Part shown: positions 1 to 64,000 of the stretch, piece by piece | Layout of the letters: each line of letters opens with the position of its first letter | How positions within the stretch are numbered: position 1 is the first letter of the stretch | Virus record (IMG/VR): IMGVR_UViG_3300042331_000303 | From: a virus | Lineage: Duplodnaviria; Heunggongvirae; Uroviricota; Caudoviricetes | Length of the DNA stretch: 64,000 nucleotides | Direction: 5' to 3' (one strand) | Notes under the pieces: generated by a model | Database searches by the model: none | What the model was told of the DNA's origin: nothing | What the model saw: the letters and a program-made list of their open reading frames with translations, nothing else | Translations under genes and position numbers: made by a program

Positions 1-234
1 GGGCTGGAGGCGCTTGGCGATGATGCGGGCGACCCGCTCCACACAGGCGGCGTCGATGTCGACGAGGTCGGCGAAGTTGAGGGTCGAGATCGCCCGGCAT
101 CCCCGCGCTTCGATGCGGGGGTACTCGGGGTCGGCTTCCTTCACTTCCGTGAGGATGCTCTCGAACTCGGCGTGCTCCCGAACAGCGAGGCAGAGGTGGT
201 GGACGTAGCGGAAAGCTCGGTATGTGGCGTGCAT
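1..234 (-). CDS. hypothetical protein, partial (C-terminus beyond window start)
   Basis: Reverse translation from the ATG at 232-234 gives MHATYRAFRYVHHLCLAVREHAEFESILTEVKEADPEY... with a GGAG ribosome-binding site upstream. The ORF track missed it because the reading frame runs off the window. Confidence 0.45.
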   Translation of the reverse strand, partial: MHATYRAFRYVHHLCLAVREHAEFESILTEVKEADPEYPRIEARGCRAISTLNFADLVDIDAACVERVARIIAKRLQP

Positions 235-256
235 GGTAGCTCCGTAGGGGAGGAGG

Positions 257-499
257 TCAGAAGAGGTCAGCATTCGTGAGGTCGTCGGCGATCTTGTCGA
301 GACGAAGGAGGACCCGCCGAGGGATAGGCGTCTCGGCGTCGTCGGAGCAGTGCCCCCGTTCGAGGGCGAAGCCGAGGGAGGCCGACGCCCGGCCCCCTGT
401 GAGGGTGAACACGTACTCTCCGGGGGCACTCCCGTGATCGGCATGGAGCTTCCAGCCGTTGCCAAGGTCAACGGGGAATGTGTACCGTGCAAGGCGCAT
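257..499 (-). CDS. hypothetical protein (80 aa)
   Basis: The ORF track protein is non-repetitive. The gene is packed 6 nt from the next gene. Confidence 0.5.
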   Translation of the reverse strand: MRLARYTFPVDLGNGWKLHADHGSAPGEYVFTLTGGRASASLGFALERGHCSDDAETPIPRRVLLRLDKIADDLTNADLF

Positions 500-505
500 G
501 TCCGG

Positions 506-1006
506 TCAGACCTCGTCACCCGCGAGGTTGACCACACGGACCGCGATGGGGTCGTCCCCCGTGTGGTCCTCCTGGTACGCCGTCGCGATGTCCTCCGCGT
601 CCGTCTGGTCGGGGTAGACCTCCTCGTTGATAGGCGCCCAATCGGCCACGTCTCCGTCCGCGTCGGGCGTGCCACACTCCGCCTTGTAGCCCCAGCTTTC
701 CGGGGTGTTGGGGTCGCAACCCTCGCGGAAGAGGAGGTCGGTCACGTCCCGCCGCAGCGCGGCCCAGGCGAACTTGGACACGATCCCGGACCAGCTCTCG
801 CCCCGCAGGCCCTCACCTCCGAAGTCGTCGGCGTAGGCATCGGCGTTGTCCGTCTCTTGCATGATCTCCAAGCAGTTGGAGGTGTGGATGCAGTAGACGT
901 CCACCACTTGGTCGATCTCTTCGAAGACCGCATTGTAATCGGCACTGATGCGGCCAAACCGGACGTCTTCGATGAGTTGGTCGGCGATGCGAGATGCGTT
1001 GGACAT
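506..1006 (-). CDS. highly acidic hypothetical protein (166 aa), first gene after a type-C cassette
   Basis: The protein is very rich in Asp and Glu. The start codon at 1004-1006 sits inside the conserved leader cassette. Confidence 0.7.
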   Translation of the reverse strand: MSNASRIADQLIEDVRFGRISADYNAVFEEIDQVVDVYCIHTSNCLEIMQETDNADAYADDFGGEGLRGESWSGIVSKFAWAALRRDVTDLLFREGCDPNTPESWGYKAECGTPDADGDVADWAPINEEVYPDQTDAEDIATAYQEDHTGDDPIAVRVVNLAGDEV

Positions 1007-1100
1007 GGTGAACCTCGGTGGTGGTTGACTGTTATCCGGTCGTCAAACCGGAGGGGGCAGGAAAGTTGTCACGATTTGTCACGATGTGGGATTGTCGGCC
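1007..1100 (-). promoter_or_regulatory. conserved promoter/leader cassette, type C, copy 1
   Basis: This sequence is nearly identical (2 mismatches over about 97 nt, start codon included) to 11468-11564. In transcription sense it reads GTGACAAATCGTGACAACTTTCC ... TTGACGACCGGATAACAGTCAA, followed by a GAGG ribosome-binding site. Confidence 0.6.
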
Positions 1101-1105
1101 TCAGA

Positions 1106-1306
1106 CTACAGGTTCGGGCCGAGAGGGCAGAACTTCCATTCGGCCGGATCGCGTCGGTCCAACCAGAACCAGCCCGACTCCGTCTCTACGTACCAGTCGT
1201 CGCGGCCCATGTTGTATCTCATGCCGACCACACGCTCCCCCGGCGGAGGCGGGAGATTGTTGCGCGCCAGAATGGCCCGGTACTCCTCCTCGCGATCGGG
1301 GGTCAT
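1106..1306 (-). CDS. hypothetical protein (66 aa)
   Basis: The plausible C-terminal part of ORF 1106..1771 starts MTPDREEEY. The ATG at 1304-1306 overlaps the upstream stop as ATGA. Confidence 0.5.
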   Translation of the reverse strand: MTPDREEEYRAILARNNLPPPPGERVVGMRYNMGRDDWYVETESGWFWLDRRDPAEWKFCPLGPNL

Positions 1307-1863
1307 TCCTCCGTCTCCTGCGCGTCGTCGAACAGGTCGCAACCGTCCCGGTCGGCTTCGGCGAGGATCTCGTCGAACGTGGCGCCCGTGAACGGGAAGG
1401 TCAGCGTGTAGGGCGTGGGCTGAGCATCCGAGCCCTCGGCGTAGCCGGCCACACTGATGCCGGGCTTGGCCTTGGTTTCGGTCACGTTGATGCGGACTGT
1501 CATCCACAGTCCCCCGTAGGGCGCCGCGGTACGCTTGATGATCTGCGGCGCCTCGATGGTCTGTGGATCGTACTCCACGGTACCCCTGTTGCTGAGGTCG
1601 AGGTACTCCCGGAGCGCCGCCGGCATCTCCGAGCGGGCCTGCTTCTTCCCGCCGGCAGGCCGCCATGCGGAGACCATCCAGCCGGTGATTGCCTGAATCC
1701 ACCGGACGGTGTAGGTCCGCTCGAAACTGCGGAACGTCTGAATGGGGCCAGTCGTGAAGGACACGCCGCACTCCGTGTCCTTGTAGAGGCGCCTGGAGAT
1801 GCTCTCTGCCGTGGGGTGCGCGGCGCCAACGTACTTGGCGAGGTCTTCGAGGTTGCGGATCAT
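1303..1863 (-). CDS. hypothetical protein (186 aa)
   Basis: The plausible part of ORF 1303..2205 starts MIRNLEDLAKY. The N-terminal extension in the ORF track is Arg-rich junk typical of off-frame GC-rich sequence. Confidence 0.6.
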   Translation of the reverse strand: MIRNLEDLAKYVGAAHPTAESISRRLYKDTECGVSFTTGPIQTFRSFERTYTVRWIQAITGWMVSAWRPAGGKKQARSEMPAALREYLDLSNRGTVEYDPQTIEAPQIIKRTAAPYGGLWMTVRINVTETKAKPGISVAGYAEGSDAQPTPYTLTFPFTGATFDEILAEADRDGCDLFDDAQETEE

Positions 1864-1874
1864 GGGACCTCCGA

Positions 1875-2351
1875 TCAGACGAGGTTGAAGGGGATGGACT
1901 CGCCGATGTGGCTGGCCTTGAACACGAGCCACGCGACCCGGCGCATCTGCTCGTCGGTCAGCCCGTCGAAGTGGACGCCGCCGGAGCGGGTGGCCACGGT
2001 GCCGTCTTCGGTCTCGGCGGACCACGAGTCGTCGTACCAGCAGAACCAGTCGTGAGCCGTGCGCGGTCTGGAGGAGCTGGCTTCCGTGCAGTAGTGCTCT
2101 CGGACGATCTCCGCACAGCAGCGCTCCAGAGCGTAGATGTCGCCGTCCTCGAACCAGCCGGAGCCCTCGACGTCGATCTCCACGTCCACCCCCTGCTCTT
2201 CGCACCAGCGCTTGGCCGCCTCACCGAAGAAGTCGGCTGGCAGGGGCAACTCCTGCCCATTCACGAGGTAGCCCCGCTCGGCGTAATCGCCCTGCTCGGT
2301 GCTCTCTTCTGTCGCAAGGTCGTAGGTGATGCTGTAGGTGATGCGGTCCAT
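1875..2351 (-). CDS. hypothetical protein (158 aa)
   Basis: The ORF is clean and cassette A copy a lies immediately upstream. Confidence 0.7.
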   Translation of the reverse strand: MDRITYSITYDLATEESTEQGDYAERGYLVNGQELPLPADFFGEAAKRWCEEQGVDVEIDVEGSGWFEDGDIYALERCCAEIVREHYCTEASSSRPRTAHDWFCWYDDSWSAETEDGTVATRSGGVHFDGLTDEQMRRVAWLVFKASHIGESIPFNLV

Positions 2352-2470
2352 GGAAGCTCCGTTGTGGGGGCAGAGGGTTCGTCGGTGGCCCCAACAAGTT
2401 AGCAGGTCGGCAAACTTGTCGGGGCGGGAAAGTTGTCACGGATTGTCCCCCTTTAGGGGGAGGAGAATCG
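2352..2470 (-). promoter_or_regulatory. conserved terminator+promoter cassette, type A, copy a
   Basis: The hairpin TCCCCCTTTAGGGGGA at 2446-2461 sits just after the upstream stop codon at 2478. GAAAGTTGTCAC and AAACTTGTC repeats follow, and CCCCAACAAG with the leader is almost identical to 13181-13305. Confidence 0.6.
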
Positions 2471-2477
2471 CCTGCGC

Positions 2478-2705
2478 TCAGTCGGGGCACACGCAAGAGA
2501 GCATGATCTCGGCGCGGGAGCGGGCATCCACGTCTTTCCACGGGATCTGCTCGACCCCAAGTGTCGGGTAGACCGTACCGTCGCAACGGTAGAAGTCCAC
2601 ACGGGCGCAGTGCCACACGCCGCCATGCCGGTCGTAGAACGCGGGGCGTGGGTTTCGAGAGTTTCCTGCCGCGCAGAGGACCGAAGTCCGAAGCCAGAGG
2701 GGCAT
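2478..2705 (-). CDS. hypothetical protein (75 aa)
   Basis: ORF track; the protein contains Cys and His residues. Confidence 0.45.
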   Translation of the reverse strand: MPLWLRTSVLCAAGNSRNPRPAFYDRHGGVWHCARVDFYRCDGTVYPTLGVEQIPWKDVDARSRAEIMLSCVCPD

Positions 2706-2709
2706 GGGG

Positions 2710-3051
2710 CTACTCCGGGATGAACGCGAGAAGCTCGCGCAGGTCAGAGATTCGCTGCGCGGGGTAGTCGCGCATGAGGACCGCTTTGTATCTGTCGCCG
2801 CGCCGTGCCGCGACGCGCTCCGCGTCGGAGCGGAGCAGGACCGTCACGCCCACGAAGCCGGGCTTGACGAAGATGGGGGTCCACACGTCCCCCGTGATGT
2901 TGAGGGCGAGGCCACCAGAGCACGCCACGATCCACGAGAGATCGCTGATGTGCTTGTGGGAGTCGGTCTCCGCGGCCTCCTCCCATGCCCGGAGTTCGGT
3001 CGTGAGGAGGGTCCGGATCTCTCTGGTTGCGGCGTTGGGCGTCATGGCCAT
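2710..3051 (-). CDS. hypothetical protein (113 aa)
   Basis: The plausible part of ORF 2710..3225 starts MAMTPNAATREI at 3049-3051. Confidence 0.55.
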   Translation of the reverse strand: MAMTPNAATREIRTLLTTELRAWEEAAETDSHKHISDLSWIVACSGGLALNITGDVWTPIFVKPGFVGVTVLLRSDAERVAARRGDRYKAVLMRDYPAQRISDLRELLAFIPE

Positions 3052-3053
3052 GG

Positions 3054-3404
3054 CTACTCCATCGCCGGGAGGGTTTCCGGAAGGAACATCCCGTCCGCCC
3101 CGATGCTCGTCTCCCCGTAGTGCAGGAGCTGCCCCCGGTTGTACCAGACGCCTCCTACCTGCCGGATGTTGGCCGAGGAGAAGTCGTTCATCCGGGCCTT
3201 CGTGGTCGCGGAACGCTGCGCCCACCCGTTGAGGGTGAACGTCCCGTCGCGATGCTGATAAACGACGATGGTACGGTGGTACCGGATGCCGATGGTGTCG
3301 GCGTCAACGCGGCAAACTTCCGTGGCGCGGATGCCGGGCACGGTCCGCTCGTTGCGGGAGCCCAGAAAGTCAGTGGAAGTTGCGAAGGTGGCGAGGTTGG
3401 GCAT
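3054..3404 (-). CDS. hypothetical protein (116 aa)
   Basis: The ORF is clean and cassette copy c lies immediately upstream. Confidence 0.6.
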   Translation of the reverse strand: MPNLATFATSTDFLGSRNERTVPGIRATEVCRVDADTIGIRYHRTIVVYQHRDGTFTLNGWAQRSATTKARMNDFSSANIRQVGGVWYNRGQLLHYGETSIGADGMFLPETLPAME

Positions 3405-3533
3405 AGAGCGGTCCAGTCAAGCGGCGGGTTTGAGGGAGGGAAGCGAGGTCGCCGTTGACCCCAACAATGTGACATGCTGGGAAACTTGCCGGGGCTGATT
3501 GTTTGTCACGAAATGTCCCCCTTTAGGGGGAGA
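3405..3533 (-). promoter_or_regulatory. conserved terminator+promoter cassette, type B, copy c
   Basis: The hairpin TCCCCCTTTAGGGGGA at 3516-3531 lies 2 nt after the stop codon at 3534. The TTTGTCACGAAATGT and CCCCAACAATGTG motifs and the leader GTCAACGGCGACCTCGCTTCCCTCCCTCAAACCCGCCGCTTGAC are shared with 13844-13985. Confidence 0.6.
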
Positions 3534-4211
3534 TCAATCGCGTAGCGCGAGTCGGGCGCGTGACGCGGGATGCGCGTCGAGTGCGTTGCGCAGCGCGATT
3601 GCGTTGCCCGCTGCGTGGCCCGCTGCGTTCGCGGTATGCGTGACACTGTGTTGCTTGCCCTTGCCCGCTGCGCGTTGCACATCCGCCATGCGCGCGTGGA
3701 CGAGTTGCGAGCCTTCGGGGTCGGCGTCCGAATGCTCGGTGCGCAGGGCGCGCAGGCGCAGGCCGAGCGCCGCGACCGCCGAGACCACGAAGCTCCCGTG
3801 CGCCTTCCGCCGTTCCCCCTTGTCCATCCACGCGGGCAAACCGCGCGTGTACGCCTTGGCTCGCTTCTCGATCTCCCGAGCCAGCATCTCGTAGAGGTAG
3901 CGCACGATCTCGATCCCGCTCGCGTGGCCCCACACCTCCATGGAGGTCGCCCCGGGCGTGAAGTACGCGATGCAGTTGGCGTGCGCGGCTACCTCCGTGA
4001 GAAGTGCGCGCCGCCACATGGATTTGCTGCCGAGTTCCTGCACTCCCTTGACGACCGCGTCCTGCGCGGCCTCGGAGAGATCGGCCATGCTCACAGCGTG
4101 CTCCGCCATGAGCTTGCGCACCTGCGCCGCGGCGGCTTCGCCCTCGGGCATTCCCTGCTGGTCCCGCGCGAGGCTGGCGAGCTTGCGTAGCCGGCGGATG
4201 ATGGGCGTCAT
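3534..4211 (-). CDS. hypothetical protein (225 aa)
   Basis: The plausible part of ORF 3534..4436 starts MTPIIRRLRKLASLARDQQ at 4209-4211. Confidence 0.6.
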   Translation of the reverse strand: MTPIIRRLRKLASLARDQQGMPEGEAAAAQVRKLMAEHAVSMADLSEAAQDAVVKGVQELGSKSMWRRALLTEVAAHANCIAYFTPGATSMEVWGHASGIEIVRYLYEMLAREIEKRAKAYTRGLPAWMDKGERRKAHGSFVVSAVAALGLRLRALRTEHSDADPEGSQLVHARMADVQRAAGKGKQHSVTHTANAAGHAAGNAIALRNALDAHPASRARLALRD

Positions 4212-4360
4212 TTCCTGTGCCCCCGCACGAGGTCGGCGAGGTAGCAGAGCCCCAGGCTGATACCCCCGCAGATCGCGCCGATTTCTCCTCCTTCGAGGAA
4301 CCAGACGAAGGCTCCGATAAACAAGGTGGTACCGATGTTGTTCTTGTGATCCCATTTCAT
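4208..4360 (-). CDS. small membrane peptide (50 aa), absent from the ORF track
   Basis: Translation gives MKWDHKNNIGTTLFIGAFVWFLEGGEIGAICGGISLGLCYLADLVRGHRK, a single hydrophobic helix. The gene overlaps both neighbours as ATGA. Confidence 0.4.
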   Translation of the reverse strand: MKWDHKNNIGTTLFIGAFVWFLEGGEIGAICGGISLGLCYLADLVRGHRK

Positions 4361-4647
4361 TGGTAGAGGCTCCAGTCTCGGAAGGCTTGGGGGGGAATGA
4401 GGGGCAGCGCGAAGTCGGGCTCAGCCAACTCCGCACCGTAGCAAACGGACTCGGCGCCGTCTTCGCTCCGGACGACCCAGAGGTCCTCGTCTTCGGACTC
4501 GATGGTGTCGCCGTTGAACGCCGAGATCAACCGGACGACGGTACCCCTCCGGCCCTTCCACTCAGGCTTGGCGTAGGGGCCGACCACCCGGCACTTCTTG
4601 CCGACGTACCGCTCTTCGAGCGCCCTGACTTGCAGTTCGGTCATCAT
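4357..4647 (-). CDS. hypothetical protein (96 aa)
   Basis: ORF track; the protein is plausibly globular. Confidence 0.6.
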   Translation of the reverse strand: MMTELQVRALEERYVGKKCRVVGPYAKPEWKGRRGTVVRLISAFNGDTIESEDEDLWVVRSEDGAESVCYGAELAEPDFALPLIPPQAFRDWSLYQ

Positions 4648-4654
4648 GGGCGCC

Positions 4655-4945
4655 TCAGTAGTTGAGCGGGTAGATGGCAGAGTACCACGACGTGCAGGAC
4701 TCGCAGAAGTACCCCTGCGCTTCCAGGAACTCGCGGAACTCCTCAGTCGAGGCTACGTCCTCGTAGTCCCAGTTGCAGTAGGGGGCCATCGGGCCCCCGT
4801 CGTGGACCAGCACGAGGTCCGCGGTGTTCCCGTAGGCTTCGCCCCGCGCGCGCCAGTCCTCGGGCAGGTAGATGTGGGTGCCGGGCTGGTCGAGGTCGTG
4901 GCCCCGGTCCGTGAAGAACTTGTGAACGAGATTGTGCAGTTCCAT
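4655..4945 (-). CDS. hypothetical protein (96 aa)
   Basis: ORF track. Confidence 0.6.
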   Translation of the reverse strand: MELHNLVHKFFTDRGHDLDQPGTHIYLPEDWRARGEAYGNTADLVLVHDGGPMAPYCNWDYEDVASTEEFREFLEAQGYFCESCTSWYSAIYPLNY

Positions 4946-5056
4946 GGTCAGCTCCGGGCCTTTCGGCTGCGACGGTCGGGTTTGGTGTTGCGGAAAGAGC
5001 GGTTGTCGAAGCCGTGCGCGTCCCGGATCAGCTCGTCCGTTCGGGCAGGAACGAGA

Positions 5057-5407
5057 TCACGCTGGAGTGCCATCTCGTTGCCCCTCCTCGCTGGCGTCGA
5101 TGCTGTCGACCATGTCGGCGAGCGCGGCATCCAGCATCCCCGCTGTGTCTCCAGAGCGATCGAGGGCCGAGGAGACGGCCCAGAACGACCCGGTGAACTG
5201 GAGCGCGAGCTGCCACGCCGCGGAGAAGTCCCGCCCGGCGAGGTAGGTGAGATCGGCAACCTCGTCGCCTCCATCGTCGTGGAGCGTACCTTCCCAACGG
5301 TTGAAGGCTCCTTCACAGAGCCGCCACTCGGGGTCGGGGTGCATGGAAGGGTACACTCGCTTGGGGGTCGGGAGCTTGTTGGTGTCGGCGCTGATGTCGG
5401 TATCCAT
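5057..5407 (-). CDS. hypothetical acidic protein (116 aa)
   Basis: The plausible part of ORF 5057..5500 starts MDTDISADTNKL at 5405-5407. Confidence 0.55.
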   Translation of the reverse strand: MDTDISADTNKLPTPKRVYPSMHPDPEWRLCEGAFNRWEGTLHDDGGDEVADLTYLAGRDFSAAWQLALQFTGSFWAVSSALDRSGDTAGMLDAALADMVDSIDASEEGQRDGTPA

Positions 5408-5408
5408 G

Positions 5409-5888
5409 TCAAGCCTCCGCGGTGGTGTAGGTCGGTCGAAGTTCGTCGCGTTCTTCTTCGGCAGTTTCGATGTCACAGTCGACCATGCCGATGTCGACAC
5501 GGACTTGCAGGGGTACTCCGGGAATGGTGGCGGGTCGGATGCCGATCGAGATCACGTCCTCCGCGAAGTCCCAGTTGTCGTTGGTCTCGGCGTCGGGATC
5601 GACCCCTTCTGGGGTGACGGGCGGCGAGACGAGCCGGGTCAGGGCTTCCCGGTGGAGCAGGAGGCTGTCCACCAGTAGCGCCACGAGCTTCTCCATCCGT
5701 GGCGATTCAGGCGTGGCCCGGTGCCGGATGGCGATGGCTTCCAGGAACGCCGCAGCGGGGATGGTTTGGAGGTCCGCAACAGTCGGCTCGATGCCGCTGT
5801 TCGGGTAGGAGAGAGCGTCCACGACGAGCGTCGGGATGCGGCACTCCTTGCAGCAGTCTTCGATCTCGTAGTTCGTGGCGATGGGCAT
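5409..5888 (-). CDS. hypothetical protein (159 aa)
   Basis: ORF track; the protein has a CCKEC motif. Confidence 0.6.
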   Translation of the reverse strand: MPIATNYEIEDCCKECRIPTLVVDALSYPNSGIEPTVADLQTIPAAAFLEAIAIRHRATPESPRMEKLVALLVDSLLLHREALTRLVSPPVTPEGVDPDAETNDNWDFAEDVISIGIRPATIPGVPLQVRVDIGMVDCDIETAEEERDELRPTYTTAEA

Positions 5889-5915
5889 GGGGCCTCCAGA
5901 AGTTGTGTGTGTTGA

Positions 5916-6362
5916 CTACTCGACTCGATCCCACCGCAAGTCGTAGACGTGAGCGTAGTATCCCCCCGACTTGTCTTCGAGGTAGACCCGACCAGATGCT
6001 CCCGCCTTGTGCGGCGCCTCGCCACTCCGGAGGATCGCCGTCTTCCCGTGGTGGTCGGTCACGCGGTCCCCGATGTGGACCTGCCTGCCGTTGGACTCTC
6101 GGACGAGCCGATACATCCCGTCGTAGCCCTTCATCGTCATGCCCTCGCGAGCCTTGACCGTCATCCGAACAGAGAACCCCGCAGGGCCCTCCACGTCGAC
6201 TTCGCCGTAGATGAAGGCAAGCCACGAAGCGTGTTCCAGCGCCTTGATGGCGCCGACGTTCCCGGCGAGCAGCTCGCTCTCTTCCGTAGCTTCAACGGTC
6301 CGGGGCTTTGCCGGCTCTCGGGGGGTGATGGTGTAGGTTGCGGTGAAGGTCGGGGTGGTCAT
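5916..6362 (-). CDS. hypothetical protein (148 aa)
   Basis: The plausible part of ORF 5916..6680 starts MTTPTFTATYTI at 6360-6362. Confidence 0.55.
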   Translation of the reverse strand: MTTPTFTATYTITPREPAKPRTVEATEESELLAGNVGAIKALEHASWLAFIYGEVDVEGPAGFSVRMTVKAREGMTMKGYDGMYRLVRESNGRQVHIGDRVTDHHGKTAILRSGEAPHKAGASGRVYLEDKSGGYYAHVYDLRWDRVE

Positions 6363-6391
6363 GGTCAGGGCTCCTTGTAGGGGGGTGGCGG

Positions 6392-6640
6392 TTACGCCGG
6401 AATGGGGATGCCGGCCGCGACCAACGCTTCTTCGATGGTCAGTCCCCCGTAGAGACGCCGGGAGAGGTTGACGGGCCGTTTGCCCCTGGCAGCCACGCGA
6501 GCGGCTGAGCTGAGCGCGAACCGACTTTCGCTCTCCTCCCGTCGCTGAGCCTGCCCATGCAACGGTTCGGAAGCAGTCCCGAGAGGGGCGTGGGGGATGG
6601 CCGCTTGCAGCACTTTGGCGGAGTAGAGGTGGAAAGCCAT
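6392..6640 (-). CDS. hypothetical protein (82 aa)
   Basis: The part of ORF 6392..6706 that lies downstream of the cassette starts MAFHLYSAK at 6638-6640. Confidence 0.45.
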   Translation of the reverse strand: MAFHLYSAKVLQAAIPHAPLGTASEPLHGQAQRREESESRFALSSAARVAARGKRPVNLSRRLYGGLTIEEALVAAGIPIPA

Positions 6641-6740
6641 AGGGAACCTCAGTGGCCCCAACAATATGCCACGGTGGCAAACTTGGAGGGGCTGGAAAGT
6701 TGTCACAGGTTGTCCCCCGAAGGGGGAAGAGAATCGCCTA
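6641..6740 (-). promoter_or_regulatory. conserved terminator+promoter cassette, copy e
   Basis: The hairpin TCCCCCGAAGGGGGA is followed by GGAAAGTTGTCACAGGTTGT, GGCAAACTTGGAGGGGC and CCCCAACAATATG, with a GAGG ribosome-binding site. Confidence 0.55.
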
Positions 6741-6809
6741 CGTCGTCCAGCGCGCCGCCGAGTAGAGCGCCTCGCACGGCCTCTACACGCCCGCGAACCT
6801 CCGCCTCTG

Positions 6810-7178
6810 TCACTGCTTGACCCTGTACCAGCGGAAGTAGCGACTGCCGACTTGATCGGGCAGCTTGATGATGGCGTAGCCGGCGGCGACTGCCGCGGGG
6901 ACGTATCGGGCCTCTCCCGCTAGGTGCCACTCTTGTGCGTCGGCACCTTCGTAGGCGTCCACGGTCTCGATGGCGAGGGGGTAGTCGATCTCGACCCCAA
7001 GCTTGCGCGCCTCTTCGAGGACCGCGTCGTCGCAGAGGTTCTCGCCGGGCGTCCCACTGATGGCGAAGAACGCCCAAGGGGTGTGAGGCGCGGTGTCCCC
7101 GTCGAGCCCTTCGGCGTGGACCGAGAGGCGCGGGGTGCCGGGCTCTGGCGTGAGGACGGTGAACATGGGGTAGGTCAT
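6810..7178 (-). CDS. hypothetical protein (122 aa)
   Basis: The plausible part of ORF 6810..7298 starts MTYPMFTVLT at 7176-7178. Confidence 0.55.
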   Translation of the reverse strand: MTYPMFTVLTPEPGTPRLSVHAEGLDGDTAPHTPWAFFAISGTPGENLCDDAVLEEARKLGVEIDYPLAIETVDAYEGADAQEWHLAGEARYVPAAVAAGYAIIKLPDQVGSRYFRWYRVKQ

Positions 7179-7393
7179 GCGCGCTCCGCAAGGCAGACGT
7201 TCAATCGGGCGATGGAGATACGTTCGTTGGCAGCATCGAGCGCCAGTGCCCTCTGGTAGGCGGCGATGCGCTCGCTTGATCCCTGCGGCGTATCCCACGC
7301 AGCAAGGATCGCGGCGTCGTAATCCCGAGCGGCAGCGAGCCCCCGAGCGGCGGCGACTTTGTAGGCCCTCTCGGCCTTGGAGAGATCGTTCAT
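7175..7393 (-). CDS. hypothetical protein (72 aa)
   Basis: The plausible part of ORF 7175..7708 starts MNDLSKAERAY; the rest is Arg- and Pro-rich junk. Confidence 0.5.
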   Translation of the reverse strand: MNDLSKAERAYKVAAARGLAAARDYDAAILAAWDTPQGSSERIAAYQRALALDAANERISIARLNVCLAERA

Positions 7394-7833
7394 GCGCGCT
7401 CCTGCGGCTCGATCACGGGGGCGAGCCGGGTCATGGGGAAGAAGATCGGGTCTTGCTCGGCGAGCTTGCAGCGGTAGCGGACACGCACGTCTTCGTGCCT
7501 TTCCCACGACCGGGAGCGGCGCTGCCAGCCGGGGGTGGGGCATCGGACGAACAGGGCTCGCGCCGCCTTGACAGACTCCAGCGTCGGATAGACCGCCATC
7601 CAGAGGTGTCGTTCGAGATGCCGCTCGATCCCGTCGAGGGAGAGGAGCGCGGGCTCTCCGATGGTCCCCTCCCCCCGGTCGAGGTAGGCCCACGTCTCGT
7701 ACTCGCAACCAGACCCGAGATCGGTCCCAGGGGCGTTCGTGGCGTCGCGGGCGTGTCGGGTCGCTGCTTCCGCCCCTTCTGCGAGGTAGCGGAGCCGGAT
7801 CTGGCGGAGGATCGTGAGTGCGTGAGCGGCCAT
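7390..7833 (-). CDS. hypothetical protein (147 aa)
   Basis: The plausible part of ORF 7390..7947 starts MAAHALTILRQIRL at 7831-7833. Confidence 0.55.
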   Translation of the reverse strand: MAAHALTILRQIRLRYLAEGAEAATRHARDATNAPGTDLGSGCEYETWAYLDRGEGTIGEPALLSLDGIERHLERHLWMAVYPTLESVKAARALFVRCPTPGWQRRSRSWERHEDVRVRYRCKLAEQDPIFFPMTRLAPVIEPQERA

Positions 7834-7955
7834 GGGAACCTCAGTTGTGGGAGGGCTGTCCCCGTTCGTGGGGCAAGGCGCCCATCCTTGCAGGGCGCTA
7901 CGCCGGCCTCGCGGGAGGTCGGTGCTGGGGGTTGTCGGGGCCCCCACCCGTGCCC

Positions 7956-8513
7956 TCAGACGGGGGCTTCCACCTCCGCGCCGGTCTTGGCGTCCACCGC
8001 CTTGGCCTTCGGCGCCGCCTTGGCCTTCGGCGCCGCCTTGGCCTTCGGGGCCTTCGGCTCGGCCTTGGCCTTCGGGGCCTTCGGCTCGGCCTTGGCCTTC
8101 GCGGCCTTGGCCGGCTTCGCCGCCTTCGCGGCTTCCCGCTCGGCCGCCTTGGCCGCCTTGGCCTCCGCCTTCACGGCCCGCTCGGCCTCCGCCTTGGCCT
8201 TGCGCTCCTCCCCGGCGGTGCAGGTCGGGAGGATGGTCACCTTGCCAGCCTTGCGCTCGGCGCGGACCGTGGCGCCGGGCACGTCGAGGCTTTCGGCGAC
8301 GAAGATGTTGGGCTCGGCCTCAGCGAACAGGCCCAGCCGGTGGCCCTGCGCCGTGGCCGCCTGCCGCGCCGCGGCTCGGATGTCGCGGGACGAGAGGAAG
8401 GTCCGGGTCGAGGTCACGGTGCCGTCGCCACCGACGGACACGGTGTGGCTGACGCTGCCGTCTTCGTTGGCGATGGCGATGGTGAGGGAGGCGAGGAGAA
8501 GGGCGGTGGTCAT
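7956..8513 (-). CDS. secreted protein with a C-terminal Ala/Lys/Pro-rich repeat tail (185 aa)
   Basis: The N-terminus MTTALLLASLTIAIA looks like a signal peptide. The C-terminus carries (KAKAEPKAP)n / AKAAK repeats, encoded by tandem GCC/CTT-rich DNA repeats at 7985-8110. Confidence 0.6.
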   Translation of the reverse strand: MTTALLLASLTIAIANEDGSVSHTVSVGGDGTVTSTRTFLSSRDIRAAARQAATAQGHRLGLFAEAEPNIFVAESLDVPGATVRAERKAGKVTILPTCTAGEERKAKAEAERAVKAEAKAAKAAEREAAKAAKPAKAAKAKAEPKAPKAKAEPKAPKAKAAPKAKAAPKAKAVDAKTGAEVEAPV

Positions 8514-8645
8514 GTTGTGCTCCAGTCGTTGGGGGTTTCGGTGTCGCCGTTTGGCCCAACCAATGTGACATGGTGGCAAACCGGTAGGGGCAGTTTGTTT
8601 GTCACGGATTGTATCCCGTAGGGATATTATTATCGCGTAGCGCGA
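8514..8645 (-). promoter_or_regulatory. conserved terminator+promoter cassette, copy f
   Basis: The hairpin ATCCCGTAGGGAT is followed by ATTATTATCGCG, TTTGTTTGTCACGGATTGT and CCAACCAATGTGACATGG. The sequence is related to 13895-13985. Confidence 0.55.
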
Positions 8646-8713
8646 GCGCGCGTAATGCGGGATGCGCTGCGCGGCGCGTTGCGGGCTGTCCGAGGTTGGC
8701 ACAGCCTTTGCTC

Positions 8714-8858
8714 TTCGTGATGCGCAGCGGGCGTGGCGCGGGGCGCTACGTGATGCGCGGCGCGGTGCGCTACGTGATGCGCGGCGCGCGGTGCGCTGCG
8801 CTGCGTGATGCGCTACCCGACGTGCGGTGCAAGCTCAAGCGTGATGCGCAGCACGACT
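8714..8858 (-). repeat. array of about 5 CGTGATGCGC(A/G) repeats in a 3' intergenic region
   Basis: CGTGATGCGC occurs at about 8717, 8752, 8777, 8801 and 8845, lying between the stop codon at 8813 and the cassette. Confidence 0.4.
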
Positions 8859-9094
8859 TGCACGCTGAACTCGTGATCTACGCTGTCCTCCGGCGCCTCG
8901 TGAGAGAACCCAAGGTCGAACGGGACGTTCAGGTCCGGGTACGAGAGGTACCGCGCGCCCAGATCCCGCGTCACTCGACGCCCGCACGTCGGGCAGTCCG
9001 CGTGGACCTTCACGCTCGGGAGGTAGAGGCGCTTCACGTCGATGACGTAGGGCGTGTCACGGTCCAGCTCGATCTCGGGGGGCCGCGCGGGCAT
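8813..9094 (-). CDS. hypothetical protein (93 aa)
   Basis: The plausible part of ORF 8813..9178 starts MPARPPEIELDRD at 9092-9094 and contains a CPTCGRR motif. Confidence 0.5.
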   Translation of the reverse strand: MPARPPEIELDRDTPYVIDVKRLYLPSVKVHADCPTCGRRVTRDLGARYLSYPDLNVPFDLGFSHEAPEDSVDHEFSVQVVLRITLELAPHVG

Positions 9095-9432
9095 CAGGCT
9101 TCCCCTACGGGGGTGGTCGTGTACTGGCCCGTCGCGTTCACCAGATCGCAGTCCTTCGCGGAGATCGTGATGTACCACGACGTCACCATGGGGTCCTCGA
9201 CCACCATCGTGGTCGCGCCCGTTCCCTTGTGCTGGAGCATGGCGACGTACAGCGGCCCGTCTACGCTGTCAGGCCGATAGAATCGAGCACGGAGAGCTTC
9301 TGGGAAGGAGGGTACGTGAACGATCGCACGGGCTTCGAGTCTCCCAGCAGGCCCGATGATGTGCCACCACGGCTGCTCGCAAGCCCAAGCATGGAAAGCG
9401 GATTCTGCGTCGGAGGGGGGCGGAGAGGTCAA
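9094..9432 (-). CDS. hypothetical protein (112 aa)
   Basis: ORF track. Confidence 0.55.
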   Translation of the reverse strand: MTSPPPSDAESAFHAWACEQPWWHIIGPAGRLEARAIVHVPSFPEALRARFYRPDSVDGPLYVAMLQHKGTGATTMVVEDPMVTSWYITISAKDCDLVNATGQYTTTPVGEA

Positions 9433-9739
9433 GAGATGCTCCAGGTCAAGAGGATTCCGTCAGGGGCGTGGCCCGGCTGGTCTTCCCAACCGAGCGGGAG
9501 AATCGTGGCGTCCCTTTGGGGAACTCCCGAGCGTCCCGCTCGCAGTCGAAGTCAGGCGGATCGGCATGGTAGATTTCGACAAGCATGATCCCTCCGAGGT
9601 TGAGGTGGGTCGGGGCCGCTTCGCTGGGGAGTACCCCTCCACGGCTTCCGACTGCGCTACCACCATCGCGGTCCTACCCGGACACGGGAGCCTTTGTGCG
9701 AGAGCGACCTCGCTTCCATCCTCGGGAGCCAACCGAGTA

Positions 9740-9758
9740 GCTGAGGAGCGACCTCAGC
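9740..9758 (-). terminator. stem-loop (7-bp stem GCTGAGG/CCTCAGC, 5-nt loop) 9 nt after the stop of the 567-aa gene
   Basis: The sequence GCTGAGGAGCGACCTCAGC forms a perfect inverted repeat. The downstream tract is not strongly U-rich, so this is a moderate call. Confidence 0.45.
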
Positions 9759-9766
9759 GCGCACTG

Positions 9767-11470
9767 TTAGGCCGCGGCGCGGCGAGCGAACTTGACGAGG
9801 TCCGGCAGGAAGACGCCACCGACATCCTCCTCGATCTGCTCGCCCTTGTGGACGGGGACGAGCACCTTCTCTCCGCCCTGATGGGCGAACCGGGTGACAG
9901 CGTTGACGAGGTCCGCCGCGGTCTGGCCGGCTTCCAACTGCCAGCATTCGAGGATGGCCTGCACCGTGGCATCGCGGGCCAGCCCCTCGCTGATGCGGCC
10001 CGCCTTGCAGAGCGCCCGGATGGCGTCGGGGACGGTGGAGTACCGCTCGCCGTAGATGTCCACGGTGTGGATGGGGGTGTTGCGGAGCAGGCCCCAATCC
10101 TCGGCGAAGGCGTTGATGAACGCATCCACCTTCGGAAGCGCCTCGGCGATGGCCGCGGAGACCGCCTCTTCCGTGATGTCGCCGTGGTGGACGAACCGGA
10201 ACAGGTTGCCAACGCCCTTCGCGATGATGATGAGGTTCACGCACTGGTTGCGGAAGATCACGATGTCGCCGCGGATGCTCCCGCCCCCCTTGTCGTCGGC
10301 CCGGAACATGATGCCCCCCTTGAAGGTGTCACCCGCCGAGAGGTCCACGATCTTGTCGGCGTGGAAGAGCGCCTCGGCCCGGAGCGTCGCCTTCGCCGGG
10401 TTGTAGATCGCGGAGCCGTGCGGCTGGTCGGCCACGCTCCACTTCTGCTGCCGGAGGCCCTTGGAAATGAGGTTGGCGACCCGGTCCGTGTCGAACACCG
10501 TGTAGGTGTCGCCGACCGCGGCGTAGATCGCCCGTCCCACCTCGTCGGAGCCCTCCACCTTCTTGCCGAGCCGGGTGCGGAGCGTGATCGTGTCCATCTC
10601 GCCGTTCTTGTCGGCCCAGACGTCGACCGCCTCGTTGAAGTGCCTCGCCCGGATCGCGGAGGGCAGGGAGAGGAAGTGGTCGGAGGCGCCCCCGAACACG
10701 TTGGCGAAGGCGGTGGAGCCGAGCAGGCTTCGGAGGCCCACTTCTTCGATGCCCACCAGCTTGTGGGGAGTCGAGGCACGGAAGACACGACCGTCCTCCG
10801 CCATCCGAAGCTCAGCGAGGGTCACGCCCCGAACGTCAATGCGCTGCTCCGCTTCGATGGCGGCCTCGATGCCTTCGAGGTTGTCCGCCGTCACGCCGGC
10901 CTTCTCCCACTGGCGCCGGGACCGGGCGAAGTTCTGGTGGCCCATGTCCACGACCGCGGTACCGGCGGCCACGACGGTGGGCCCCATGTTGATGCCGAAC
11001 TTGTCCCACAGGTATCGGGTCTGCCGCTCCTGCCGCTCCTTGACGTGGACGAGCGCATCGGGGTTCTGGTTCTCGCGGAGGGCATCGAGCGCCGGGTTGC
11101 TCTCCTCGACCGGCGCCTCGACCTTGGCCTCTCCGGCAGTGGCGGCATTGTTCGCCGCGTCCCACCCGGCGAGCCAGTAGCTCACCTTCTCCTCCGTGTA
11201 GTCGGAGGGGGCTTGGTCGCGGGGAAGCGCGGCCTGCCAGTCTCCGTAGCCGTGCCAGTACCACTCGTTGTCCACAGGGTCGACCGCACCCACCTCGGCA
11301 TCGAGCCGGTTGCCGCCCGAATCCGTCGGGTAGATGTCGACCTCGCTCGGGTTGCCGCCCAGCGCGGCGCACCGCCGCACCGCTTCGAGGTAGGTGTTGA
11401 ACGGGCCGTGCTCGAACAGGCCGAGCTTGAAGGCGTGGAACTCGGGGACGTTGGAAGCGATGGTGGACAT
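9767..11470 (-). CDS. large hypothetical protein (567 aa), possibly abundant or structural
   Basis: The ORF is clean. It uses the same 97-nt leader as the acidic gene at 506..1006 and is followed by a terminator hairpin. No recognisable catalytic motifs were found. Confidence 0.8.
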   Translation of the reverse strand: MSTIASNVPEFHAFKLGLFEHGPFNTYLEAVRRCAALGGNPSEVDIYPTDSGGNRLDAEVGAVDPVDNEWYWHGYGDWQAALPRDQAPSDYTEEKVSYWLAGWDAANNAATAGEAKVEAPVEESNPALDALRENQNPDALVHVKERQERQTRYLWDKFGINMGPTVVAAGTAVVDMGHQNFARSRRQWEKAGVTADNLEGIEAAIEAEQRIDVRGVTLAELRMAEDGRVFRASTPHKLVGIEEVGLRSLLGSTAFANVFGGASDHFLSLPSAIRARHFNEAVDVWADKNGEMDTITLRTRLGKKVEGSDEVGRAIYAAVGDTYTVFDTDRVANLISKGLRQQKWSVADQPHGSAIYNPAKATLRAEALFHADKIVDLSAGDTFKGGIMFRADDKGGGSIRGDIVIFRNQCVNLIIIAKGVGNLFRFVHHGDITEEAVSAAIAEALPKVDAFINAFAEDWGLLRNTPIHTVDIYGERYSTVPDAIRALCKAGRISEGLARDATVQAILECWQLEAGQTAADLVNAVTRFAHQGGEKVLVPVHKGEQIEEDVGGVFLPDLVKFARRAAA

Positions 11471-11564
11471 GGTGAACCTCAGTGGTGGTTGACTGTTATC
11501 CGGGCGTCAAACCGGAGGGGGCAGGAAAGTTGTCACGATTTGTCACGATGTGGGATTGTCGGCC
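11471..11564 (-). promoter_or_regulatory. conserved promoter/leader cassette, type C, copy 2
   Basis: This sequence is nearly identical to 1007-1100. Confidence 0.6.
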
Positions 11565-11565
11565 C

Positions 11566-12471
11566 CTACTCGACCGCCGCGGCGTCAGTCGGGGCAGTCT
11601 GGAGCGTGGTGAGGAAGCGCTCGACCTCGGCGCGGTGGAAGCGGTGGCAGCCCACAACGAGCGTGCCTTCCGCCTCCACCCGGTAGACCGGGAACCCGCC
11701 GAAGGTGGGGATGACCAGCCCGTCGAAGGTGTAGTCCGTGCCCCCCTGAATGAGCGGGAGGAGCGTCGGGAGCCAGCGCTGCACGTCGGCGAGCGGGACC
11801 GTCACCCGCTGGCTCGTCTCCACCTGGACCCCGTCGGGACTCATGCGGAGCAGGTCGCCGCACTCCGCCCGAAACTCATAGAAGCTGTAGGGAGAGGCAA
11901 CGCCCCCCGCTTTCCACGCTTCCATGTCAGCCAGAGTCGCGGCCAGCTTAGCTTCCCGCGCTGCGGCTCGGCGCGCTTCTGCCTGCTCTTCCTGTACTTT
12001 CCGCAGCGCGGCAAGCTCCGCCAGCGCGGCGGGGTCGACCTCTGGAAAGGGGTCGAAACCGAAGAGCGCGCAGAACTCGTTTGCGGCGGCCACCGTAGCT
12101 GCGGCCACACGGAGCGCCTTGTCCTTGGACGGCTTCCGCGTCGCCGCAGCGTACTGCACGGCCGCATCGGTGACAGTGACTGCCCACTGCTCCCGGATGC
12201 TGGCGGGAGTGCTCGCGGTAGTGAGCGCCCCAGGGGCGGAAGCCACCGCACCGGGCGCCGCACGCCATGCGATGCTCTGGTGCTTGCTTGTTGTGACCGA
12301 GTAGCTCAGCCGCGTCCGAACGATTCCCTCGGGGAAACGGATCGCGATGACCGTGTTGTAGGAGAACAGGTGGGGCCCGTTGAACGAGAGAGCCGCGCAC
12401 CTGCCACTCTCCTGCCGCCCGTGGGCCCAGTAGTGTGCAACTTCGTCGATGTGGCGGAGGACGTTGCGCAT
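11566..12471 (-). CDS. hypothetical protein (301 aa)
   Basis: The ORF is clean. Its middle region is Ala-rich and helical, of the kind that could form a coiled coil. Confidence 0.7.
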   Translation of the reverse strand: MRNVLRHIDEVAHYWAHGRQESGRCAALSFNGPHLFSYNTVIAIRFPEGIVRTRLSYSVTTSKHQSIAWRAAPGAVASAPGALTTASTPASIREQWAVTVTDAAVQYAAATRKPSKDKALRVAAATVAAANEFCALFGFDPFPEVDPAALAELAALRKVQEEQAEARRAAAREAKLAATLADMEAWKAGGVASPYSFYEFRAECGDLLRMSPDGVQVETSQRVTVPLADVQRWLPTLLPLIQGGTDYTFDGLVIPTFGGFPVYRVEAEGTLVVGCHRFHRAEVERFLTTLQTAPTDAAAVE

Positions 12472-12493
12472 GAGATTGCTCCTTGGGTGAATG

Positions 12494-12646
12494 TCAGTCA
12501 GGGCAGACGACGTGAACGTCTTCCTGCTTGATGGCGTGGGAGTAGCCGGACCAGCTCGTGAAGAATACGATGCGGATGCGGAGGTTGGACCAGTGCTCGA
12601 ACCGGGTGACCGGCCCGAGATACTCGCCAGTGCGGGAGAAGACCAT
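12494..12646 (-). CDS. small protein (50 aa), absent from the ORF track
   Basis: Translation gives MVFSRTGEYLGPVTRFEHWSNLRIRIVFFTSWSGYSHAIKQEDVHVVCPD, with an AAGGAG ribosome-binding site upstream. Confidence 0.4.
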   Translation of the reverse strand: MVFSRTGEYLGPVTRFEHWSNLRIRIVFFTSWSGYSHAIKQEDVHVVCPD

Positions 12647-12649
12647 GAG

Positions 12650-13180
12650 CTACTCCCGCTCGGTGCGGCGGAGGACCCAGCGAGCTTCTACGCCGGGCTC
12701 GGTAGGTACGAAGGCCCACTCCCAGCCCCACACGCCGGGCTCGTCGGGGAACCGGATGCACTCCGGGACGAGGATTTCCCACGCTTCGTCCTCCGTCAGC
12801 GGTGCGTATCGAAGCTCCCGATCTTCCTCGTCCTGCCCCTCTTCGAGGTCGTAGTACGACTCCGCGGGGCAATCCAGAGATTCGATCTTGGCCGCGCCGA
12901 TGTCGGCCACCACATCCGCCGGGTAGATCGCCGGAGCATCCACGATGCCCTTCCAAGCGGCCGGCGGGAACGTCTCTTCCGGCCGAGCCGGGACGAGGGG
13001 GATGGAGAGGTACACACTCTCGTACCCCTCGTGGTATCCGTTGGCATCGAAGCACTGCCGGTCGAACAGGACGAACACAGCGGTCTCCGTGACAGTGATG
13101 TCCTCCCCTCCGGCGTCCCGAAGTTGGGAGACAAGCACGGCGACGTTGACGTAGGTCCGAGAGAAGGTGGCGGTGCGCAT
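12650..13180 (-). CDS. hypothetical protein (176 aa)
   Basis: The ORF is clean and cassette A copy b lies immediately upstream. Confidence 0.7.
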   Translation of the reverse strand: MRTATFSRTYVNVAVLVSQLRDAGGEDITVTETAVFVLFDRQCFDANGYHEGYESVYLSIPLVPARPEETFPPAAWKGIVDAPAIYPADVVADIGAAKIESLDCPAESYYDLEEGQDEEDRELRYAPLTEDEAWEILVPECIRFPDEPGVWGWEWAFVPTEPGVEARWVLRRTERE

Positions 13181-13305
13181 TGGTTGCTCCGTTGTGGGGG
13201 CAGAGGGTTCGTCGGTGGCCCCAACAAGTTAGCATGGCAGCAAACTTGTCAGGGCAGGAAAGTTGTCACGAAATGTCCCCCGAAGGGGGAAGAGAATCGC
13301 GCGCC
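13181..13305 (-). promoter_or_regulatory. conserved terminator+promoter cassette, type A, copy b
   Basis: Apart from a few substitutions this is a near copy of 2352-2470. The hairpin is TCCCCCGAAGGGGGA. Confidence 0.6.
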
Positions 13306-13307
13306 AC

Positions 13308-13763
13308 CTACAGGGGCAGTGCGCTGTAGACGGGTCGCTCCGGGGGTGCGGGCATGCTGAGCACCTTCGCGGCGTAGGCGATCATGTCGAGCCGGTGGCG
13401 CCCGTAGAGCCAGCAATCCATCCACTCCCCGAAGGGGAACGTGCCGGTCGCCCCGTCCCAGCCGGCCCATCGGACGCGGGCCTTGACCCCTTCGGGGCCC
13501 CACTTCCCGAAGTGAGGCAGGGTCCGCACCACACGCCCAGTCACCTCGATCTGGACGTAGGAGAACCCTCGGTCCCCCGTCTGCCCCACCGCCATGTTCA
13601 CGCCTTCCGCGGGCTTGTCCCACGCAAGGCACTCCGCAGTCGGCTTGTAGAGCTTCGCCCACCGGAAGTCGTCGGGACGGCGCTCCCAGAGCAGGAGGAT
13701 GTTGGCGCAGGGGAACGCCACGTCTTCAGGATCGGCGATGTCGGCGTCGGGCTTGCGGGTCAT
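13308..13763 (-). CDS. hypothetical protein (151 aa)
   Basis: The plausible part of ORF 13308..13859 starts MTRKPDADIADPED at 13761-13763. Confidence 0.55.
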   Translation of the reverse strand: MTRKPDADIADPEDVAFPCANILLLWERRPDDFRWAKLYKPTAECLAWDKPAEGVNMAVGQTGDRGFSYVQIEVTGRVVRTLPHFGKWGPEGVKARVRWAGWDGATGTFPFGEWMDCWLYGRHRLDMIAYAAKVLSMPAPPERPVYSALPL

Positions 13764-13843
13764 GGGAACACCACGTAGATCGAAAGGGGAATGGCGATGG
13801 CAAGAATGGCGAGCACCGTTTCGGCGAGATCGGCATGACGCAT
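13760..13843 (-). CDS. possible hydrophobic micro-peptide (27 aa)
   Basis: Translation gives MRHADLAETVLAILAIAIPLSIYVVFP. Its stop overlaps the downstream start as ATGA and it lies directly downstream of the cassette leader. Confidence 0.25.
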   Translation of the reverse strand: MRHADLAETVLAILAIAIPLSIYVVFP

Positions 13844-13985
13844 CGTAAGAGCCTGTCAAGCGGCGGGTTTGAGGGAGGGAAGCGAGGTCGCCGTTGACCC
13901 CAACAATGTGCCTCGTTGCCAGACTTGCCGGGGCCGGAAAGATGTCACGTATTGTATCCCGTAGGGATATTATTATCGCGTGGCG
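13844..13985 (-). promoter_or_regulatory. conserved terminator+promoter cassette, type B, copy d
   Basis: The leader CAAGCGGCGGGTTTGAGGGAGGGAAGCGAGGTCGCCGTTGACCCCAACAATGTG is shared with 3405-3460. The hairpin is ATCCCGTAGGGAT followed by ATTATTATCGCG. Confidence 0.6.
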
Positions 13986-14067
13986 TAAACGCGCACAGTA
14001 CGCGGCATGCGCTGCGCGTCGAGCGGGGCGCGTGCGGCGCGCGGCGCGTTGCGGGGTGCGCTGCGCG

Positions 14068-14400
14068 TCACTCGATTGCGCGTACCGCGTCGCACAGCGC
14101 TACCCAAGCGCAACCCGCAGCGTGCTTCAACGAGCCGTCTGCCCGGAGCTTGACGAGGCAGTAGGGGCAAGCATAGCCCCCCACCGGGCGCGTAAACGGG
14201 GCGCACGCCTCAACCAGCCGTCCGACGTTCCGCTCGTGCTTCATGTACTCGCGCAGGCGCTCCTCCAGCGCTTCGATTCGAGCGGCGCGGAGGTACAGCG
14301 CGTGGGCTGCGGACCGCGCGACTGCCTGAGCGTCTGCTCCCCCGCTCTCTCGAAGCTGCTCGATCCAGCGTTGCCGCTGCGCGTCCTCGTCGCGCGTCAC
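14068..14400 (-). CDS. hypothetical protein (about 110 aa)
   Basis: The C-terminal part of ORF 14068..14574 is plausible. A GTG at 14398-14400 overlaps the upstream stop as GTGA. The start is uncertain. Confidence 0.45.
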   Translation of the reverse strand: MTRDEDAQRQRWIEQLRESGGADAQAVARSAAHALYLRAARIEALEERLREYMKHERNVGRLVEACAPFTRPVGGYACPYCLVKLRADGSLKHAAGCAWVALCDAVRAIE

Positions 14401-14660
14401 GGGCGCTTTCCATCGAGAGCTTCGGTCGCGTACTTCATGTTCGCCCACGCGCAACTCGCGGTATGGAAGGGCTTCCTGTACGTGACATCCGCCCCGCACA
14501 CGCGGCAGTACCCGCGCAGGTTCTCTTGGTCCAACCACTCGATGGGCTCGAACTCGACGAGCTGGCGCGCGCACTCGTTCAGGAGCGCCTGAAGCTCCGA
14601 ACGTAGCTTGGCTTTAGCCAAGATCGCTTGCTTGTCTTCCGCAGGTGCGTTCTCCCACAT
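14397..14660 (-). CDS. hypothetical protein (87 aa) with a CxxC...C motif
   Basis: ORF track; the protein contains CRVCGADVTYRKPFHTASC. Confidence 0.55.
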   Translation of the reverse strand: MWENAPAEDKQAILAKAKLRSELQALLNECARQLVEFEPIEWLDQENLRGYCRVCGADVTYRKPFHTASCAWANMKYATEALDGKRP

Positions 14661-14684
14661 GATTTCCTCCGAGGTGCTTGGTTG

Positions 14685-15167
14685 TCAGCGTCGCGGGACA
14701 GTCGGAATGCGGGGGTTCTCGCCGACCTCGCGGAGCCACTGCGCATAGCGCGTGAACCATCCCACGAGCGTGCCGTCCCGAGCCATCTGCATGAGAAGCT
14801 CTCCGTCCGGTGGCACGGGGTAGTTGCGCACCCAAGTACGAAACTGCGCCGTCCCCACACGTTCGATCTCCAGAGCCTGTGCGAGTTGGGAGTTGGCCCG
14901 CTCCTCAGCCTCGTCGATGTAGTTCTTCGCCCGTTCGATCTCCGTAGCGAGCTGGGCAGTCGCGATTGCCGCAGCCTCCTGCCGAATCTGCGCGATCTCC
15001 GCAGAGCTGTCTCGCCGGATGCGTTCGATTTCCGCCTTGATTTCCTTCTTTCCAGCCGCTGGCACCGCAGAGCCGGCGTCCAGCAACGGAGAGGAAATCA
15101 CGGGCGCCTCAGCAGCGCCTTGTGCGGACGTCTCCTTCGCGCGAAAGAACTCGGTGAACATCTTCAT
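14685..15167 (-). CDS. hypothetical protein (160 aa)
   Basis: ORF track; the protein has a helical, coiled-coil-like middle region. Confidence 0.6.
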   Translation of the reverse strand: MKMFTEFFRAKETSAQGAAEAPVISSPLLDAGSAVPAAGKKEIKAEIERIRRDSSAEIAQIRQEAAAIATAQLATEIERAKNYIDEAEERANSQLAQALEIERVGTAQFRTWVRNYPVPPDGELLMQMARDGTLVGWFTRYAQWLREVGENPRIPTVPRR

Positions 15168-16159
15168 GGCAGGAGTCCTCCTTCGTCAAGTCGTTCGACC
15201 GCGAGATCGCGGTACTCAGGGTTCAGGTCGATGTAGATGGACGAACGGCCAAGCCCCAGCGCAGCCAGCGCGGTAGTCCCGGCTCCCCCGAAGGGGTCGA
15301 GCACCACATCGCCGGCCTTCGTCCCGGCCAGGATGCAGCGCGTGGGGAGCGCCTTGGGGAACGTCGCGAAGTGGGCCTTCTTGTACGGCTGGGTGGTGAT
15401 GCTCCAGACGGATCGGGCGTTCCGAGTCTCGCCGTTCCCGACCGCCTTCATGTTCCCGTTGGTCTTGCCCGGCACGCGGGAGCTGCCCTGCTGGCCTTCG
15501 ACATCCTGTGCCTTCCGGCTCTTGGTCGTCTCCGTGACGGGTTCGTGTATCGCGAGGTGGTCGAAGTAGTACCGGTCCGACTTCGTGAGCAGGAAGATGT
15601 ACTCGTGCGCCTTCGTGCAGCGGTCTTTCACGCTTTCTGGCATCGGATTCGGCTTCGCCCACACGATGTCCTGTCGGAGGTACCAGCCGTCAGCTTGCAG
15701 GGCGAAGGCTACCCGCCACGGGATTCCGATCAAGTCCTTGTGTTTCAGGCCGATCGAAGGCGCGTCCCGGTGGGACTGCTTTCCCTTGTTGATCCCGACT
15801 TCATGGTCACCGGGGCCACCCAGCATCCCCCGGTGCGCGGCGACATCTCCCTTCCCGCCCACGCCGCCCGCCACGGTCTGCGCAGGCATGCGCGTTCCTC
15901 CTCGATCAGCAGCGTAGCTGTCGCCGAGGTTGAGCCACAAGGTCCCGTCGGCCCGGAGTACACGGCGCACCTCTCGGAACACCTTGACCATCTTGGCCAC
16001 GTACTCCGCGGGGGATCCTTCCAGCCCGATCTGCCCGTCTGCTCCGTAGTCGCGGAGCCCGAAGTAGGGCGGAGACGTGACCACACACTGGACCGACTCA
16101 TCCGGCAAGGTGCGAAGCTGTTCGATCACGTCGCCACAAAGAAACGAAGCGGTATTCAC
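15164..16159 (-). CDS. DNA methyltransferase, beta-class N6-adenine/N4-cytosine family (DPPY type)
   Basis: The protein has VTSPPYFGLRDYG (motif IV) near its N-terminus and DPFGGAGTTALAA (motif I) near its C-terminus. The real start is probably the GTG at 16157-16159 (VNTASFLCGDV), with GGAGAT 8 nt upstream. Confidence 0.85.
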   Translation of the reverse strand: MNTASFLCGDVIEQLRTLPDESVQCVVTSPPYFGLRDYGADGQIGLEGSPAEYVAKMVKVFREVRRVLRADGTLWLNLGDSYAADRGGTRMPAQTVAGGVGGKGDVAAHRGMLGGPGDHEVGINKGKQSHRDAPSIGLKHKDLIGIPWRVAFALQADGWYLRQDIVWAKPNPMPESVKDRCTKAHEYIFLLTKSDRYYFDHLAIHEPVTETTKSRKAQDVEGQQGSSRVPGKTNGNMKAVGNGETRNARSVWSITTQPYKKAHFATFPKALPTRCILAGTKAGDVVLDPFGGAGTTALAALGLGRSSIYIDLNPEYRDLAVERLDEGGLLP

Positions 16160-16326
16160 GGGACGATCTCCGGGTTGTACGTCAGCTTCTCCTGCCACTT
16201 GACCGCTCGGCCGAGCGCGCAAAGCTCTGCGACGCGGCCTGCCGCCAACATGGCGATGCGCCAGCGGATGCGCCGGAGTTCGTGCGGGAACCGCTCGGCC
16301 TTCTTCTCTGGTTCTGGTGGCGTCAT
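16156..16326 (-). CDS. small hypothetical protein (56 aa)
   Basis: Translation starts MTPPEPEKKAERFPHELRRIRW... The gene is coupled to both neighbours by ATGA or GTGA overlaps. Confidence 0.4.
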   Translation of the reverse strand: MTPPEPEKKAERFPHELRRIRWRIAMLAAGRVAELCALGRAVKWQEKLTYNPEIVP

Positions 16327-17000
16327 GCGAGCTTCCGTGCGTCGGCAGGGAGACCATCCTCCTTGCGCGCCCACACCAACTGGCCGCCCGAGGAGCGACC
16401 GAGCACGACGTCGCCGCTGCCGGTCAAAGAGCGCGTGAGGTCGATGGAGAGGCGGGACAGCTCGGCGAACGAGAGGTTCAGGCGCGAAGCCGTGTCCAAC
16501 GCGGCGGCGCGTTCTACGGGCGTGCAGCGCACGTCTGGGTAGTTGACGTTCGCCCGCTGACCCGTGCGGGGGAGAGGGCCGCGGAGACGAGCACCGGCTC
16601 GGTCGTTCCGCAACTCACACCAGCGACGCGCGCGGTCCGCTGTCTTGAAGAAGGTCTTGGTGGCGATGCGGACATCGGACTCCGCGGCGGAGGCCCGCTT
16701 GACCTGCCAGCCCTGCTCTTCCTTGGTGATGACCCAGCCGATGGCGACCCACGTCCGCCCACTGACCAGCTTCCACCCCGCGGGGGGATCTCGGCGGTCG
16801 TACAGCTCGATGGCTTCGTCCAGCGTCAGGCCCAGCATGCCGGACAGCCGATCCCCCGAGGAGCGATGCCACTCGCCATCAGGAGCGCGGGCGATTTCCA
16901 CTCCATCGGGGCGCTTCGCGGTGTTCTTTCGGTAGTCCCGAGCCCAAGCGCTGAGGCTGAGGGAAGTAGACGGGGACGGAATAGAGGCATTGTCCGACAC
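16323..17000 (-). CDS. hypothetical protein (225 aa), first gene of the minus-strand operon facing the integrase-like gene
   Basis: ORF track. Confidence 0.6.
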   Translation of the reverse strand: MSDNASIPSPSTSLSLSAWARDYRKNTAKRPDGVEIARAPDGEWHRSSGDRLSGMLGLTLDEAIELYDRRDPPAGWKLVSGRTWVAIGWVITKEEQGWQVKRASAAESDVRIATKTFFKTADRARRWCELRNDRAGARLRGPLPRTGQRANVNYPDVRCTPVERAAALDTASRLNLSFAELSRLSIDLTRSLTGSGDVVLGRSSGGQLVWARKEDGLPADARKLA

Positions 17001-17011
17001 GGATTCTCCAA

Positions 17012-17064
17012 GAGGTCCTACTCTCTATCTGGCCGGGATGGGTTTGTCAAACCTGAGAGGACCT
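17012..17064. promoter_or_regulatory. divergent intergenic region with an inverted repeat AGGTCCT(N38)AGGACCT
   Basis: The two halves lie at 17013-17019 and 17058-17064, between the divergent starts at 17000 (minus) and 17079 (plus). Confidence 0.4.
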
Positions 17065-17078
17065 GTTAGGTTGAAATC

Positions 17079-17741
17079 ATGGCACGACCTCGGGCTGACC
17101 TCCTCTCCTTCACTTCTTGGCTCACGGCCCGCGGATTCTCGGCGCCCACGGTCTACCAGTACGCCTACTGGGTGCGGAAGGTACTGCGGGGCGTCGAGGA
17201 GATCGGCGTTACCTCCGACAGCATCACCACGTTCCTGACGCAGGAGGTGCCGTCGCGGTACCACGCCAACGTGCGGACGTCTTGGCGAGCCATGCGGGAC
17301 TTCCTCGCCACGAAGGGGCAGGACGTTCCCGACTTCCATCCCAAGCTCCCTCCCGTCCGATCTGCCGACGTGGCCCCGACCTACCGTGCAGGCGCGCCCG
17401 TTCTTCACCTCACCGACTACGAGACCTTCGCGCACGCAGTTGGGGCATTGGTCGCCATCGGGGGGCTCCAGCCTCGGGAGATCGTCAAGCTCCGCTGGAG
17501 CGCCGTGAGCCCGTTCCCCCACCTGTCCGACTACGCTCAGATCGCTCGGCCAGATCTGCGCAGCGAGGTAGCGCTGGTCCCCTCCCGGTTCATCGGCACG
17601 CTCCGAGCGTGGCGGTCGCCAGACATGGTGGATCCGGCTGACACCCCGCTGGTTCCAGCAGCGAAGTTCTCAGGTCAGCCCGCCACTATCGAACAGGTGC
17701 GCGCGATGATTGACGAACAGCGTTGCCGGCTTGCGCGATAG
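17079..17741 (+). CDS. tyrosine-recombinase-like protein (220 aa) lacking the catalytic C-terminus
   Basis: The N-terminus LLSFTSWLTARGFSAPTVYQYAYWVRKVL resembles the core-binding (SAM-like) domain of XerC/D and phage integrases. It has an REIVKLRW box-I-like Arg, but no HxxR or catalytic Tyr follows. Confidence 0.55.
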   Translation: MARPRADLLSFTSWLTARGFSAPTVYQYAYWVRKVLRGVEEIGVTSDSITTFLTQEVPSRYHANVRTSWRAMRDFLATKGQDVPDFHPKLPPVRSADVAPTYRAGAPVLHLTDYETFAHAVGALVAIGGLQPREIVKLRWSAVSPFPHLSDYAQIARPDLRSEVALVPSRFIGTLRAWRSPDMVDPADTPLVPAAKFSGQPATIEQVRAMIDEQRCRLAR

Positions 17742-17837
17742 CTGATAGGCTGCGAACCATGCCCGTGTCCCTCCTTTCCCTCACCCCCACGCGCCGCTTC
17801 CAGGCGGCGCCAGGCCGCTTCCAGTCGGCTCCGGAGG

Positions 17838-17913
17838 ATAAGCAATAAGAAATAACTAATGGGGTCCTGACGCCTTCACGTATGCGAAGGACCACACCAT
17901 CACTTATTTCTTA
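17838..17913. repeat. AT-rich repeats of the CACTTATTTCTTA / AATAAGAAATAA motif
   Basis: GATAAGCAATAAGAAATAACT lies at about 17838-17860 and CACTTATTTCTTAC at 17900-17913. Both match motifs in the tandem repeat at 18011-18161. Confidence 0.5.
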
Positions 17914-17915
17914 CA

Positions 17916-17937
17916 CCCCCTCTCTTTAGAGAGGGGG
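17916..17937 (+). terminator. perfect 9-bp stem hairpin CCCCCTCTC-TTTA-GAGAGGGGG
   Basis: The inverted repeat is read directly from the sequence; no U-tract follows it. Confidence 0.35.
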
Positions 17938-18010
17938 TCGGGAGAGCTTTGTCCTAAAGGACAGATAGCCGGCGCCAAGGCGCCGAGAGCAGGAGAAGGA
18001 GGAAGGGAGT

Positions 18011-18161
18011 AAGTGATAAGTGAGGGATTCTCGCGCGCCCGCGTGAATACTCAACAGCACCCCATCACTTATTTCTTATCGCTGCACCCAGCAATAAGTG
18101 AGGGATTCTCGCGCGCCCGCGTGAATACTCAACAGCACCCCATCACTTATTTCTTATCGCT
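18011..18161. repeat. two tandem copies of a 72-79 nt unit carrying internal inverted repeats AATAAGTG / CACTTATT
   Basis: The unit AAGTGAGGGATTCTCGCGCGCCCGCGTGAATACTCAACAGCACCCCATCACTTATTTCTTATCGCT appears twice (18017-18083 and 18096-18161). Confidence 0.7.
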
Positions 18162-18189
18162 TGACAGGGGCGCAAGGGCAGGGTAGAGG
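18161..18189 (+). promoter_or_regulatory. sigma70-like promoter TTGACA-N17-TAGAGG, 6 nt before the ATG
   Basis: TTGACA lies at 18161-18166 and TAGAGG at 18184-18189. The ATG is at 18196, so the transcript would be leaderless or nearly so. Confidence 0.45.
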
Positions 18190-18195
18190 GTGGGC

Positions 18196-18957
18196 ATGAT
18201 GTCCTTCGACCCCACCGACCTGTTCTTCCAGTGGCTCCTCGCGAACAACTACAACCCCGCGACCGCGTATCAGTACGCCAAGTGGCCCAAGAAGCTCTTG
18301 GAGGGGGTCGAGACGCCCATGACGCCGGAGTTGCTCCTGGCGAGCCTCCAGCGCTACAAGCCGTCGCACTACTCGATTGCGCAGGCTGGGTGGCGGGCGT
18401 ACCGGACCTTCTGCGCGCAGGACGAGGAGCTGTCGCGGTTCAGCCTGCCCGACTTCCCCTCGGGCCGGGCCCCCAAGCCGGTCGTCGTGGTTTCCCGCAC
18501 GCCGCAGGTGGACCGCCTGCCCATGCGCCGCTTCCTCAAGCAGCTCGGCGTGCCTGCGAAGGAACTGCACGGGCTCCGGTGGGGGCATGTGCAAGCAGGC
18601 GTGCGAGCGACGCTGGAGCAGGGCAGCGCCCTTCCACTGGTGACGCTCCTGTACGGTGACGGCAAGCGGACCGCTTCGCTCGCGCTGGCCGAGGTGCTGC
18701 GCTACCGAGAGTGGGCGTGGCCGGCACTCGCCGCGGAGGATGAGTGGCCTGTCGAGGAGGCCCCCCTGTTCCCCGAGGTGCCCGAGTCGCTCGTGCCCCT
18801 CTCGCGGGGCGACTTGGAGACGCTCTACTCGCTGCCCTTGGCCCCCGAGGACAGCGCGAGCTTGCCGTTCGACCCGAAGGCTACCCCCCGCCCCCGAGCG
18901 GCTCCTGAGCCCGCTCAGCCTCGGTTCTCGTCCAGCGACCTTCTGTCCAAGCTCTGA
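18196..18957 (+). CDS. second tyrosine-recombinase-like protein (about 253 aa) lacking the catalytic C-terminus
   Basis: LFFQWLLANNYNPATAYQYAKW matches the integrase N-terminal fold. ELHGLRWGHV and GDGKRTASL resemble box I and the GKGxKxRxVPL motif. No HxxR or catalytic Tyr follows. It is a paralog of 17079..17741. Confidence 0.55.
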   Translation: MMSFDPTDLFFQWLLANNYNPATAYQYAKWPKKLLEGVETPMTPELLLASLQRYKPSHYSIAQAGWRAYRTFCAQDEELSRFSLPDFPSGRAPKPVVVVSRTPQVDRLPMRRFLKQLGVPAKELHGLRWGHVQAGVRATLEQGSALPLVTLLYGDGKRTASLALAEVLRYREWAWPALAAEDEWPVEEAPLFPEVPESLVPLSRGDLETLYSLPLAPEDSASLPFDPKATPRPRAAPEPAQPRFSSSDLLSKL

Positions 18958-18965
18958 GGCGTACC

Positions 18966-19526
18966 ATGACTCATCGAGTGACTCCTGCCCCGAATGACGT
19001 GATCTTCTACGGGACGTTGGGGCCGGAGACCAGAGGCTGTCTCGACATCCACGATCACGACACCCCGTGTTACCACACCTGCACCGGGGCAGTCGGTCTT
19101 GTCAGTGGGAACGCCCTGACGGCCGATGAGGACAGCGGACCACCTGGGGCACAGTGGCAGATTGGATCGACTGTCCGACTGGTTCGGTACTGCGGCCCGG
19201 AGGGGGACTACCCGTACTGCCTCTTGATCGCAGAGTACGCGGATGTGCTGGATGAGATCGAAGCGGCAATGGGAGATTCTCCCGAGTTCACGCCCCCCAA
19301 CCAACGCGACCCCCGCGCCCCGTTCTTCCACTGGGCCCCTCTGACCGAAGAGCCCCTCTCCGCGAGCTTCCAGTGGAAGGGGGCGTCGATAGACCTGACG
19401 TTCACCTGCCCTGTCTGTGAGGCCAACCTCCACGCAGAGGGCGAGTTCGCCTACCACGTAGCCTGCCCTCGATGCCGGACGGCTTTCGCGGTGGATTGGC
19501 ACGTCCCGGTCGAACGGGTTAGCTGA
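18966..19526 (+). CDS. hypothetical Cys-rich protein (186 aa)
   Basis: ORF track; the protein contains CPVCEAN...CPRCRT zinc-ribbon-like motifs. Confidence 0.55.
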   Translation: MTHRVTPAPNDVIFYGTLGPETRGCLDIHDHDTPCYHTCTGAVGLVSGNALTADEDSGPPGAQWQIGSTVRLVRYCGPEGDYPYCLLIAEYADVLDEIEAAMGDSPEFTPPNQRDPRAPFFHWAPLTEEPLSASFQWKGASIDLTFTCPVCEANLHAEGEFAYHVACPRCRTAFAVDWHVPVERVS

Positions 19527-19531
19527 GGGGC

Positions 19532-19762
19532 ATGGAACCTATCGTCCCAGACACCTACTCTTTCCGGCTCCCATCGGGAGCTACCTTGCGCGTAGTCACT
19601 CGTTCGCTGTACGCCGGGAACGATCCGAGTGCCTCCATCGCCGGAGATGCTGTTGAGATCGCGATGGGTGAGACGCCTTTCGTTTCTATGACGACGCTCG
19701 CCTCGCAGCTCGAACAGGTCGCCGCAGAGATCCGAACCGTCGCTCGGCGGCTGCCTCAGTGA
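19532..19762 (+). CDS. hypothetical protein (76 aa)
   Basis: ORF track. Confidence 0.4.
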   Translation: MEPIVPDTYSFRLPSGATLRVVTRSLYAGNDPSASIAGDAVEIAMGETPFVSMTTLASQLEQVAAEIRTVARRLPQ

Positions 19763-20064
19763 GCCCGGAGAGCCTGAGCCGAGCGGCTGCCGAACAGATC
19801 GCCGACCTCCAGCGCGGGGGTGTGCTCATCATCCTGTCCCTGAACCCTGACGGGACCGCCGCGAGCTTCATTGGATACCAAGGGACTGCGAGCCTCCTAC
19901 CCGCGCTGTCCATCGCTGGGGCCGCGCACCTGGAGCTGTCCAGTCTGATCGAAGAGTCCTGCGCGCTCGCCAACGAAAGAGACGAGAACGGCGAGAGCGA
20001 CGAGGACGATGCCGATGACGTGCTCCTGGCGGAACCTGCGGAGGAGGGGGAGCAGTCGAACTGA
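19759..20064 (+). CDS. hypothetical protein (101 aa) with an acidic tail
   Basis: ORF track; the start overlaps the previous stop. Confidence 0.5.
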   Translation: MSPESLSRAAAEQIADLQRGGVLIILSLNPDGTAASFIGYQGTASLLPALSIAGAAHLELSSLIEESCALANERDENGESDEDDADDVLLAEPAEEGEQSN

Positions 20065-20108
20065 CTTGCCACTCTTGCCCCCCCGACAGTCTTCGATAGC
20101 TTCGACTC

Positions 20109-20708
20109 ATGTCCCGAACCTACGCACAACAGCTTGCCGCAGACCGTCTCGCCCTCTGGAACGAGTTCAAGCGCCGTGGTGGGCGTAGCATTGAGCTGGC
20201 GGAGGAGATCGACGAGATTGACCGCGAGCTGGCCAAGCTGGCCGCACGCAAGAAGCCCGGTGCGGGCCGCCGCGCAAACCCACGGGCGCCAGACCGTGCC
20301 GCGTACCGCTTCTACGTGGTCCTCCAGGGCAAGATCCTCTCCGGTTGGGAGTTCCGCGAAGATGCCAAGGAGTGCGTCGTCGGCAACTACAACGGACAGG
20401 GGTCGATCTACTCGCGGTCCTACCTCAAGGCGCGCGGACTCGATCCGGCAGTCTCGGCGAACTGGGGCGGCTACTTTCCACGCAAGAGTGCCGGACGAAA
20501 GAACCCGATCGAACTCAAGTGGCGGAAGCGCGGCCCCTGGGATTACCACGCGAGCGCGAACGGCTACAAGCTGCACATCGACCAGCACATGGAGTCGTAC
20601 TACCTCCTGTACTGCGAGCCGCGCCAGAAGAAGGAGCAGTTTGGGGGAGCTTACACCTCGCTGGCTGAGGCGAAGTCCCGCGCAGCACTCATCCCGCAGG
20701 GCGGTTAG
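20109..20708 (+). CDS. hypothetical protein (199 aa)
   Basis: ORF track. Confidence 0.6.
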   Translation: MSRTYAQQLAADRLALWNEFKRRGGRSIELAEEIDEIDRELAKLAARKKPGAGRRANPRAPDRAAYRFYVVLQGKILSGWEFREDAKECVVGNYNGQGSIYSRSYLKARGLDPAVSANWGGYFPRKSAGRKNPIELKWRKRGPWDYHASANGYKLHIDQHMESYYLLYCEPRQKKEQFGGAYTSLAEAKSRAALIPQGG

Positions 20709-21943
20709 CTCCCCGAGTCGTCGGCCGAGTGGTCTTCGACGTGGTGCGCCAGAGGGTCGACCAGCGTGTAGAAGCCCCCGGCGTCCGAGCCGCCCATGAG
20801 AGTGGCGCGAGCGACCAAGCCTTCGCAGGTGAGGGCGTCGAGCGTCTCCATCACGGTGCGCTTCTTGAGCTTGAGCCGGTTGAGGATCGTGCCGAGAGAG
20901 GCGTATCCGCCCTCCTCCGCGAGGATGCCGAGCACGGCGCGCCGCTGGCGGGCGTCATTGCTGGAGCAGATGTGATCGGAGAGCCCCACAAGCGACTTGA
21001 TGTGCAACTCAGTGAACAAGATCGCAGGAATCAACTCCTTCTTCGTGACGTACCAATCCTGGTCGAGGTGCGCGGGGCCGAAGTCCGACCCGTAGAGCAG
21101 CGCGACCTTGCGGGCGATCGTAGGGGCACGAGCCCGAACACCAACCACCTGAGCGGGAAGGTCGCGCCGGGAGACGTCGTTGAACCAGTCTGCCCAGATG
21201 GCCCCGGCTTCCTTGTCAAGCCCCATGCAGAAGCCGAGTGACGGGCGCGTCCCGCGGTCGTACAGGGTCTGCTTCAACTCGTCGAAGCCGATGCGGTCAC
21301 CCTTGGGATCCGGGTCCGTCCGCTCGCGGCGAGCGTAGATGACCGCCCAGCGGCCCATGAAGCCACCGGACCAGTCGGTGTCGTCGGTGTAGCGCTCCAA
21401 GTAGGGGAGCGAGCAGGCCGCGAGCATCGAGAGCCTCGGATGGTCGCACCGGACCACCTTGCCGTTCGCCTTCGCCCGCTGCGTCGGGAGCGAGTCCCAG
21501 AGGTCCGCCATGAGCGCCTTGGTGGGCTCGAAGTACCCCTGCTGGGCGGAGGACAGGAACTTGCCCAGCTCGGAGATCGGAATCATCTGCGTGGGCTGCC
21601 GCTGGAGCGAGTCAATCAAGCCTTCGGCCGAGCCCGGGAAGTCGCCGATGAGCGGGGGGATCGCCTCGAACAGCAGCTCGCGCGCAATGCCGAGCGCAGA
21701 GGACTTCTGGTCCTCACCCGACCGGCCGACGAGCATGGTAAACAGGTTGGCCCGGAGCGAGCCGGCGTAGAACGTCCCGTAGGGCACGGGGACCGTCGTT
21801 CCGAGGAGCGTGATCGCACAAGCGAGATGGTAGCCGAGAGGAGCTGAGGTCTGGCGTTGGGCGTACTCTACATACTTTCGCACGAATGATTCTGGGGGTA
21901 GCGCACGGAATACTGCATCTCGAACCTCTGCTTCTGTAATCAC
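20705..21943 (-). CDS. hypothetical protein (412 aa) with a C-terminal winged-helix-like segment; lone minus-strand gene in the plus block
   Basis: The ORF is clean. The C-terminus LNRLKLKKRTVMETLDALTCEGLVARAT looks like a winged HTH. It is divergently transcribed from a region containing a palindrome. It may be replication-associated or a regulator. Confidence 0.7.
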   Translation of the reverse strand: MITEAEVRDAVFRALPPESFVRKYVEYAQRQTSAPLGYHLACAITLLGTTVPVPYGTFYAGSLRANLFTMLVGRSGEDQKSSALGIARELLFEAIPPLIGDFPGSAEGLIDSLQRQPTQMIPISELGKFLSSAQQGYFEPTKALMADLWDSLPTQRAKANGKVVRCDHPRLSMLAACSLPYLERYTDDTDWSGGFMGRWAVIYARRERTDPDPKGDRIGFDELKQTLYDRGTRPSLGFCMGLDKEAGAIWADWFNDVSRRDLPAQVVGVRARAPTIARKVALLYGSDFGPAHLDQDWYVTKKELIPAILFTELHIKSLVGLSDHICSSNDARQRRAVLGILAEEGGYASLGTILNRLKLKKRTVMETLDALTCEGLVARATLMGGSDAGGFYTLVDPLAHHVEDHSADDSGS

Positions 21944-21990
21944 AACGCGGCTCGGTGGTGGGAGGGGGAGCTAAACCTGTATCTGACCTA

Positions 21991-22030
21991 TTGACACTCG
22001 GCAAGCAGTTCGCTAACAGATTCAGCGAAC
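21991..22030 (+). promoter_or_regulatory. promoter TTGACA-N17-TAACAG overlapped by the palindromic operator GTTCGCT-N9-AGCGAAC
   Basis: TTGACA lies at 21991-21996 and TAACAG at 22014-22019. The inverted repeat arms are at 22008-22014 and 22024-22030. Confidence 0.5.
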
Positions 22031-22045
22031 CCCCGGTCCTCTACT

Positions 22046-22477
22046 ATGTCTACCCCCGCTGCGCCTCCTCTGCCCCTCTACCAGCCGCCCGACGACCTGT
22101 CTCGCTTCGACATCCTCTACACGTTCGCGGACGCGGGCGGGTACTACGGGCGTGTCTACCTCACCACCATCTCGGAGTTGCCGGGGGCCGACCTGTTGGC
22201 GACCCTCTGCGGCGACCTCGCCGACGATGATGACGACGTGCTCTCCATCGAGGACTACCTCCTGCAAGCCAGCTCGGACCCACGCAACGCTGGCTGGGTC
22301 AACCCCCTGCGGGAAGACGACGAAATCGTAGGTGTCGCTCTCCACCTCCGTACCGCGGAGGGGCTCACGCGCACCCTCAGCGAGAACGTGGGGGACCACG
22401 TCATCGGCGTCAACATCGTCGGGTTCGCCCCGCTCTCGGACGAAGAGATCGCCGAGTACGAAACCGAGGAGCCGTAG
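22046..22477 (+). CDS. hypothetical acidic protein (143 aa)
   Basis: ORF track. Confidence 0.6.
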   Translation: MSTPAAPPLPLYQPPDDLSRFDILYTFADAGGYYGRVYLTTISELPGADLLATLCGDLADDDDDVLSIEDYLLQASSDPRNAGWVNPLREDDEIVGVALHLRTAEGLTRTLSENVGDHVIGVNIVGFAPLSDEEIAEYETEEP

Positions 22478-22752
22478 TGGTCCCGGTCCTCTGCCTCGCT
22501 CCTTCCCCTGAACAAGCGCGAGCGCTTGGTCGACTGGCCTTCTCCTTCGGCCTCCAGCCTTCCTACCCCCCGGAAGGCGCAGAAGAGCTGGCGGCAACCG
22601 TGCAGCTCATCCTGGAAGCGGGCGGGGTCGTGTGGGCCCTCGGCCCAGCCCCCGCCCCCGCGGACATCGAGGACGACCGAGTTGTCCTGTTCGTGTGGGA
22701 TGAAGGGGAGCAGCGGCCGGTTCGGACGGGGCTGGCCGAAACTGCCGGTTGA
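22477..22752 (+). CDS. hypothetical protein (91 aa)
   Basis: ORF track; the start overlaps the upstream stop. Confidence 0.45.
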   Translation: MVPVLCLAPSPEQARALGRLAFSFGLQPSYPPEGAEELAATVQLILEAGGVVWALGPAPAPADIEDDRVVLFVWDEGEQRPVRTGLAETAG

Positions 22753-22785
22753 ACCGTCCTCCGAAAGAAACTTGCATAGACGGCA

Positions 22786-22814
22786 TTGACAGTCTGGTGG
22801 AGATCGAATAGGCT
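22786..22814 (+). promoter_or_regulatory. promoter TTGACA-N17-TAGGCT
   Basis: TTGACA lies at 22786-22791 and TAGGCT at 22809-22814, upstream of the ATG at 22838. Confidence 0.4.
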
Positions 22815-22837
22815 TTGGGGGTCAACTGGAGCTGACC

Positions 22838-23335
22838 ATGACCCTCGAAGAACTGAAGGCGATCTCCGCCATCAAGGCCCGTGATTTCTGCGTGAAGAGC
22901 GACGACCGCGTGTTCCTGAAGACCGTGCTGGACAACGACCCCCGCAAGGCGGTGCAGGAGGGCGTGATGTCCCGCCTCCGCAAGCTCGCCACCAGCTCCC
23001 CCGCCGAGCCCGTCGTCGAGTCGCCGACCGCCACGGTCGAAGTCGCTGTGAACGCGCCGCCGACCGCATCCGCGGACGAGGCGGAGAAGATCGAGAAGGC
23101 GAACACGGCGACGTGCCCCCGCTGCGCCAAGATCGCCGACACCCCGGACGAGGTCGAGCGGTTCTTCGGCTACCGGACGCTCCCGAGCAAGAAGCACGGC
23201 TCCATCCAGGTGCGCCAGAGCCGCTGCAAGAGCTGCCGCGGCGCCAAGACCTGCGTCGGCCCCAAGGCGACCGCCCGCCGCGCCGCCGCGGCCCCCACCC
23301 CCGCCGCCGCTGAAGGGGCGGAAAGCGCGTCGTGA
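22838..23335 (+). CDS. hypothetical protein (165 aa) with a C-terminal Cys cluster
   Basis: ORF track; the protein contains CPRCAK...CKSCRGAKTC. Confidence 0.55.
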   Translation: MTLEELKAISAIKARDFCVKSDDRVFLKTVLDNDPRKAVQEGVMSRLRKLATSSPAEPVVESPTATVEVAVNAPPTASADEAEKIEKANTATCPRCAKIADTPDEVERFFGYRTLPSKKHGSIQVRQSRCKSCRGAKTCVGPKATARRAAAAPTPAAAEGAESAS

Positions 23336-23838
23336 TTACCGACCGTGCGGTGATAGAGTCGGCCCGAGCTGCACTGACTGAGTTCGACGCGCCACGGTGC
23401 CGCCGGCTGATGGGCCGAAGTGCTTCAGGACGGTCGTTGTGCAGTCTTCCTGTCGGGCACCGTGGGCCCCACCGCGCCACCTACTACGAGCCGTCGGTTG
23501 ACCACCTCCGCGCTGCGCTGGCCGAAGTTGAAGAGATCACGGCCGAGCGCGACCGCCTCCGCGCCATCCTCGCCTGCGAGCGGGGGGAGTGGGCGCCGGA
23601 GGGGTGGTCGTGGCTGGTGGACGACAACTTCAACGCGATGCTGGTCGGCACCGTGCGGGATGCGGCCGGGTGGCCTGTCACGGTTCGGCGCACCGTCCCC
23701 CGCGGATGGTCCGCCGACGGGGGAAGGACGGTGCATTCGTTCGCACTACTCGCGGCCGAAGCCATCGAAGCCGCCATCCGTCTCGAAGTGATGGTCGCCG
23801 GTGGCTACCCCGCCCGCGAGCGAGGGGGGGCGTCGTGA
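23332..23838 (+). CDS. hypothetical protein (168 aa)
   Basis: ORF track; a GTG start is coupled to the upstream stop. Confidence 0.5.
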   Translation: MITDRAVIESARAALTEFDAPRCRRLMGRSASGRSLCSLPVGHRGPHRATYYEPSVDHLRAALAEVEEITAERDRLRAILACERGEWAPEGWSWLVDDNFNAMLVGTVRDAAGWPVTVRRTVPRGWSADGGRTVHSFALLAAEAIEAAIRLEVMVAGGYPARERGGAS

Positions 23839-24122
23839 GCGGTGACGTGCGCTGGGTGCGCTGTAGTGACGAGCTGGGCGTGGCCCTGTGGCGCACGCTG
23901 CGCGGGCTGCTCGGCAAGCCGGGCGGCGTTGGCGTGGGGGCGTCCTACACGTCCGACACCTACATGCTCACCGAGGTGTGGGAGGGCGATCTGAATGTGC
24001 CGCTTCTTCGGTGTGAGTCGCGGTATTCCAAGGCCCACCGCGACGAGGACGGGCTCCTCGTCCGCGGCGACGGCGACCATTTCTACTACCTGCCCGTGCG
24101 AGAGGTGCCCGATGGCTGCTGA
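23835..24122 (+). CDS. hypothetical protein (95 aa)
   Basis: The plausible part of ORF 23589..24122 starts VSGDVRWVRCSDELG, with the GTG overlapping the upstream stop. Confidence 0.4.
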   Translation: MSGDVRWVRCSDELGVALWRTLRGLLGKPGGVGVGASYTSDTYMLTEVWEGDLNVPLLRCESRYSKAHRDEDGLLVRGDGDHFYYLPVREVPDGC

Positions 24123-24200
24123 CCTCGACGCTCACCGCCTCGCCCACGAACTCCTGGCCCGCGCCTACCGCGCCGCCGACCTCGCAACCAAGGAGCCGAA

Positions 24201-24569
24201 GTGACAAAGAAGCCCTCCCCCGAAGTCGACGTCGAGAGCTACACCCAGCTCTTTGAGGTGGCGCACGCTCTCTCCTGTCGCATCGGAGACCTCGACAATC
24301 CTCATGCGACCAAGTGGGAGGTCGTCCCCGGAGACGTCCTCAACATGGTTGATGACATCCAGCGGATCGCCCGAGGCGCTCCGCCACACAACGACTGGCG
24401 GGCGGACCCTGACACCACCGGTCACCAGCAGCACCTCGTCGGGAACATCCCTGGGTGCAAGCACTGCTGCCGCATCTGGCGACTCCTCGAACGCGAAGGG
24501 CAGATCAATCTGCCCTGCCCTGCGCGCCGGGCCCGGCCTATCCCCACTGCCCGAAAGGAGGCCCCATGA
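24201..24569 (+). CDS. hypothetical protein (122 aa)
   Basis: ORF track; the protein contains a CKHCC motif. Confidence 0.5.
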   Translation: MTKKPSPEVDVESYTQLFEVAHALSCRIGDLDNPHATKWEVVPGDVLNMVDDIQRIARGAPPHNDWRADPDTTGHQQHLVGNIPGCKHCCRIWRLLEREGQINLPCPARRARPIPTARKEAP

Positions 24570-24799
24570 ACGCGGCCGAGCTGAGAGAGATCCTCGCGTC
24601 TGTTCCTGACGACACGCTCGTCGTCCTCTCCCGAGACGCCGAGGGAAACGGCTACTCCAAGTGCTGGGGCTACGCTACCAACATGGTCTACGAAGATGGC
24701 GAGGTCGGCTTCGCCGCCTTGACGCCGGAGTTGGAGGCAAAGGGCTACGGGGAAGGAGACATCCGGACTGGCGAGCCGTGCGTGGTGCTGTGGCCCTGA
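24566..24799 (+). CDS. hypothetical protein (77 aa)
   Basis: The ATG at 24566 follows an AAGGAGG ribosome-binding site. This is the plausible part of ORF 24455..24799. Confidence 0.5.
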   Translation: MNAAELREILASVPDDTLVVLSRDAEGNGYSKCWGYATNMVYEDGEVGFAALTPELEAKGYGEGDIRTGEPCVVLWP

Positions 24800-25278
24800 T
24801 CCAGTACCGCCGCGGAGACGCGACCGCTCCGGCCGAGAGGCCGGCGGCGATCCTCCACGTCGTCAACGACAAGGGCCTCTGGGGCGCCGGGTTCTCCGGC
24901 GCGTTAGACCGCGCGTACAATGGAGCCCCTGGCAGATTCTACCGTCAGTGGTCGCGCGGAGAGCTGTCCAGCCTCTCTGGCTACCCGCTATTCGGGCTCG
25001 ATGCGGTCCTCTGGCAGCGCCTTGGGGATCAGCTCGCCCTCGGTCACCTCTGCGCACAGCGTGGCGTAGGCCGCAGGTGCCGCCGTGTGGACTACAACGC
25101 CCTCCGCCTCTGTTTGGGGGACATTGGGGCGCCTCCTACCAATCTCAGCTTCCACCTGCCTCGGATCGGAACCGGGTACGGAGGCGGACGATGGGAAGAA
25201 GTCGAAGCCATCCTCAACGACACCATAGCGAAGGCCGCCCCCACCTACGTCTACGACCTCCCAGGAGCCCCACCATGA
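24790..25278 (+). CDS. macrodomain-like protein (about 162 aa); start approximate
   Basis: ILHVVNDKGLWGAGFSGALDRAYNG resembles the macrodomain (V/I)NAAN..L.GGGGV..AI...G motif. SFHLPRIGTGYGGG resembles AFPAISTGVYG. Confidence 0.55.
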   Translation: MALIQYRRGDATAPAERPAAILHVVNDKGLWGAGFSGALDRAYNGAPGRFYRQWSRGELSSLSGYPLFGLDAVLWQRLGDQLALGHLCAQRGVGRRCRRVDYNALRLCLGDIGAPPTNLSFHLPRIGTGYGGGRWEEVEAILNDTIAKAAPTYVYDLPGAPP

Positions 25279-25694
25279 CCAACCCCACGACCTACTCTGA
25301 GCTGCTCCAAGCACTGGCTCTCCACGGAGTACGTGAGAAGCAGGTACGGGCGATGTTCCCCGACCTTGCAGAACTTCGGGCTCTCCGAGCGAGCATCGCA
25401 CAGAAGGCACTCGGCATCGCAGCAGACTTGTACGACGCCGATCCTTCTGGGCTTGTGGTCGAGTTCGAGGCGGACGGCCCCGTGGTGGTCAACACGGAAA
25501 CCTCCCGAGTGTACCCCATCCCGGCAGAGTGGCTCTTCATGTCCTACGCTGAGTGGCAGGAGGCACTCGCAGACCGGCAGCGCGCCGAGCGGGAAGCCCG
25601 TACAGCCCAGAACAGGGCTCGGATGGCACAGGAACGAGAACAAGGTGAACGGGCCCTCCTCGCCCAGCTCCTCGACAAGTACGGGTCGCTGTAG
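25275..25694 (+). CDS. hypothetical protein (139 aa)
   Basis: The ATG at 25275 overlaps the upstream stop. This is the plausible part of ORF 24948..25694. Confidence 0.55.
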   Translation: MTNPTTYSELLQALALHGVREKQVRAMFPDLAELRALRASIAQKALGIAADLYDADPSGLVVEFEADGPVVVNTETSRVYPIPAEWLFMSYAEWQEALADRQRAEREARTAQNRARMAQEREQGERALLAQLLDKYGSL

Positions 25695-25783
25695 TTCCCC
25701 ACATTTCTTGCCCGGCTGGATTGACAACTGCCACAAACTGGATACGGGACTCGACCCCACTCGGACGAAGAGGAACGACGAAC

Positions 25784-26170
25784 ATGACTGGCGATTACCT
25801 GCTCGTGGTCGCCCCACCGGACCATCCGCTCCTCTCCAGCGCATTCCCGAACACGCTGGTCATCGCGACTGACTTTGGCAAGTCGTCGCACTACACGAAC
25901 CCGGGGACCACCCGCGATTGGAGACTTGGTCGCTACTCGCCACCCGCAGGGGACCAGGCTCTCGTTCTCATGTACGAAGGGCGACCGGTCGAGTCCTCTT
26001 TCGATCACCTCCTTCGGGTAGCTGGTCGCCAGCCCCTCCAGTCCTACAACTTTCCCACTGTCGAATCGGCGCGATGGTACGCCGCGTACTTCGTGCCCCC
26101 GACCCTTCAACTGGAAACGGCGCCTCCGCCGGTATTCCCCTCACCGGCCTTCGGCCCTACTCTGGAGTAA
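25784..26170 (+). CDS. hypothetical protein (128 aa)
   Basis: The internal ATG of ORF 25721..26170 follows GAGGAACGACGAAC and starts MTGDYLLVVAPPD. Confidence 0.45.
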   Translation: MTGDYLLVVAPPDHPLLSSAFPNTLVIATDFGKSSHYTNPGTTRDWRLGRYSPPAGDQALVLMYEGRPVESSFDHLLRVAGRQPLQSYNFPTVESARWYAAYFVPPTLQLETAPPPVFPSPAFGPTLE

Positions 26171-26177
26171 CGCCACC

Positions 26178-27026
26178 ATGATCCTGTCTCTCCTCCTCGC
26201 CTGTTCCACCGTCACGCCCGGCAATGCCGTGCTCGCGGTCAACGTCGCCACCGACAACGACGCCGACCGCTACTCCATCATCCGCGGCGGGCGCTACTGG
26301 GCCGGACCGAACACCGACTACTACGACATCCCGACGACCGAACAGCGGGCGGTGTGGGCCCGATCTTCCGAAGAGGGGGCCACCCACGACGAGTCCATCA
26401 CCTTCGCCGGTGTGGACGGCCAGCCGGTCAACGTGGACATCGGCGTGGCCTACATCGTGGCCCCGTCGGACGAAGCCATCATCGGTCTCGCCAAGAAGTA
26501 CGGGCCCCAGCTCGACCAGATCATCGACACCCGCGTTCGGGACTCCACGCGGAACGCCATGAATCTCTGCGCGGGGAGCTACACCGTCGAGCAGCTCTAC
26601 GGCGAAGCAAAGGGCTCCTTGATGGAGTGCGCGCACAAGATGGTCCGCGACGAGTACGAGCCGAACGGGCTGCTCATCGAGCGCCTGACGCTGAACTCCG
26701 AGATCCGCCTCCCGACCAAGGTCCGTGAGGCCATGGAGGGCCGCATCACCGCCTCCGCGGAGGCCGAGCGCGTCCGCCGCGAGGTGGAGACGATCGAGGC
26801 AGAGGGAGCGAAGAAGATCGCCGCGGCCCGCGCTGAAGCCGAGGCGCTCCGGCTGGAAGCCGAGTCCGAGGCCGCCGCTGACAAGGCCCGCGCCTCCGCC
26901 ATCACTCCCGAGACCATCCGCCTGAAGGAGCTGGAGGTACAGGCCGCCTATGCCGAGAAGTGGAACGGCCAGCTCCCGACCACCATCATGGGCGACTCCG
27001 TGCCGCTTCTCCAGCTCACCAAGTAG
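26178..27026 (+). CDS. SPFH/band-7 (prohibitin/HflKC-like) domain lipoprotein
   Basis: The N-terminus MILSLLLAC has an LLAC lipobox. The C-terminus has the Ala/Glu-rich heptad region ETIEAEGAKKIAAARAEAEALRLEAESEAA...LEVQAAYAEKWNGQLPTTIMG typical of SPFH proteins. Confidence 0.75.
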   Translation: MILSLLLACSTVTPGNAVLAVNVATDNDADRYSIIRGGRYWAGPNTDYYDIPTTEQRAVWARSSEEGATHDESITFAGVDGQPVNVDIGVAYIVAPSDEAIIGLAKKYGPQLDQIIDTRVRDSTRNAMNLCAGSYTVEQLYGEAKGSLMECAHKMVRDEYEPNGLLIERLTLNSEIRLPTKVREAMEGRITASAEAERVRREVETIEAEGAKKIAAARAEAEALRLEAESEAAADKARASAITPETIRLKELEVQAAYAEKWNGQLPTTIMGDSVPLLQLTK

Positions 27027-27043
27027 GAATCACGGCTGCCCCC

Positions 27044-27265
27044 ATGATCAAGTCTACGCTCTTCCTCGCGGCTGTGGCTGTCGTCTTCCTGACAGCCTTC
27101 ATCTACCTCCCCCGGATGATCTCCACCATCCGAGAGAACAACATCCGGATCCGAGAACAGGAAGAGCGCATCCGAATCCTTCGTGCCCAAGCGAAGGAAG
27201 CAGAGGAGCGGGCCGACAACGAGCAGATCCTTCATCCTCCTACTTCCCGCAAGGACTCGGCATGA
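27044..27265 (+). CDS. small membrane protein (73 aa) downstream of the SPFH gene (NfeD-like partner?)
   Basis: Translation starts MIKSTLFLAAVAVVFLTAFIYL, a transmembrane helix, and continues with a charged helical tail. Confidence 0.5.
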   Translation: MIKSTLFLAAVAVVFLTAFIYLPRMISTIRENNIRIREQEERIRILRAQAKEAEERADNEQILHPPTSRKDSA

Positions 27266-27684
27266 ACGGGCACTACTGGGGAAACTGGAAGAGCACCAAG
27301 CCCTACCCCGCGTGCGGTGTCCGGTTCACCTGTTCGTTCTGCGGCGCGCGAGAAGAGGTTTGGCAGGAGGCCAGAGTTTCGGTGTGGGCTAATGGAGACG
27401 GGACCAACCACGAGACGCACCACAACGCGCTCCCGGAGCACCGCCCTCCTTCGGGATGGCTCTACGAGACCCAAGCGGGCCGCCCCCACCGATACTGGTG
27501 CTCTTCGTGTTCAGGCCCCGTGCAGGATTATCGAGCGCGGCTCAGAGCGTGGGAGAAAGAGTACGACGGGGTGGCCGCAAGCTGGCCCTGGAGGCTCTTT
27601 CCGCGGATTGCGCGAGCTGCCCGGGATACGTGGCAACTGGACAATCCCAAGCCCGAACACCCCTACCAGAAGCTCTGTGAGTGA
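27262..27684 (+). CDS. Cys-rich hypothetical protein (140 aa)
   Basis: The protein MNGHYWGNW... has CGVRFTCSFCG and CSSCSG motifs. The ATG at 27262 is coupled to the upstream stop. Confidence 0.55.
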   Translation: MNGHYWGNWKSTKPYPACGVRFTCSFCGAREEVWQEARVSVWANGDGTNHETHHNALPEHRPPSGWLYETQAGRPHRYWCSSCSGPVQDYRARLRAWEKEYDGVAASWPWRLFPRIARAARDTWQLDNPKPEHPYQKLCE

Positions 27685-27691
27685 GGCTCCA

Positions 27692-28045
27692 GTGTCGACC
27701 ACCCCCGTAATCAGCAAGACTGCCTACGTCGCCGCATTCCGGGACTGGTTCCTTGCTGCGCCCCAACACAGCGCCGACCTCGTCAAGCCGCTGACGGTGG
27801 CGTTCGAGCGGATGCCGGAGGGAGTACACCCAGTCGAGACCTTCTGCGCCATCGGGCTGGAGGAGGTCCGGCGCATGCCCGGCGGGAACCCCATGCCGAT
27901 CTGGAAGAGCAACTACCTCTACCGGCGCATCTACTTGCACCAACGGCACCGGCTCAATCCCTGCCCGACGTGCGAAGGGCATCACGACATCTACGGTAGC
28001 GACCGATCCTGTCCTCTCTGTGGATCGACCGGGTGGCTGCCGTGA
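27692..28045 (+). CDS. zinc-ribbon hypothetical protein (117 aa)
   Basis: A GTG start gives VSTTPVISK... with CPTCEGHH...CPLCGSTGW. Confidence 0.5.
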   Translation: MSTTPVISKTAYVAAFRDWFLAAPQHSADLVKPLTVAFERMPEGVHPVETFCAIGLEEVRRMPGGNPMPIWKSNYLYRRIYLHQRHRLNPCPTCEGHHDIYGSDRSCPLCGSTGWLP

Positions 28046-28347
28046 GCACCGAAACTCCCATCGACCAGTGGCTGAACATCCTGCCGCCGCACCTGCGTGG
28101 AGCGGCTCCTGTGCTCGTGGCGCTGCTCGAAGAGAACGGGCAGGTCACCTACACCTCGATGTCGTCGGTGCTCACCCCTGAGTCGTGGGGAGCCGTGCTG
28201 GAAGCAGCCCGGCTCAGCGTCATTGCGGCCTACGCCCAGCGCGGCGCAGACGCACAGGAGATCGAGAGGCGCATCGAAGAGGGCAAGGTAGCAGCGCAGG
28301 AGGCAGGACACAGCATCATGCCGATTGCCCAAGGACCGGAGAACTGA
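28042..28347 (+). CDS. hypothetical protein (about 101 aa)
   Basis: ORF track 28033..28347; the GTG at 28042 overlaps the upstream stop. Confidence 0.45.
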   Translation: MSTETPIDQWLNILPPHLRGAAPVLVALLEENGQVTYTSMSSVLTPESWGAVLEAARLSVIAAYAQRGADAQEIERRIEEGKVAAQEAGHSIMPIAQGPEN

Positions 28348-28607
28348 GGATCGTGGGGGAGCACCAGACTTCGCGCTGAGCGGTTGCGGCGGAGCGACCG
28401 CGCTCGTAGGCTGGACGGGTGGAACTGTTCTCCGTCCAGCTCATCATGGGTACCCCTCCGTCCACCGCGACGGATGGGCCTGTAGCCAAGGCGGCCATCC
28501 TCGACCCGTTCAGTCCGGTCTATGACGCTGAGGCTTCGCTCTACATTACGAGCAGCACCTACGTTGAGATCATCGAGAACGGCTCCTTCACCCAGCCGGC
28601 CTAACCG

Positions 28608-29567
28608 ATGCTCTCTGCCCTCAACTGGAAGCGCCTGCCAACCACGTCGCCCTCGTCCGGGGCGATCAACGCGGTTCTGGATGCCATCTTCACGGCGCTC
28701 TCGTCTGCGACCTACTACAACGGGGACGCACGCACTGTGGGGGCTGGATCGGCATGGACCGTCAGTCGCTTTCAAGCGGCTGGCACGACGGAGGCGGTCT
28801 ACGCAACCCCGCCCAGCGCATCTATCGCGGGATGCCGGGCGATCTTCGCTGGCGCTGCCGGAGCGAAGACCCCGACGATGGCGAGCCCCGACACCTACAT
28901 CGCCTCCTGCGTGCTGGCGGCGGTCCAGAAGGGAGCAGGCGCTTTCACGACGTGGGATGGCGCTACCCCCTTCACGAACTCGGGCTTCTTCGGCTACTGG
29001 CGTGGCTTCCACGCGGCGGGCTCGACCGCAGGCAACATCGTCATCTACGAGAGCCAAGAGGCCCTCGCCGTGTTCATCGAGAACACGCTCGGCGCGGTCA
29101 CTGGCGTGTTCGTCGGCTGCTTCGTCGATCCTGGCACGACCCTCCTGTCCGACGCCGAGACGGATGGGCGCCTCTACGGCGTCCTCACGTCGGGCAGCAC
29201 TTCTGGAATCCCTTCTGCGTTCTGGACCTCGACGACTAGTTGGCTCAGCCACAGCGCCTCGAACGGAGCCGTCCACGCCGGGTGCTTCAACCCGGGATTG
29301 ACTACGACCAGCAACGTGGACGTGTTTACACTCGGCACGGCCCCCACGGCTACCAACCTGGTCACGCGATCTGGGGCACCCGCTCTTCTCCCCTTCGTCT
29401 GGGTGGAGGAGGGTGGAGCAGGACGGACGATCGGACGGGCTCGGGAGATGTATATCATCCGTGACGGCCTCCTGCGTGAGGTCCTCGCGCAGTCTGGCAC
29501 TACCATCGCGTACGTGGCCAGTGGGTCCTCCGGTGCCGCGCAAGACGCGATTGCCTTCGGAGCCTGA
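28608..29567 (+). CDS. structural-like protein (319 aa), rich in Gly, Ala, Thr and Ser
   Basis: The composition is typical of capsid or fiber proteins (GSTSGIPSAFWTSTTSW). No enzymatic motifs were found. Confidence 0.6.
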   Translation: MLSALNWKRLPTTSPSSGAINAVLDAIFTALSSATYYNGDARTVGAGSAWTVSRFQAAGTTEAVYATPPSASIAGCRAIFAGAAGAKTPTMASPDTYIASCVLAAVQKGAGAFTTWDGATPFTNSGFFGYWRGFHAAGSTAGNIVIYESQEALAVFIENTLGAVTGVFVGCFVDPGTTLLSDAETDGRLYGVLTSGSTSGIPSAFWTSTTSWLSHSASNGAVHAGCFNPGLTTTSNVDVFTLGTAPTATNLVTRSGAPALLPFVWVEEGGAGRTIGRAREMYIIRDGLLREVLAQSGTTIAYVASGSSGAAQDAIAFGA

Positions 29568-29572
29568 TCACA

Positions 29573-29908
29573 ATGGCCTCGTCCGACTCTCCCATCCTCA
29601 TCACCTCCGCGACCGTAGCTGTTTCCACCACGGCAGTCGCGCCGGGCATGGCCATCCCCGACAACTGCCGCAGCATCCTGATCTTCTCGACCTCGGCGTT
29701 GATCTGGGGCATCGCTACGGCAGGTGCCGGCGCGCTAACGCTCGGGACCAACGCCTTCCTCCTGCCCGCCAACACGCCCCTCACGCTCGGCATCGGTACG
29801 ATCCAGGAGCGAGGAGACATGGCGACGGCAGGAAAGGGCATCGTTTACGCTGGTTCGGCAGGTTCCACGCCGACAGTCTACATCGCCTACAACTGCGTGT
29901 TCGGCTAA
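29573..29908 (+). CDS. small structural-like protein (111 aa)
   Basis: The protein is Ala-, Thr- and Gly-rich. The gene lies immediately after 28608..29567. Confidence 0.55.
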   Translation: MASSDSPILITSATVAVSTTAVAPGMAIPDNCRSILIFSTSALIWGIATAGAGALTLGTNAFLLPANTPLTLGIGTIQERGDMATAGKGIVYAGSAGSTPTVYIAYNCVFG

Positions 29909-30169
29909 TCAGCTCGACGCTTGACAAACCGACCCCTACAAGGTTACGGGGGGCGGATGAAGGCGAAACTCACCGACGACCCGCATCATGCCACGCTGGG
30001 CGTCGCAGGAGAGGCCCTGCACCAGCTCTACGGGCGCCACAACGTGGCCTGCTCGTTCGACCTCTGGAACGCCGTGGCAGCGCACATCCCGGCAGTCGCC
30101 GCCGTGCGGTAGCAACGAAATCTTCTCGGCACGTTTGACAACTGACACCCCCCAAGATAGAGAGGAAGC

Positions 30170-30841
30170 ATGTCCAGCCCCGAACCCGTCTACACCATCC
30201 AAGTTGGAACCGGCGACCTCGCCGCGGCCCTCGTCCAGCGCGAGATCGGCCGCATCGAGGCGGAGATCGAGACGCACAAGCTGCGCTCAGCCTCGGCTGA
30301 GAACCTCATCGAGACCCTCATCCTCCAGCCCCTGGGGGAACGCATCCTCGCCCGCTACGAAGGCCAGCTTGTCGCCATGCGCACCCTGTGCAACGGCTTC
30401 GAGATGCTGATGAAGCGGCCTTGTACGATGGTAGCGCCCGCGCCTTTCTCCACCTCGACCTCACGCTTCAGCCAGTACATCTACGCGGCGAAGAACTCCC
30501 GCTCCGCGCTTCATGGCGCGCGGGTACAGAAGGGAGATGTGCTCCGGGCCCGCTGGAGCATTACCTGCGAGATGAACGGGAAGGATGTCGACCTCTACTC
30601 CGCGGAGCTGTGTGAGTCCATCTCGGGGAGTGAGATCGAGGACACGAACCGGTGGCTTGAGGACATCGAGCAAGCCTACTACGCCATCCACAGCCTCTCG
30701 GACAAGCTCGCCGACCTTCCCCGCATCGAGCGAGAAGCACGGGCACGGCTCACCGAGACCTTCCTGTCGAAGCAGCCGGAGCTGCTGGCCCAGCTCGACG
30801 CGGTCTTCCCTCGGATGCTCGCGAAGGATGAGGCTGGGTAG
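30170..30841 (+). CDS. hypothetical protein (223 aa)
   Basis: ORF track; a TTGACA-N18-TAGAGA promoter lies upstream at about 30134-30163. Confidence 0.6.
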   Translation: MSSPEPVYTIQVGTGDLAAALVQREIGRIEAEIETHKLRSASAENLIETLILQPLGERILARYEGQLVAMRTLCNGFEMLMKRPCTMVAPAPFSTSTSRFSQYIYAAKNSRSALHGARVQKGDVLRARWSITCEMNGKDVDLYSAELCESISGSEIEDTNRWLEDIEQAYYAIHSLSDKLADLPRIEREARARLTETFLSKQPELLAQLDAVFPRMLAKDEAG

Positions 30842-30843
30842 CC

Positions 30844-31581
30844 ATGCCGAAGATCCAGCTCCTCTCCGACATCCACACCGAGCACGACCGGGACTGGGGC
30901 GATGCGTTCATCGAGTCGCTCGACCCCAGCGTCTGCGACGTCCTCGTTCTCGCCGGAGACATCGGCTCCTCCAACACCTACTACCGAGCGCTCGTGAAGA
31001 TCGCTCAGAAGTACGCGCCGAAGCCCGTCGTCTACGTCCACGGGAACCACGAGTTCTACGGCTCGGAGCGGCTCGCTGTGCGAGCCCAGATGGCCGTCCT
31101 ACCCCCCAACGTCTACTGGCTCGACCACACCTCCGTCGTGCTTGGGGGGATCGAGTTCTTGGGCGGGACCGGGTGGTTCGACCAGCGGGCGGTCAATCCT
31201 GCGCTCTGCCCCGGCTTCTCCGACTTCCATTGGATCAGAGGGCTCAATACGTGGGTGTGGACCGAGCACGCGGCCTTCCGCAAGTTCCTCTCCAGCCGGC
31301 CTCCGTCGAGCCAGAAGCGCATCTTGGTGATGCACCACGCGCCCAGCTACAAGGCAGTCCTCCCCCGCTGGCAGCGATCGAACAGCAACGACTTCTTCTT
31401 CGTAGACGTCGAGAAGGAAGTCACAGCGCTCGCGCCGGCCGCGGTCCTTCATGGCCACATGCACTCGGGGCTCCAGTACCAGATCGGCGACATCCCGGTC
31501 TACGCCAACCCGCGAGGGTACCCGAAGGAGATGCAAGAGCTGCCGTTCAACCCAAACTTCGTCATCGAGGTCAACCCGTGA
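30844..31581 (+). CDS. calcineurin-like metallophosphoesterase
   Basis: The protein has LSDIHTEHD, LVLAGDIG and VHGNHEF motifs (the D-x-H...GD...GNHE signature). Confidence 0.8.
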   Translation: MPKIQLLSDIHTEHDRDWGDAFIESLDPSVCDVLVLAGDIGSSNTYYRALVKIAQKYAPKPVVYVHGNHEFYGSERLAVRAQMAVLPPNVYWLDHTSVVLGGIEFLGGTGWFDQRAVNPALCPGFSDFHWIRGLNTWVWTEHAAFRKFLSSRPPSSQKRILVMHHAPSYKAVLPRWQRSNSNDFFFVDVEKEVTALAPAAVLHGHMHSGLQYQIGDIPVYANPRGYPKEMQELPFNPNFVIEVNP

Positions 31582-31820
31582 AAGAGAAGCACTACACGCT
31601 TCGCATGCTGCCGGAGGACGTGGTCGTCTCGAAGCACGCCTCTGAGGTTGCGGCCCAGCGCGCTGGCCGCCTCTACTGCCACACGGACCTGTTCTCGGGA
31701 GCAGTGAAGCGGACGGTGGCTATTGATGGGCCGGAAGGGACGCAGCACTGGAAGCTCGTCCCGCAGAGCACCCACGATGGGTACGGCGCGCGCCTGCGCT
31801 ACGTCCGGTTCACGCCATGA
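31578..31820 (+). CDS. hypothetical protein (80 aa)
   Basis: The GTG at 31578 overlaps the stop. This is the plausible tail of ORF 30585..31820. Confidence 0.4.
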   Translation: MKEKHYTLRMLPEDVVVSKHASEVAAQRAGRLYCHTDLFSGAVKRTVAIDGPEGTQHWKLVPQSTHDGYGARLRYVRFTP

Positions 31821-32314
31821 CGCCCCCTCTGGAAGCGTGGCGGCAGGACTGGTGGGAAGAGGTCGAGCCCGGCAACGGGATCAAGCTCTGGCGCAAGGAC
31901 GGACTCGTCCTTGGGGTGTCGGCGCCGGCCTCCTTCGATCCGCAGGCCGGAAGCGCCGTCGTGGCGAACTTCTCCGCTCGCCGCCCCTGTACGGCTCCGA
32001 CCGGTTCCCCTCTGGACGTACACGGAGACTCGCCAGAGGCGCTGGTAGCGGCCGTAGACGCGGCGTGGGGGGCACGGCAGGAAGTGTTCCCGGCGCGCCC
32101 CGGCATGGTCGTCTTCCACGACCGTGCGGTGTGGACGATCGTACAGGCCGAGGAGAGCAGCTTCACCATCCTCCCCCGACACCGCGGCCAGCGAGTCCTG
32201 CGGTACGCACTCGTCCCCTACGCTGAGCAGAACGGCCGGCGTCACGTTGAGCCCTTCTCGGCAGAAATGCCGGTCAAACTTTGGCCTTACCGATTTCTCA
32301 TTCTGGCCCCTTGA
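31817..32314 (+). CDS. hypothetical protein (165 aa)
   Basis: ORF track; the start forms an ATGA overlap. Confidence 0.6.
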   Translation: MTPPLEAWRQDWWEEVEPGNGIKLWRKDGLVLGVSAPASFDPQAGSAVVANFSARRPCTAPTGSPLDVHGDSPEALVAAVDAAWGARQEVFPARPGMVVFHDRAVWTIVQAEESSFTILPRHRGQRVLRYALVPYAEQNGRRHVEPFSAEMPVKLWPYRFLILAP

Positions 32315-32345
32315 CGACTGACAGACCCCGAGGTACAAGTAAGCC

Positions 32346-33071
32346 ATGACGACCGACACCGACATCACCCTTCTCGCCCCCAATCAAGCGCTGGCCAACA
32401 TCTCCCGTGATGAGCTGGTGAACCTGATCGTAGACGACTTCATGGAGCGGTCTGCCGCAGCCGCGAAGGAAGCCAACAAGCGTGCCAACGCGCTGGATAC
32501 CGAAGCAGCCCATCTCCTTCGCGACATCTACCGCAGCGCTCGCGAGAACCTCCTGGCCGCTGCCACGCGACACAGCGACGCGCTGGTACAGGTCCTCGAA
32601 ACGATGGGGTACAAGCGCGTGAACGTCACGTACGAGCCGCTCCCTTTGCCGGAGCAGGTCTTCGCGGTCAACGGCCTGTTCGATCCCAACGGCCACCGTA
32701 GTGGACGCTCTGCCGAGCGGGCAGAGATGACCCTCGTCGAAGCCATCAACACCATGACGCTGGGCGTCCGCCTCGACAAGCCCATCTACGTGGACATCGA
32801 ACTCCGCGCGATGGAGGTGGGGAGCTACCTGGATACGAGCATCCGGTTTCGGGCGCCAGCGCCCGAGGTGGACCTGACGCTCTACAACGCCAAGAAGGCT
32901 GAGGCCGCCAAGCACCAGCGGTACTTCTCGGAGATCACGGAAGCCCAGAACCCCGAGAAGCTGCGCCGCAAGGCCCTCGCTACCCTCACCCGCGAAGCCC
33001 TTTCGCAGGGCGGCGTGACGCTCCAAGGGGGCCTCCCCACCATGCCCCTCGCTCTTCCCCTCGCCCCCTGA
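32346..33071 (+). CDS. hypothetical protein (241 aa)
   Basis: ORF track; a TTGACG-N17-TACAAG promoter lies upstream. Confidence 0.6.
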   Translation: MTTDTDITLLAPNQALANISRDELVNLIVDDFMERSAAAAKEANKRANALDTEAAHLLRDIYRSARENLLAAATRHSDALVQVLETMGYKRVNVTYEPLPLPEQVFAVNGLFDPNGHRSGRSAERAEMTLVEAINTMTLGVRLDKPIYVDIELRAMEVGSYLDTSIRFRAPAPEVDLTLYNAKKAEAAKHQRYFSEITEAQNPEKLRRKALATLTREALSQGGVTLQGGLPTMPLALPLAP

Positions 33072-33093
33072 CCCCCAACCGACCGAGAACATC

Positions 33094-33834
33094 ATGTCCC
33101 AGAAGCTCCACCAAGTCATCGCCTCCTCCAAGGACATCAAGGCCCGTACCGAGAAGGACTGGACCGAGATCTACCAGGGCTTCAAGAAGCCCGACCTGTA
33201 CGCCGGGCACACCCGCACCTACTCCCCCCTCAACGATGGCGGCGAGACGCTCCAGCCCGAGACCAAGCCGGTCCTGCGCAACGCCTCGGAGCAGCTCGAA
33301 GTGGTCCGCAACATCCTCTCGGAGCAGGTCAACCTCCAGGCTGGCATCGACGTCGCCAACCAGCAGGCGGCGGCGGACGTGGTGGTCGGCGGGCAGATCC
33401 TGCTCACGAAGGTGCCCGTGAACACGCTCCTGTACCTGGAGCACCGCCTCAAGGGCGTCATCGAGACCCTCACCGATGCCCCGGTCCTCGCGGACGGGTT
33501 GGAGTGGGTGCCGGACAGCTCGCCGGGCCGGTTCCGCGTGGCGACCCCCGAGATCACCAACCGAACGACCAAGACGCCGGAGCGCTTCGTGAAGGCCGAG
33601 GCGACCGACAAGCACCCCGCGCAGGTGGACATCATCCACATCGACCGCACCGTGGGAACCTGGACGAAGGTGGCGCAGTCCGGGGCGCTCCTCCCGGCTC
33701 GCCGCCGGACCCTGCTCCGACGCGCGAACAGCCTGCTCGACGCCGTGAAGTCCGCCCGTGAGGAAGCCAACACGGTCAAGGTCACCGAGTCGACCGTGGG
33801 CTCCACGCTGTCCGACTACCTCTTCGGGGACTGA
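33094..33834 (+). CDS. hypothetical protein (246 aa)
   Basis: ORF track. Confidence 0.6.
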   Translation: MSQKLHQVIASSKDIKARTEKDWTEIYQGFKKPDLYAGHTRTYSPLNDGGETLQPETKPVLRNASEQLEVVRNILSEQVNLQAGIDVANQQAAADVVVGGQILLTKVPVNTLLYLEHRLKGVIETLTDAPVLADGLEWVPDSSPGRFRVATPEITNRTTKTPERFVKAEATDKHPAQVDIIHIDRTVGTWTKVAQSGALLPARRRTLLRRANSLLDAVKSAREEANTVKVTESTVGSTLSDYLFGD

Positions 33835-33924
33835 TCCCCCGCAACCTTCCACCCCTGCCCGGCCGAAAGGACCGGGCTCCACCGAGGCATAGCTCACTGT
33901 CACGATCAGACTGATTCTCACCCA

Positions 33925-34118
33925 ACTCTCTTGCTGGTTCAAGCCCAGCCCCCGGCACCAACCAACTGAGCCGGGGTGGCGGAATGGTAGACGCACCCAC
34001 TATAATGGGCGAGAGAAGTGATAAGTTCCTCGTATAGTTTGCCTCAGTCGAGTGCCCACAAATCTCAGTCGCCACGCCACCCAATCCGAGATGCTGGTTC
34101 AAGTCCGGCTCGGGCCGC
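33925..34118 (+). tRNA. tRNA-derived region: orphan 3' end (T-arm + acceptor + ACCA), a Leu-like 5' half, and a second T-arm/CCA end
   Basis: 33925-33960 reads GCTGG-TTCAAGC-CCAGC CCCCGGC A CCA. 33970-34000 reads GCCGGGGTGGCGGAATGGTAGACGCAC; its acceptor is complementary to the upstream 3' end. 34092-34118 reads GCTGGTTCAAGTCCGGC TCGGGCC G CCA. No single canonical cloverleaf could be folded. Confidence 0.35.
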
Positions 34119-34323
34119 CACCTACGCAGGAAGCCCCTCTCTTCCTGCACAATGGCCCGATAGAGTAATCGTTATCTCGCGGATTCTAAGTTCAGAGCGT
34201 GGACGAAAGCTGTTGAGGGGAGAACACGACACTCGACAACTGGCCTATCAAGCCGGATAACCCAGGGGCGGCCGCCGGCTATGCGGCCGCTCCACCACTT
34301 CTACCTCCTTCCGGAATAGACCA

Positions 34324-35088
34324 ATGCCGGTCAACTTCAAGGACGTGTTCGCACGGACGACCTACCCTTCGGGGGAAACCCACCTGAAGAAGATCGTGCT
34401 GGGAGACGGCCTCGGGACGATCCGAGCGGATGTCCGCAACTTCAACGACCTCTGCGATGTAGTCGTAGCCAATCGGCTGATGAAGCGGATCTACAACGAC
34501 GTCGAGATCGAGTGGTACATCCCCTACTTCCCGTTCGCCCGCGACGACCGGCGCAGCACACCCAACGATGGGTTCGAGCTGGAGCTGGCGCTCGACCTCG
34601 TGCGTCGGGAGAACCTCAACGTGGTCATCCTCGACCCCCATTCCGATGTGGCGGGGCAGCTTCCCCACATCACCCAAGCAAGCGTTGTGGCTCGATTCCG
34701 CAGCGTAGGCTTCATCCTTCCCACCGACCTGTTCGTCATCCCCGACGCAGGCGCGACCAAGAAGGCGTACACCTGGCTCGGCCGGAACGACTACGTGCAG
34801 GGCCTCAAGCAACGAGACACGGCGACCGGCAAGCTCTCCAACTTCCAGTTGCTCGACGCGGACAAGGTGAAGGGCCGAGACTGTGTGATCGTGGACGACA
34901 TCTGCGATGCCGGCGGCACGTTCCTCGGGCTGGCCAAGCTCCTGCGAGAGAACGGCGCCGCGAAGTTGACTCTGGTCGTCTCGCACGGCCTCTTCACCAA
35001 GGGCCGCGAAGTGCTCTCTCCTGCGTTCGACCACGTCTACGCCGCCAGCGACAACTACGATTTCTTCCCCCACTACCCCCGCTACTGA
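34324..35088 (+). CDS. ribose-phosphate pyrophosphokinase (Prs)-like phosphoribosyl-transferase-fold enzyme (candidate Adps)
   Basis: The protein has ILDPHSD, FVIPDAGATKKA, CVIVDDICDAGGTF (PRPP-binding) and LVVSHGLF motifs, which match Prs motifs. Confidence 0.75.
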   Translation: MPVNFKDVFARTTYPSGETHLKKIVLGDGLGTIRADVRNFNDLCDVVVANRLMKRIYNDVEIEWYIPYFPFARDDRRSTPNDGFELELALDLVRRENLNVVILDPHSDVAGQLPHITQASVVARFRSVGFILPTDLFVIPDAGATKKAYTWLGRNDYVQGLKQRDTATGKLSNFQLLDADKVKGRDCVIVDDICDAGGTFLGLAKLLRENGAAKLTLVVSHGLFTKGREVLSPAFDHVYAASDNYDFFPHYPRY

Positions 35089-35095
35089 GTCTCCC

Positions 35096-36559
35096 ATGCG
35101 CATCCCCACCCAGCACATCATCGACAGCTACAAGGCTGACCACCGCCGCCAGTACCCGCCGGGTACCGATCTGGTCTTCTCCAACTGGACTGGACGCAAG
35201 AGCCGCATCCCGGGGATCGAGGAGACCATCCACTTCGGCCTCTCCTACTACATCCAGGAGCTTCTGGAGCGTGGCTGGACCGAGCACTTCTTCTCGCAGC
35301 CCAAGGAGAAGGTCATCAAGAAGTACATCCGCCGGCTGGCGGCGTTCGGCGTGACCGCCCACCCAGACCACATGGAAGCCCTGCACGACCTCGGCTACCT
35401 CCCCATCGAGATCTGGAGCCTCCCGGAAGGGACGCGCGTTCCCATCGGAGTGCCGAGCTTCGTGATCTGGAACACGCACTGCGACTTCTCGTGGCTCACC
35501 AACTACTTGGAGACGAGTCTCTCGAACACGATCTGGCAGGCGACCACCTCGGCGACCCTCGCGGCCGAGTACCGCCGCATCCTCGACCACGTCGCCAAGA
35601 CCACTGGCGGCGCTCCCGAGTTCGTGAGCTGGCAGGCTCACGACTTCTCGGCCCGCGGGATGGCCGGGGTCGAATCCGCGGCTCTGTCGGGCGCGGGTCA
35701 CCTCACCTCATTCACGGGCTCCGACACGGTCTTCGCCGTAGACTTCGTGGAGGAATACTACGGGGCCGACGTCGACACGGAGCTGGTTGCCGGGTCGGTC
35801 CCCGCGACCGAGCACTCGGTGATGTGCGCCGGGTCGAAGGAAGGCGAGGTGGAAACCTACCGGCGCCTGCTCACTGAGGTCTACCCGACGGGGATTGCGT
35901 CCATCGTCTCGGACACCTGGGACTACTGGGGCGTCTGGACGAACATCCTTCCTCAGCTCCGCGACGTGATCCTCCAGCGAGATGGCAAGCTGGTCATCCG
36001 TCCCGACAGTGGAGACCCGGTGAAGGTCATCTGTGGCGACATCGACGCCCCCGAAGGCTCCCCCGCGTTCAAGGGCTCCTTCGAGCTGGCCTGGGAGCTG
36101 TTCGGAGGGACCGTCACCGACAAGGGCTACAAGGTGCTCGACCCCCACATCGGGCTCATCTACGGGGACTCCATCACCCTCGACCGAGCCGCACAGATCT
36201 GTGCGGGGCTCATGGCGAAGGGCTTCGTGCCGGGCATGGTCCTCGGCATCGGATCGTACACCTACCAGTACAACACGCGAGATACCTTCGGCTTCGCGAT
36301 GAAGGCGACCGCCTGTTCCGTCGAAGGAGAGCTGCGGGAGATCTTCAAGGACCCGAAGACCGACGACGGCACCAAGAAGTCCGCGCGGGGGCTGCTTGCG
36401 GTGTTCCGTGACGCCGAGGACAAGCTCTTCCTCAAGCAGCAGGCTTCGTGGCATGACGTGACGCACTGCGAGTTCCGAAAGGTCTTCAGCAACGGCTACT
36501 CGATGAACCTGCCTACCCTCGCTGAGATCCGCGACCGCGTCGCAGCAGGCCGCCTGTGA
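35096..36559 (+). CDS. nicotinamide phosphoribosyltransferase (NAMPT/NadV)-like enzyme (candidate Namat)
   Basis: The protein is 487 aa, the size of NadV. The gene lies 8 nt after the Prs-like gene. GSDT and GDS motifs are present. The family assignment rests on overall resemblance. Confidence 0.7.
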   Translation: MRIPTQHIIDSYKADHRRQYPPGTDLVFSNWTGRKSRIPGIEETIHFGLSYYIQELLERGWTEHFFSQPKEKVIKKYIRRLAAFGVTAHPDHMEALHDLGYLPIEIWSLPEGTRVPIGVPSFVIWNTHCDFSWLTNYLETSLSNTIWQATTSATLAAEYRRILDHVAKTTGGAPEFVSWQAHDFSARGMAGVESAALSGAGHLTSFTGSDTVFAVDFVEEYYGADVDTELVAGSVPATEHSVMCAGSKEGEVETYRRLLTEVYPTGIASIVSDTWDYWGVWTNILPQLRDVILQRDGKLVIRPDSGDPVKVICGDIDAPEGSPAFKGSFELAWELFGGTVTDKGYKVLDPHIGLIYGDSITLDRAAQICAGLMAKGFVPGMVLGIGSYTYQYNTRDTFGFAMKATACSVEGELREIFKDPKTDDGTKKSARGLLAVFRDAEDKLFLKQQASWHDVTHCEFRKVFSNGYSMNLPTLAEIRDRVAAGRL

Positions 36560-36765
36560 ACGCCTTCATGGCCTTCTTTGTTGGGTTCGTCGTGAGCATC
36601 ATGTTCCTCGCCGTCCTGTTGCCTGAGCCCGCCGCCACTCGTCGAGCCGCACTCTGCGAAGAAGCCTGCGACCCCGCCACAGCCCAAGTCCGAGAGGGCG
36701 ACTGCTGGTGTACGCAGGGCGACGTCTCCACCCGAATCACCCCCAAAGCATGGACGACCCCGTGA
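36556..36765 (+). CDS. small membrane protein (69 aa)
   Basis: A GTG start gives MNAFMAFFVGFVVSIMFLAVLL, a transmembrane helix. Confidence 0.4.
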   Translation: MNAFMAFFVGFVVSIMFLAVLLPEPAATRRAALCEEACDPATAQVREGDCWCTQGDVSTRITPKAWTTP

Positions 36766-37010
36766 CCACTCTGCCTCCGCCCGCTACGATGTCCCCCGAC
36801 GACTTCGCCTTCTACTCCAAGCAGCTCTACGAGATCGCCCTCACGCTCGGATGCCCCCCATCGGAGTGCCAGCCCGGCATGGTGCTCTTCCAGCGCGCCG
36901 GCAACGGCTGGATCCTCTACGCCGGAATCTGGGCTTCGGACGTGGTGGCGCCGGGGGCTGGCGACCGCCTCTCGGCGATCTCGGCCCTCTCGCTCCTCTC
37001 CGCAGTCTAA
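36750..37010 (+). CDS. hypothetical protein (86 aa)
   Basis: The ATG at 36750 gives MDDPVTTLPPPATMSPDDF... Confidence 0.4.
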   Translation: MDDPVTTLPPPATMSPDDFAFYSKQLYEIALTLGCPPSECQPGMVLFQRAGNGWILYAGIWASDVVAPGAGDRLSAISALSLLSAV

Positions 37011-37046
37011 CCCCAGTACCTCCGACCCATTCGAGTGGGCCTGCCC

Positions 37047-37075
37047 TTGACAGGTGACATACCGGCAGATACAAG
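37047..37075 (+). promoter_or_regulatory. promoter TTGACA-N17-TACAAG overlapping an AAGGAG ribosome-binding site
   Basis: TTGACA lies at 37047-37052 and TACAAG at 37070-37075; the ATG is at 37084. Confidence 0.4.
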
Positions 37076-37083
37076 GAGCAGCC

Positions 37084-37524
37084 ATGGCACCTTCCTCCCC
37101 CCAAGCCCGCGCTATCGCGCTCCTCGAATCGGTGGACTACTTCTCGGAGAAGTACGACACCTACATGGTCGTCTCCCGCGTTCTCGGGCTGCTGCGGGGG
37201 TACGCCCTCCCTGAAGAAGTCCTCCAGACGTACTCCTGCAAGACGTGCGACGCCGAAGGGATCAAGCTCTGGCGAGGCATCCATTCGAGCTGTGAGGGCT
37301 GGTGCGCGAAGTGTGCCTGTGCGCAGGCAGGTCTTCCCGACGACATCGACGAGGAAGGCCGGCGCATGGGAACGTATGGAACCTCCGACCAGATCTACTC
37401 GCCCCTGAAGGGTCTGAGCCTCCTCCCCTGGGTCCCCGCGCCAGACGGGGGGACGTGGGGCTACACCTCGGTTCCGCCCGAGGGCGTCGAGTGGTGGCGT
37501 GCGCTGCCGACGAGGCTCGCATGA
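37084..37524 (+). CDS. Cys-rich hypothetical protein (146 aa)
   Basis: The protein contains CKTCDAEG...CEGWCAKCAC. Confidence 0.55.
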   Translation: MAPSSPQARAIALLESVDYFSEKYDTYMVVSRVLGLLRGYALPEEVLQTYSCKTCDAEGIKLWRGIHSSCEGWCAKCACAQAGLPDDIDEEGRRMGTYGTSDQIYSPLKGLSLLPWVPAPDGGTWGYTSVPPEGVEWWRALPTRLA

Positions 37525-39116
37525 ACCTCCCCGCCTGCTGTGTGCGGTGCCTTCGGTACCAGCCGGGCCAGCCTCTCCCCTGTGATGCCGACCGGCCGAC
37601 GCTGGAGTGGCTCCGTGACGTCCTGCTGGGCGGCAGGACGGACTGCGGCCTCTGCCCCAGCTACACGCTCGCCCTGTCCACCGACCAGACGGCAGCGCTC
37701 GAACAGGTGAAGAGCCGCATCGAGGCGCACTGGGCGGCGCACAAGGCACACCAGAACGGCACCCGGGAAGAGGCGCCGGTGCGACCCAATCTCGTGCTGG
37801 CGGGTGCCGCCGGCACGGGCAAGACGACCATCCTGCTCGAACTGATCCGCACCTTCGTGGGCAAGGTCATCTTGCTGGCGGCGCCGACCGGAAAGGCTGC
37901 GGCGCGGCTCCGAGAGATCACAGGAGAGCAGACTCGGACCATGCACGGTCTGATCTACCTCGCGCCGGAGGACCAAGGGAAGTGTCCAGCCTGCGAGGTC
38001 TGGTCGAAGGAACTGGCGATATCCAAGCTCGACATGCGGAAGAAGGGCCTCACGGACCGATCCTGCCCGACCTGCAACGCGACCTTCCCGCTCGACCAAG
38101 AGATCGAAGCCAAGCTCGTCTTCAAGGATTCCAAGGCAATCGGAGAGATGGCGCCTCCGGACTTGGTCATCGTGGACGAAGCCTCAATGGTCAACACGCA
38201 GCTCCACGCGGACTTCTTTCGAGCGCTCCACACCCGGTGCGCCGTCCTCTACGTTGGAGATCGCGAGCAGCTCCCGCCGGTCGATGGGCAGTGGGGCCCC
38301 GACTTCGCCAACCCCGCGGGCCTGCTCGACCAAGTCCACCGGCAGGCGCTCAACAGCCCCATCATCCTCGCCGCGACTCAGCTCCGCAAGGGGCAGTGGT
38401 CGCGGCCGTTCCCGGCGCCGACGACCGAGCTGCTCAAGGTGTTCCGCAACGCCACTCCGACCATGGCGGCGGAGTGGCTGGTAGCCCACCGGGAGCAGAA
38501 CATCGACGCGACCTTGCTCACCTACACCAACGCGACTCGGCAGAGTCTCAATGTGATCGTTCGCAAGATGCGCGGACTGACGGAAGCTCCGACGCCGCTG
38601 GCGCAGGGAGATCGGATGGTCTCCCTCTGCAACAACGACTCGCTGGGCTGCATGAACGGCGAAGTGTTCGTCGTGGAAGACGCCTTCTACGTGATGGAGG
38701 GCGTGCTCAAGGTCACCCTCCGCGAGCGCCCGACGGCTGAGGTCTACGTCCCATCCGAGATCATGGGACAGCCTCGGATCGAATACACCTCGTTCATGCG
38801 TTCCGTGCGAGGCAAGTGGGACCGAGCCATCGAGCGATGGCAGAAGCAGATCGACGCCCACACGCGAAAGTACCCGGACGGCGAGAGCTACGCTCGCCAG
38901 TTCCTCCGCCTCCTTCCTCCAGATGCCTTCCTGCACGCGGACTACGGGGAGTGCCTCACCACGCACAAGAGCCAAGGATCGGAATGGCCCGCAGTCGGTC
39001 TGGTTTGGGACCGAGCTTGCTGGGGGATGTGGAAGAACGCACCGGAGGACGCCCGTCGCTGGGCCTACACGGCGCTGACTCGGGCGCGTGAGTCCTTCGC
39101 TGTCTTCTTCCTCTGA
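37521..39116 (+). CDS. RecD/Dda-like superfamily-1 DNA helicase
   Basis: The protein has GAAGTGKTT (Walker A), VIVDEASMV (Walker B) and VGDREQLPPV. The likely start is the ATG at 37521, overlapping the upstream stop as ATGA. The ORF track start at 37302 is upstream and out of context. Confidence 0.85.
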   Translation: MNLPACCVRCLRYQPGQPLPCDADRPTLEWLRDVLLGGRTDCGLCPSYTLALSTDQTAALEQVKSRIEAHWAAHKAHQNGTREEAPVRPNLVLAGAAGTGKTTILLELIRTFVGKVILLAAPTGKAAARLREITGEQTRTMHGLIYLAPEDQGKCPACEVWSKELAISKLDMRKKGLTDRSCPTCNATFPLDQEIEAKLVFKDSKAIGEMAPPDLVIVDEASMVNTQLHADFFRALHTRCAVLYVGDREQLPPVDGQWGPDFANPAGLLDQVHRQALNSPIILAATQLRKGQWSRPFPAPTTELLKVFRNATPTMAAEWLVAHREQNIDATLLTYTNATRQSLNVIVRKMRGLTEAPTPLAQGDRMVSLCNNDSLGCMNGEVFVVEDAFYVMEGVLKVTLRERPTAEVYVPSEIMGQPRIEYTSFMRSVRGKWDRAIERWQKQIDAHTRKYPDGESYARQFLRLLPPDAFLHADYGECLTTHKSQGSEWPAVGLVWDRACWGMWKNAPEDARRWAYTALTRARESFAVFFL

Positions 39117-39197
39117 CCGAGATAATCAGCCGAACTGAAATATCTGCATGGACTGGATTGACAAGCCAGCCCACCGAGATAAGAGAAGAGGACCAAG

Positions 39198-40274
39198 ATG
39201 AACCCCCCCACCCTGCCAGTCCTGCCAGCCACCCTGTCGAACCTACAAGGTGCTCGTCTCGGGTCGATCGTGCAGATCATGCTTGGCACTGCGTCGTATG
39301 CCTACAAGAAGGTCTCGGAGAATGAGCCTGCATGGCGGCTCATCATGCGTGCTGGTGGTCTCGCTTCCAGCCGTCAGCTCTCTGACGAACCTACCGCCTT
39401 GTTCCATCAGACGCAGGTCGCCGTGCCAGAGGGGAAGGACGCTGCGGTGTACCGCTCCTTGCCTCCGGGATCTGTGGTCTGGATGCGATCTACGTTGGCT
39501 GGAGAATGGACTCGGCACGCGCGGGAAGAAACCAGCACCCTCACTTCGGGGGACATCATCGTCACTGAACTGGGGCCTGCTGTCCCTGCAACTCCTCCGG
39601 AGCCTTCCATGACCATCTCGCTCTACGACATCCAGCAGGCCGCTGTCGGCTCGACGCTCCAGACGAGCGTAGTAGGTACGCTCTTTGGCAAGACGGGCCT
39701 CAACCAGTGGAACTCCGTGAGCGGCAAGCCCACGAACTACTCCGACGCGCAGATCTCCTCGTGGTGTCGCTCGACCTCTGTCTTGCGTGCTCCCTCAGAT
39801 CGGACTTCCGAACTACTGGGCGCTCTCGCAGGCGCCGCCGCCCCATCTTCAACCAGCAAGGACAACAACATGGCCAACCGCCCCGCCGACTTCTCCGCCT
39901 CCGCTTCCGAAACCCTCGACATGCTCAAGGAGGCGACCGCCACGGGCATCAAGGCCGGGCTCGCGTCCGAGCTGGCCGACCGCCTCGTCGAGACCATCGA
40001 GAGCAAGTTCGGCAGCGCGCCGATGTACCCGGCGCTGCTCAAGACCCCTCTCGGCCGCCGCGGCCTCTCCTACGGTGCCCCGGTGCTCCTCTACTTCCTC
40101 GCCGCCACGTTCCCGGAGCGCATCCCGGTGAACGCCGACGGGGTCAAGGCCGCCGCCCGCTACGCGGTCATCGGCCACTCGGTCAAGCTCATCGCGCCGC
40201 TCTTCGCCCTGCTCACCCCGCTCTGGGAAGAGCTGGCGAACTTCGCCAAGTCCGAACTGCGCGAAGTCAAGTAG
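39198..40274 (+). CDS. hypothetical protein (358 aa)
   Basis: ORF track; a TTGACA-N17-TAAGAG promoter lies upstream at about 39158-39186. Confidence 0.55.
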   Translation: MNPPTLPVLPATLSNLQGARLGSIVQIMLGTASYAYKKVSENEPAWRLIMRAGGLASSRQLSDEPTALFHQTQVAVPEGKDAAVYRSLPPGSVVWMRSTLAGEWTRHAREETSTLTSGDIIVTELGPAVPATPPEPSMTISLYDIQQAAVGSTLQTSVVGTLFGKTGLNQWNSVSGKPTNYSDAQISSWCRSTSVLRAPSDRTSELLGALAGAAAPSSTSKDNNMANRPADFSASASETLDMLKEATATGIKAGLASELADRLVETIESKFGSAPMYPALLKTPLGRRGLSYGAPVLLYFLAATFPERIPVNADGVKAAARYAVIGHSVKLIAPLFALLTPLWEELANFAKSELREVK

Positions 40275-40385
40275 CGCTCCCCGCCGACCCTGCCCGCTGA
40301 CCCCTGCCGCCCAACCAGCAGCAGGGGTTCGGGCACTCGTGCGCCCTGATCCCACAACCTGCCATCCTGCACCCGGAGCACCCCC

Positions 40386-42869
40386 ATGAAGTTCGCCCTC
40401 CGAAACTACGCTGGTCAGATCAAGAAGTTCTTCATCGCCGAGGAGCGGACGCTCCCTCCGGTTTCGCTCTCCGCGGAGGTCGGGCACCACATCCTCGTGG
40501 TCGACCGCTCCGGCTCCATGTACTACTCGATGACCGAGCTTCGCTCGATGGTCGAGAAGGTGCTGACCATCGAGGAGTTCGCCAACGCCGGCCAGCTCGT
40601 CAGCCTGTTGTCCTACTCCTCGCAGGGCGACCTCACGGTCCACTTCGAGCGGACGCCCGTGCAGGATGTCCTCGCTCCAGGCTCCCACCACGTCGAGTCG
40701 ATCCGCCAGCTCCGCGCCACCGCGTTCACCTGCGTCTCGCAGGCTCTGGAGTACGCCTCCAAGCTCGTCCGCCCTACCGAGACGACCGGCGTCAGCGTCC
40801 ACACCGACGGCTATTTCAACGACCGTTCCCCGACGCTGGAGCAGCGCGCCATCGACCGTTGGATCGAACAGATGCGCCCGGCCAAGAACGTGTTCGTGAA
40901 CACCATCGCCTATGGCGGCTGGTGTGACTACGTTCTGCTCGATCGAATGGCCAACGCGCTCTCCGGCAAGATGGTCCGAGCTTCGACTGCCAAGGACGTC
41001 TACCAAGCGCTCCACGACACGTCCAAGCTGCTCGCCGGCCGCACCGTGCCTTCGGTCACGTTGGACTCCGACGGCTCGTGGCAGGTCGCCTACGCCCCGA
41101 AGGCGCGCAAGGTCAACGGGACCGCGCAGGACATCACGCTCCGCGGCCTGAGCCCCGACGAGACGCCGCGGGTCTGGCGCTTCCGGCAGGTAACGGAAGC
41201 GGCCTACCGCAAGTCGCAGGAAGTCGAGAACGGCGACCTCACGCCCATCTACGCCTTCGCCCGTACCTCGCTGGCCGCCGGCCGCCTCAACGACGCGAAG
41301 TACGCCTTCGTCACGACCCGCGACGCCCGGCTCGGGCAGTTCGCCAAGGCCATCACGCCGGAGCAGCTCGCGGACTTCGCTGAGGCCCTCGACGGGGCGC
41401 TCTACGGTCGTCCTGGTGTCTACACCGCGGAGGGCACCGGCTACGGGCTGTCGGGAGGGAAGTGTTCGATCCCGCAGCTCTGCGACATCCTCCTCCACCA
41501 CCGGAACTCGTGGTCTCTCGACCTCCCCACCTTCCTCGCGGGCTACCAGAAGCGCGGGCTGAAGCGTCTTCAGGGGAGCTGGGTGACCGACCCGGAGACG
41601 AACGAGACCACCTTCGTCCCCGCGTCATACAATCTGGTGAGCACGGAGGACCAGACCTGCCTCTCGGTCTCGGCGTTCGAGTTCAACAACTCCACGGCTA
41701 CGATCAACATGCTCGTGACGCAGAAGGCGAACCTGACCGACGCCAAGACGGGCAAGGTCATCCCGATGGTGGGAGGACAGAAGCTCGATCTGCGCCAGCA
41801 CAACTTCTACACCCTCGTCGGAGACGGTACGGTCAACGCCAAGGTGCTCCCGATCTTCGTGGCGACCCAGAGCCTCTGGCGATCGCTCGTCTCCCTCGGT
41901 GTGGCGGAAGACAACGGCTTCCGACCCGGCCAGCCCCACGTCATCGACCTGACCGAGCTTCCGGTCCTCGACTACGCCAGCGACCTAGCTCCGCCCATGG
42001 ACGTGTTCAGCCAGCTCGCCGGCTGCAAGATCCTGCTGAGCCTCATCAACGCCGCTCTTCCGGCCGGCGGCGAGGCCGCTCTCGACCTGACGGACGAGCA
42101 GAAGGCCGATCTGTCGGCGCACGACCTCACGGCCAAGCTCAACTTCTCGCCGCCGACGACGACGCCCTACACCGATCTGGCCGTTGCCGTGGCGACGGGG
42201 TTGGTAGACCTCCGGACGAGCTACAAGGTCGAGTTCCTCGGGACGGACATCGCGGGGCTCGGAGACCTGTACTCGGCCAACGCGGCGGTGCAGCGATACC
42301 TGACGGCCAAGAAGGACGACAAGGAGCTGGAGAAGTTCACGGTCGCTGATGCGCTCGCGGATGGCGTCTCGATCTCGCTGACGCCGCCGAAGAAGCTCAA
42401 CTCGGTGGATGCCTTCACCCTCCCGTACATCTGTGACTTCTTCCGCGTCGGGTACAACAAGGAGCACTTCATGACCATCACGGCGCTGCTCAAGGAGACC
42501 GGCTACTCGGGCAAGTGGCTCGCGGACTACCTGCCGGAGAAGCTCGTCGAGATCAAGAAGTACGTCGAGGAGTACCAGGAGGGCCTCTACAGCAGTCAGG
42601 TCCGGCCCGCTGCGTTCTACATCGGTTCCACCGGCATGCTCCCCGACACCTGGGGCGAGGTGCCGGCGCTCGATGCTGACAGCCTCAAGGCGCGCATCCC
42701 GACGCTCGGCCTGACCAAGAAGCAGAAGGAGAACGGCACCTTCTTCGTCCTCGACAAGATCGAGGGACAGACGCTGATGGTCCTTGGCGTCTACGCGGAG
42801 AACGTCCCCTTCTCGACCCCGGCAGGTGTGGCTGCGGCGAAGGCAATCTCGTCCGTCGAAGCCGAATGA
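40386..42869 (+). CDS. von Willebrand factor A (vWA) domain protein (827 aa)
   Basis: HHILVVDRSGSMYYSMTEL matches the DxSxS MIDAS motif at the start of a vWA fold. The rest of the protein is a long extension with no recognised motifs. Confidence 0.75.
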   Translation: MKFALRNYAGQIKKFFIAEERTLPPVSLSAEVGHHILVVDRSGSMYYSMTELRSMVEKVLTIEEFANAGQLVSLLSYSSQGDLTVHFERTPVQDVLAPGSHHVESIRQLRATAFTCVSQALEYASKLVRPTETTGVSVHTDGYFNDRSPTLEQRAIDRWIEQMRPAKNVFVNTIAYGGWCDYVLLDRMANALSGKMVRASTAKDVYQALHDTSKLLAGRTVPSVTLDSDGSWQVAYAPKARKVNGTAQDITLRGLSPDETPRVWRFRQVTEAAYRKSQEVENGDLTPIYAFARTSLAAGRLNDAKYAFVTTRDARLGQFAKAITPEQLADFAEALDGALYGRPGVYTAEGTGYGLSGGKCSIPQLCDILLHHRNSWSLDLPTFLAGYQKRGLKRLQGSWVTDPETNETTFVPASYNLVSTEDQTCLSVSAFEFNNSTATINMLVTQKANLTDAKTGKVIPMVGGQKLDLRQHNFYTLVGDGTVNAKVLPIFVATQSLWRSLVSLGVAEDNGFRPGQPHVIDLTELPVLDYASDLAPPMDVFSQLAGCKILLSLINAALPAGGEAALDLTDEQKADLSAHDLTAKLNFSPPTTTPYTDLAVAVATGLVDLRTSYKVEFLGTDIAGLGDLYSANAAVQRYLTAKKDDKELEKFTVADALADGVSISLTPPKKLNSVDAFTLPYICDFFRVGYNKEHFMTITALLKETGYSGKWLADYLPEKLVEIKKYVEEYQEGLYSSQVRPAAFYIGSTGMLPDTWGEVPALDADSLKARIPTLGLTKKQKENGTFFVLDKIEGQTLMVLGVYAENVPFSTPAGVAAAKAISSVEAE

Positions 42870-43201
42870 GCCGCATCCTCGAAGCAGAGCTGGAGCTGTG
42901 CCCGGCCTGTGGTGCCTTCCACCGCCACCGGGCTGGGATGCCGGCGACGGCGGCTGCCATCGACTACCTCATGGAGGAGATCGGACTCGACCTGCTCGAC
43001 ACCTGTGCGGACCTTCTGGTTTGTGGTTCCTGCGGTCAGCAGGAGATCCTCGACGCCGAGTTGTTCGAGCGGGCTTCCGAGCAGTGCAGTGGTTACGTTG
43101 GGTGGGACGCCATCTCTGGCGACCCCATCTTTCACCTTCGCCCGCGCTGGTTGGCCGGGCTCTCACCTTGGCAAGCTCCCGGGAACGTAGCCTGCGCGTG
43201 A
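42866..43201 (+). CDS. zinc-ribbon hypothetical protein (111 aa)
   Basis: The protein contains CPACGAF...CGSCGQQ. The start forms an ATGA overlap. Confidence 0.5.
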   Translation: MSRILEAELELCPACGAFHRHRAGMPATAAAIDYLMEEIGLDLLDTCADLLVCGSCGQQEILDAELFERASEQCSGYVGWDAISGDPIFHLRPRWLAGLSPWQAPGNVACA

Positions 43202-43289
43202 TTCCTCTGTTCGGTGGCGTGCTTCCCACCGCTTCACGCGCACCCAAAGGCCCGTTTCCGGGAGCCTGCCCTCCCTCCACCTGTGAGCC

Positions 43290-43721
43290 ATGAACACCGT
43301 CGCAACCTTGCTCGATGCGCCCTTCAATGAGCTGGTCGAGGACGACACGATGCGGCCCGAGCAAGTCTCGCCAGAGATGGCGGCGGAGCTGCGCGAGCCA
43401 GAGAATGCCGTTCGCTGGCGGCTCGCTCTCGTCCGGAAGAAGCTGAAGATCCAGACCTCTCTCCGCGCGGCGAACCTGAACCTCCGGGAGGGCATGGGCA
43501 ACCGGAGCGAGCTTCTGACGCGCCGCAACCGAACGGCCTTCGCCCTCGGGCGCGTCGAGCTTCGCCTCCTCGAAGCGGCGGCTGGCGTCAAGGCGCGACG
43601 GAACCGCGCGTTCGATTCCCGCACGCTCCTCGACCGGGCGCAAGCGCTTCTTCTCACGATCTCGCCGAAGGATCCGAGGGTCCTCAAGTGGATCGAGGAC
43701 CGCGAGAAGGATGCCCCCTAA
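43290..43721 (+). CDS. hypothetical protein (143 aa)
   Basis: ORF track. Confidence 0.5.
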   Translation: MNTVATLLDAPFNELVEDDTMRPEQVSPEMAAELREPENAVRWRLALVRKKLKIQTSLRAANLNLREGMGNRSELLTRRNRTAFALGRVELRLLEAAAGVKARRNRAFDSRTLLDRAQALLLTISPKDPRVLKWIEDREKDAP

Positions 43722-45750
43722 GCCGCCGAAGTGCGCCTACGCCCACCTCACGACGGGCCCTCTCTCCGAGGACGCGCGGGTTGCCGTCTGCGCGATCCCA
43801 GGAGTCAAGTTCTTTCGAGGCCAGATCTGGGCGCCGTGGCACGCCATCAAGGCGGTAGATCGGCTCGGGCTCATCTACCACGCAGTCTCGTGGGCGCAGG
43901 CTCCGCAGACGCCTTGGACATGGGAGCAGGTCGAGGAGGCGCTCAGGACGGGCGGAGAGGCCCGTCCAGACGTTCTGGAGCCGGGTTTCCTGCTCGACCA
44001 CCAGAAGGGGGCGCTGCTCAAGGGCGCGAGCCTCCCGGGCTTCCACATCCACCACGCGACGGGCGCAGGGAAGACGCTGACGGCGTACCTCCTCGCGCTG
44101 CTGACGTCGGGGGCGGTCGTGTTCGTCACCAAGTCGAGCGCGCGTGTCCAGATGTCCCGCGAGCTGGCGCGGTTCACCACGGTCCAGCCCTACATCCTCC
44201 GCAACACCTCGTCGGAGTCGCCGGAGAGCATTGACCGGCGGGTAGACGAGCTGCGGCAGCTCCGCCGCGGGGCTACCGACCCTGCCGTGTTCCTCGACCT
44301 CACAGGGGCGACCCCCCGAGACGAGAAGCGGCTGCGTGCAGCCGAGCGGGAGGCCAAGGACACCATCCACCGCCTCGACAGACAGCTTGCCCGAGCGCTG
44401 GACCGCCAGAAGCGCATCCATGCAGCGTTCGAGAGCACGTTCGACCGGTACCTCGAACGCTGCGCTGAAACCGAATCTCGTCCCTTCGTGATCGTGGGGT
44501 GGGACACGCTCGCCAGCTACTTGCCGCTCCTTCGCCAGCTCAAACCGGAGATCGTCGTGTTCGACGAGAGCCACCGCGGGAAGTCCAGCAAGCGCTGGGA
44601 TCGAATCCCGCTCGGCTCGATGCCGGATATGGACTCGGACGTCGAAGGCTACCGGAGCGTCATCGAGACGCAGGCCGCGGAGGCGAAGTCGCGAGGAGGC
44701 TTCATCGCGGAGGACGAAGGCTCGCGGACCATGATCGTCCCCAAGAACAACATGAGCGTCGCGGGGGGAGAGCTGGCGCGCATGGCATCCGTGCGCCGCC
44801 GAATCTGCACGACAGCTACGCCCGTGAAGAACCTGCTGCAAGACTTCTGGTCGCAGCTCGATTTCGCCGAGCCGGATGCTTGGGGCAACGCCGATTCTTT
44901 CGAGAAGCGCTACTGCAACAAGCATCGCGACAACAACGGCTTCATGGACGCGAAGGGAATCAGCAACCCCGACGAGTTGGTGGAGCGCCTGCGGTACGTC
45001 GTCCACCGGGTCGAGTACGCTGAAACGCACAAGAACCTCCCGCCGAAGCGGAGAATCTCGCTCTACGTGGCGCCGGAAGACCAGTGCGCGCCCTCTGGCG
45101 ACTTCGTTCGAGAGATCAGAGAGGCCAAGGCGCGCGGGGCGAACGCCGTCATCGAGGTGAAGCTCGCCGAGGCCGCAAGCAAGAAGCGGAAGGTCGTCTG
45201 CTCGTACGTGGAGGATCACGTCCGCTCGGGACACAAGGTCGTGCTCTTCACGGCTCGCCGCCGAGACTGCGAAGAGCTGGGCAAGGAGCTGCGCCGGGTG
45301 CTCGGGAAGGACGTGCAGATCTGGGCGGCCCACGGCGGCCAGCCAGACACGCTGCGCCAGCAGATCGTAGACGACTACATGGACCACACAGGGCCGTGCG
45401 TGTTCGTCGGGACCGGCGATGCGTTCGGAGAGTCCATCAACCTCCAGCGGACGGATGCCGCGTTCTTCGTGATGCTCCCGTACACACCGGGGCAGTTGCG
45501 GCAGTGGGAAGGCAGGTTCTTCCGTCAAGGGCAGGACCGGCCCTGCATCGTGTACTACGTGATCGCAGAGCAGACGATTGACGAGCACGTCGCGGGCATC
45601 CTCATCAGCAAGCTCCCCGCCATCGAGAAGATCGTCCTCGACTCGGAACTCGCGGCCGCGGGGGCGGTGCTTGGCGGCATCGAGGACCAAGAGGCCATCG
45701 TGGCGAGCATCATTGGAAAGCTGACGTTCTACGATGATGATGACGAATAA
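43711..45750 (+). CDS. SNF2-family superfamily-2 helicase
   Basis: The protein has LLDHQKGALL, HATGAGKTLTA, VVFDESHRGKS (DExH), CTTATPVKN and the C-terminal helicase motif FFRQGQDRP. Confidence 0.85.
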   Translation: MPPKPPKCAYAHLTTGPLSEDARVAVCAIPGVKFFRGQIWAPWHAIKAVDRLGLIYHAVSWAQAPQTPWTWEQVEEALRTGGEARPDVLEPGFLLDHQKGALLKGASLPGFHIHHATGAGKTLTAYLLALLTSGAVVFVTKSSARVQMSRELARFTTVQPYILRNTSSESPESIDRRVDELRQLRRGATDPAVFLDLTGATPRDEKRLRAAEREAKDTIHRLDRQLARALDRQKRIHAAFESTFDRYLERCAETESRPFVIVGWDTLASYLPLLRQLKPEIVVFDESHRGKSSKRWDRIPLGSMPDMDSDVEGYRSVIETQAAEAKSRGGFIAEDEGSRTMIVPKNNMSVAGGELARMASVRRRICTTATPVKNLLQDFWSQLDFAEPDAWGNADSFEKRYCNKHRDNNGFMDAKGISNPDELVERLRYVVHRVEYAETHKNLPPKRRISLYVAPEDQCAPSGDFVREIREAKARGANAVIEVKLAEAASKKRKVVCSYVEDHVRSGHKVVLFTARRRDCEELGKELRRVLGKDVQIWAAHGGQPDTLRQQIVDDYMDHTGPCVFVGTGDAFGESINLQRTDAAFFVMLPYTPGQLRQWEGRFFRQGQDRPCIVYYVIAEQTIDEHVAGILISKLPAIEKIVLDSELAAAGAVLGGIEDQEAIVASIIGKLTFYDDDDE

Positions 45751-45763
45751 TGTAGATACATGA

Positions 45764-45792
45764 TTGACAAACAACTGGACCCAGGATAGGAT
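45764..45792 (+). promoter_or_regulatory. promoter TTGACA-N17-TAGGAT, 6 nt before the ATG at 45799
   Basis: TTGACA lies at 45764-45769 and TAGGAT at 45787-45792. Confidence 0.4.
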
Positions 45793-45798
45793 TGCCCC

Positions 45799-47445
45799 AT
45801 GACCGACTCCAAACCTGCCCCGCTCTCTCCGATCAAAGCCCTCGTGGTTGGCGGAGACAACGGCTTCGCCAACCGTACACTTCCCAACGTCCTCTCGAAG
45901 TTTCGCAAGGATGGGCGGCCCGTACTGGTCCAGTGGCACTGGAGCCATAAGCCCCCCGCGACGGGTGGCATACCGGCTGGGTGTGAGCTGGTGTTCCTGA
46001 TGATCTCCCAGTCGAGCCACTCCCTCTCCCAGCAAGGCGCGGCGATGGCGAAAGCTGCCGGAGTCCCCACCGTGACGGGCTCGTTCAAGGCGACCGAGTG
46101 CATCGAGTCGTTCCGGCGGGCCGGCTTCACCTACTCCAGCAACCCGGTGCCTGTCCCGGTTGCGCCCGCCGTGGAACCGGCCCCAGCTACGCTCACGGCC
46201 GACGAGAAGGCCGCCGTGGCTCGCTGGAAGAACGCTCGGCTCCGAGATCTGGCCTGCCGACAGCCGAGCGACACGTTCGAGAACTACCGCAAGGTGATCC
46301 GAGCTGAGGTCGCAGCGACATTCCCCCGCGAAGTCGAGGACACGCCTACGCTCCTCAACGTGCCCGACGAGCAGCTCCACCGAGCACTCCTCGACGTCGG
46401 CGCCCACCCGTTCGACTGGCCCATCTACCGAAACGCCTGCCGTGACCGCAACATCCCACCGGCGCTCTCGCCTCCCCCTCCCAACACCGAGATCACCATG
46501 CCGCCGGCTACGCCGTCCAATGTCCGCACCTTCCTCCTCCACAACCCCAGCGCGCCGTTCCATGTGCTCCATGAGAAGTTCGGCCTCTCCGCGGAGCGGA
46601 GCCGAGCTGCTCGACGGGAACTCGGGATCGACACGGTGCTGGGGAACTCACAGAGCGGCGGCATCTACCTCCAGCCCGCCTTCTACGCGGCGTGTGACGA
46701 GGCGAAGTTGCCCCATCCGGACACCGGCCTTCCGGGATTCTTCGTGGACCAGGGGCCGGTCGACCTCGCCACCCTGCCGCCAAGCTCCCTGTTCCAGAAG
46801 GCGTTGAAGTTCCTCGCGGACGACCCGACGGTGGACGTCACCGAGGAGTTCCCGACCATCGCCCCGCCGCAGCTTGCCCTGCTGCGCCGCGCGTGTGGCA
46901 TCCTCGTCTTCGGCTCGTCCAAGCAGGACCCGACGGTGGTCTACCCAGCGCGCCTCGAAGCCGTCCGCGAGATGTTCAAGGAGCGCGCGGCTCCCGTCGC
47001 CCCCGCCCCCGCCGCCCGCATCGCCGCCACCCCCCGCGCTGCCGCCCCTGACCCCATCGCGGGCTCCAAGTCCCACGAGGAGGTAGCGTTGGGCTTCCTG
47101 AAGGACTACCCCCACCTCCCCAAGCAGAAGCTGAAGAACCACTTGGCGCGTGTCGGGATGCCGTGGACTTCGCTGACCACGGCAGAGTTCCGGCGCCTGC
47201 ACGCACTGGCCCAGCCTGTGAAAGCTCCCGCGCCTGCGCCGCCGTTGGCGCCTGTGCCGGCCCAGACCACGCCGGATAAGACCGTAGCGGCTGACGACAT
47301 CCGGGCGGCGCTCCACCTCCTCGTGGACGCTCTGGCTGCCGCGGGCTACGACCTCTCAACCGTGCAGATCGACGTGGGCGGTCGCAAGCTCACCGGCAAG
47401 AAGCCGGTGGTCATCACGGTCATGCAGGACGTGGAGATCGTGTGA
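45799..47445 (+). CDS. large hypothetical protein (548 aa) with a Pro/Ala-rich linker
   Basis: The ORF is clean, with no recognisable catalytic motifs. It may be replication-associated, judging by its position. Confidence 0.65.
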   Translation: MTDSKPAPLSPIKALVVGGDNGFANRTLPNVLSKFRKDGRPVLVQWHWSHKPPATGGIPAGCELVFLMISQSSHSLSQQGAAMAKAAGVPTVTGSFKATECIESFRRAGFTYSSNPVPVPVAPAVEPAPATLTADEKAAVARWKNARLRDLACRQPSDTFENYRKVIRAEVAATFPREVEDTPTLLNVPDEQLHRALLDVGAHPFDWPIYRNACRDRNIPPALSPPPPNTEITMPPATPSNVRTFLLHNPSAPFHVLHEKFGLSAERSRAARRELGIDTVLGNSQSGGIYLQPAFYAACDEAKLPHPDTGLPGFFVDQGPVDLATLPPSSLFQKALKFLADDPTVDVTEEFPTIAPPQLALLRRACGILVFGSSKQDPTVVYPARLEAVREMFKERAAPVAPAPAARIAATPRAAAPDPIAGSKSHEEVALGFLKDYPHLPKQKLKNHLARVGMPWTSLTTAEFRRLHALAQPVKAPAPAPPLAPVPAQTTPDKTVAADDIRAALHLLVDALAAAGYDLSTVQIDVGGRKLTGKKPVVITVMQDVEIV

Positions 47446-47825
47446 GGCAGGACGCAGGCAAGCTCGACAAGGTATCCATGCTCCGTGCGACCGGGACTGC
47501 CCATGCGGCAGTTCTGGACCACCTCGACCGCGCAGCTCGTCTCCAGCGAGACGACCAGCGCGTAGAGCGCATGTCGCGCGGGCTCTGCTCGTCTTGCTTC
47601 TACCTCCAAGGCTGGGCTGGCTGCGCAAGCTGTACGACTCGGCCTTGTGCCCTCTGCCACAAGGATCAGAGCTATGGCAGCACGGCTACGGACGTGCTGT
47701 GCCTGTCGTGCGCGTGCTCGAACTCGCTCTGCAAGCGCTGCGGCGGAGACATCGACCTCCGCATCCTCCGCCGGAAGTGGCCCGACGCCAGCGAAAGTAG
47801 CTCGGACGCGCCCTCGCGGGATTGA
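47442..47825 (+). CDS. Cys-rich (multi-CxxC) protein (127 aa)
   Basis: The protein contains CSSCFYLQGWAGCASC...CALCHK...CLSCACSNSLCKRCGG. Confidence 0.5.
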   Translation: MRQDAGKLDKVSMLRATGTAHAAVLDHLDRAARLQRDDQRVERMSRGLCSSCFYLQGWAGCASCTTRPCALCHKDQSYGSTATDVLCLSCACSNSLCKRCGGDIDLRILRRKWPDASESSSDAPSRD

Positions 47826-47855
47826 CAACCGGCGCGCTCCCATTACGGGTGGGGG

Positions 47856-48746
47856 ATGCCGATTCTCCTCGACCCTGGGCCCAGCCGCCGTGGCTGGCAC
47901 CGCCTCCAGACGTTTCTGGAGTGCCCACAGAAGTACGCCTGGGAGTACCTGCGGCCATCCGGGGGAGAGAAGCCGGTACCGAAGGACGGACCGCTGGTGA
48001 TTGGCAGCCTCACGCACGTCGGCATCGCGCACCACTACGCGCGGTTGCGTGAGACGCAACACGGTCGCGACTCCAACATCTACCACGAGCCGTCCACCGC
48101 CATTGCGCTCCTGGCCGAGAAGAACGGCTGGCACCAGCAGGATGTCGAGCACGTACAAGACCTCGTGATCGACTACATCGCGCACTGGAGTGGGCGTGAA
48201 CAGTGGCGCGTGTTGTACGTGGAAGAGGTCTTCGAGGCGCGCTATCCATTCGTCGAGGGTCCGATCCGCCGTAAGGTCCGCGACGAACGGGGCGTGTGGA
48301 CGGGCGAATGGCGGGAGGAGGAGGACGCGCTCCTCACCGCGCGAGTCGATCTCGCCATCGAGATGGCGGGCAAGGTCTACTTCGTCGACCACAAGACCAC
48401 GGGCCGGATCGACGTGAAGCACCCGAAGTTCTACACCATGAGCGGCCAGCTCATCAACTACCGCTGGCTGGGCACCATGGCGTTCGGCGAGAAGTTCGGC
48501 GGCGTGCTCCTGAACATGGTGCAGACGCAGGGCGGGCGGAAGTTCCAGCGGCCTCCGCTGGAGCCGGCCCCGGCGCTCTTCAACAAGTTCCCGCAGACCA
48601 TCGAGGACGCGGAGCGCCGCATCGCTCAGCTCGAAGACGAGGACCGGGCAGTCTCTGCGTGGCCCGCGGCTACCAACGAGCTGACCTGCTTCCACCGCTA
48701 CGGCGCCTGCTCGCATCTGGAGCGGTGCAAGTGGGGGCTCCTGTGA
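47856..48746 (+). CDS. Cas4/RecB-family PD-(D/E)XK exonuclease with a C-terminal Cys cluster
   Basis: VDLAIEM...YFVDHKTTG matches the D...ExK...DxKTG nuclease motifs. The C-terminus CFHRYGACSHLERC is a four-Cys cluster typical of Fe-S RecB/Cas4 nucleases. Confidence 0.7.
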   Translation: MPILLDPGPSRRGWHRLQTFLECPQKYAWEYLRPSGGEKPVPKDGPLVIGSLTHVGIAHHYARLRETQHGRDSNIYHEPSTAIALLAEKNGWHQQDVEHVQDLVIDYIAHWSGREQWRVLYVEEVFEARYPFVEGPIRRKVRDERGVWTGEWREEEDALLTARVDLAIEMAGKVYFVDHKTTGRIDVKHPKFYTMSGQLINYRWLGTMAFGEKFGGVLLNMVQTQGGRKFQRPPLEPAPALFNKFPQTIEDAERRIAQLEDEDRAVSAWPAATNELTCFHRYGACSHLERCKWGLL

Positions 48747-49291
48747 CGCTGTACCCTCCGGGCCACCCCGACTACGCGCCCCCTGGGACGCTCCAGACTG
48801 ATCTCCTCGTGAAAGTCCTTCTCTGCTATACGATCGCGAAGTCCCCGCACGGCGGGTACAGCTCTTCCATGCCGGGCCAGTTGTCGCCACAGTTTGCGTG
48901 GAGCACCTACCGCCTCGCGCGTGGTGCTGACTTGCCACGGCACCTCAACCTGCGGCTGTTCACCTGCCCACGAGGGCAGGTAGGTCAGGGGTTCGATCGA
49001 GGAGCCACCACGACGGAAACCAACATGCAAGTCGGGTGCATGTTTCCAGTCGAGGTGAACGTCAGCCACATGAGTTGGACGGTACAAGGGACAGATCGGT
49101 GGGACAGCCTCCAGCGTGGGACGCTCAAGTGGGAATGTGCGCAGTCCAGTTGGGGAGAAGTGCCCTTGTTCTATGGTAGCCGAGAAGATCAGCCCGGCGG
49201 CGTCCTTTCCTGTGTCGGTGTCTCCTACCCTGCGCCCGTCTGCCTCCCTACGGCCACTTCCTTCTCAATCGTCCTCTCCTTTGGGGCGTAG
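48743..49291 (+). CDS. hypothetical protein (182 aa)
   Basis: The GTG at 48743 overlaps the stop. This is the tail of ORF 48296..49291. Confidence 0.45.
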   Translation: MTLYPPGHPDYAPPGTLQTDLLVKVLLCYTIAKSPHGGYSSSMPGQLSPQFAWSTYRLARGADLPRHLNLRLFTCPRGQVGQGFDRGATTTETNMQVGCMFPVEVNVSHMSWTVQGTDRWDSLQRGTLKWECAQSSWGEVPLFYGSREDQPGGVLSCVGVSYPAPVCLPTATSFSIVLSFGA

Positions 49292-49326
49292 AGGTCTGGC
49301 CGGCTGCCCCCAACTGGTCCGGCGAG

Positions 49327-49352
49327 TTTCTATGGACACTAATCCATAGAAA
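49327..49352. promoter_or_regulatory. AT-rich perfect palindrome TTTCTATGGA-cactaa-TCCATAGAAA in a 210-nt intergenic region
   Basis: The arms are 10 bp long, and the island is AT-rich within a GC-rich genome. It lies directly upstream of the ATPase and polymerase genes. It is a candidate origin or operator. Confidence 0.5.
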
Positions 49353-49502
49353 TAGAGAGATGGGGACGCGGGCTCTGTAGAGAGTCGAAATATCGGGCCT
49401 CGGAACGGAACAATCTGGAAATCTTCTCTCCGCTCAGAACTTTCTCACGGCTTCGCAGGTGCCAACGGGGCATCTTGCTGGAGCCAAACGGACCTCCAGC
49501 CG

Positions 49503-50369
49503 ATGCCTGCTACCCCCGATTCTCCCGCCTTCATCTGCGTCTACGGCCCCTCGGGCGTGGGCAAGTCGACCGACCAAGGTCGTGCCTTCCCCAACGGGCT
49601 GTTCATCGCGGCGCCGGGTGCGCTGGAGAGCATCACCAGCACTTGGGGCTATGGTGTTGCGCACGTTCCTGCAACGGACATCGAAGAGGCGACCGCCATC
49701 GTCAAGTCCAACGCAGGCAAGTTTGACGCCATCGTGGTGGACGACTTCAGCTTCCTTGCGGAGAAGACCTTCGCCCGGCTGGAGAAGAAGCACACCGGCT
49801 TCAAGCTCTGGGGCGCGCTCCGCGACGTCACCCTCGACTTCCGCGACGCGGCGCGCTACGCCTCCATGCACGTCGCCCTGAGCTGCTGGATGCAGCCCCC
49901 TGCGACGAAGCCGGATGGCACCCGCGTGCGCGGCGGTCCCATGCTCTCCGGCAAGCTCCCCGAGCAGCTCCCAGCCATGTGCGACATCGTGCTCCAGTGC
50001 GCACAGGAGCCCATGCGGAAGCCGTGGCCGACGGTCTACCGCTGCTACCCCAGCAACGACTACGTGATGAAGGACCGCTTCAACATCTCCACCGTCTGCG
50101 ACCCGGCGCCCATGAATCTCGGCGAGATCCTCCGTGCGGCTGGGTACCAGTTGAGCCGCCACAAGTCGGCTCCGTGGCAGGAGGACATCGTGACCAAGCT
50201 GGCTGTCTCGTTCATCGACCCGACCAAGGACGGAGAGATCGCCAACGCCGCGTACCAGAAGCTGATCGCGGCGAACATCCCCCCCAAGATGGCCCGCCTC
50301 ACCATCTCGGACGCGCTCGACCGTGCCGTCATCAAGCGGGGCCTCACGCTCCGAGATTCCACCTTCTAA
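49503..50369 (+). CDS. P-loop ATPase (Sak4/RecA-like recombination ATPase candidate)
   Basis: The protein has ICVYGPSGVGKST (Walker A) near its N-terminus and IVVDDFSFL (Walker B). Confidence 0.75.
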   Translation: MPATPDSPAFICVYGPSGVGKSTDQGRAFPNGLFIAAPGALESITSTWGYGVAHVPATDIEEATAIVKSNAGKFDAIVVDDFSFLAEKTFARLEKKHTGFKLWGALRDVTLDFRDAARYASMHVALSCWMQPPATKPDGTRVRGGPMLSGKLPEQLPAMCDIVLQCAQEPMRKPWPTVYRCYPSNDYVMKDRFNISTVCDPAPMNLGEILRAAGYQLSRHKSAPWQEDIVTKLAVSFIDPTKDGEIANAAYQKLIAANIPPKMARLTISDALDRAVIKRGLTLRDSTF

Positions 50370-50439
50370 GCCTACTCGCTCACAAACCGTACTGGCCCGG
50401 CCCGACCAGGACCTCTGCAACTGTCAAGGAAACATCACC

Positions 50440-51099
50440 ATGTCCCAGCTCGATCCCAACTTCGTCTTCGAGATCAATGTCGCGGGCGTCAAGCCTTTCG
50501 CCCCGGGCGCCCAGCTCGAAGCCGGCTTCTACAAGGGCCGCGTCATCGAATACGGTGCTCTCACCGTGAACACCAACAAGGGCCCCGCCCCGAAGATCTC
50601 CATCACCCTCGACATCGGCGGCGTCCAGCGCTCGCTCGACGCCTGGGTGCCCTCCGCCGACGCGACCCCCGAGCAGGCGGCCAACGCCCAGAAGCGCTGG
50701 CGCGCGCTGCTGGAGTCGGCCGGCTACACCGACGCCCAGATCGGCTCCGGCTCCGTGAAGGTCGCCCGCGGCGCCTTCATGGACCGCGAGATGCACATCG
50801 AGGTCCGCAAGGAACTCAACGAGACCGACGGCAAGACCTACGACCGTCTCTTCGCCTGGGCCCCGACCGACTGGTCGAAGGCCAAGGAGAACTTCGAGAA
50901 GGCCGGCGGCGCCGCGGCGGCGCAGCCCATGACCCGTGCGGCGACCGGCGGGGCGGCGGCGGGCGCCCAGACGCTCGGTGGTGGCGCCCAGGCTCTCGGT
51001 GGCGCCCGTCAGGCCCCCGCGGTGACCATGCCCGCGCAGGCGGCGGCGCCCAACGGCGTCAGCACCGCGGCCCTCCTCGGCGCGCTCGGCGGCCAGTAG
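50440..51099 (+). CDS. hypothetical protein (219 aa) with a Gly/Ala-rich C-terminal tail; possible ssDNA-binding partner
   Basis: The ATG at 50440 follows an AAGGAAAC ribosome-binding site. The Gly/Ala-rich tail is a low-complexity region. Any functional role is inferred from position alone. Confidence 0.55.
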   Translation: MSQLDPNFVFEINVAGVKPFAPGAQLEAGFYKGRVIEYGALTVNTNKGPAPKISITLDIGGVQRSLDAWVPSADATPEQAANAQKRWRALLESAGYTDAQIGSGSVKVARGAFMDREMHIEVRKELNETDGKTYDRLFAWAPTDWSKAKENFEKAGGAAAAQPMTRAATGGAAAGAQTLGGGAQALGGARQAPAVTMPAQAAAPNGVSTAALLGALGGQ

Positions 51100-51375
51100 G
51101 CATTCCCGGGCAACCGGGATCGTGAACGCCCACGAAGTCTACGAACCCTTGGGAGGGGGAACGTAGGAGGCGTGACTCTCGGGAGAGACCGAGTCCCCCC
51201 AAGCTGGATGCGACCGTGACCAAGCGCGCTGCCCCTCGACCTGATACGACGCTCGGGGCTCTGCCCGAGGACCGGTCGGTGAAACACGAAGCGGGCCGCC
51301 TCTGGTGCGGTCACGTCGAAGCCGCTCGCCGAAAGGACTGGGAGGGCACGGAAGTCTGCGTTCTCTGCTCCCACC

Positions 51376-54300
51376 TTGTCGAAGAGGCCCAACAGCATGT
51401 ACGAGCCTGAGCGCTGCGGAGCGCAGTGCTGGAGATGCCCCCTCCACGACATGCGGGATGGGGTTCCCGTCCCTCCTGAGTCCAATCCGCACGCCACCAT
51501 CGCCATCATCGGGGAAGCTCCCGGCGAGCACGAGGTTCGTGAGGGCCGCCCCTTCGTCGGGCCCTCCGGCACCGAGATCACGCAGGCGCTCCACAACGTG
51601 GGCATCCTGCGCGGCCAGCTCCACATCGACAACGTCCTGCTCTGTCGACCCCCGAACAACAAGCTCTCGGCGGTGCTGGCGAAGATCCAGAAGCGGAACC
51701 GGGACATCAAGGAGGAGAACCGGCACCGACTCGCCTGCGGCGACGCTCCGCTCCCGATGGTCCCGACCCCGCAAGAGTGCTGCACGCCGCGGCTCTTCTC
51801 GTCGATCCAGTCCTACCGCCACATCATCGTGGCAGGCTCCGTCGCTTCTCGCGCTCTGATCGGCCCAACGTCCATCATGGACCTCCGCGGAGGCATGATC
51901 ACGGCGTACTGGCACGAGGGCCGACTCCGCCTGTTGGAGCCTGGCTCCGAGCCTCCGCCGGGCTTCCCCGAGGTGAAGATCCTGCCGACGCTCCACCCGT
52001 CCTTCGTGATGCGGGCTCGACGGTGGACGCCCGTGTTCCGTGCGGACCTCGCGCGAGCGGCCAGGTGGTTCAACGGGGCCATCGAGTGGGAAGAGCCGGT
52101 CATCCACTACAACCCTCCGATCGAGTTCGTCGAGGCGTTCCTGTCGCGTCCGGAGCAGGTCTGGACCTACGACACCGAGACTGACGGCATCGAGCCCCTG
52201 ACGGCGAACCTGCGCACGGTCCAAGTCGGCACCAAGAACGAGGTGTTGATCGTTGCGTACCTCGGGGTAGATGGATCGACCCACTTCTACACGCCGGAGC
52301 AGGAGCAGCGGCTGAGTCGGGCGTTCAACGGGTTCTTCGCGAACCCCAAGACCGTCAAGTTCGGCTGGAACAACATCGCGTACGACTCGCACCTGATCCG
52401 TCGCTTCTTCGGCGTCCGCGACATCCCGGGGCACCTCGACGGCATCCTCCTGCACCGACTCAAGGAGTCGGAGCTGCCGCACAACCTCGGCTTCGTCGCA
52501 ACCTACTACACCGACGCGCCGCAGTGGAAGGTCGATCGTGCGGGCAAGAAGCGCGCATATGGCTCGGAAACCGACGAGGAGCTGTGGCTCTACGGCGGCC
52601 GCGACGTCGCGCTGACCGCGCGCGTGCTCGACCCTCTGTGGGCGGCCGTGCAGGTTCGGGGGCAGGCCCATCTGGTCAAGCCCGACCACCAGATGGCGCA
52701 GGTCTGCGCCGGCATGAAGGAGAACGGCATGCCCGTGGACCAGAAGCGCCGGCTCTGGTGGGAACGCATGCTGACCATCGGCGGCACGGAGAAGAAGAAG
52801 GACGGCAAGGAGAAGAAGTACATCGGCATGTTCACGTACCTCGCGAACCTGCGTGAGCTGTCCGGCCTGCCGAACCTGAACCCGGGAAGCGTCACCCAGC
52901 TTCGGGATCTGCTCTTCGAGCGCTGGAAGCTGGAGTCACCGCTGGACATCGAGGAGCGGACGACCGAGACGGGAGACCCGTCCACGTCGGACACGGTCCT
53001 GCGCAGCTTCCTGACGATCCCCAAGCTCGACCCGCACCACAAGGACTTCATCCTCCAGCTTCGGCGCTACCGCGCTGTCCAGAAGAAGCTCGGGACCTAC
53101 GTCGTGAAGCTCCGCTACCAGGAGCAGCTCGCGGAAGAGGGATTCGACGACGAAGAGGAGCAGGCCGACCGTGAGTCGCGCCTCGCTCGGGGCGACAAGA
53201 AGTTCGGGATCGTCTCGTCCGTGACCGGCCGGATGTACCCCGGCTGGAACGCGCACGTCGCCGTGACGGGCCGCCTGTCCAGCTCCAAGCCGATCAACGC
53301 GATGAACTTCCCGTCCAGCCTCAAGGACATCGTCGCGGCGCCAGCCGGCCGCCTGTTCGTCGGTGCGGACGCCAACCAGATCGACCTTCGAGTTGCCGCG
53401 GCTCGCTGGGGCTGCGAGCTGTACCTCGACGCCTTCCGCCGAGGAGCCGACCCTCACGCCATGACGGCGTACATGGTCTTCGGCGAGCGCTTCAAGCGGG
53501 CGCAGGGCTTCGCCAAGGGCCGCTGGGACGGCAACCTCTTCCTCCCCGACGCCGATGCGAAGTGGAGCGGGGAAGCCAAGGCCCTCCGTGACCTCGCCAA
53601 GCGCGTGTGCTACGCCTGCGCGCGGCAGGGGACGCGGGTGGTCACGCTCGGCCCAGAAGGCTCCAAGCCCATCGAGCAGATCGTTCCAGGGCAAGACTGG
53701 ACGTGGGCGTGGAGCATCACGCGGCAGAGATATGAGCCGGCCAAGATCGTTGCGAAGATGCAGACTGGCGTGCGCCGCCTTGTTCGCATCAAGCTGCGAG
53801 ACGACCGGCAGAAGGGGCGCCGGAAGTTCACTGAGATCGACCTCACGCCGGATCATCTCTGCATGCTGCGGGATGGTACGTTCCGAGCTGCGGGGAACCT
53901 TCGCCCCGATGACCGGTTGATGCCTTTCCGTCGCTGGGCGTCGTCGGAAGGGTACCGGGTGCTCGATGCCACCAACACGAACACGCGCAATGGGGAGCAC
54001 CGACAGGTCCTTGGGCTGGAGGCTAAGGTTCCTGGACACGTTCACCACCGAGATCGGCTTCGGTGCAACAACGCGCCTGAGAACCTGGAGTACGTCGCGT
54101 CGATGTCGGAGCACTCGAAGCTGCACTGGCAGGAGGATCGAGAGTCGAAGCTGACGGCTCTTCGACTCAACCTTCCAGCAGACATGCAAGCACGACTCGC
54201 TGCGGGCCGGAAGAAGAGCGCGAAGTGGCACGAAGCGATCCGAAGGGAGATGCAAGATCGGTGGAACGGCCCCCGGCGAGAAGAGGCGATTCGTAAGATC

Positions 54301-55416
54301 AAAGTCGGTAAGGCTGCCAACCCCCAGCAGTATACGAGCAAGCTCGATGCTTTCTCCGACAAGATCGGTGTTCTTCCCGACCGTGAGGTGGCAGAGCTGG
54401 CAGGCTGCACGCCCGAGAACGTAGGCATGTACCGCAGGAAGAACGGGATCCCTCCCCGAGGGAAACGTGTGGGGTATACGGATCACGTTCACGCCTTGCG
54501 GGAGAAGCTGGGTGTCCTGTCCGATACGGAAGTTGCGGAGATCGTTGGATGCGACCGCGCGGTAGTTGCCCGGGTTCGCGGAGAGCTGGGAATCCCAAGC
54601 GCGCCGCGGAGCCCTCGTCAGCCGAGCAAGCTCGATGCTTTCTCCGACAAGATCGGTGTTCTTCCCGACCGTGAGGTGGCAGAGCTGGCAGGCTGCACGC
54701 CAGAGAACGTGTCGTACTACCGGAAGTCTCGTGGTATCCCTGCGTACTGGCGAGGGAACTCGGAGGCAGTCAACCACGTTGTCGTCTCGGTCGAGGACGT
54801 CGGCGAAGACAAAGTGTGGGACATCGAGGTAGATCACGAGGATCACAACTTCGCGACCGACTCGGGCGTGTTCGTCCACAACTCGCTCTACATGGGGACC
54901 GCGGAGACCGTCCACAAGGTGCTCACCGAGACCGAGGTCGAGCTGGACGACGGCACGACCGACCTGCCGTACATCAACCTGAGCCTCCGCGAAGTTCGAT
55001 CCATGCACACCAACTGGGTGCAGAACGCGGTGGGATTCGAGGCGGGATGGGAGCGCGAGGTCGCGACGTGGCGCGAGAACGGCTTCCTCCTCGAACCGGT
55101 CATGGGCCGCCGCCGCGACTTCCTCGACGGGGAGAACCCCAACGAGATCGTCAACTTCCCCATTCAGGGCGGGGCCGCGGGCCTGATGAACATGGCCATG
55201 CTGGACCTGATTGAGCAGGTCCCGTTCTTCAAGTGGGGCCCCGGTACGGGGGTTATCAACCAGTGCCACGACGCCATCGTACTGGAGGTCCCAGAGAGCG
55301 AGGCTGAATCTGTCGCGGCAGTATTGACAAAGTGCATGGGCCGGATACATCCGGGTCTGCCGGGCGTCGAGTTCTTTGGCGAAGCTGCAATCGGGAGGAC
55401 GTGGAAGGATGTCTGA
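51376..55416 (+). CDS. family-A DNA polymerase with an N-terminal family-4 UDG-like domain, a 3'-5' exonuclease and an intein in motif B
   Basis: GEAPGEHE and HPSF are UDG family 4 motifs. YDTETDG is exo motif I. RLSSSKPINAMNFP and ADANQIDLRVAAA are polymerase motif A. KRVCYA/[intein]/SLYMG together reconstitute motif B. Confidence 0.9.
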   Translation: MSKRPNSMYEPERCGAQCWRCPLHDMRDGVPVPPESNPHATIAIIGEAPGEHEVREGRPFVGPSGTEITQALHNVGILRGQLHIDNVLLCRPPNNKLSAVLAKIQKRNRDIKEENRHRLACGDAPLPMVPTPQECCTPRLFSSIQSYRHIIVAGSVASRALIGPTSIMDLRGGMITAYWHEGRLRLLEPGSEPPPGFPEVKILPTLHPSFVMRARRWTPVFRADLARAARWFNGAIEWEEPVIHYNPPIEFVEAFLSRPEQVWTYDTETDGIEPLTANLRTVQVGTKNEVLIVAYLGVDGSTHFYTPEQEQRLSRAFNGFFANPKTVKFGWNNIAYDSHLIRRFFGVRDIPGHLDGILLHRLKESELPHNLGFVATYYTDAPQWKVDRAGKKRAYGSETDEELWLYGGRDVALTARVLDPLWAAVQVRGQAHLVKPDHQMAQVCAGMKENGMPVDQKRRLWWERMLTIGGTEKKKDGKEKKYIGMFTYLANLRELSGLPNLNPGSVTQLRDLLFERWKLESPLDIEERTTETGDPSTSDTVLRSFLTIPKLDPHHKDFILQLRRYRAVQKKLGTYVVKLRYQEQLAEEGFDDEEEQADRESRLARGDKKFGIVSSVTGRMYPGWNAHVAVTGRLSSSKPINAMNFPSSLKDIVAAPAGRLFVGADANQIDLRVAAARWGCELYLDAFRRGADPHAMTAYMVFGERFKRAQGFAKGRWDGNLFLPDADAKWSGEAKALRDLAKRVCYACARQGTRVVTLGPEGSKPIEQIVPGQDWTWAWSITRQRYEPAKIVAKMQTGVRRLVRIKLRDDRQKGRRKFTEIDLTPDHLCMLRDGTFRAAGNLRPDDRLMPFRRWASSEGYRVLDATNTNTRNGEHRQVLGLEAKVPGHVHHRDRLRCNNAPENLEYVASMSEHSKLHWQEDRESKLTALRLNLPADMQARLAAGRKKSAKWHEAIRREMQDRWNGPRREEAIRKIKVGKAANPQQYTSKLDAFSDKIGVLPDREVAELAGCTPENVGMYRRKNGIPPRGKRVGYTDHVHALREKLGVLSDTEVAEIVGCDRAVVARVRGELGIPSAPRSPRQPSKLDAFSDKIGVLPDREVAELAGCTPENVSYYRKSRGIPAYWRGNSEAVNHVVVSVEDVGEDKVWDIEVDHEDHNFATDSGVFVHNSLYMGTAETVHKVLTETEVELDDGTTDLPYINLSLREVRSMHTNWVQNAVGFEAGWEREVATWRENGFLLEPVMGRRRDFLDGENPNEIVNFPIQGGAAGLMNMAMLDLIEQVPFFKWGPGTGVINQCHDAIVLEVPESEAESVAAVLTKCMGRIHPGLPGVEFFGEAAIGRTWKDV
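53617..54882 (+). mobile_element. intein (422 aa) with an HNH endonuclease domain and three NUMOD-like HTH repeats
   Basis: The intein starts with Cys (CARQG) after AKRVCYA and ends VFVHN before S. The HNH signature HVHHRDRLRCNNAPENLEYV...H is present. Three repeats of about 45 aa read KLDAFSDKIGVLPDREVAELAGCTPENV / LREKLGVLSDTEVAEIVGCDRAVV. An 84-nt direct DNA repeat lies at 54337-54420 and 54627-54710. Confidence 0.75.
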
Positions 55417-55738
55417 TGTCTACATGAAAGTCCGGGCCGCTCTCGACGCGCTCGAAGAGTGGGAAGACGACCTCCGCAAGCGTGCGGGGGAGCAGGAAGA
55501 GGACGAGCAGTCAGCGTCTCACGCCTACGATGAAGAGGAGGCCCACTTCACGGAGTGGGCTGCGGAGCTGCTTGAGCGGGAAGAGCGGCTCACGGTAGCT
55601 CTCGACTGGGCACACGCCCCGAACCCGACGATGGATCGTCCGATGCAGCGGCTCGTCCTTCGGACGCTCCTGTTCGACGTGGCACCTCACGCTCCCTACT
55701 GCCAGATCGAAGCGGCGGCTTCTCGGATGCTGCCGTGA
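55409..55738 (+). CDS. hypothetical acidic protein (109 aa)
   Basis: The ATG at 55409 overlaps the polymerase stop by 8 nt and gives MSDVYMKVRAALDALEEWEDDLRKRAGEQEEDE... Confidence 0.5.
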   Translation: MSDVYMKVRAALDALEEWEDDLRKRAGEQEEDEQSASHAYDEEEAHFTEWAAELLEREERLTVALDWAHAPNPTMDRPMQRLVLRTLLFDVAPHAPYCQIEAAASRMLP

Positions 55739-56145
55739 ACGTCTTCTACGCGCACCGGAAGGGGGACGATACCCTCGCCGTGCAGGAGGCCATCGAGATG
55801 GCGACCGCCCTCATTGGGAACGATGCCATCGTAGTGTCTGGGGTGATCGACCACGAGCGACACTTCTCGCGCTGTGGAGGCTGGAACGGCTGGACGTACG
55901 ACGTGGCGAAGGGCGTGGACTACACCACGCGGAAGCCGCGGTACGACGTGTTTCTGGTCCCCGACATCGACATCGGAAAGGCCACTCGGGACATCATCCA
56001 GCACGCGCTGGACGTGCGGAAGCCCGTCCTGTACTGGCGGCCGGGCGAGAAGCCCCAGACGGTGGTAGCCGTCGCCTCGAACGAGAACGAGAGCTGGGCG
56101 AACGGTTGGTCGCTCGTACTTGACAACCGACAGCCGGGCGGGTAG
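55735..56145 (+). CDS. hypothetical protein (136 aa)
   Basis: ORF track; a GTG start is coupled to the upstream stop. Confidence 0.5.
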   Translation: MNVFYAHRKGDDTLAVQEAIEMATALIGNDAIVVSGVIDHERHFSRCGGWNGWTYDVAKGVDYTTRKPRYDVFLVPDIDIGKATRDIIQHALDVRKPVLYWRPGEKPQTVVAVASNENESWANGWSLVLDNRQPGG

Positions 56146-56148
56146 AAG
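56120..56148 (+). promoter_or_regulatory. promoter TTGACA-N17-TAGAAG
   Basis: TTGACA lies at 56120-56125 and TAGAAG at 56143-56148, just before the ATGs at 56150 and 56157. Confidence 0.4.
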
Positions 56149-56156
56149 TATGTCGA

Positions 56157-56348
56157 ATGGACCAGACACTGAACTTGGCCGAGCTGTTGCATCAGCTCTT
56201 CAGCAAGGGGCACACCCCCGAGACGATCTCCGCTGCTCTGAGCGGGCGAGTCTCGGTCCGAACGGTGTACCGCTGGAAGAAGGGCGAGCACCAGCCGCAG
56301 AACAAGACCGATCTCGAAGCGCTGCGGGAACTCGCCGCGGCGAGCTGA
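56157..56348 (+). CDS. small HTH-like protein (63 aa)
   Basis: Translation gives MDQTLNLAELLHQLFSKGHTPETISAALSGRVSVRTVYRWKKGE. The protein looks globular and HTH-like, unlike the alternative frame. Confidence 0.45.
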   Translation: MDQTLNLAELLHQLFSKGHTPETISAALSGRVSVRTVYRWKKGEHQPQNKTDLEALRELAAAS

Positions 56349-58459
56349 CCGACGAGCAGGCCCGAGTCGCCGCGTGGACCCCCGCGGACGGGAACCTTCG
56401 CGTTGTCGCTGCGGCCGGCGCCGGCAAGACGACGACCCTGGCCCATCTGGTCGCCAACCTCCTCTCGAATCGGATCGTTGTTCCCGAGCGGCTGGTCGCC
56501 ACGACCTTCACGAACAAGGGCGCGGGCGAGCTGAAGGCGCGCATCCAGAAGTACGCTCCGCTCGACCTCCTGAACCGGACGCACATCGGCACCTTCCACG
56601 CGCTCGCTCTCCGGCGGATGCAGACGCTGGAGCCGAAGCGGTGGCCCATGAACCGCAACATCGACCTGCCGGGAAAGTCGCGCGAGGGCGACGTGCCCCA
56701 CGCAGCCGTACTCTGGAAGGCGATCCTCCAGTACGGCTCCATCCCGGGGTCGAAGAAGACCTCCCTCAAGCTCGTCAACACGGACGAGGCCACGCGGAAC
56801 TACTCGACCGCGGTGGGACTCCTGCGGGCGAAGGGCATCACCGACCCCAACGACCCTCGCGTCGCGGCGATGAAGCTCGACGACCTTTCTCTCGCCTACG
56901 CGGCTTTCAACGAGGCGAAGCTCAAGGGCAAGTTCTGGGACTTTGGTGACGTTCTGGCCGCCTATGCGGCGTTCGTGAAGTCTGGCCCGCCATTGGCAGA
57001 CGTGGTGATCGTGGACGAGGCGCAGGACCAGTCGCAGGTTCAGTTGGAGATCGCTTCGGCGCTCGGCAAGAACATCGTCCTCGTGGGGGACGGAGCGCAG
57101 GCCATCTTCCAGTGGGCCGGCGCGTACCCAGCGATCTTCCTCGAAGCCGACAAGCAGCTCCACGCGAAGACCTCGCACCTGTCCTACAACTTCCGGTCGG
57201 TCCCGGAGATCGTGGACCTCGGCAACCGCATCGTGAAGAACTACTCGTGGTCGCTCGACCACGCGATGCTGCCGGTCCATCCGAGCAAGGGCACTGCCCT
57301 GCGCGTCCGTCGCGCCGGACAGAAGGCCGAGGAGGAGGCCAACTGGATCGCTGAGGACGTGAAGCGGCTCCTCTCGGGCCCCGGTGCCCCCAAGCCCGGC
57401 GACGTCACCATCCTCACGCGCACCAACGCGCACCTGTTCGACATCCAAGCCGAGCTGACGCTGCGCGACATCCCGACGGTGGTCATGGGCTCCTCCGGGC
57501 TCTTCGACAGCCGCGAGGCCATGGACGTGCTCTGCTACCTGACGTTGTCCCGCTCGGACAGCCCGGCAGCCATGGGCGCCCTGGATCACGTCCTTGACCG
57601 GCCGAAGCGCTTCCTCGGCAAGGCTGCTGCTGGCCGCATCCGCGAGGAGCTGGGCAAGGTGGGGTCGATCCGGCACGCGCTCCGAAACACCTGCCCGACG
57701 CCGGAGGCGCGGAAGCTGTCGATGCTCTTGGATCAGCTCCGTCGGGCGACGTGGCCGCAAGCCATCGAGCTGGTCGAGACGCTCTTGGTGGACGGGGGCA
57801 AGGAGCGCCGCGAGAACAAGGGTGATCCTGACGAGGACGCGCCTGGCATCTACAAGGCGCTCTGCTCCATCGCCAAGAAGTTCCCGGGGCCCCGCGAGTT
57901 CATCGAGTTCACGGAGAAGTGTACGCGGGGTGGTACGACGGACGACCCGTCCGATCCGGCCAAGGTGGTCCTCTCGACCATCCACAAGTACAAGGGCCGC
58001 GAGAACGGTCACGTCTACGCCCCTGGCACCGAGCAGGTCCTCCCGCACGGGAAGGCCACCAACTCAGACCGGAACCAGATGCGGGGGCCGGACGTCGAGG
58101 GCGAGCTGCGCCTGTTCTACGTGGCCTGCACCCGCGCGAAGGAGAAGCTCACGCTCACCTACTGGGGCAGCGAGCTGGAGAACCGCGGCGTCTCCCGCTT
58201 CGTCCGGGAGTTCTGCCGAGACGCGCTCTCCGACCCCCTCTCCGGGTACATGCAGCGCCCTGTGGTCCCGCTGCTCCAGACGGGCATGTCCGGGGACTTC
58301 GATGACGACGACCACGACCACGACGACGACCCCGCCCTCGGGGGGACTGGCCTCTCCGCCTCCCTCCCCGCCCCTTCCTTCCTCGGCGACTATGACGAGC
58401 GCACGAATGCGCAGATCGAAGCCCTCACTGGCATCAACCTCAACGGACTGCTGAAGTGA
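56342..58459 (+). CDS. UvrD/PcrA-like superfamily-1 helicase (start uncertain)
   Basis: The protein has ELTDEQARVAAW, AAAGAGKTTTL, TFTNKGAGELKARI, VIVDEAQDQS and VGDGAQAIFQWAGA. The helicase-like sequence begins around 56342, and no canonical ATG lies nearby. The in-frame ATG at 56150 would add an Arg-rich, low-complexity N-terminus. Confidence 0.75.
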   Translation, partial: ELTDEQARVAAWTPADGNLRVVAAAGAGKTTTLAHLVANLLSNRIVVPERLVATTFTNKGAGELKARIQKYAPLDLLNRTHIGTFHALALRRMQTLEPKRWPMNRNIDLPGKSREGDVPHAAVLWKAILQYGSIPGSKKTSLKLVNTDEATRNYSTAVGLLRAKGITDPNDPRVAAMKLDDLSLAYAAFNEAKLKGKFWDFGDVLAAYAAFVKSGPPLADVVIVDEAQDQSQVQLEIASALGKNIVLVGDGAQAIFQWAGAYPAIFLEADKQLHAKTSHLSYNFRSVPEIVDLGNRIVKNYSWSLDHAMLPVHPSKGTALRVRRAGQKAEEEANWIAEDVKRLLSGPGAPKPGDVTILTRTNAHLFDIQAELTLRDIPTVVMGSSGLFDSREAMDVLCYLTLSRSDSPAAMGALDHVLDRPKRFLGKAAAGRIREELGKVGSIRHALRNTCPTPEARKLSMLLDQLRRATWPQAIELVETLLVDGGKERRENKGDPDEDAPGIYKALCSIAKKFPGPREFIEFTEKCTRGGTTDDPSDPAKVVLSTIHKYKGRENGHVYAPGTEQVLPHGKATNSDRNQMRGPDVEGELRLFYVACTRAKEKLTLTYWGSELENRGVSRFVREFCRDALSDPLSGYMQRPVVPLLQTGMSGDFDDDDHDHDDDPALGGTGLSASLPAPSFLGDYDERTNAQIEALTGINLNGLLK

Positions 58460-60168
58460 TCTACGCCCGCATCATCACTGGCGACTGCGTGGCCTCCATG
58501 CAGGCTCTCCCCGCCAACTCGGTCGATTCCATCGTGTGCGATCCGCCCTACGGTCTGGAGTTCATGGGGAAGGAGTGGGACAAACTTGACGTGCCGTCGG
58601 ATGCGGATGGCTTTCGTCGGGCAGTCAACGCCGCGGACGCGGGGCGGGACAACGTGTTTGGTCGAGCTTCGAGATCCTCCCCGGAGTACAAGGCGAGCGC
58701 AGCAATGCAGGTCTGGCATGAGGCGTGGCTGCGCGAAGCCCTCCGAGTCCTCAAGCCAGGGGGCCACATCGTAGCGTTCAGCGGAACGCGCACCTCCCAC
58801 CGGCTCGTCTGTGCCGCGGAGGATGCTGGCTTCGAGATCCGCGACAGCCTTGTTTGGATGTATGGATCGGGCTTCCCCAAGAGCCTCAATGTCGGCAAGG
58901 CTGTCGACCGGCGCCTCGGGTTGGAGCGGAAGGTCGTCGGGTACAAGCGGGGGGTCAGGGGAGCGGACGGGACGGGCCACGAGAAGGCGATGCCGGGCAA
59001 GGCTGTCGGAGTCAAGCAGGTGGACTGCGACGTACCCGTGATAGCCCCTGCGACCCCTGAAGCGGCTCAATGGGAAGGCTGGGGAACCGCGCTGAAGCCG
59101 GCGCACGAGCCCATCATGCTCGCGCGGAAGCCCCTCGCAGGAACCGTGGCCGCGAACGTGCTGAAGTGGGGGACTGGAGCCCTCAACATCGACGGATGCC
59201 GGGTCAAGCTCGCTGCCGGAGAAGAGGTCCACGCGCCCCAATCTTCCCCGGCAAACCGAGGAGGGGTCGTTGGTTCAGACCTTGGATTCTCAGAGAACGA
59301 CGCAGACGCTTTCCAGCAGGCGCAGCGTGAGAGCATCGAGCGCACGAACACGCTCGGGCGCTGGCCGCCGAACATCATCCTCTCGCACTCGCCAGACTGT
59401 CGCTGTGTGGGAACCCAGACGATCAAAGGCGACCTCAGAGGACCGGACGAGACTGACGGAGAGCAGGAAGGTGGCTTCGGCGACGTCGGAGCGGCCAAAG
59501 GCGACGGCAAGCCGAACGCGGCGGTCTACGGGAACGAGGAGGTACCAGTCTACGAGTGCGCTCCTGACTGCCCCGTTGCTCTCCTCGATGCACAGAGTGG
59601 CGGCGCTGCCCGGTTCTTCCCTCAGCTCAACTTCGATCCCGAGTACGACCTGCCGGCCTACTACGCGGCCAAGGCCGGGCGGAAAGAGCGCGAGGAGGGC
59701 CTCGAACACCTCAGAGAGGTTGACGCGGAGACGACTGTTCAGCGCAAAGTGGACAGCAAAGGAAGTAAGAACCCACGAGCGGGGTCTGGAAACATCGCAG
59801 GGGGTGAAATCGAGCGGTGTTCAGCGTGCGGGAAAGCTGCGGGCGCGAGTGCCCGACGAGGCATCGAGGCCAAGCCGTGTGAAGGAAACAAAGACGGTAT
59901 CTGCACGCCAGAAGTAGTCGGTGTACGGGAAGGGCGGAAGAACAGCCACCCGACAGTGAAGCCCGTGGCGGTCATGCGCTGGCTCATCCGGCTGGTCACG
60001 CCTCCGGGCGGACTGGTTCTCGACCCGTTCATGGGCTCGGGGACGACCGGGGTCGCGGCCGCGCTCGAAGGGGTTTCGTTCTGCGGCATGGAGCGGGAGG
60101 CGGAGTACGCCGAGATTTCCTTTGGCCGGATCCGGCACCACTCTGGACAGCCGCCTTCGATTGAGTGA
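58456..60168 (+). CDS. DNA methyltransferase (DPPY type, N6-adenine/N4-cytosine family) with a large central insertion
   Basis: CDPPYGLEF lies near the N-terminus and DPFMGSGTTGVAA near the C-terminus. The insertion contains CSACGKAAGASARRGIEAKPCEGNKDGIC. The GTG start overlaps the UvrD stop. Confidence 0.85.
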   Translation: MIYARIITGDCVASMQALPANSVDSIVCDPPYGLEFMGKEWDKLDVPSDADGFRRAVNAADAGRDNVFGRASRSSPEYKASAAMQVWHEAWLREALRVLKPGGHIVAFSGTRTSHRLVCAAEDAGFEIRDSLVWMYGSGFPKSLNVGKAVDRRLGLERKVVGYKRGVRGADGTGHEKAMPGKAVGVKQVDCDVPVIAPATPEAAQWEGWGTALKPAHEPIMLARKPLAGTVAANVLKWGTGALNIDGCRVKLAAGEEVHAPQSSPANRGGVVGSDLGFSENDADAFQQAQRESIERTNTLGRWPPNIILSHSPDCRCVGTQTIKGDLRGPDETDGEQEGGFGDVGAAKGDGKPNAAVYGNEEVPVYECAPDCPVALLDAQSGGAARFFPQLNFDPEYDLPAYYAAKAGRKEREEGLEHLREVDAETTVQRKVDSKGSKNPRAGSGNIAGGEIERCSACGKAAGASARRGIEAKPCEGNKDGICTPEVVGVREGRKNSHPTVKPVAVMRWLIRLVTPPGGLVLDPFMGSGTTGVAAALEGVSFCGMEREAEYAEISFGRIRHHSGQPPSIE

Positions 60169-60174
60169 CCTTCC

Positions 60175-60203
60175 TTGACGGATGACGAACACTTAGATAC
60201 AGG
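60175..60203 (+). promoter_or_regulatory. promoter TTGACG-N17-TACAGG
   Basis: TTGACG lies at 60175-60180 and TACAGG at 60198-60203; the ATG is at 60210. Confidence 0.35.
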
Positions 60204-60209
60204 ACTGAC

Positions 60210-60563
60210 ATGCGCTCCCTCCCGACCCACTCGCCCTCCAACGCTGCCGCTCTCGACCCTCTTGACCCGAAGGCGGGTAGTGCTTCGCACGTCTACGGTG
60301 TCCAGTTCGGTGGCCCGAAGGATGTCCTCCGCATCAGCTTCCAGCACGGAGCCCGCGGGCTCCCGGAATCGACTGCGGGCATCTTCGATGACGACCTGTT
60401 GGCCATCGTTGAAGACCGCCTCGCCTGCTTCCAGGCGGGAGCGTTTGCCTGCAAGGAGAACGCGGAGGCGATCACTGCCGTGCAGGCTGCGCGGAAGGCC
60501 CTCGGGGCGCGGGTCGCGGCGCGAATCGCCAAGGGTGTCCTCGGCGCCAACGAGAAGCACTGA
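60210..60563 (+). CDS. hypothetical protein (117 aa)
   Basis: ORF track. Confidence 0.5.
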   Translation: MRSLPTHSPSNAAALDPLDPKAGSASHVYGVQFGGPKDVLRISFQHGARGLPESTAGIFDDDLLAIVEDRLACFQAGAFACKENAEAITAVQAARKALGARVAARIAKGVLGANEKH

Positions 60564-60814
60564 TGCAGTACCTCCTGACGCAGCAAGAGTACGACAAGCT
60601 GGTGCCCAAGGCTGAGCTGGACAACGCCGAGGCCGCGCTCGAACTTGCTCGGGTGGAGATGCTGCGGCTGGCCAAGTTCACCTGCATCCACAACAATGGG
60701 CAGTCGAGCAGAAACCGAGGTTATTGCGACGCTTGTCCCGCCGGGGACCTCAGCAATCTCCCCTACACGAGCAGCAAGCTCATCTGCACGCTCTCGCGCA
60801 ACTACTCCCAGTAG
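60563..60814 (+). CDS. hypothetical protein (83 aa)
   Basis: The ATG overlaps the upstream stop. The protein contains a CDACPAG motif. Confidence 0.45.
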   Translation: MQYLLTQQEYDKLVPKAELDNAEAALELARVEMLRLAKFTCIHNNGQSSRNRGYCDACPAGDLSNLPYTSSKLICTLSRNYSQ

Positions 60815-60823
60815 GACGGCCCC

Positions 60824-61162
60824 ATGGACGACACCTTCTCCAACCTCCGCGAAGACCCGCTCGGCCAGCCGATGACCGGAGTGCTGCTCCGCTGCGGCGG
60901 CATCGTAGGCCGGGGGTCGTTCTCGCGCCGGATCTGCGGCAAGCCGTTCATCCTCCCCCCGACGTTCCCCGCAGACTGGAAGGCGCTGGTCGACCTGCTC
61001 AAGCCTCACGGCTGGGTCCTCGCGCTGGCGTCTGTGGGCAAGCAGGGCAGCTACATCGACGAGAAGGGCAAGCTCCGCGTCAACGGGGATGCGGTCATGG
61101 ACCCGCTCTGCCCTTCCTGTGCGGCCGCTCTCGTTGAGCGGATGCAGTCCTCCTCTTCGTGA
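60824..61162 (+). CDS. hypothetical protein (112 aa)
   Basis: ORF track; the protein contains CPSCAAAL. Confidence 0.5.
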   Translation: MDDTFSNLREDPLGQPMTGVLLRCGGIVGRGSFSRRICGKPFILPPTFPADWKALVDLLKPHGWVLALASVGKQGSYIDEKGKLRVNGDAVMDPLCPSCAAALVERMQSSSS

Positions 61163-61194
61163 TTCTCCTCCCCACCCTCTGCCGCCAGGTTCTC

Positions 61195-63357
61195 ATGTCT
61201 GACCTCACCATCACCCGCATCGAATCCAGCGTGAAGGGCGGCCTGTCCGCTACACTGGGCCCTCGCACCCTCTTCGTCGGCGTCAACGGCTCGGGCAAGA
61301 GCGCGTACACGCAGGCTGTTGAGCTGGCTACCAGCTCGACCGCGAGCGACATCACGGGCCGGGGCGTTGTCTCCGCAACCCACATGCTCACGGCCCTCGC
61401 AGGGGGTGGCTCGACGCTCTTCGCTGCCGCGACCTTCTCGGACGGAGCGGTCTCCCGCTTCTCCGTCGAGCCCGGCAAGGAGGCAGAGTTCACGCCGGCC
61501 CACCCGGTCCAGTTTCCGATCCGCGACGTGGTGGAGAACCTCACCGGCTCCGCGGACAAGGCGCGCGAGTTCCTACTCAACCGGGCGGCCCTCACCGTTT
61601 CACGCGCCGACGTTCTGAAGCGCCTCGGCGACATGGTCGAGGCGTATGAGGACGCTGCCAAGCCCTACGTGGGGATGGTGGAGACGACCATCCTCCAGCG
61701 CGTGCTCGACCGGGCCGAGAAGGACACCCGCGACCGCACGAAGGAAGCCAAGACGATCCGCTCGATGGGCGCGAGCCTCTCCAACGGACTCCCCCCCGAG
61801 CCGACGGAGGCTCAGATCGCCGAGGCCGAAGAGGACGAGCGCATCACCACGCTGGCGTGGGAGACGGCTGTGAAGGACCAAGCCGGGCGCGTCACGGCAG
61901 CCAGCTTGGATGCCCTCCGGGCGAGCGCGGCTGAGTGGGTGGCCAGCTTCCAGGAGGTATCCGCGGCAGTCGGGGAGCCCGTGCGTGCCCCCTCGGACGC
62001 TCAGCTCGCGGCGGTGGCGCAGGCCGAGAAGCTCGCCCCCATCTGCGCGATGCACGAAGGCGCGGCTGAGTGCCTCGTCTGCGGCGGCGATGCTGCGGAC
62101 GCTGTCCGGCGTGGCCAGCTCTACGCCGCTGGCGTGGCCAAGACTCGCGCGACGAACAGCGCCTACTGGACCCAGCAGGAGCGCGCCAAGCAGGCTGAGG
62201 CGACGCGGCAGCGGGCTCTGGCAGCGGTCCAAGCGGTACAGGCGGCTGAAGCGGAGCCGACCTACGATGGCGTCGATCCTGCCGAGGCCCGTGCGGCCAT
62301 GGAGCAGGCCCGCTTGACCCTCTCGACGCTCCGGGGCGCGCTCCAGAAGTACGAGTCGGTGCGGGCGACCGAGGTGCAGGCGCGCGCGGTCGAGGCGTCG
62401 GCGAAGGTCGCTGAGCAGCTCGCGGCAGCGTGCTCGGATGCGGTTGCTGGGCTCCTCGCTACTGCGGTCACGACCCTCCAGAAGCGGGTGCAGGCGTACC
62501 TGCCGGCCACCGACACGTTCATCCTGCGCCTGAAGGAAGGCCAGAAGGACGTCTGCAAGTTCGGCTTCGAGCGCGGCGGCCGGCTCGACACGGCGCTCTC
62601 TGGCGCCGAGTGGGCGCGCCTGCTCGTGGCCATCGCTTGCGCGGTCTCGGAGGGCAAGGCCGGGCTCAACATCTTCATCCCGCCCGACCGCGCCTTCGAT
62701 CCCGACACGCTTCGTGCGGTGCTGGTCGCGCTGGCCAAGGCTCCCGGACAGGTCCTGTTCTGCTCCCCGATCCGTCCTTCCGGCAAGATCCCTGCTGGCT
62801 GGACGCTGGTCGAGGTCGGCGAGGCGAAGGCGGCCACGCCGCGCAAGCGGGCCGCCCCCGAGGAGCCGGCGGCCCCCCGCCAGCTCGACAACGCCGACGA
62901 CGACGCCCTGACGGGCCTCGCTCGCGGCCTCTCTGACGGGGTCTACACGATCTCGGGAGGGACGGTCTCGGACTCGGGGGGCATCCCCGTCGTCTCGGGG
63001 GCGGACGCGCCGGACGGGACGCTCAAGGTCGAGGGGAACTTCGCGGTGGACTTCGTCCCGGCGCAGGCCGAGCCCGAGCCCGAGCCCACCCAGGAGCAGG
63101 AGGAGACCGCCCCCGAGCCGGAGACCGAGCGGCCTGCGGAGGTCGTCCAGAACGACGAGCAGTTCGCGGATGCCTGCAAGAACCTCGGGTTCACGGCCGC
63201 GCAGGTGAAGAAGATGAACCCCAACGCGATCCGCTACGCCGCTCTCAACGGGCTGGACCCGAAGTCGTACAGCATCATCGCCGACGGTTCGATCTTCGAT
63301 GTCGTGAAGGGCCGCACGCTGGCAGCTACGACGCCGAAGGCACGCCTGAGCGCGTGA
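61195..63357 (+). CDS. SMC/RecF/SbcC-like ATPase (about 720 aa) with a long coiled-coil middle region
   Basis: The protein has VGVNGSGKSAYT (Walker A), a long Ala/Glu/Gln-rich helical middle, LSGAEWARLL (ABC/SMC signature) and LNIFIPPD (Walker B/D-loop). The likely start is the ATG at 61195. Confidence 0.7.
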   Translation: MSDLTITRIESSVKGGLSATLGPRTLFVGVNGSGKSAYTQAVELATSSTASDITGRGVVSATHMLTALAGGGSTLFAAATFSDGAVSRFSVEPGKEAEFTPAHPVQFPIRDVVENLTGSADKAREFLLNRAALTVSRADVLKRLGDMVEAYEDAAKPYVGMVETTILQRVLDRAEKDTRDRTKEAKTIRSMGASLSNGLPPEPTEAQIAEAEEDERITTLAWETAVKDQAGRVTAASLDALRASAAEWVASFQEVSAAVGEPVRAPSDAQLAAVAQAEKLAPICAMHEGAAECLVCGGDAADAVRRGQLYAAGVAKTRATNSAYWTQQERAKQAEATRQRALAAVQAVQAAEAEPTYDGVDPAEARAAMEQARLTLSTLRGALQKYESVRATEVQARAVEASAKVAEQLAAACSDAVAGLLATAVTTLQKRVQAYLPATDTFILRLKEGQKDVCKFGFERGGRLDTALSGAEWARLLVAIACAVSEGKAGLNIFIPPDRAFDPDTLRAVLVALAKAPGQVLFCSPIRPSGKIPAGWTLVEVGEAKAATPRKRAAPEEPAAPRQLDNADDDALTGLARGLSDGVYTISGGTVSDSGGIPVVSGADAPDGTLKVEGNFAVDFVPAQAEPEPEPTQEQEETAPEPETERPAEVVQNDEQFADACKNLGFTAAQVKKMNPNAIRYAALNGLDPKSYSIIADGSIFDVVKGRTLAATTPKARLSA

Positions 63358-63359
63358 CC

Positions 63360-63995
63360 TCAGACGATGTCAACCCGGAACTGTTCGAGAACAGCCGTGT
63401 TGTTGGCGTTGTTGGGCATGGTGATCTGCACGTCCACCGTGAGCGCGCCGTTGGTCGCGAGGTTCGCGGTGGTGCCAGAAGGGAGCTGGGAGCTGCCTGC
63501 GGTGTTCCAACCGGCACGACCGGCGCCGACGACGGCGACCGCAGCTCCGGCAGCCGCGCGCGCGGTGAAGTCTGCGACCAAGTAGCACCGCTCTCCCACG
63601 AGCGCTGCGACCGCGGCCGAAGTCACGTAGGTCGTGCCGCCGATGCGGAGTCCGACGGTTGCGGTGTCGGCGGCGTTGATGTTCACGCGGCGAACGACCG
63701 CGACGACACGGATGGTCGAGCTGGCCCCGAGCGTGTTCGCCGGGATGATGTAGGACTGGTCGAAGCTCTGCGCTGCGCCGTTGCCGGTGATGGTTCCGGA
63801 GTCGGCCATCGTGGCCAAGCACAGGCCGCCCACCACACGGGCAGTCCCGCTCGGGATGCCGTCGGTCGTGGTCATGCGTGCGCCGACTGCGAGCCGCTCG
63901 GAGTTGTTGGTGGTGTTGAAGACCAGCATGTTCGTCAGGCCGCCGGTCCCGATCGTCCACGCAGCCGCCGTGTTGTCCACCAGCGACCACGTCAT
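63360..63995 (-). CDS. structural (fiber or tail-like) protein, rich in Gly, Thr, Ala and Asn; may extend beyond the window
   Basis: The composition (TTNNSERLAVGARMTTTDGIPSG...NNANNTAVLEQFRVDIV) is typical of fiber or receptor-binding proteins. The gene is convergent with the ATPase gene. Confidence 0.5.
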   Translation of the reverse strand: MTWSLVDNTAAAWTIGTGGLTNMLVFNTTNNSERLAVGARMTTTDGIPSGTARVVGGLCLATMADSGTITGNGAAQSFDQSYIIPANTLGASSTIRVVAVVRRVNINAADTATVGLRIGGTTYVTSAAVAALVGERCYLVADFTARAAAGAAVAVVGAGRAGWNTAGSSQLPSGTTANLATNGALTVDVQITMPNNANNTAVLEQFRVDIV

Positions 63996-64000
63996 CGCGG

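What the first reader, a model, noticed from the sequence alone, without database searches (positions are those of the whole stretch)
1007..13985. Family of at least 8 conserved terminator+promoter+leader cassettes partitioning the minus-strand gene block
Eight intergenic segments share a conserved architecture and long identical stretches. Six are 100-140 nt type A/B cassettes: 2352-2470, 3405-3533, 6641-6740, 8514-8645, 13181-13305 and 13844-13985. In transcription sense each has a GC hairpin right after the upstream stop, then ACA(A/T)T..CGTGACAACTTTC, then GCCC(C/T)GACAAGTTT(G/C)CC, then ..TTGTTGGGG, then one of two alternative about 40-nt leaders and a ribosome-binding site. The other two are 94-nt type C cassettes (1007-1100 and 11471-11564), which share the GTGACAA...GTGACAACTTTCC repeat and a TTGAC...GTCAA palindrome. 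The direct repeat TGACAA(C/G)TTT(C/G)C is spaced about 2 helical turns apart. That spacing suggests a dimeric or tandem-binding regulator (repressor or activator) or a phage-specific sigma, rather than simple sigma70 -35/-10 geometry. This regulon organises about 35 small genes. It is reminiscent of, but longer than, mycobacteriophage start-associated sequences and the conserved inverted repeats of phiC31.
Basis: seen in the sequence. Interest (0 to 1): 0.75.

Follow-up and report, generated by a model that had tools for sequence, protein, structure and literature searches.

The report
Repeated stem-loop/promoter-like cassettes in phage
An uncultivated high-GC phage separates groups of small unknown genes on one arm with at least eleven copies of a ~100-130-nt hairpin + promoter-like + leader cassette, which resembles the "promoter/stem-loop" cassettes of T4-type phages and the early-gene modules of Streptomyces phage phiC31 but does not follow the canonical promoter pattern the same phage uses elsewhere.

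Summary
All eight segments are intergenic, on the minus strand and homologous: a core pattern gives 6 hits against 0.02 expected. The family is larger than reported. Three more copies lie just beyond the window on the same contig. A ~86%-identical relative carries copies at the orthologous sites, and a 57%-aa relative keeps only three short boxes.

Each cassette has a short hairpin without a U-tract, a -35-like box GTGACAA preceded 10 nt upstream by GACAA, a box AGTTTG, and 9 nt later an extended -10-like GnnAnnTT followed by GTTGGGG. A leader with a Shine-Dalgarno site follows.

No canonical -35/N17/-10 geometry and no canonical terminator is present. Elsewhere the same phage has about 15 canonical TTGACA-N17-TAnnnn promoters, many of them leaderless, and none inside this block.

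The copies are mosaic, which indicates gene conversion. Some carry fragments of a neighbouring gene, and some indel breakpoints between relatives abut cassette edges. The cassettes are not MITEs.

My best reading (about 0.5) is a PeSL/phiC31-like stem-loop + promoter + leader module of a second promoter class. The leading rival is RNA-level punctuation of one long operon. Promoter and terminator activity remain untested.

The parts
13844..13985 (-). Cassette A13844 (ATAATAAT-hairpin type). HP1 13955-13969; Box1 13941-13956; inverted repeat 13897-13934; Box2 13920-13926; extended -10-like AGGCACATT 13905-13913; GTTGGGG 13898-13904; 55-nt leader to the ATG at 13843.
13181..13305 (-). Cassette A13181. 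HP1 13276-13290 (CCCCC-TTC-GGGGG); Box1 13262-13277; inverted repeat 13218-13255; Box2 13241-13247; TGCTAACTT 13226-13234; predicted start G at 13219; 39-nt leader with GGAG.
11471..11564 (-). Cassette C11471 (type C). Tandem GTGACAA at 11546 and 11536; TCCGGT/ACCGGA inverted repeat around TTGACG; GGATAACAG 11493-11501; 16-nt leader with GAGG; ATG of the 567-aa gene at 11470.
   Evidence: (D7)
8514..8645 (-). Cassette A8514 (ATAATAAT-hairpin type). HP1 8612-8626; Box1 8598-8613; inverted repeat 8554-8591; Box2 8577-8583; TGTCACATT 8562-8570; 42-nt leader.
8646..8813 (-). GC-rich non-coding upstream extension of A8514. It contains GCGCATCACGTAGCGC repeats. The ~45 nt next to HP1 are homologous to the 3' coding end of the DUF7168 gene.
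6641..6740 (-). Cassette A6641. HP1 6713-6727; Box1 6699-6714; inverted repeat 6655-6692; Box2 6678-6684; TGGCATATT 6663-6671; 16-nt leader with GAGG.
3405..3533 (-). Cassette A3405. HP1 3516-3531; Box1 3502-3517; inverted repeat 3458-3495; Box2 3481-3487; TGTCACATT 3466-3474; 55-nt leader with a 5'-terminal hairpin. The stop codon of the upstream DUF7168 gene (3534-3536) abuts it.
2352..2470 (-). Cassette A2352. HP1 2446-2461; Box1 2432-2447; 13-bp inverted repeat 2388-2425 (-24 kcal/mol); Box2 2411-2417; TGCTAACTT 2396-2404; 38-nt leader with GGAG.
1007..1100 (-). Cassette C1007 (type C), 98% identical to C11471. Tandem GTGACAA at 1082 and 1072; GGATAACAG 1029-1037; ATG of the 166-aa gene at 1006.
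   Evidence: (D7)
17022..17050 (-). Canonical promoter-like site TTGACA-N17-TAGAGA at the head of the minus-strand block. It is the only canonical site on this strand.
13760..13843 (-). 27-aa hydrophobic ORF that starts at the 3' end of cassette A13844. It overlaps the 151-aa gene by ATGA and is conserved in the relative.
   Evidence: sequence read directly

Best explanation
These are composite regulatory cassettes of the 'stem-loop + promoter + leader' kind, analogous to T4-type PeSLs and to the hairpin/early-promoter modules of phiC31. They divide the ORFan arm of a large, probably actinobacterial, phage into about 11 expression units.

Proposed mechanism (inferred, not shown):
1. Read-through RNA from the upstream unit folds HP1 and the longer GCCCC...GGGGC hairpin. 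These attenuate or stabilise its 3' end.
2. RNA polymerase re-initiates at the G run about 7 nt after an extended -10-like element (G at -14, A at -11, T at -7).
3. There is no -35 hexamer at the normal distance. Recognition is instead helped by the conserved upstream boxes: Box2 AGTTTG at fixed spacing, and the -35-like GTGACAA/GACAA pair at about -50 and -60. This probably works through a phage- or host-encoded factor, which would make it a second promoter class, distinct from the canonical TTGACA-N17-TAnnnn promoters used on the other arm.
4. The transcript starts with a conserved, C-rich leader. In some variants the leader has a 5'-terminal hairpin, and it carries the Shine-Dalgarno site.

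Because the copies are long and similar, they also recombine with each other (gene conversion, duplication together with flanks). This contributes to gene gain and loss in this arm.
For: Placement:
- The cassettes fill 8 of the 10 intergenic gaps of at least 95 nt between 1000 and 14000, always in gene orientation, and end in SD + ATG.

Conserved positions:
- In all 20 copies from three phages, the base two positions before the hexamer is G and hexamer position 2 is A.
- Hexamer positions 5-6 are TT in all 17 A/B copies, while positions 1, 3 and 4 vary (TAACTT, CACATT, CATATT, TAGATT).
- Box2-to-hexamer spacing is identical in all three phages. Box1-to-Box2 spacing varies by 1 nt.
- The 57%-aa relative keeps Box1, Box2 and Box3 but not HP1. 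It has TTGCGG 17 nt upstream of CATATT. This pattern points to sequence-specific protein recognition rather than RNA structure alone.

Matches to the phage's own canonical promoters:
- Box1 scores 9-10 bits on a PWM built from the phage's canonical -35 regions (background frequency about 6e-4).
- The type C hexamer region scores 9.3 bits on the canonical -10 PWM.
- Canonical promoters also have G two positions before the hexamer.
- The canonical family gives 16 hits against 3.5 expected, and 8 of these end exactly 7 nt before a start codon. It is absent from the ORFan block in this phage and its relatives. The cassettes are therefore the only repeated candidate start signals in that block.

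Evolution of the copies:
- Copies are mosaic, and copies in the relative are often closer to a paralogue than to the orthologue.
- Breakpoints of two indel loci coincide with cassette edges.
- The upstream extension is homologous to a gene's 3' end.

Precedents:
- PeSLs have stem-loops that overlap the -10/-35 boxes and end in SD + ATG (PMC2839356, PMC4122927).
- phiC31 has 8 repeated non-canonical motifs 43-65 nt before early genes, often after a hairpin.
Against: - There are no transcript data.
- No -35 lies 16-18 nt from the hexamer in phages 1 and 2, and the sigma70 scan finds nothing in the cassettes.
- The type C hexamer ends in AG, not T.
- Other promoter-like pairings exist, so the start point is ambiguous: GTGACA-N16-AAGTTT; GCGATW-N17/18-(T/G)ACAWT spanning HP1; and an antisense TTGTCA-N18-GATATT in the ATAATAAT type.
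- HP1 is weak and has no U-tract.
- The arms of the long inverted repeat show no copy-specific covariation (native -19.24 against chimeric -19.30 kcal/mol).
- Only 3 of about 11 indel breakpoints are at cassette edges.
- No sigma, activator or RNA polymerase gene was found in the 64 kb examined.
Confidence: 0.5

Rival explanations
1. RNA-level punctuation only. The whole minus arm is one long operon driven from the canonical promoter at 17050. The cassettes are processing, stability or translation modules: hairpins that stop exonucleases, a single-stranded Box1 as an endonuclease or RNA-binding-protein site, and conserved leaders for translation. This would resemble the RNase III sites of the T7 early operon or the SAS/ESAS elements of Cluster K mycobacteriophages.
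For: - Only one canonical promoter lies on this strand, at the head of the block.
- Each cassette RNA folds into two hairpins separated by a conserved unpaired 20-mer.
- HP1 shows two compensatory pairs between its two variants.
- There is no canonical promoter geometry in the cassettes.
- A distant relative (L149) has unrelated triple-hairpin cassettes directly in front of start codons.
Against: - The hairpins are not conserved in the 57%-aa relative, whereas the primary-sequence boxes are.
- HP1's covariation is a single haplotype switch.
- The long hairpin shows no copy-specific covariation.
- The invariant G/A/T positions match a -10 element rather than a structure.
- There is no Rfam match.
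- The stems are 13 bp or shorter, below typical RNase III substrates.
Confidence: 0.2
2. Regulator-binding or RNA-polymerase-handling sites rather than autonomous promoters. One version is an array of operators for a phage repressor or activator that binds the tandem GACAA/GTGACAA repeats (stoperator-like). Another is sigma-dependent pause or antitermination sites: a -35-like TTGNCN lies only 6 nt from a -10-like hexamer, as in lambdoid PR' pause complexes (this parallel is from my own knowledge).
For: - Tandem GACAA boxes at 10-nt phasing occur in every copy and in all three phages.
- In type C both a -35-like TTGACG (8-12 bits) and a -10-like hexamer (9.3 bits) are present, but 6 nt apart.
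- The sites are asymmetric and orientation-specific, like stoperators (PMC9283540 abstract).
Against: - No repressor, integrase or Q/N-like gene was recognised in the window.
- Eleven antitermination or pause sites in one operon has no precedent.
- The boxes are much longer than a 13-bp operator.
- This reading does not explain the conserved leaders.
Confidence: 0.15
3. Promoters for a phage-encoded RNA polymerase, either single-subunit or non-canonical multisubunit. The contiguous conserved block nAnnTTGTTGGGG, with an initiating G run, would be the core.
For: - There is a long, nearly invariant block around the presumed start, with a GGGG start.
- It is a distinct class from the canonical host-type promoters in the same genome.
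Against: - No RNA polymerase domain appears in any protein of the 64-kb window.
- The region from -17 to -13 is variable, unlike T7-type promoters.
- The conserved positions fit a sigma-type extended -10.
- About half of the 131-kb contig could not be inspected.
Confidence: 0.07
4. Selfish repeats (MITE- or REP-like mobile elements) with no role in expression.
For: - The copies are highly similar and carry flanking gene fragments.
- Their sequences are mosaic.
Against: - All copies are intergenic, in one orientation, and end at an SD + ATG.
- There are no terminal inverted repeats or target duplications.
- Positions are orthologous in the ~86%-identical relative.
- No copies were found elsewhere in the window, in IMG/VR or in the metagenome collection.
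Confidence: 0.03

Closest known systems
PeSLs (promoter-early stem-loops) of T4-type phages (Arbiol et al. 2010, PMC2839356; Comeau et al. 2014, PMC4122927)
   Same: - Repeated composite intergenic cassettes: stop codon, stem-loop (often G-run/C-run), promoter, SD and start codon.
- The stem-loop may sit upstream of, or overlap, the -10/-35 boxes.
- Concentrated in a plastic region of small ORFans.
- Copies recombine, and some indels between close relatives abut them.
   Different: - The host phage is not T4-like and has 65% GC.
- There is no sigma70 -35/N17/-10 consensus.
- There are two hairpins, additional conserved boxes and long conserved leaders.
- Indel association is modest (3 of about 11 breakpoints).
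- Promoter and terminator activity and mini-circles are untested.
phiC31 early-region modules (hairpin / CIR operator / conserved early promoter motif). Read here directly from AJ006589. That these motifs are mapped 'novel' early promoters (Ingham et al. 1993) is from my memory.
   Same: - A high-GC actinophage with a highly conserved, non-sigma70-like motif repeated 8 times, 43-65 nt before early-gene starts, frequently just after a hairpin.
- The best copy here (A2352) shares TTGCCGAC-N4-T(T/A)AC.
   Different: - A PWM of the phiC31 motif does not pick out the cassettes (scores -26 to +3.9, against 32-39 for phiC31's own sites), so this is not the same sequence family.
- There is no CIR-like 18-bp palindrome here.
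- No repressor or integrase was identified.
Start-associated sequences (SAS/ESAS) of Cluster K mycobacteriophages (PMC3203893)
   Same: - Asymmetric repeats in one orientation, in unusually long intergenic gaps of the non-structural arm, next to start codons.
- Half of them carry an upstream imperfect inverted repeat.
- Function is unknown.
   Different: - SAS is a 13-bp motif (GGGATAGGAGCCC) overlapping the RBS, and it is absent here.
- The cassettes are 95-140 nt, and their conserved core lies 22-61 nt upstream of the ATG.
Stoperators of Cluster A mycobacteriophages (PMC9283540, PMC6550527)
   Same: Many copies of an asymmetric site, orientation-linked to transcription, located near stops and intergenic regions.
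   Different: - Stoperators are 13-14-bp repressor sites scattered genome-wide.
- Here the conserved unit is about 90 nt.
- No repressor is known.
RNase III processing sites of the T7 early operon (from my own knowledge)
   Same: Conserved hairpin elements between genes of an early operon that cut one long transcript into units.
   Different: - The stems here are shorter (13 bp or less).
- The hairpins are not conserved in the more distant relative.
- The primary-sequence boxes are what is conserved.

Membership tests
PeSL (T4-type promoter-early stem-loop) | Stem-loop adjacent to or overlapping the promoter boxes | tested here: met
   HP1 lies upstream. The GCCCC...GGGGC inverted repeat encloses Box2 and the -10-like hexamer.
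PeSL (T4-type promoter-early stem-loop) | sigma70-type -35 / N17 / -10 promoter | tested here: not met
   The scan finds none in the cassettes. Only an extended -10-like element is present, and the -35-like box is 32 nt upstream.
PeSL (T4-type promoter-early stem-loop) | [quoted passage not shown] | tested here: met
PeSL (T4-type promoter-early stem-loop) | Concentrated in hyperplastic ORFan regions | tested here: met
   All copies lie in the minus-strand ORFan block. None lies in the replication block.
PeSL (T4-type promoter-early stem-loop) | Indels and replacements between close relatives bounded by cassettes | tested here: inconclusive
   2 of 7 indel loci (3 breakpoints) are at cassette edges.
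PeSL (T4-type promoter-early stem-loop) | Demonstrated promoter/terminator activity and mini-circle formation | not testable with these tools
   Needs experiments.
phiC31 early promoter motif | Match to CCGGGTTGCCGAC-N4-TTAC | tested here: not met
   PWM scores of the cassettes are -26 to +3.9, against 32-39 for phiC31's own sites.
phiC31 early promoter motif | Repeated 40-65 nt upstream of early-gene starts, after hairpins | tested here: met
   The layout is analogous.
Intrinsic (Rho-independent) terminator | GC-rich stem followed by a U-tract | tested here: not met
   No U-tract. The scan finds none at HP1 or the long hairpin.
Canonical sigma70/SigA promoter | TTGACA-like hexamer 16-18 nt upstream of a TAnnnT-like hexamer | tested here: not met
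   The 57%-aa relative has TTGCGG-N17-CATATT.
Extended -10 promoter | G at -14 (TGn), A at -11, T at -7 | tested here: met
   G and A are present in 20/20 copies, and T at position 6 in 17/20. Function is untested.
Cluster K SAS/ESAS | 13-bp GGGATAGGAGCCC at the start codon | tested here: not met
   3 hits with 2 mismatches against 2.6 expected, and none in the cassettes.
MITE / mobile repeat | Terminal inverted repeats, target duplications, variable presence at orthologous sites | tested here: not met
   Sites are orthologous in the relative. All copies have one orientation and are intergenic.
Known RNA families (Rfam 15) | Covariance-model match | tested here: not met
   No relevant hit at E<=1 in 1-22000.

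The most novel reading that the evidence does not exclude
The cassettes define a second, phage-specific promoter grammar in a phage that otherwise uses canonical, often leaderless, SigA-type promoters. In this grammar a -35-like box is displaced to about -50. A second -35-like box lies only 6 nt from an extended -10-like hexamer inside an inverted repeat. A phage-encoded factor, or a sigma-appropriation or sigma-dependent pause/antitermination mechanism, reads these sites. The result would be a temporal switch between the two genome arms.
Probability: 0.22. Interest if true: 0.7.

Novelty: new variant of a known kind. Interest (0 to 1): 0.42.

Why it matters
- If the cassettes are promoters, this is a clear case of PeSL-like 'regulatory cassette' architecture outside the T4-type phages, in a widespread and uncultivated lineage of large high-GC phages. 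The primase-like marker of this lineage has at least 280 90%-identity clusters.
- The phage would then show two promoter grammars in one genome, one per arm. That gives a sequence-level handle on the temporal programme of a phage with no cultured host.
- The cassettes are ready-made parts (insulator, promoter, leader, RBS) and probable recombination hot-spots for gain and loss of ORFan genes.
- If they are not promoters, they are an unusually elaborate RNA punctuation system.
- Either outcome can be tested with 5'-end mapping.

Tried and rejected
- Close relatives in GenBank phages: megablast found none. The polA protein matches at 28% or less.
- A 14-mer scan of IMG/VR gave only chance single hits. 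The specific core pattern gave one chance hit.
- The metagenome pattern scan hit only an unrelated conserved coding sequence. The source contig is evidently not in that collection.
- Protein searches with the 567-aa and DUF7168 proteins found only two relatives.
- Three more distant relatives, found through the primase-like gene, lack this cassette.
- sigma54 (-24/-12), SigB/F, SigH/R/E, Bacteroidetes (-33/-7) and Caulobacter-type consensus motifs were compared by eye with the aligned copies. All were rejected on spacing or on non-conserved key bases.
- Covariation in the long hairpin: the arm-swap test was negative.
- The RNAalifold consensus recovers only HP1 and the invariant outer stem.
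- Intraspecific variants from other samples are 99.9-100% identical and uninformative.
- The AlphaFold model of the 225-aa first gene had pLDDT 44 and was unusable, so no fold search was run.
- Pfam and PHROGs searches of about 45 window proteins found no sigma, RNA polymerase or HTH regulator.
- There are no tRNAs.
- Literature on phiC31 early promoters was not retrievable in the held library.

Full report
CONTEXT

The window is 65% GC. Small genes lie on the minus strand from about 17000 down to 1. A plus-strand replication and nucleotide-metabolism block runs from about 22000 onward. That block includes a UDG-PolA fusion, UvrD, SNF2 and RecD-like helicases, NAPRTase, methylases and a PD-(D/E)XK nuclease.

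An exact-protein look-up places the window on a 131-kb JGI metagenome contig (Ga0453735_0000030). Near-identical copies occur in several samples. Nothing similar exists in GenBank phages at the DNA level, and PolA is at most 28% identical to any phage record. This is therefore an uncultivated large phage.

OBSERVATION

The eight segments are real, homologous, intergenic and all on the minus strand.
- The core pattern GTGACA-N8-GCCC-N24-TTGTTGGGG finds the six A/B copies against 0.02 expected.
- The two C copies are 98% identical.
- An HMM of the core finds three more A/B copies on the same contig just past the window start (L127). At least 11 copies therefore sit in about 24 kb.
- Using JGI's gene calls, the cassettes occupy 8 of the 10 intergenic gaps of at least 95 nt between 1000 and 14000.

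ANATOMY

Positions are given in register, with the G of GTGACA as position 0.

1. A conserved GCGAT comes first, followed by a 5-6-bp hairpin, HP1.
   - HP1 has two sequence variants: TCCCCC-loop-GGGGGA and TATCCC-TAC-GGGATA.
   - The variants differ by two compensatory pairs.
   - HP1 folds at -6 to -11 kcal/mol and has no U-tract.
2. Box1 is GACAWnnnGTGACAA, two GACAA units 10 nt apart. Type C has GTGACAAATCGTGACAAC.
3. GCCCC comes next, then Box2 (A/C/G)(A/G)GT(T/C)TG at positions 22-28.
4. At positions 35-43 lies an extended -10-like element.
   - The middle base of the preceding trinucleotide is G in 20/20 copies from three phages.
   - Hexamer position 2 is A in 20/20 copies.
   - Positions 5-6 are TT in all A/B copies, while positions 1, 3 and 4 vary (TAACTT, CACATT, CATATT, TAGATT).
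   - Type C has TAACAG.
5. G(T/G)TGGGG follows.
6. A leader comes last. There are at least five variants, placing the ATG 22, 44-50 or 61 nt after the hexamer. All variants are C-rich and carry GGAG/GAGG. The 55-nt variant begins with a hairpin.

GCCCC..CAAG and CTTG..GGGGC form an inverted repeat around Box2 and the hexamer. Its MFE ranges from -12 to -25 kcal/mol. Swapping arms between copies does not weaken the fold (native -19.24 against chimeric -19.30 kcal/mol). The repeat is therefore a property of the consensus, not evidence of structure-preserving evolution.

The standard scans find no sigma70-type promoter and no intrinsic terminator in any cassette. Rfam has no match.

RELATIVES

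Phage 2 (L132/L133, about 86% nt identity, from a freshwater metagenome) has cassettes at the orthologous sites. This excludes recent MITE-like mobility.

The sequences in phage 2 are nevertheless mosaic.
- Several phage-2 copies are closer to a paralogous phage-1 copy than to their orthologue.
- Orthologous cassette identity ranges from 76 to 99%, while the flanks are mostly 78-92% identical.
- This pattern indicates exchange between copies.

Of seven indel loci between the two phages, two have breakpoints exactly at cassette edges.
- Two extra genes lie between the type C cassette and the 567-aa gene, and one more lies before that cassette.
- A 247-nt insertion abuts A6641.

The ~45 nt upstream of the ATAATAAT-type hairpins are homologous to the coding 3' end of the DUF7168 gene, which lies upstream of A3405. 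Copies have therefore spread by duplication together with their flanks.

Phage 3 (L131, 57% aa identity in the 567-aa protein) retains only GACATTTCGTGACAA, GAGTTTG and CATATTGGTGG.
- The Box2-to-hexamer spacing is the same as in phages 1 and 2.
- TTGCGG lies 17 nt upstream of the hexamer.
- A C-like copy has tandem GTGACAA.
- HP1 is absent.
Primary-sequence boxes are thus conserved more deeply than the hairpins.

More distant members of this lineage were reached through the primase-like gene, which has at least 280 clusters. They lack this cassette. One of them (L149) has its own, unrelated repeated intergenic hairpin cassettes.

A KEY CONTRAST FOUND IN PASSING

The same phage carries a canonical promoter family, TTGAC[AG]-N16-18-TAnnnn, with 16 hits against 3.5 in shuffles.
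- Fourteen hits lie on the plus strand, in front of replication-block genes.
- One lies at the head of the minus block (17050-17022).
- In eight, the hexamer ends exactly 7 nt before the start codon. This implies leaderless mRNAs, an actinobacterial hallmark (compare Cluster O mycobacteriophages, PMC4351075).
- None lies inside the ORFan block of this phage or its relatives.

On PWMs built from this family, Box1 scores 9-10 bits as a -35 element. The type C hexamer region scores 9.3 bits as a -10 element. The spacing, however, is 32 nt from Box1 and 6 nt from the TTGNCN inside Box2, not 17.

The cassettes are therefore built from host-promoter-like pieces in a non-canonical arrangement. The phage clearly can write a canonical promoter when it needs one.

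INTERPRETATION

The best-supported reading (about 0.5) is a stem-loop + promoter + leader cassette that works like the PeSLs of T4-type phages.
- PeSLs are composite stop/stem-loop/promoter/SD-ATG units, and their stem-loop may overlap the -10 or -35 box.
- They are concentrated among ORFans and mediate recombination (PMC2839356, PMC4122927).
- The phiC31 early region is a second analogue. Reading AJ006589 directly shows 8 intergenic copies of CCGGGTTGCCGAC-N4-TTAC, 43-65 nt before early-gene starts and often right after a hairpin.

Initiation would use the extended -10-like element with a start in the G run. The upstream boxes would replace a -35, possibly through a phage factor. All of these steps are inferred.

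The cassette is not a sequence member of the phiC31 motif family. It fails the sigma70-consensus criterion of PeSLs, so I file it as a new variant of that kind rather than a member.

RIVALS

- RNA-level punctuation of one long operon from the 17050 promoter: 0.2.
- Regulator, operator or sigma-dependent pause sites: 0.15.
- Promoters for a phage RNA polymerase: 0.07. No such gene lies in the 64 kb inspected.
- Selfish repeats: 0.03.

Several alternative promoter-like pairings exist inside the cassette. The transcription start is therefore unresolved without 5'-end data.

VERDICT

This is a real and well-defined repeat family, larger than reported. The 'terminator' and 'promoter' labels remain unproven, the suggested regulators are unsupported, and the MITE alternative is refuted. 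Interest is moderate.

Noticed in passing
window 17022-17050 (-), and + strand at 18161, 21991, 22786, 25721, 29921, 30135, 32311, 37047, 39158, 45764, 47822, 55324, 56120, 60175: A canonical promoter family, TTGAC[AG]-N16-18-TAnnnn, gives 16 hits against 3.5 in shuffles. In 8 of them the hexamer ends exactly 7 nt before the start codon, implying leaderless mRNAs and suggesting an actinobacterial host. Five have a second TGACA 7 nt downstream of the first.
   Followed up: partly
window 17742-18196: A 68-nt perfect direct repeat occurs twice (18016-18083, 18094-18161). The low-GC motif CCCCATCACTTATTTCTTA occurs three times direct and once inverted. The second 68-nt repeat abuts the -35 of the 18161 promoter. 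This looks like an origin, iteron or regulatory region.
   Followed up: no
window 17079-17741 (+): A 220-aa protein whose sequence reads like the N-terminal core-binding part and the first catalytic Arg box (LRWSAV) of a tyrosine recombinase. It is truncated and has no Pfam hit. It lies next to the repeat region above.
   Followed up: no
window 8646-8813 and 13986-14067 (-); L127 20092-20144: GC-rich non-coding stretches with GCGCATCACGTAGCGC repeats lie upstream of the ATAATAAT-type cassettes. The part next to the hairpin is homologous to the 3' coding end of the DUF7168 gene (3534-4211). On the + strand of A8514 there is a TTGTCA-N18-GATATT site (8599-8628), followed around 8690-8725 by a hairpin with a T-rich tail. 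This could be an antisense small RNA.
   Followed up: partly
window 13760-13843 (-): An uncalled 27-aa hydrophobic ORF (MRHADLAETVLAILAIAIPLSIYVVFP) starts at the end of cassette A13844. It is coupled by ATGA to the 151-aa gene and is conserved in the ~86% relative.
   Followed up: no
window 54335-54422 and 54623-54710 (+): An 88-nt direct repeat, 99% identical, lies inside the 1339-aa UDG-PolA ORF, in its C-terminal part, which carries weak MerR/HTH_17-like hits.
   Followed up: no
window 7986-8216 (-): An 18/27-nt tandem repeat (GCCTTCGGCGCCGCCTTG...) lies inside the 185-aa gene directly downstream of cassette A8514. It encodes an Ala/Lys/Pro-rich low-complexity protein.
   Followed up: no
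L149 16321-16413, 17313-17402, 20216-20306: A distant relative (53% GC) has its own repeated intergenic cassette of three short hairpins directly upstream of start codons. It also has terminator-like repeats at 14596 and 15036.
   Followed up: partly
L148 18315-19922: Another relative carries a 535-aa ORF with a weak Cas12f1-like TNB (TnpB-type) domain hit inside its small-gene block.
   Followed up: no
window 7834-7955 and 9241-9766 (-): These are the two long intergenic gaps of the ORFan block without a cassette. The first ends in CACAACTGAGGTTCCCATG, which resembles the short cassette leader. In the second, the relative has a ~1-kb insertion at about 9505.
   Followed up: partly

What the first reader, a model, noticed from the sequence alone, without database searches (positions are those of the whole stretch)
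34324..36559. Prs-like + NAMPT-like gene pair: candidate NAD+ reconstitution (NARP1-type) anti-defence module
A ribose-phosphate-pyrophosphokinase homolog carries recognisable ATP/ribose-5-P and PRPP-binding motifs (DPH, FVIPDAGATKKA, VIVDDICDAGGT). A 487-aa NAMPT/NadV-size homolog follows 8 nt later. Such phage-borne pairs have recently been shown to rebuild NAD+ from ADP-ribose and nicotinamide, through ADPR-pyrophosphate (Adps + Namat). This lets phages overcome NAD+-depleting defences (Thoeris, DSR, SIR2/SEFIR systems). The nearby metallophosphoesterase (30844..31581) and macrodomain protein fit the same metabolite economy. A membrane micro-protein (36556..36765) is translationally coupled to the NAMPT-like gene.
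Basis: partly seen in the sequence, partly recalled or inferred. Interest (0 to 1): 0.7.

Follow-up and report, generated by a model that had tools for sequence, protein, structure and literature searches.

The report
Phage NAD+ rebuilding gene pair (NARP1)
Two adjacent phage genes that look like ordinary nucleotide-salvage enzymes carry the sequence signatures of the known NARP1 pair, which rebuilds NAD+ from the fragments left by bacterial NAD+-destroying defences; this makes them a divergent new example of a known counter-defence system rather than a new kind of system.

Summary
ORFs 34324..35088 (254 aa) and 35096..36559 (487 aa) lie 7 nt apart on the + strand of a phage-like, 65% GC sequence.

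- The 487-aa protein is a Namat, not a classical Nampt. Its best solved relative is SpβL1 Namat (545 bits, against about 190 for human or bacterial Nampt). 18 of 20 ligand residues are identical and two are conservative changes. It carries the diagnostic motif GSYTYQYNTRD.
- The 254-aa protein is an Adps, not a Prs. It falls below the curated Prs cut-off and has the DDICD…F donor loop and the catalytic Lys. It lacks the Prs C-terminal module. It groups with validated Adps in 100 of 100 bootstraps.

A close relative from freshwater metagenomes has a clean 1,968-nt in-frame deletion of exactly this pair. The module is therefore dispensable and accessory.

- The macrodomain protein is real (24778..25278) but lies 9 kb away, so this is not a NARP1-AP operon.
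- The metallophosphoesterase shows no link to NARP1.
- The 69-aa membrane ORF is a real gene under purifying selection.

In passing: the 490-nt "gap" upstream holds two circularly permuted tRNA-like RNAs. With the DUF7873 gene they form a widely conserved module that I found described nowhere.

The parts
34324..35088 (+). adps: ADP-ribose pyrophosphokinase (Prs-like), 254 aa, first gene of NARP1
   Evidence: Family scores: phrog_619 at 184 bits. TIGR01251 (Prs) at 71.9 bits, below its cut-off of 113; by comparison ICP1 Adps scores 98, Bas63 Adps 138 and E. coli Prs 423.

Residues of the ICP1 Adps structure that are conserved: R87, H121, D161, K185, D212, D213, I214, C215, D216 and F221, as window R73, H106, D141, K162, D191, D192, I193, C194, D195 and F200. 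F18 becomes Y14.

The Prs α11-α12 C-terminal module is absent.

In a neighbour-joining tree it groups with validated Adps and excludes 26 canonical Prs in 100 of 100 bootstraps.
35096..36559 (+). namat: nicotinamide ADP-ribose transferase (Nampt-like), 487 aa, second gene of NARP1
   Evidence: PDB search: 9w5x/9w5w scores 545 bits, E=1e-162. I identify this entry as the SpβL1 Namat of PMC12774641 because its residue numbering matches the paper. Human and Xanthomonas Nampt score about 190 bits.

18 of 20 NAD+-contacting residues are identical, and A362→S359 and F392→Y388 are conservative. The selectivity-clamp helix reads GSYTYQYNTRD, matching the Namat consensus GSXΦXΦXΦTRD. The clamp-loop residue R37 aligns with R40.

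Identity is 53% to SpβL1 Namat and about 30% to NARP2-type Nampt.
36556..36765 (+). 69-aa ORF with one predicted N-terminal membrane helix. Its GTG start overlaps the namat stop codon (GTGA). It is a co-translated neighbour and is not shown to belong to NARP1.
   Evidence: Mean Kyte-Doolittle hydropathy is 2.78 over residues 4-22.

In relative L338 the ORF and the GTGA overlap are kept, and 64 of 69 residues are identical. Codon differences are 15 synonymous to 5 non-synonymous in this frame, against 2:18 and 4:16 in the other two frames.

It has no homologue in the 80 NARP1 loci searched by tblastn and no family hit. It is retained in the relative that lacks NARP1.
24778..25278 (+). Macrodomain protein, 166 aa. 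It is distal (9 kb upstream), is a possible helper that acts on ADP-ribose derivatives, and is not part of the operon.
   Evidence: PDB 5e3b 'Macrodomain protein', E=5e-20 over the full length. There are weaker matches to ADP-ribose 1''-phosphate phosphatase (6lfu) and TARG1.

An HMM of Adpp-like macro proteins from NARP1 loci hits it at E=4.8e-10, and it is the only significant hit in the six-frame translation of the window. The Pfam Macro model itself is sub-threshold.

Best explanation
The two genes are a NARP1 operon. During infection of a host that carries an NAD+-cleaving defence (Thoeris, DSR1/2, SIR2-HerA, SEFIR, Kongming or SPARSA types), NAD+ is broken into ADP-ribose and nicotinamide.

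Step 1: the 254-aa Adps binds ADP-ribose in the groove that Prs uses for ADP and ribose-5-phosphate. It transfers the β,γ-pyrophosphate of ATP to the 1'' hydroxyl of the distal ribose, giving ADPR-pyrophosphate and AMP. K162 would be the catalytic lysine, and the DDICDAGGTF loop would hold the ATP phosphates.

Step 2: the 487-aa Namat uses the conserved Nampt catalytic core (F184, D210, R302) to displace the pyrophosphate with nicotinamide, which gives NAD+ directly. The adenine of ADPR-PP would be clamped between Y388 and Y392 of the GSYTYQYNTRD helix and R37 of the β1-β2 loop of the partner subunit.

No host NMN adenylyltransferase is needed.

What is shown here: gene order, family membership, conservation of the residues that the published structures and mutants identify, and dispensability in a natural deletion variant. 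What is inferred: the enzyme activities and the anti-defence role.

The module is an accessory cassette in a large (at least 131 kb) freshwater phage, probably one that infects Actinomycetota.
For: Gene pair and domains.

Namat
- Best solved relative is 9w5x/9w5w, 545 bits against about 190 bits for Nampt.
- Residue map and SCH/SCL motifs, and 53% against 30% identity.
- Motif definition and mutant data come from PMC12774641.

Adps
- Scores below the curated Prs threshold, as the biochemically validated ICP1 Adps does.
- Residues and C-terminal truncation match the signature described in PMC13586617.
- Bootstrap support for the Adps clade is 100 of 100.

Linkage
- 73 of the 80 closest viral Namat homologues have an Adps on the same strand, mostly less than 150 nt upstream.
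- All fetched close Adps relatives are followed directly by Namat.
- Of 80 genome loci of the Prs family, only the one Adps-clade member (L178, an Acidimicrobiales MAG) has a Namat neighbour. This mirrors the 97% association reported by Osterman et al..

No Nmnat.

Natural deletion of exactly this pair in L338/L339.
Against: - No biochemical or genetic data exist for this protein pair.
- The Adps is very divergent. Identity is at most 37% to any phage-record Adps over partial alignments (29-31% to ICP1 and Bas63 over the full length), and 63% to its nearest metagenomic relative.
- Two aromatic residues that contact adenine in ICP1 Adps are not conserved (F92→S78, F223→G202). They are not conserved in Bas63 Adps either.
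- Published Namat retains about half of Nampt's PRPP→NMN activity in vitro, so some classical NMN synthesis cannot be excluded.
- Only 64 kb of a contig of at least 131 kb was examined, so an Nmnat gene elsewhere in the genome is not excluded.
- No promoter-like or terminator-like sites were found around the pair.
Confidence: 0.88

Rival explanations
1. Classical salvage. The first enzyme is a streamlined Prs that makes PRPP. The second is a NadV/Nampt that makes NMN from PRPP and nicotinamide. A host enzyme (NadR, NadD or NadM) then completes NAD+. The pair would boost the NAD+ or nucleotide pool in general rather than recycle ADP-ribose.
For: Pfam, NCBIfam and the source annotations name the proteins this way. 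The Namat scores above the cut-off of NCBIfam NF006629, 'nicotinate phosphoribosyltransferase' (519.6 against 405). Published Namat still turns PRPP into NMN in vitro.
Against: The same annotations were shown to be wrong for Bas63 genes 79-80. The Prs-like protein fails the curated Prs cut-off, lacks the Prs C-terminal module and has DDICD…F instead of DDMID…L. The Nampt-like protein has the full adenine clamp. That clamp is absent from Nampt and from the NARP2 enzymes, which read GGGLLQ..RD at this position. Canonical prs genes almost never sit next to a Namat homologue (0 of 79).
Confidence: 0.07
2. Extended NARP1 (NARP1-AP-like or RyDEP-like). The distal macrodomain protein, the metallophosphoesterase or both would convert modified ADP-ribose species (ADPR-1''-phosphate from aRES, or cyclic ADPR signals) into linear ADPR that feeds the pair.
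For: The macro protein resembles NARP1-linked Adpp-like macro proteins (E=4.8e-10) and has weak matches to yeast Poa1p-type ADPR-1''P phosphatase. Helper enzymes of this kind are documented for other NARP1 operons. About 16% of related loci (13 of 80) carry a macro gene beside NARP1.
Against: The macro gene is 9 kb and about 19 genes away, and the published criterion is within two genes. Its best match is the SCO6735/ALC1 class of macrodomains rather than Poa1p. A metallophosphoesterase homologue lies within 10 kb in only 4 of 80 NARP1 loci, and two of those are on the opposite strand. Both genes are retained in the relative that lost NARP1. No PDB sequence relative was found for the metallophosphoesterase.
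Confidence: 0.2
3. A decaying or non-functional remnant. The pair would be on its way out of this phage lineage, as the deletion in the relative might suggest, and would no longer be active.
For: A close relative has deleted 1,968 nt of the pair.
Against: Both ORFs are intact and full length. All catalytic residues are conserved. GC3 is 0.86-0.89, as in neighbouring genes. 100% identical copies occur in at least five metagenome assemblies. Relative L169 keeps the pair with the same spacing despite only 63% Adps identity.
Confidence: 0.03

Closest known systems
NARP1 (Adps + Namat) of Bacillus phage SpβL1, E. coli phage Bas63, Vibrio phage ICP1 and Mycobacterium phage DyoEdafos (Osterman et al. 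2024; PMC12774641; PMC13586617; PMC13232231)
   Same: Two-gene operon in the order adps then namat. Adps-clade Prs-like enzyme with the DDICD…F loop, the catalytic Lys and no α11-α12 module. Namat with the GSXΦXΦXΦTRD clamp helix and the clamp-loop Arg. Catalytic core identical.
   Different: Strongly diverged: Adps is 29-31% identical to ICP1 and Bas63 over the full alignment, and Namat is 45-53% identical to validated Namats. It sits in a 65% GC, uncultured freshwater phage with no megablast match in INPHARED. Adps is shorter (254 aa against 280-293) with a short N-terminus, and F92 and F223 of ICP1 are not conserved. Activity is untested.
NARP1-AP (Adps - Adpp macro phosphatase - Namat, Vibrio phage Gary; bioRxiv 10.64898/2026.01.28.702374)
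   Same: The genome encodes a macrodomain protein that resembles NARP1-linked macro proteins.
   Different: The macro gene is not in or next to the operon (9 kb away). It is closest to SCO6735/ALC1-type macrodomains. It persists when NARP1 is deleted.
NARP2 (Nampt + Nmnat; Vibrio phage KVP40 type, e.g. nt-1 and Caulobacter phage CcrBL10)
   Same: Uses a Nampt-family enzyme to restore NAD+ during infection.
   Different: Only about 30% identity. NARP2 Nampt lacks the adenine clamp (GGGLLQ..RD) and is paired with an Nmnat, not a Prs-like gene. No Nmnat was found in the window.
Cellular Prs (PRPP synthetase) and NadV/Nampt salvage
   Same: Same folds and the same core chemistry: pyrophosphoryl transfer to a ribose C1 hydroxyl, and nicotinamide attack on an activated ribose.
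   Different: The substrates are ADP-ribose and ADPR-PP rather than ribose-5-phosphate and PRPP (inferred). The regulatory and filament module is lost. The protein scores below the curated Prs threshold.

Membership tests
NARP1 | The Prs-like protein belongs to the Adps clade, separate from canonical Prs | tested here: met
   In a neighbour-joining tree of 60 sequences, the window protein, ICP1, Bas63 and GRLPWR Adps and 29 Namat-linked homologues form a clade that is free of the 26 canonical Prs in 100 of 100 bootstraps. TIGR01251 scores 71.9 bits, below its cut-off of 113.
NARP1 | A Namat homologue lies immediately next to adps on the same strand | tested here: met
   The intergenic gap is 7 nt. 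The same arrangement is seen in relatives L169, L171, L172, L173 and L178.
NARP1 | Adps lacks the Prs C-terminal α11-α12 module | tested here: met
   The protein ends about 17 residues after the DHVYAASDN region, where E. coli Prs continues for about 60 more residues.
NARP1 | Adps catalytic Lys (ICP1 K185), acceptor residues (R87, H121, D161, D212, D213, D216) and the remodelled PP loop | tested here: met
   All are conserved, as K162, R73, H106, D141, D191, D192 and D195. The loop reads DDICDAGGTF, against DDMIDTGGTL in Prs. The peripheral aromatics F92 and F223 are not conserved, and they are not conserved in Bas63 either.
NARP1 | Namat selectivity-clamp helix motif GSXΦXΦXΦTRD with aromatics at positions 3 and 7 | tested here: met
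   GSYTYQYNTRD at residues 386-396. NARP2 and T4-like Nampt read GGGLLQ(Q/E)..RD at this position.
NARP1 | Namat selectivity-clamp loop supplies an adenine-stacking residue (Arg, Lys or Tyr at the third position) | tested here: met
   R37 aligns with SpβL1 R40. The geometry was not modelled.
NARP1 | Conserved Nampt-like catalytic core (SpβL1 F189, D215, R306 and the other NMN contacts) | tested here: met
   F184, D210, R302, R187, D304, G357, D358, G386 and S387 are identical.
NARP1 | No Nmnat in the same phage genome (NARP1 and NARP2 have not been found together) | tested here: inconclusive
   None was found in the 64-kb window by Pfam scans of most ORFs, by tblastn with CcrBL10 NadM, or by motif search. 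The contig is at least 131 kb and the rest was not available.
NARP1 | Enzymatic conversion ADPR + ATP → ADPR-PP, then + nicotinamide → NAD+ | not testable with these tools
   Needs purified proteins and LC-MS.
NARP1 | Rescues the phage from NAD+-depleting defence systems | not testable with these tools
   Needs infection assays. The natural deletion variant (L338) would be a ready-made comparator.
NARP1-AP | A macro-domain ADPR-1''P phosphatase (Adpp) lies within two genes of the NARP1 genes | tested here: not met
   The only macro gene (24778..25278) is about 19 genes upstream.
NARP2 | A PRPP-preferring Nampt of the KVP40 clade together with an Nmnat | tested here: not met
   About 30% identity to NARP2 Nampt, the adenine clamp is present, and no Nmnat was found.
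Canonical Prs (TIGR01251 / PRK01259) | Score above the curated family cut-off, and full length with the regulatory C-terminus | tested here: not met
   71.9 bits against a cut-off of 113, and 64 against 297. The protein is 254 aa, against about 315.
YrlA-type Y RNA (side finding: upstream RNAs) | tRNA-like domain in the order T-arm, then a closed acceptor-like stem, then D-arm, held by a long stem formed by the two flanks | tested here: met
   RNAalifold on the window and L169. Compensatory changes are seen in both acceptor stems, a D stem and hairpins. D-arm features occur in 91-95% of 103 units. The flanks are complementary, with a median z of -2.35.
YrlA-type Y RNA (side finding: upstream RNAs) | Encoded next to a Ro60/TROVE gene, with the GNCGAAN0-1G Ro-binding motif | tested here: not met
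   No TROVE domain was found in the window; the neighbouring gene is DUF7873. A GACGAAAG string is present in the window but is not conserved in L169. No Rfam family matches.

The most novel reading that the evidence does not exclude
The most novel element is not the enzyme pair. It is what sits directly upstream of it.

The 490-nt 'gap' (33835..34323) encodes two tandem, circularly permuted tRNA-like RNAs. Each runs T-arm, then 3' acceptor strand plus NCCA, then a linker, then 5' acceptor strand, then D-arm, and is closed by a long flank helix. A minihelix ending in ACCA follows them.

Together with the preceding DUF7873 gene these RNAs form a module conserved in dozens of very different phages and in Streptomyces, Catenulispora, Deinococcus and other bacteria. 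The architecture is that of YrlA Y RNAs, but the partner is not Ro60. The partner is a protein with no recognisable fold relative.

The novel reading is that this is an undescribed ribonucleoprotein family of phages and bacteria. In this phage lineage it may form a counter-defence or RNA-handling island with NARP1.
Probability: 0.45. Interest if true: 0.75.

Novelty: new member of a known kind. Interest (0 to 1): 0.35.

Why it matters
For the finding itself:
- It extends NARP1 to a deeply diverged, high-GC, uncultured freshwater phage lineage, probably one that infects Actinomycetota.
- The published structure-derived signatures (the Namat clamp motif, the Adps PP loop and the Adps C-terminal truncation) identify NARP1 even at about 30% identity to validated Adps. 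Standard annotation still calls these proteins Prs and Nampt.
- It supplies a natural comparator. A sister phage has an exact in-frame deletion of the pair, which would allow the fitness value of NARP1 to be tested in the environment or in the laboratory.

For the side finding: a conserved pairing of a protein of unknown fold with permuted tRNA mimics that carry encoded CCA ends would add a second protein partner class for Y-RNA-like tRNA mimics. It would also give a handle on what such RNAs do in phage infection.

Tried and rejected
- Megablast of 24 kb of the window against INPHARED found no match, so there is no cultured close relative.
- An exact-pattern scan of IMG/VR with a 31-nt conserved RNA segment found nothing.
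- The metagenome-contig scan with Adps found only relatives at 40% identity or less, so it gave no help on local conservation. Close relatives came instead from the protein cluster database.
- The sigma-70 promoter and intrinsic-terminator scan of 33000..37600 found nothing.
- ARAGORN found no tRNA or tmRNA in the window. Rfam found nothing at gathering scores or at E≤10 in the gap.
- I considered a two-piece tmRNA for the upstream RNAs and rejected it: there is no G3·U70, no tag reading frame and no ARAGORN or Rfam hit.
- I considered tandem ordinary tRNAs or attP tRNA fragments and rejected them. The 3' strand pairs with the downstream 5' strand, with three compensatory changes. The alternative 'normal-order' pairing is worse and does not covary.
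- I considered a functional link between DUF7873 and its RNAs on one side and NARP1 on the other, and rejected it as a general rule. None of 80 DUF7873 loci has Adps or Namat within 5 kb, and 1 of 80 NARP1 loci has DUF7873.
- The PDB sequence search with the metallophosphoesterase gave no hit.
- The first bootstrap script timed out. It was redone with a faster distance routine.
Full report
**1. Observation**

- 34324..35088 (+, ATG, 254 aa) contains ILDPHSD, FVIPDAGATKKA and VIVDDICDAGGT.
- 35096..36559 (+, ATG, 487 aa) starts after a 7-nt spacer.
- A 69-aa GTG ORF (36556..36765) overlaps the second stop codon by GTGA.

Third-codon-position GC content (GC3) is 0.86 and 0.89, typical of real genes in this 65% GC sequence. 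Pfam finds Pribosyltran and Pribosyl_synth in the first protein and NAPRTase plus NAMPT_N in the second. PHROGs finds the phage families phrog_619 and phrog_448 at 184 and 625 bits.

The window is phage-like. Downstream lie a Dda-like helicase, an SNF2 helicase, an exonuclease, a Sak4-like protein, a DNA polymerase and methyltransferases. There is no megablast match to any deposited phage. The same sequence, 100% identical, occurs in at least five metagenome assemblies and on a contig of 131.5 kb.

**2. Is it NARP1 or ordinary salvage?**

The defining papers give testable criteria. Osterman et al. define NARP1 by two features:
- an Adps clade that is separate from Prs, 97% of whose members have a Namat neighbour;
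- a Namat clade that is separate from the Nmnat-linked Nampt of NARP2.

PMC12774641 gives the structural basis of Namat specificity. This is an adenine 'selectivity clamp' made of a helix with the consensus GSXΦXΦXΦTRD and a β1-β2 loop that supplies a stacking Arg, Lys or Tyr.

PMC13586617 gives the Adps signature:
- acceptor residues retained;
- a remodelled PP loop;
- a catalytic Lys185;
- loss of the C-terminal α11-α12 module.

*Namat*
- The best solved relative is 9w5x/9w5w at 545 bits, against about 190 bits for human or Xanthomonas Nampt. I identify this entry as the SpβL1 Namat because its numbering matches the paper's D13, Y15 and R40.
- Of the 20 residues that contact NAD+ in that structure, 18 are identical. 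The other two are conservative (A362→S, a backbone contact, and F392→Y).
- The clamp helix reads GSYTYQYNTRD. This is the commonest or second commonest variant among 80 viral homologues. NARP2-type and T4-like Nampt read GGGLLQ..RD.
- R37 aligns with the clamp-loop R40.
- Identity is 53% to SpβL1 Namat, 45-51% to the Namats of Bas63, ICP1 and GRLPWR, and about 30% to NARP2 Nampt.

*Adps*
- On NCBIfam's Prs model TIGR01251 it scores 71.9 bits, below the cut-off of 113. The biochemically validated ICP1 Adps scores 98, Bas63 Adps 138 and E. coli Prs 423.
- In an alignment with 119 close homologues it conserves ICP1 R87, H121, D161, K185, D212, D213, I214, C215, D216 and F221. F18 is replaced by Tyr.
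- The loop is DDICDAGGTF, against DDMIDTGGTL in Prs.
- F92 and F223 are not conserved, and they are not conserved in Bas63 Adps either.
- The protein stops where Adps proteins stop and lacks the Prs C-terminal module.
- In a neighbour-joining tree it groups with ICP1, Bas63 and GRLPWR Adps and 29 Namat-linked homologues. All 26 canonical Prs are excluded in 100 of 100 bootstraps.

*Linkage*
- 73 of the 80 closest viral Namat homologues have an Adps on the same strand, usually less than 150 nt upstream. Four of the seven exceptions lie within 500 nt of a contig end; the other three have about 1.9-2.7 kb upstream and still lack an Adps.
- Every close Adps relative I fetched is followed by Namat.
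- Among 80 genome loci of the Prs family, only the single Adps-clade member has a Namat neighbour. It lies in an Acidimicrobiales MAG, with Adps 53% and Namat 65% identical. It is also the best clue to the host.
- No Nmnat was found in the window.

I conclude with about 0.88 confidence that this is a NARP1 pair working as published:
- ADPR + ATP → ADPR-PP + AMP (Adps, with K162);
- ADPR-PP + nicotinamide → NAD+ + PPi (Namat, with the Y388/Y392/R37 clamp and the F184/D210/R302 core).

The activities and the anti-defence role are inferred, not shown.

**3. A natural deletion**

The DUF7873 protein just upstream has a 93% identical relative on two freshwater-metagenome contigs, L338 and L339. L338 is collinear with window 24240..45798 at 82-91% nucleotide identity. 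The exception is that window 34340..36307 is missing.

The missing stretch is 1,968 nt, or 656 codons, and the junction is in frame. It leaves an 88-aa remnant made of Adps residues 1-5 fused to Namat residues 405-487. NARP1 is therefore ancestral in this lineage and dispensable, as expected of an accessory counter-defence cassette.

The macrodomain gene, the metallophosphoesterase gene, DUF7873, the upstream RNAs and the 69-aa ORF are all kept in the deletion variant.

**4. The side claims**

*Macrodomain.* It is real. ORF 24778..25278 matches PDB 5e3b 'Macrodomain protein' over its full length at E=5e-20. It has weaker matches to ADPR-1''P phosphatase and TARG1. It is the only window ORF hit by an HMM built from macro proteins found inside related NARP1 loci (E=4.8e-10). 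However, it is 9 kb away, and the published NARP1-AP definition requires it within two genes. A helper role is possible (about 0.2) but unsupported.

*Metallophosphoesterase.* The Pfam assignment is solid. A homologue lies within 10 kb in only 4 of 80 NARP1 loci, and there is no informative solved relative. I see no evidence that it belongs to the NAD+ economy. An RNA-end or nucleotide phosphoesterase role is equally open.

*69-aa ORF.* It has a hydrophobic N-terminal helix. In L338 it keeps the GTGA overlap and 64 of 69 residues. Codon changes are 15 synonymous to 5 non-synonymous in frame, against 2:18 and 4:16 out of frame. It is a real gene, probably translationally coupled to whatever lies upstream. 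It has no homologues near other NARP1 operons, so it is not shown to be a NARP1 component.

**5. Noticed in passing: the 'empty' 490 nt upstream**

The stretch 33835..34323 is 90% identical to the corresponding gap of L169, whose flanking Adps is only 63% identical. It is 96% identical to that of L338. It contains:
- a T-arm (G53 at 33937), a 3' acceptor strand CCCCGGC, then A-CCA, a 9-nt linker, the 5' strand GCCGGGG (33970..33976) and a tRNA-Leu-like D-arm;
- a second unit (G53 at 34097) with TCGGGCC, G-CCA, a 33-nt linker, GGCCCGA (34154..34160) and a D-arm;
- an 11-bp hairpin with a 7-nt loop followed by ACCA (34265..34297).

The order is that of a circularly permuted tRNA. ARAGORN and Rfam find nothing.

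Between the three relatives there are compensatory changes in both acceptor stems (C-G→A-U; G-C→A-U; A-U→G-C), in a D stem, in two small hairpins and in the terminal hairpin. The alternative 'normal-order' pairing does not covary. RNAalifold folds each unit as a long flank helix that closes a junction of T-arm, capped acceptor stem and D-arm. This is the architecture described for YrlA Y RNAs. The M. smegmatis YrlA also has a 7-bp acceptor stem, is cut by RNase P and receives CCA.

The association is with the upstream gene, not with NARP1.
- 68 of 80 IMG/VR loci that encode a DUF7873 homologue (33-42% identity) contain such units. Among the 73 loci of at least 6.5 kb, 80 of the 97 units found lie on the same strand and begin within about 700 nt downstream of the gene. 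There are often two, about 150 nt apart.
- The pattern is about 40-fold rarer in other loci (9 hits in 2.68 Mb against 105 in 0.78 Mb).
- Features that my search did not demand are present. A D stem occurs in 91% of 103 units, against 27% of shuffled controls. U8 occurs in 95%, A14 in 92% and a D-loop GG in 94%. The flanks are complementary, with a median z of -2.35. The flanks also carry conserved sequence. CCA follows the discriminator base in 41 of 105 units.
- Bacterial DUF7873 genes in Catenulispora acidiphila and Deinococcus aquatilis have the same two units downstream.
- No Rfam family matches at these sites in 11 loci, and no paper in the library mentions DUF7873.
- None of the 80 DUF7873 loci has NARP1 within 5 kb. 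The adjacency in this lineage and in L044 is therefore not a general rule.

**6. Verdict**

As a NARP1 operon this is a new, divergent member of a known kind, and interest is modest (0.35). Its added value is the natural deletion comparator and the demonstration that the published motifs work at long range. The upstream DUF7873/permuted-tRNA-like module is the more unusual object and deserves its own follow-up.

Noticed in passing
window 33884..34297 (+): unit 1 about 33884..34045, unit 2 about 34047..34237, terminal hairpin + ACCA 34265..34297: There are two tandem, circularly permuted tRNA-like RNAs. Each runs T-arm, 3' acceptor strand + NCCA, linker, 5' acceptor strand, D-arm, and is closed by a long flank helix. 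A minihelix ending in ACCA follows. ARAGORN and Rfam do not detect them. The region is far better conserved than the flanking genes (90-96% nt identity) and shows compensatory changes in every stem that varies. The architecture is that of YrlA Y RNAs, but no Ro60 gene is present.
   Followed up: partly
window 33094..33834 (+) plus the RNAs downstream; loci L044, L258-L337, L340, L341: The DUF7873 gene followed by such permuted tRNA-like units (often two) is a conserved module. It is seen in 68 of 80 viral loci and in Catenulispora and Deinococcus genomes. The DUF7873 model is confident (pLDDT 90) but has no fold relative in the PDB. No paper in the library and no Rfam family covers it. It is not generally linked to NARP1.
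   Followed up: partly
L338 11233..11499 and L339, corresponding to window 34340..36307: A sister phage from freshwater metagenomes carries an exact 1,968-nt in-frame deletion of adps-namat. This leaves an 88-aa fusion remnant (Adps residues 1-5 + Namat residues 405-487). The remnant still shows mostly synonymous differences (19:6) and still overlaps the start of the 69-aa ORF.
   Followed up: yes
window 51376..55416 (+): The DNA polymerase ORF is 1,346 aa. It has HNH-endonuclease and HTH matches in the middle (about residues 880-1130), between the polymerase segments. This suggests an inserted intein or homing-endonuclease element.
   Followed up: no
window 40386..42869 (+) and 26178..27026 (+): An 827-aa protein carries an N-terminal vWA domain (phrog_2426, function unknown). 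A 282-aa SPFH/Band-7 protein is also present. Both are conserved in the sister phage, and their roles are unknown.
   Followed up: no
L340 (Catenulispora acidiphila CP001700.1, prophage-like region): The bacterial DUF7873 + tRNA-like module lies about 7 kb from a T4-type RNA ligase 1 gene and a Pnkp-like kinase-phosphatase gene, which form a tRNA repair pair. This hints that the module may belong to RNA damage and repair conflicts.
   Followed up: no
L044 7759..7937: In the low-GC phage contig L044, the two permuted units are followed by two normal-order tRNA-like genes (one is called tRNA-Pro by ARAGORN) and a clear terminator. After these come an ORF, adps and namat. Several DUF7873 loci likewise have an ordinary tRNA right after the two permuted units.
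   Followed up: partly
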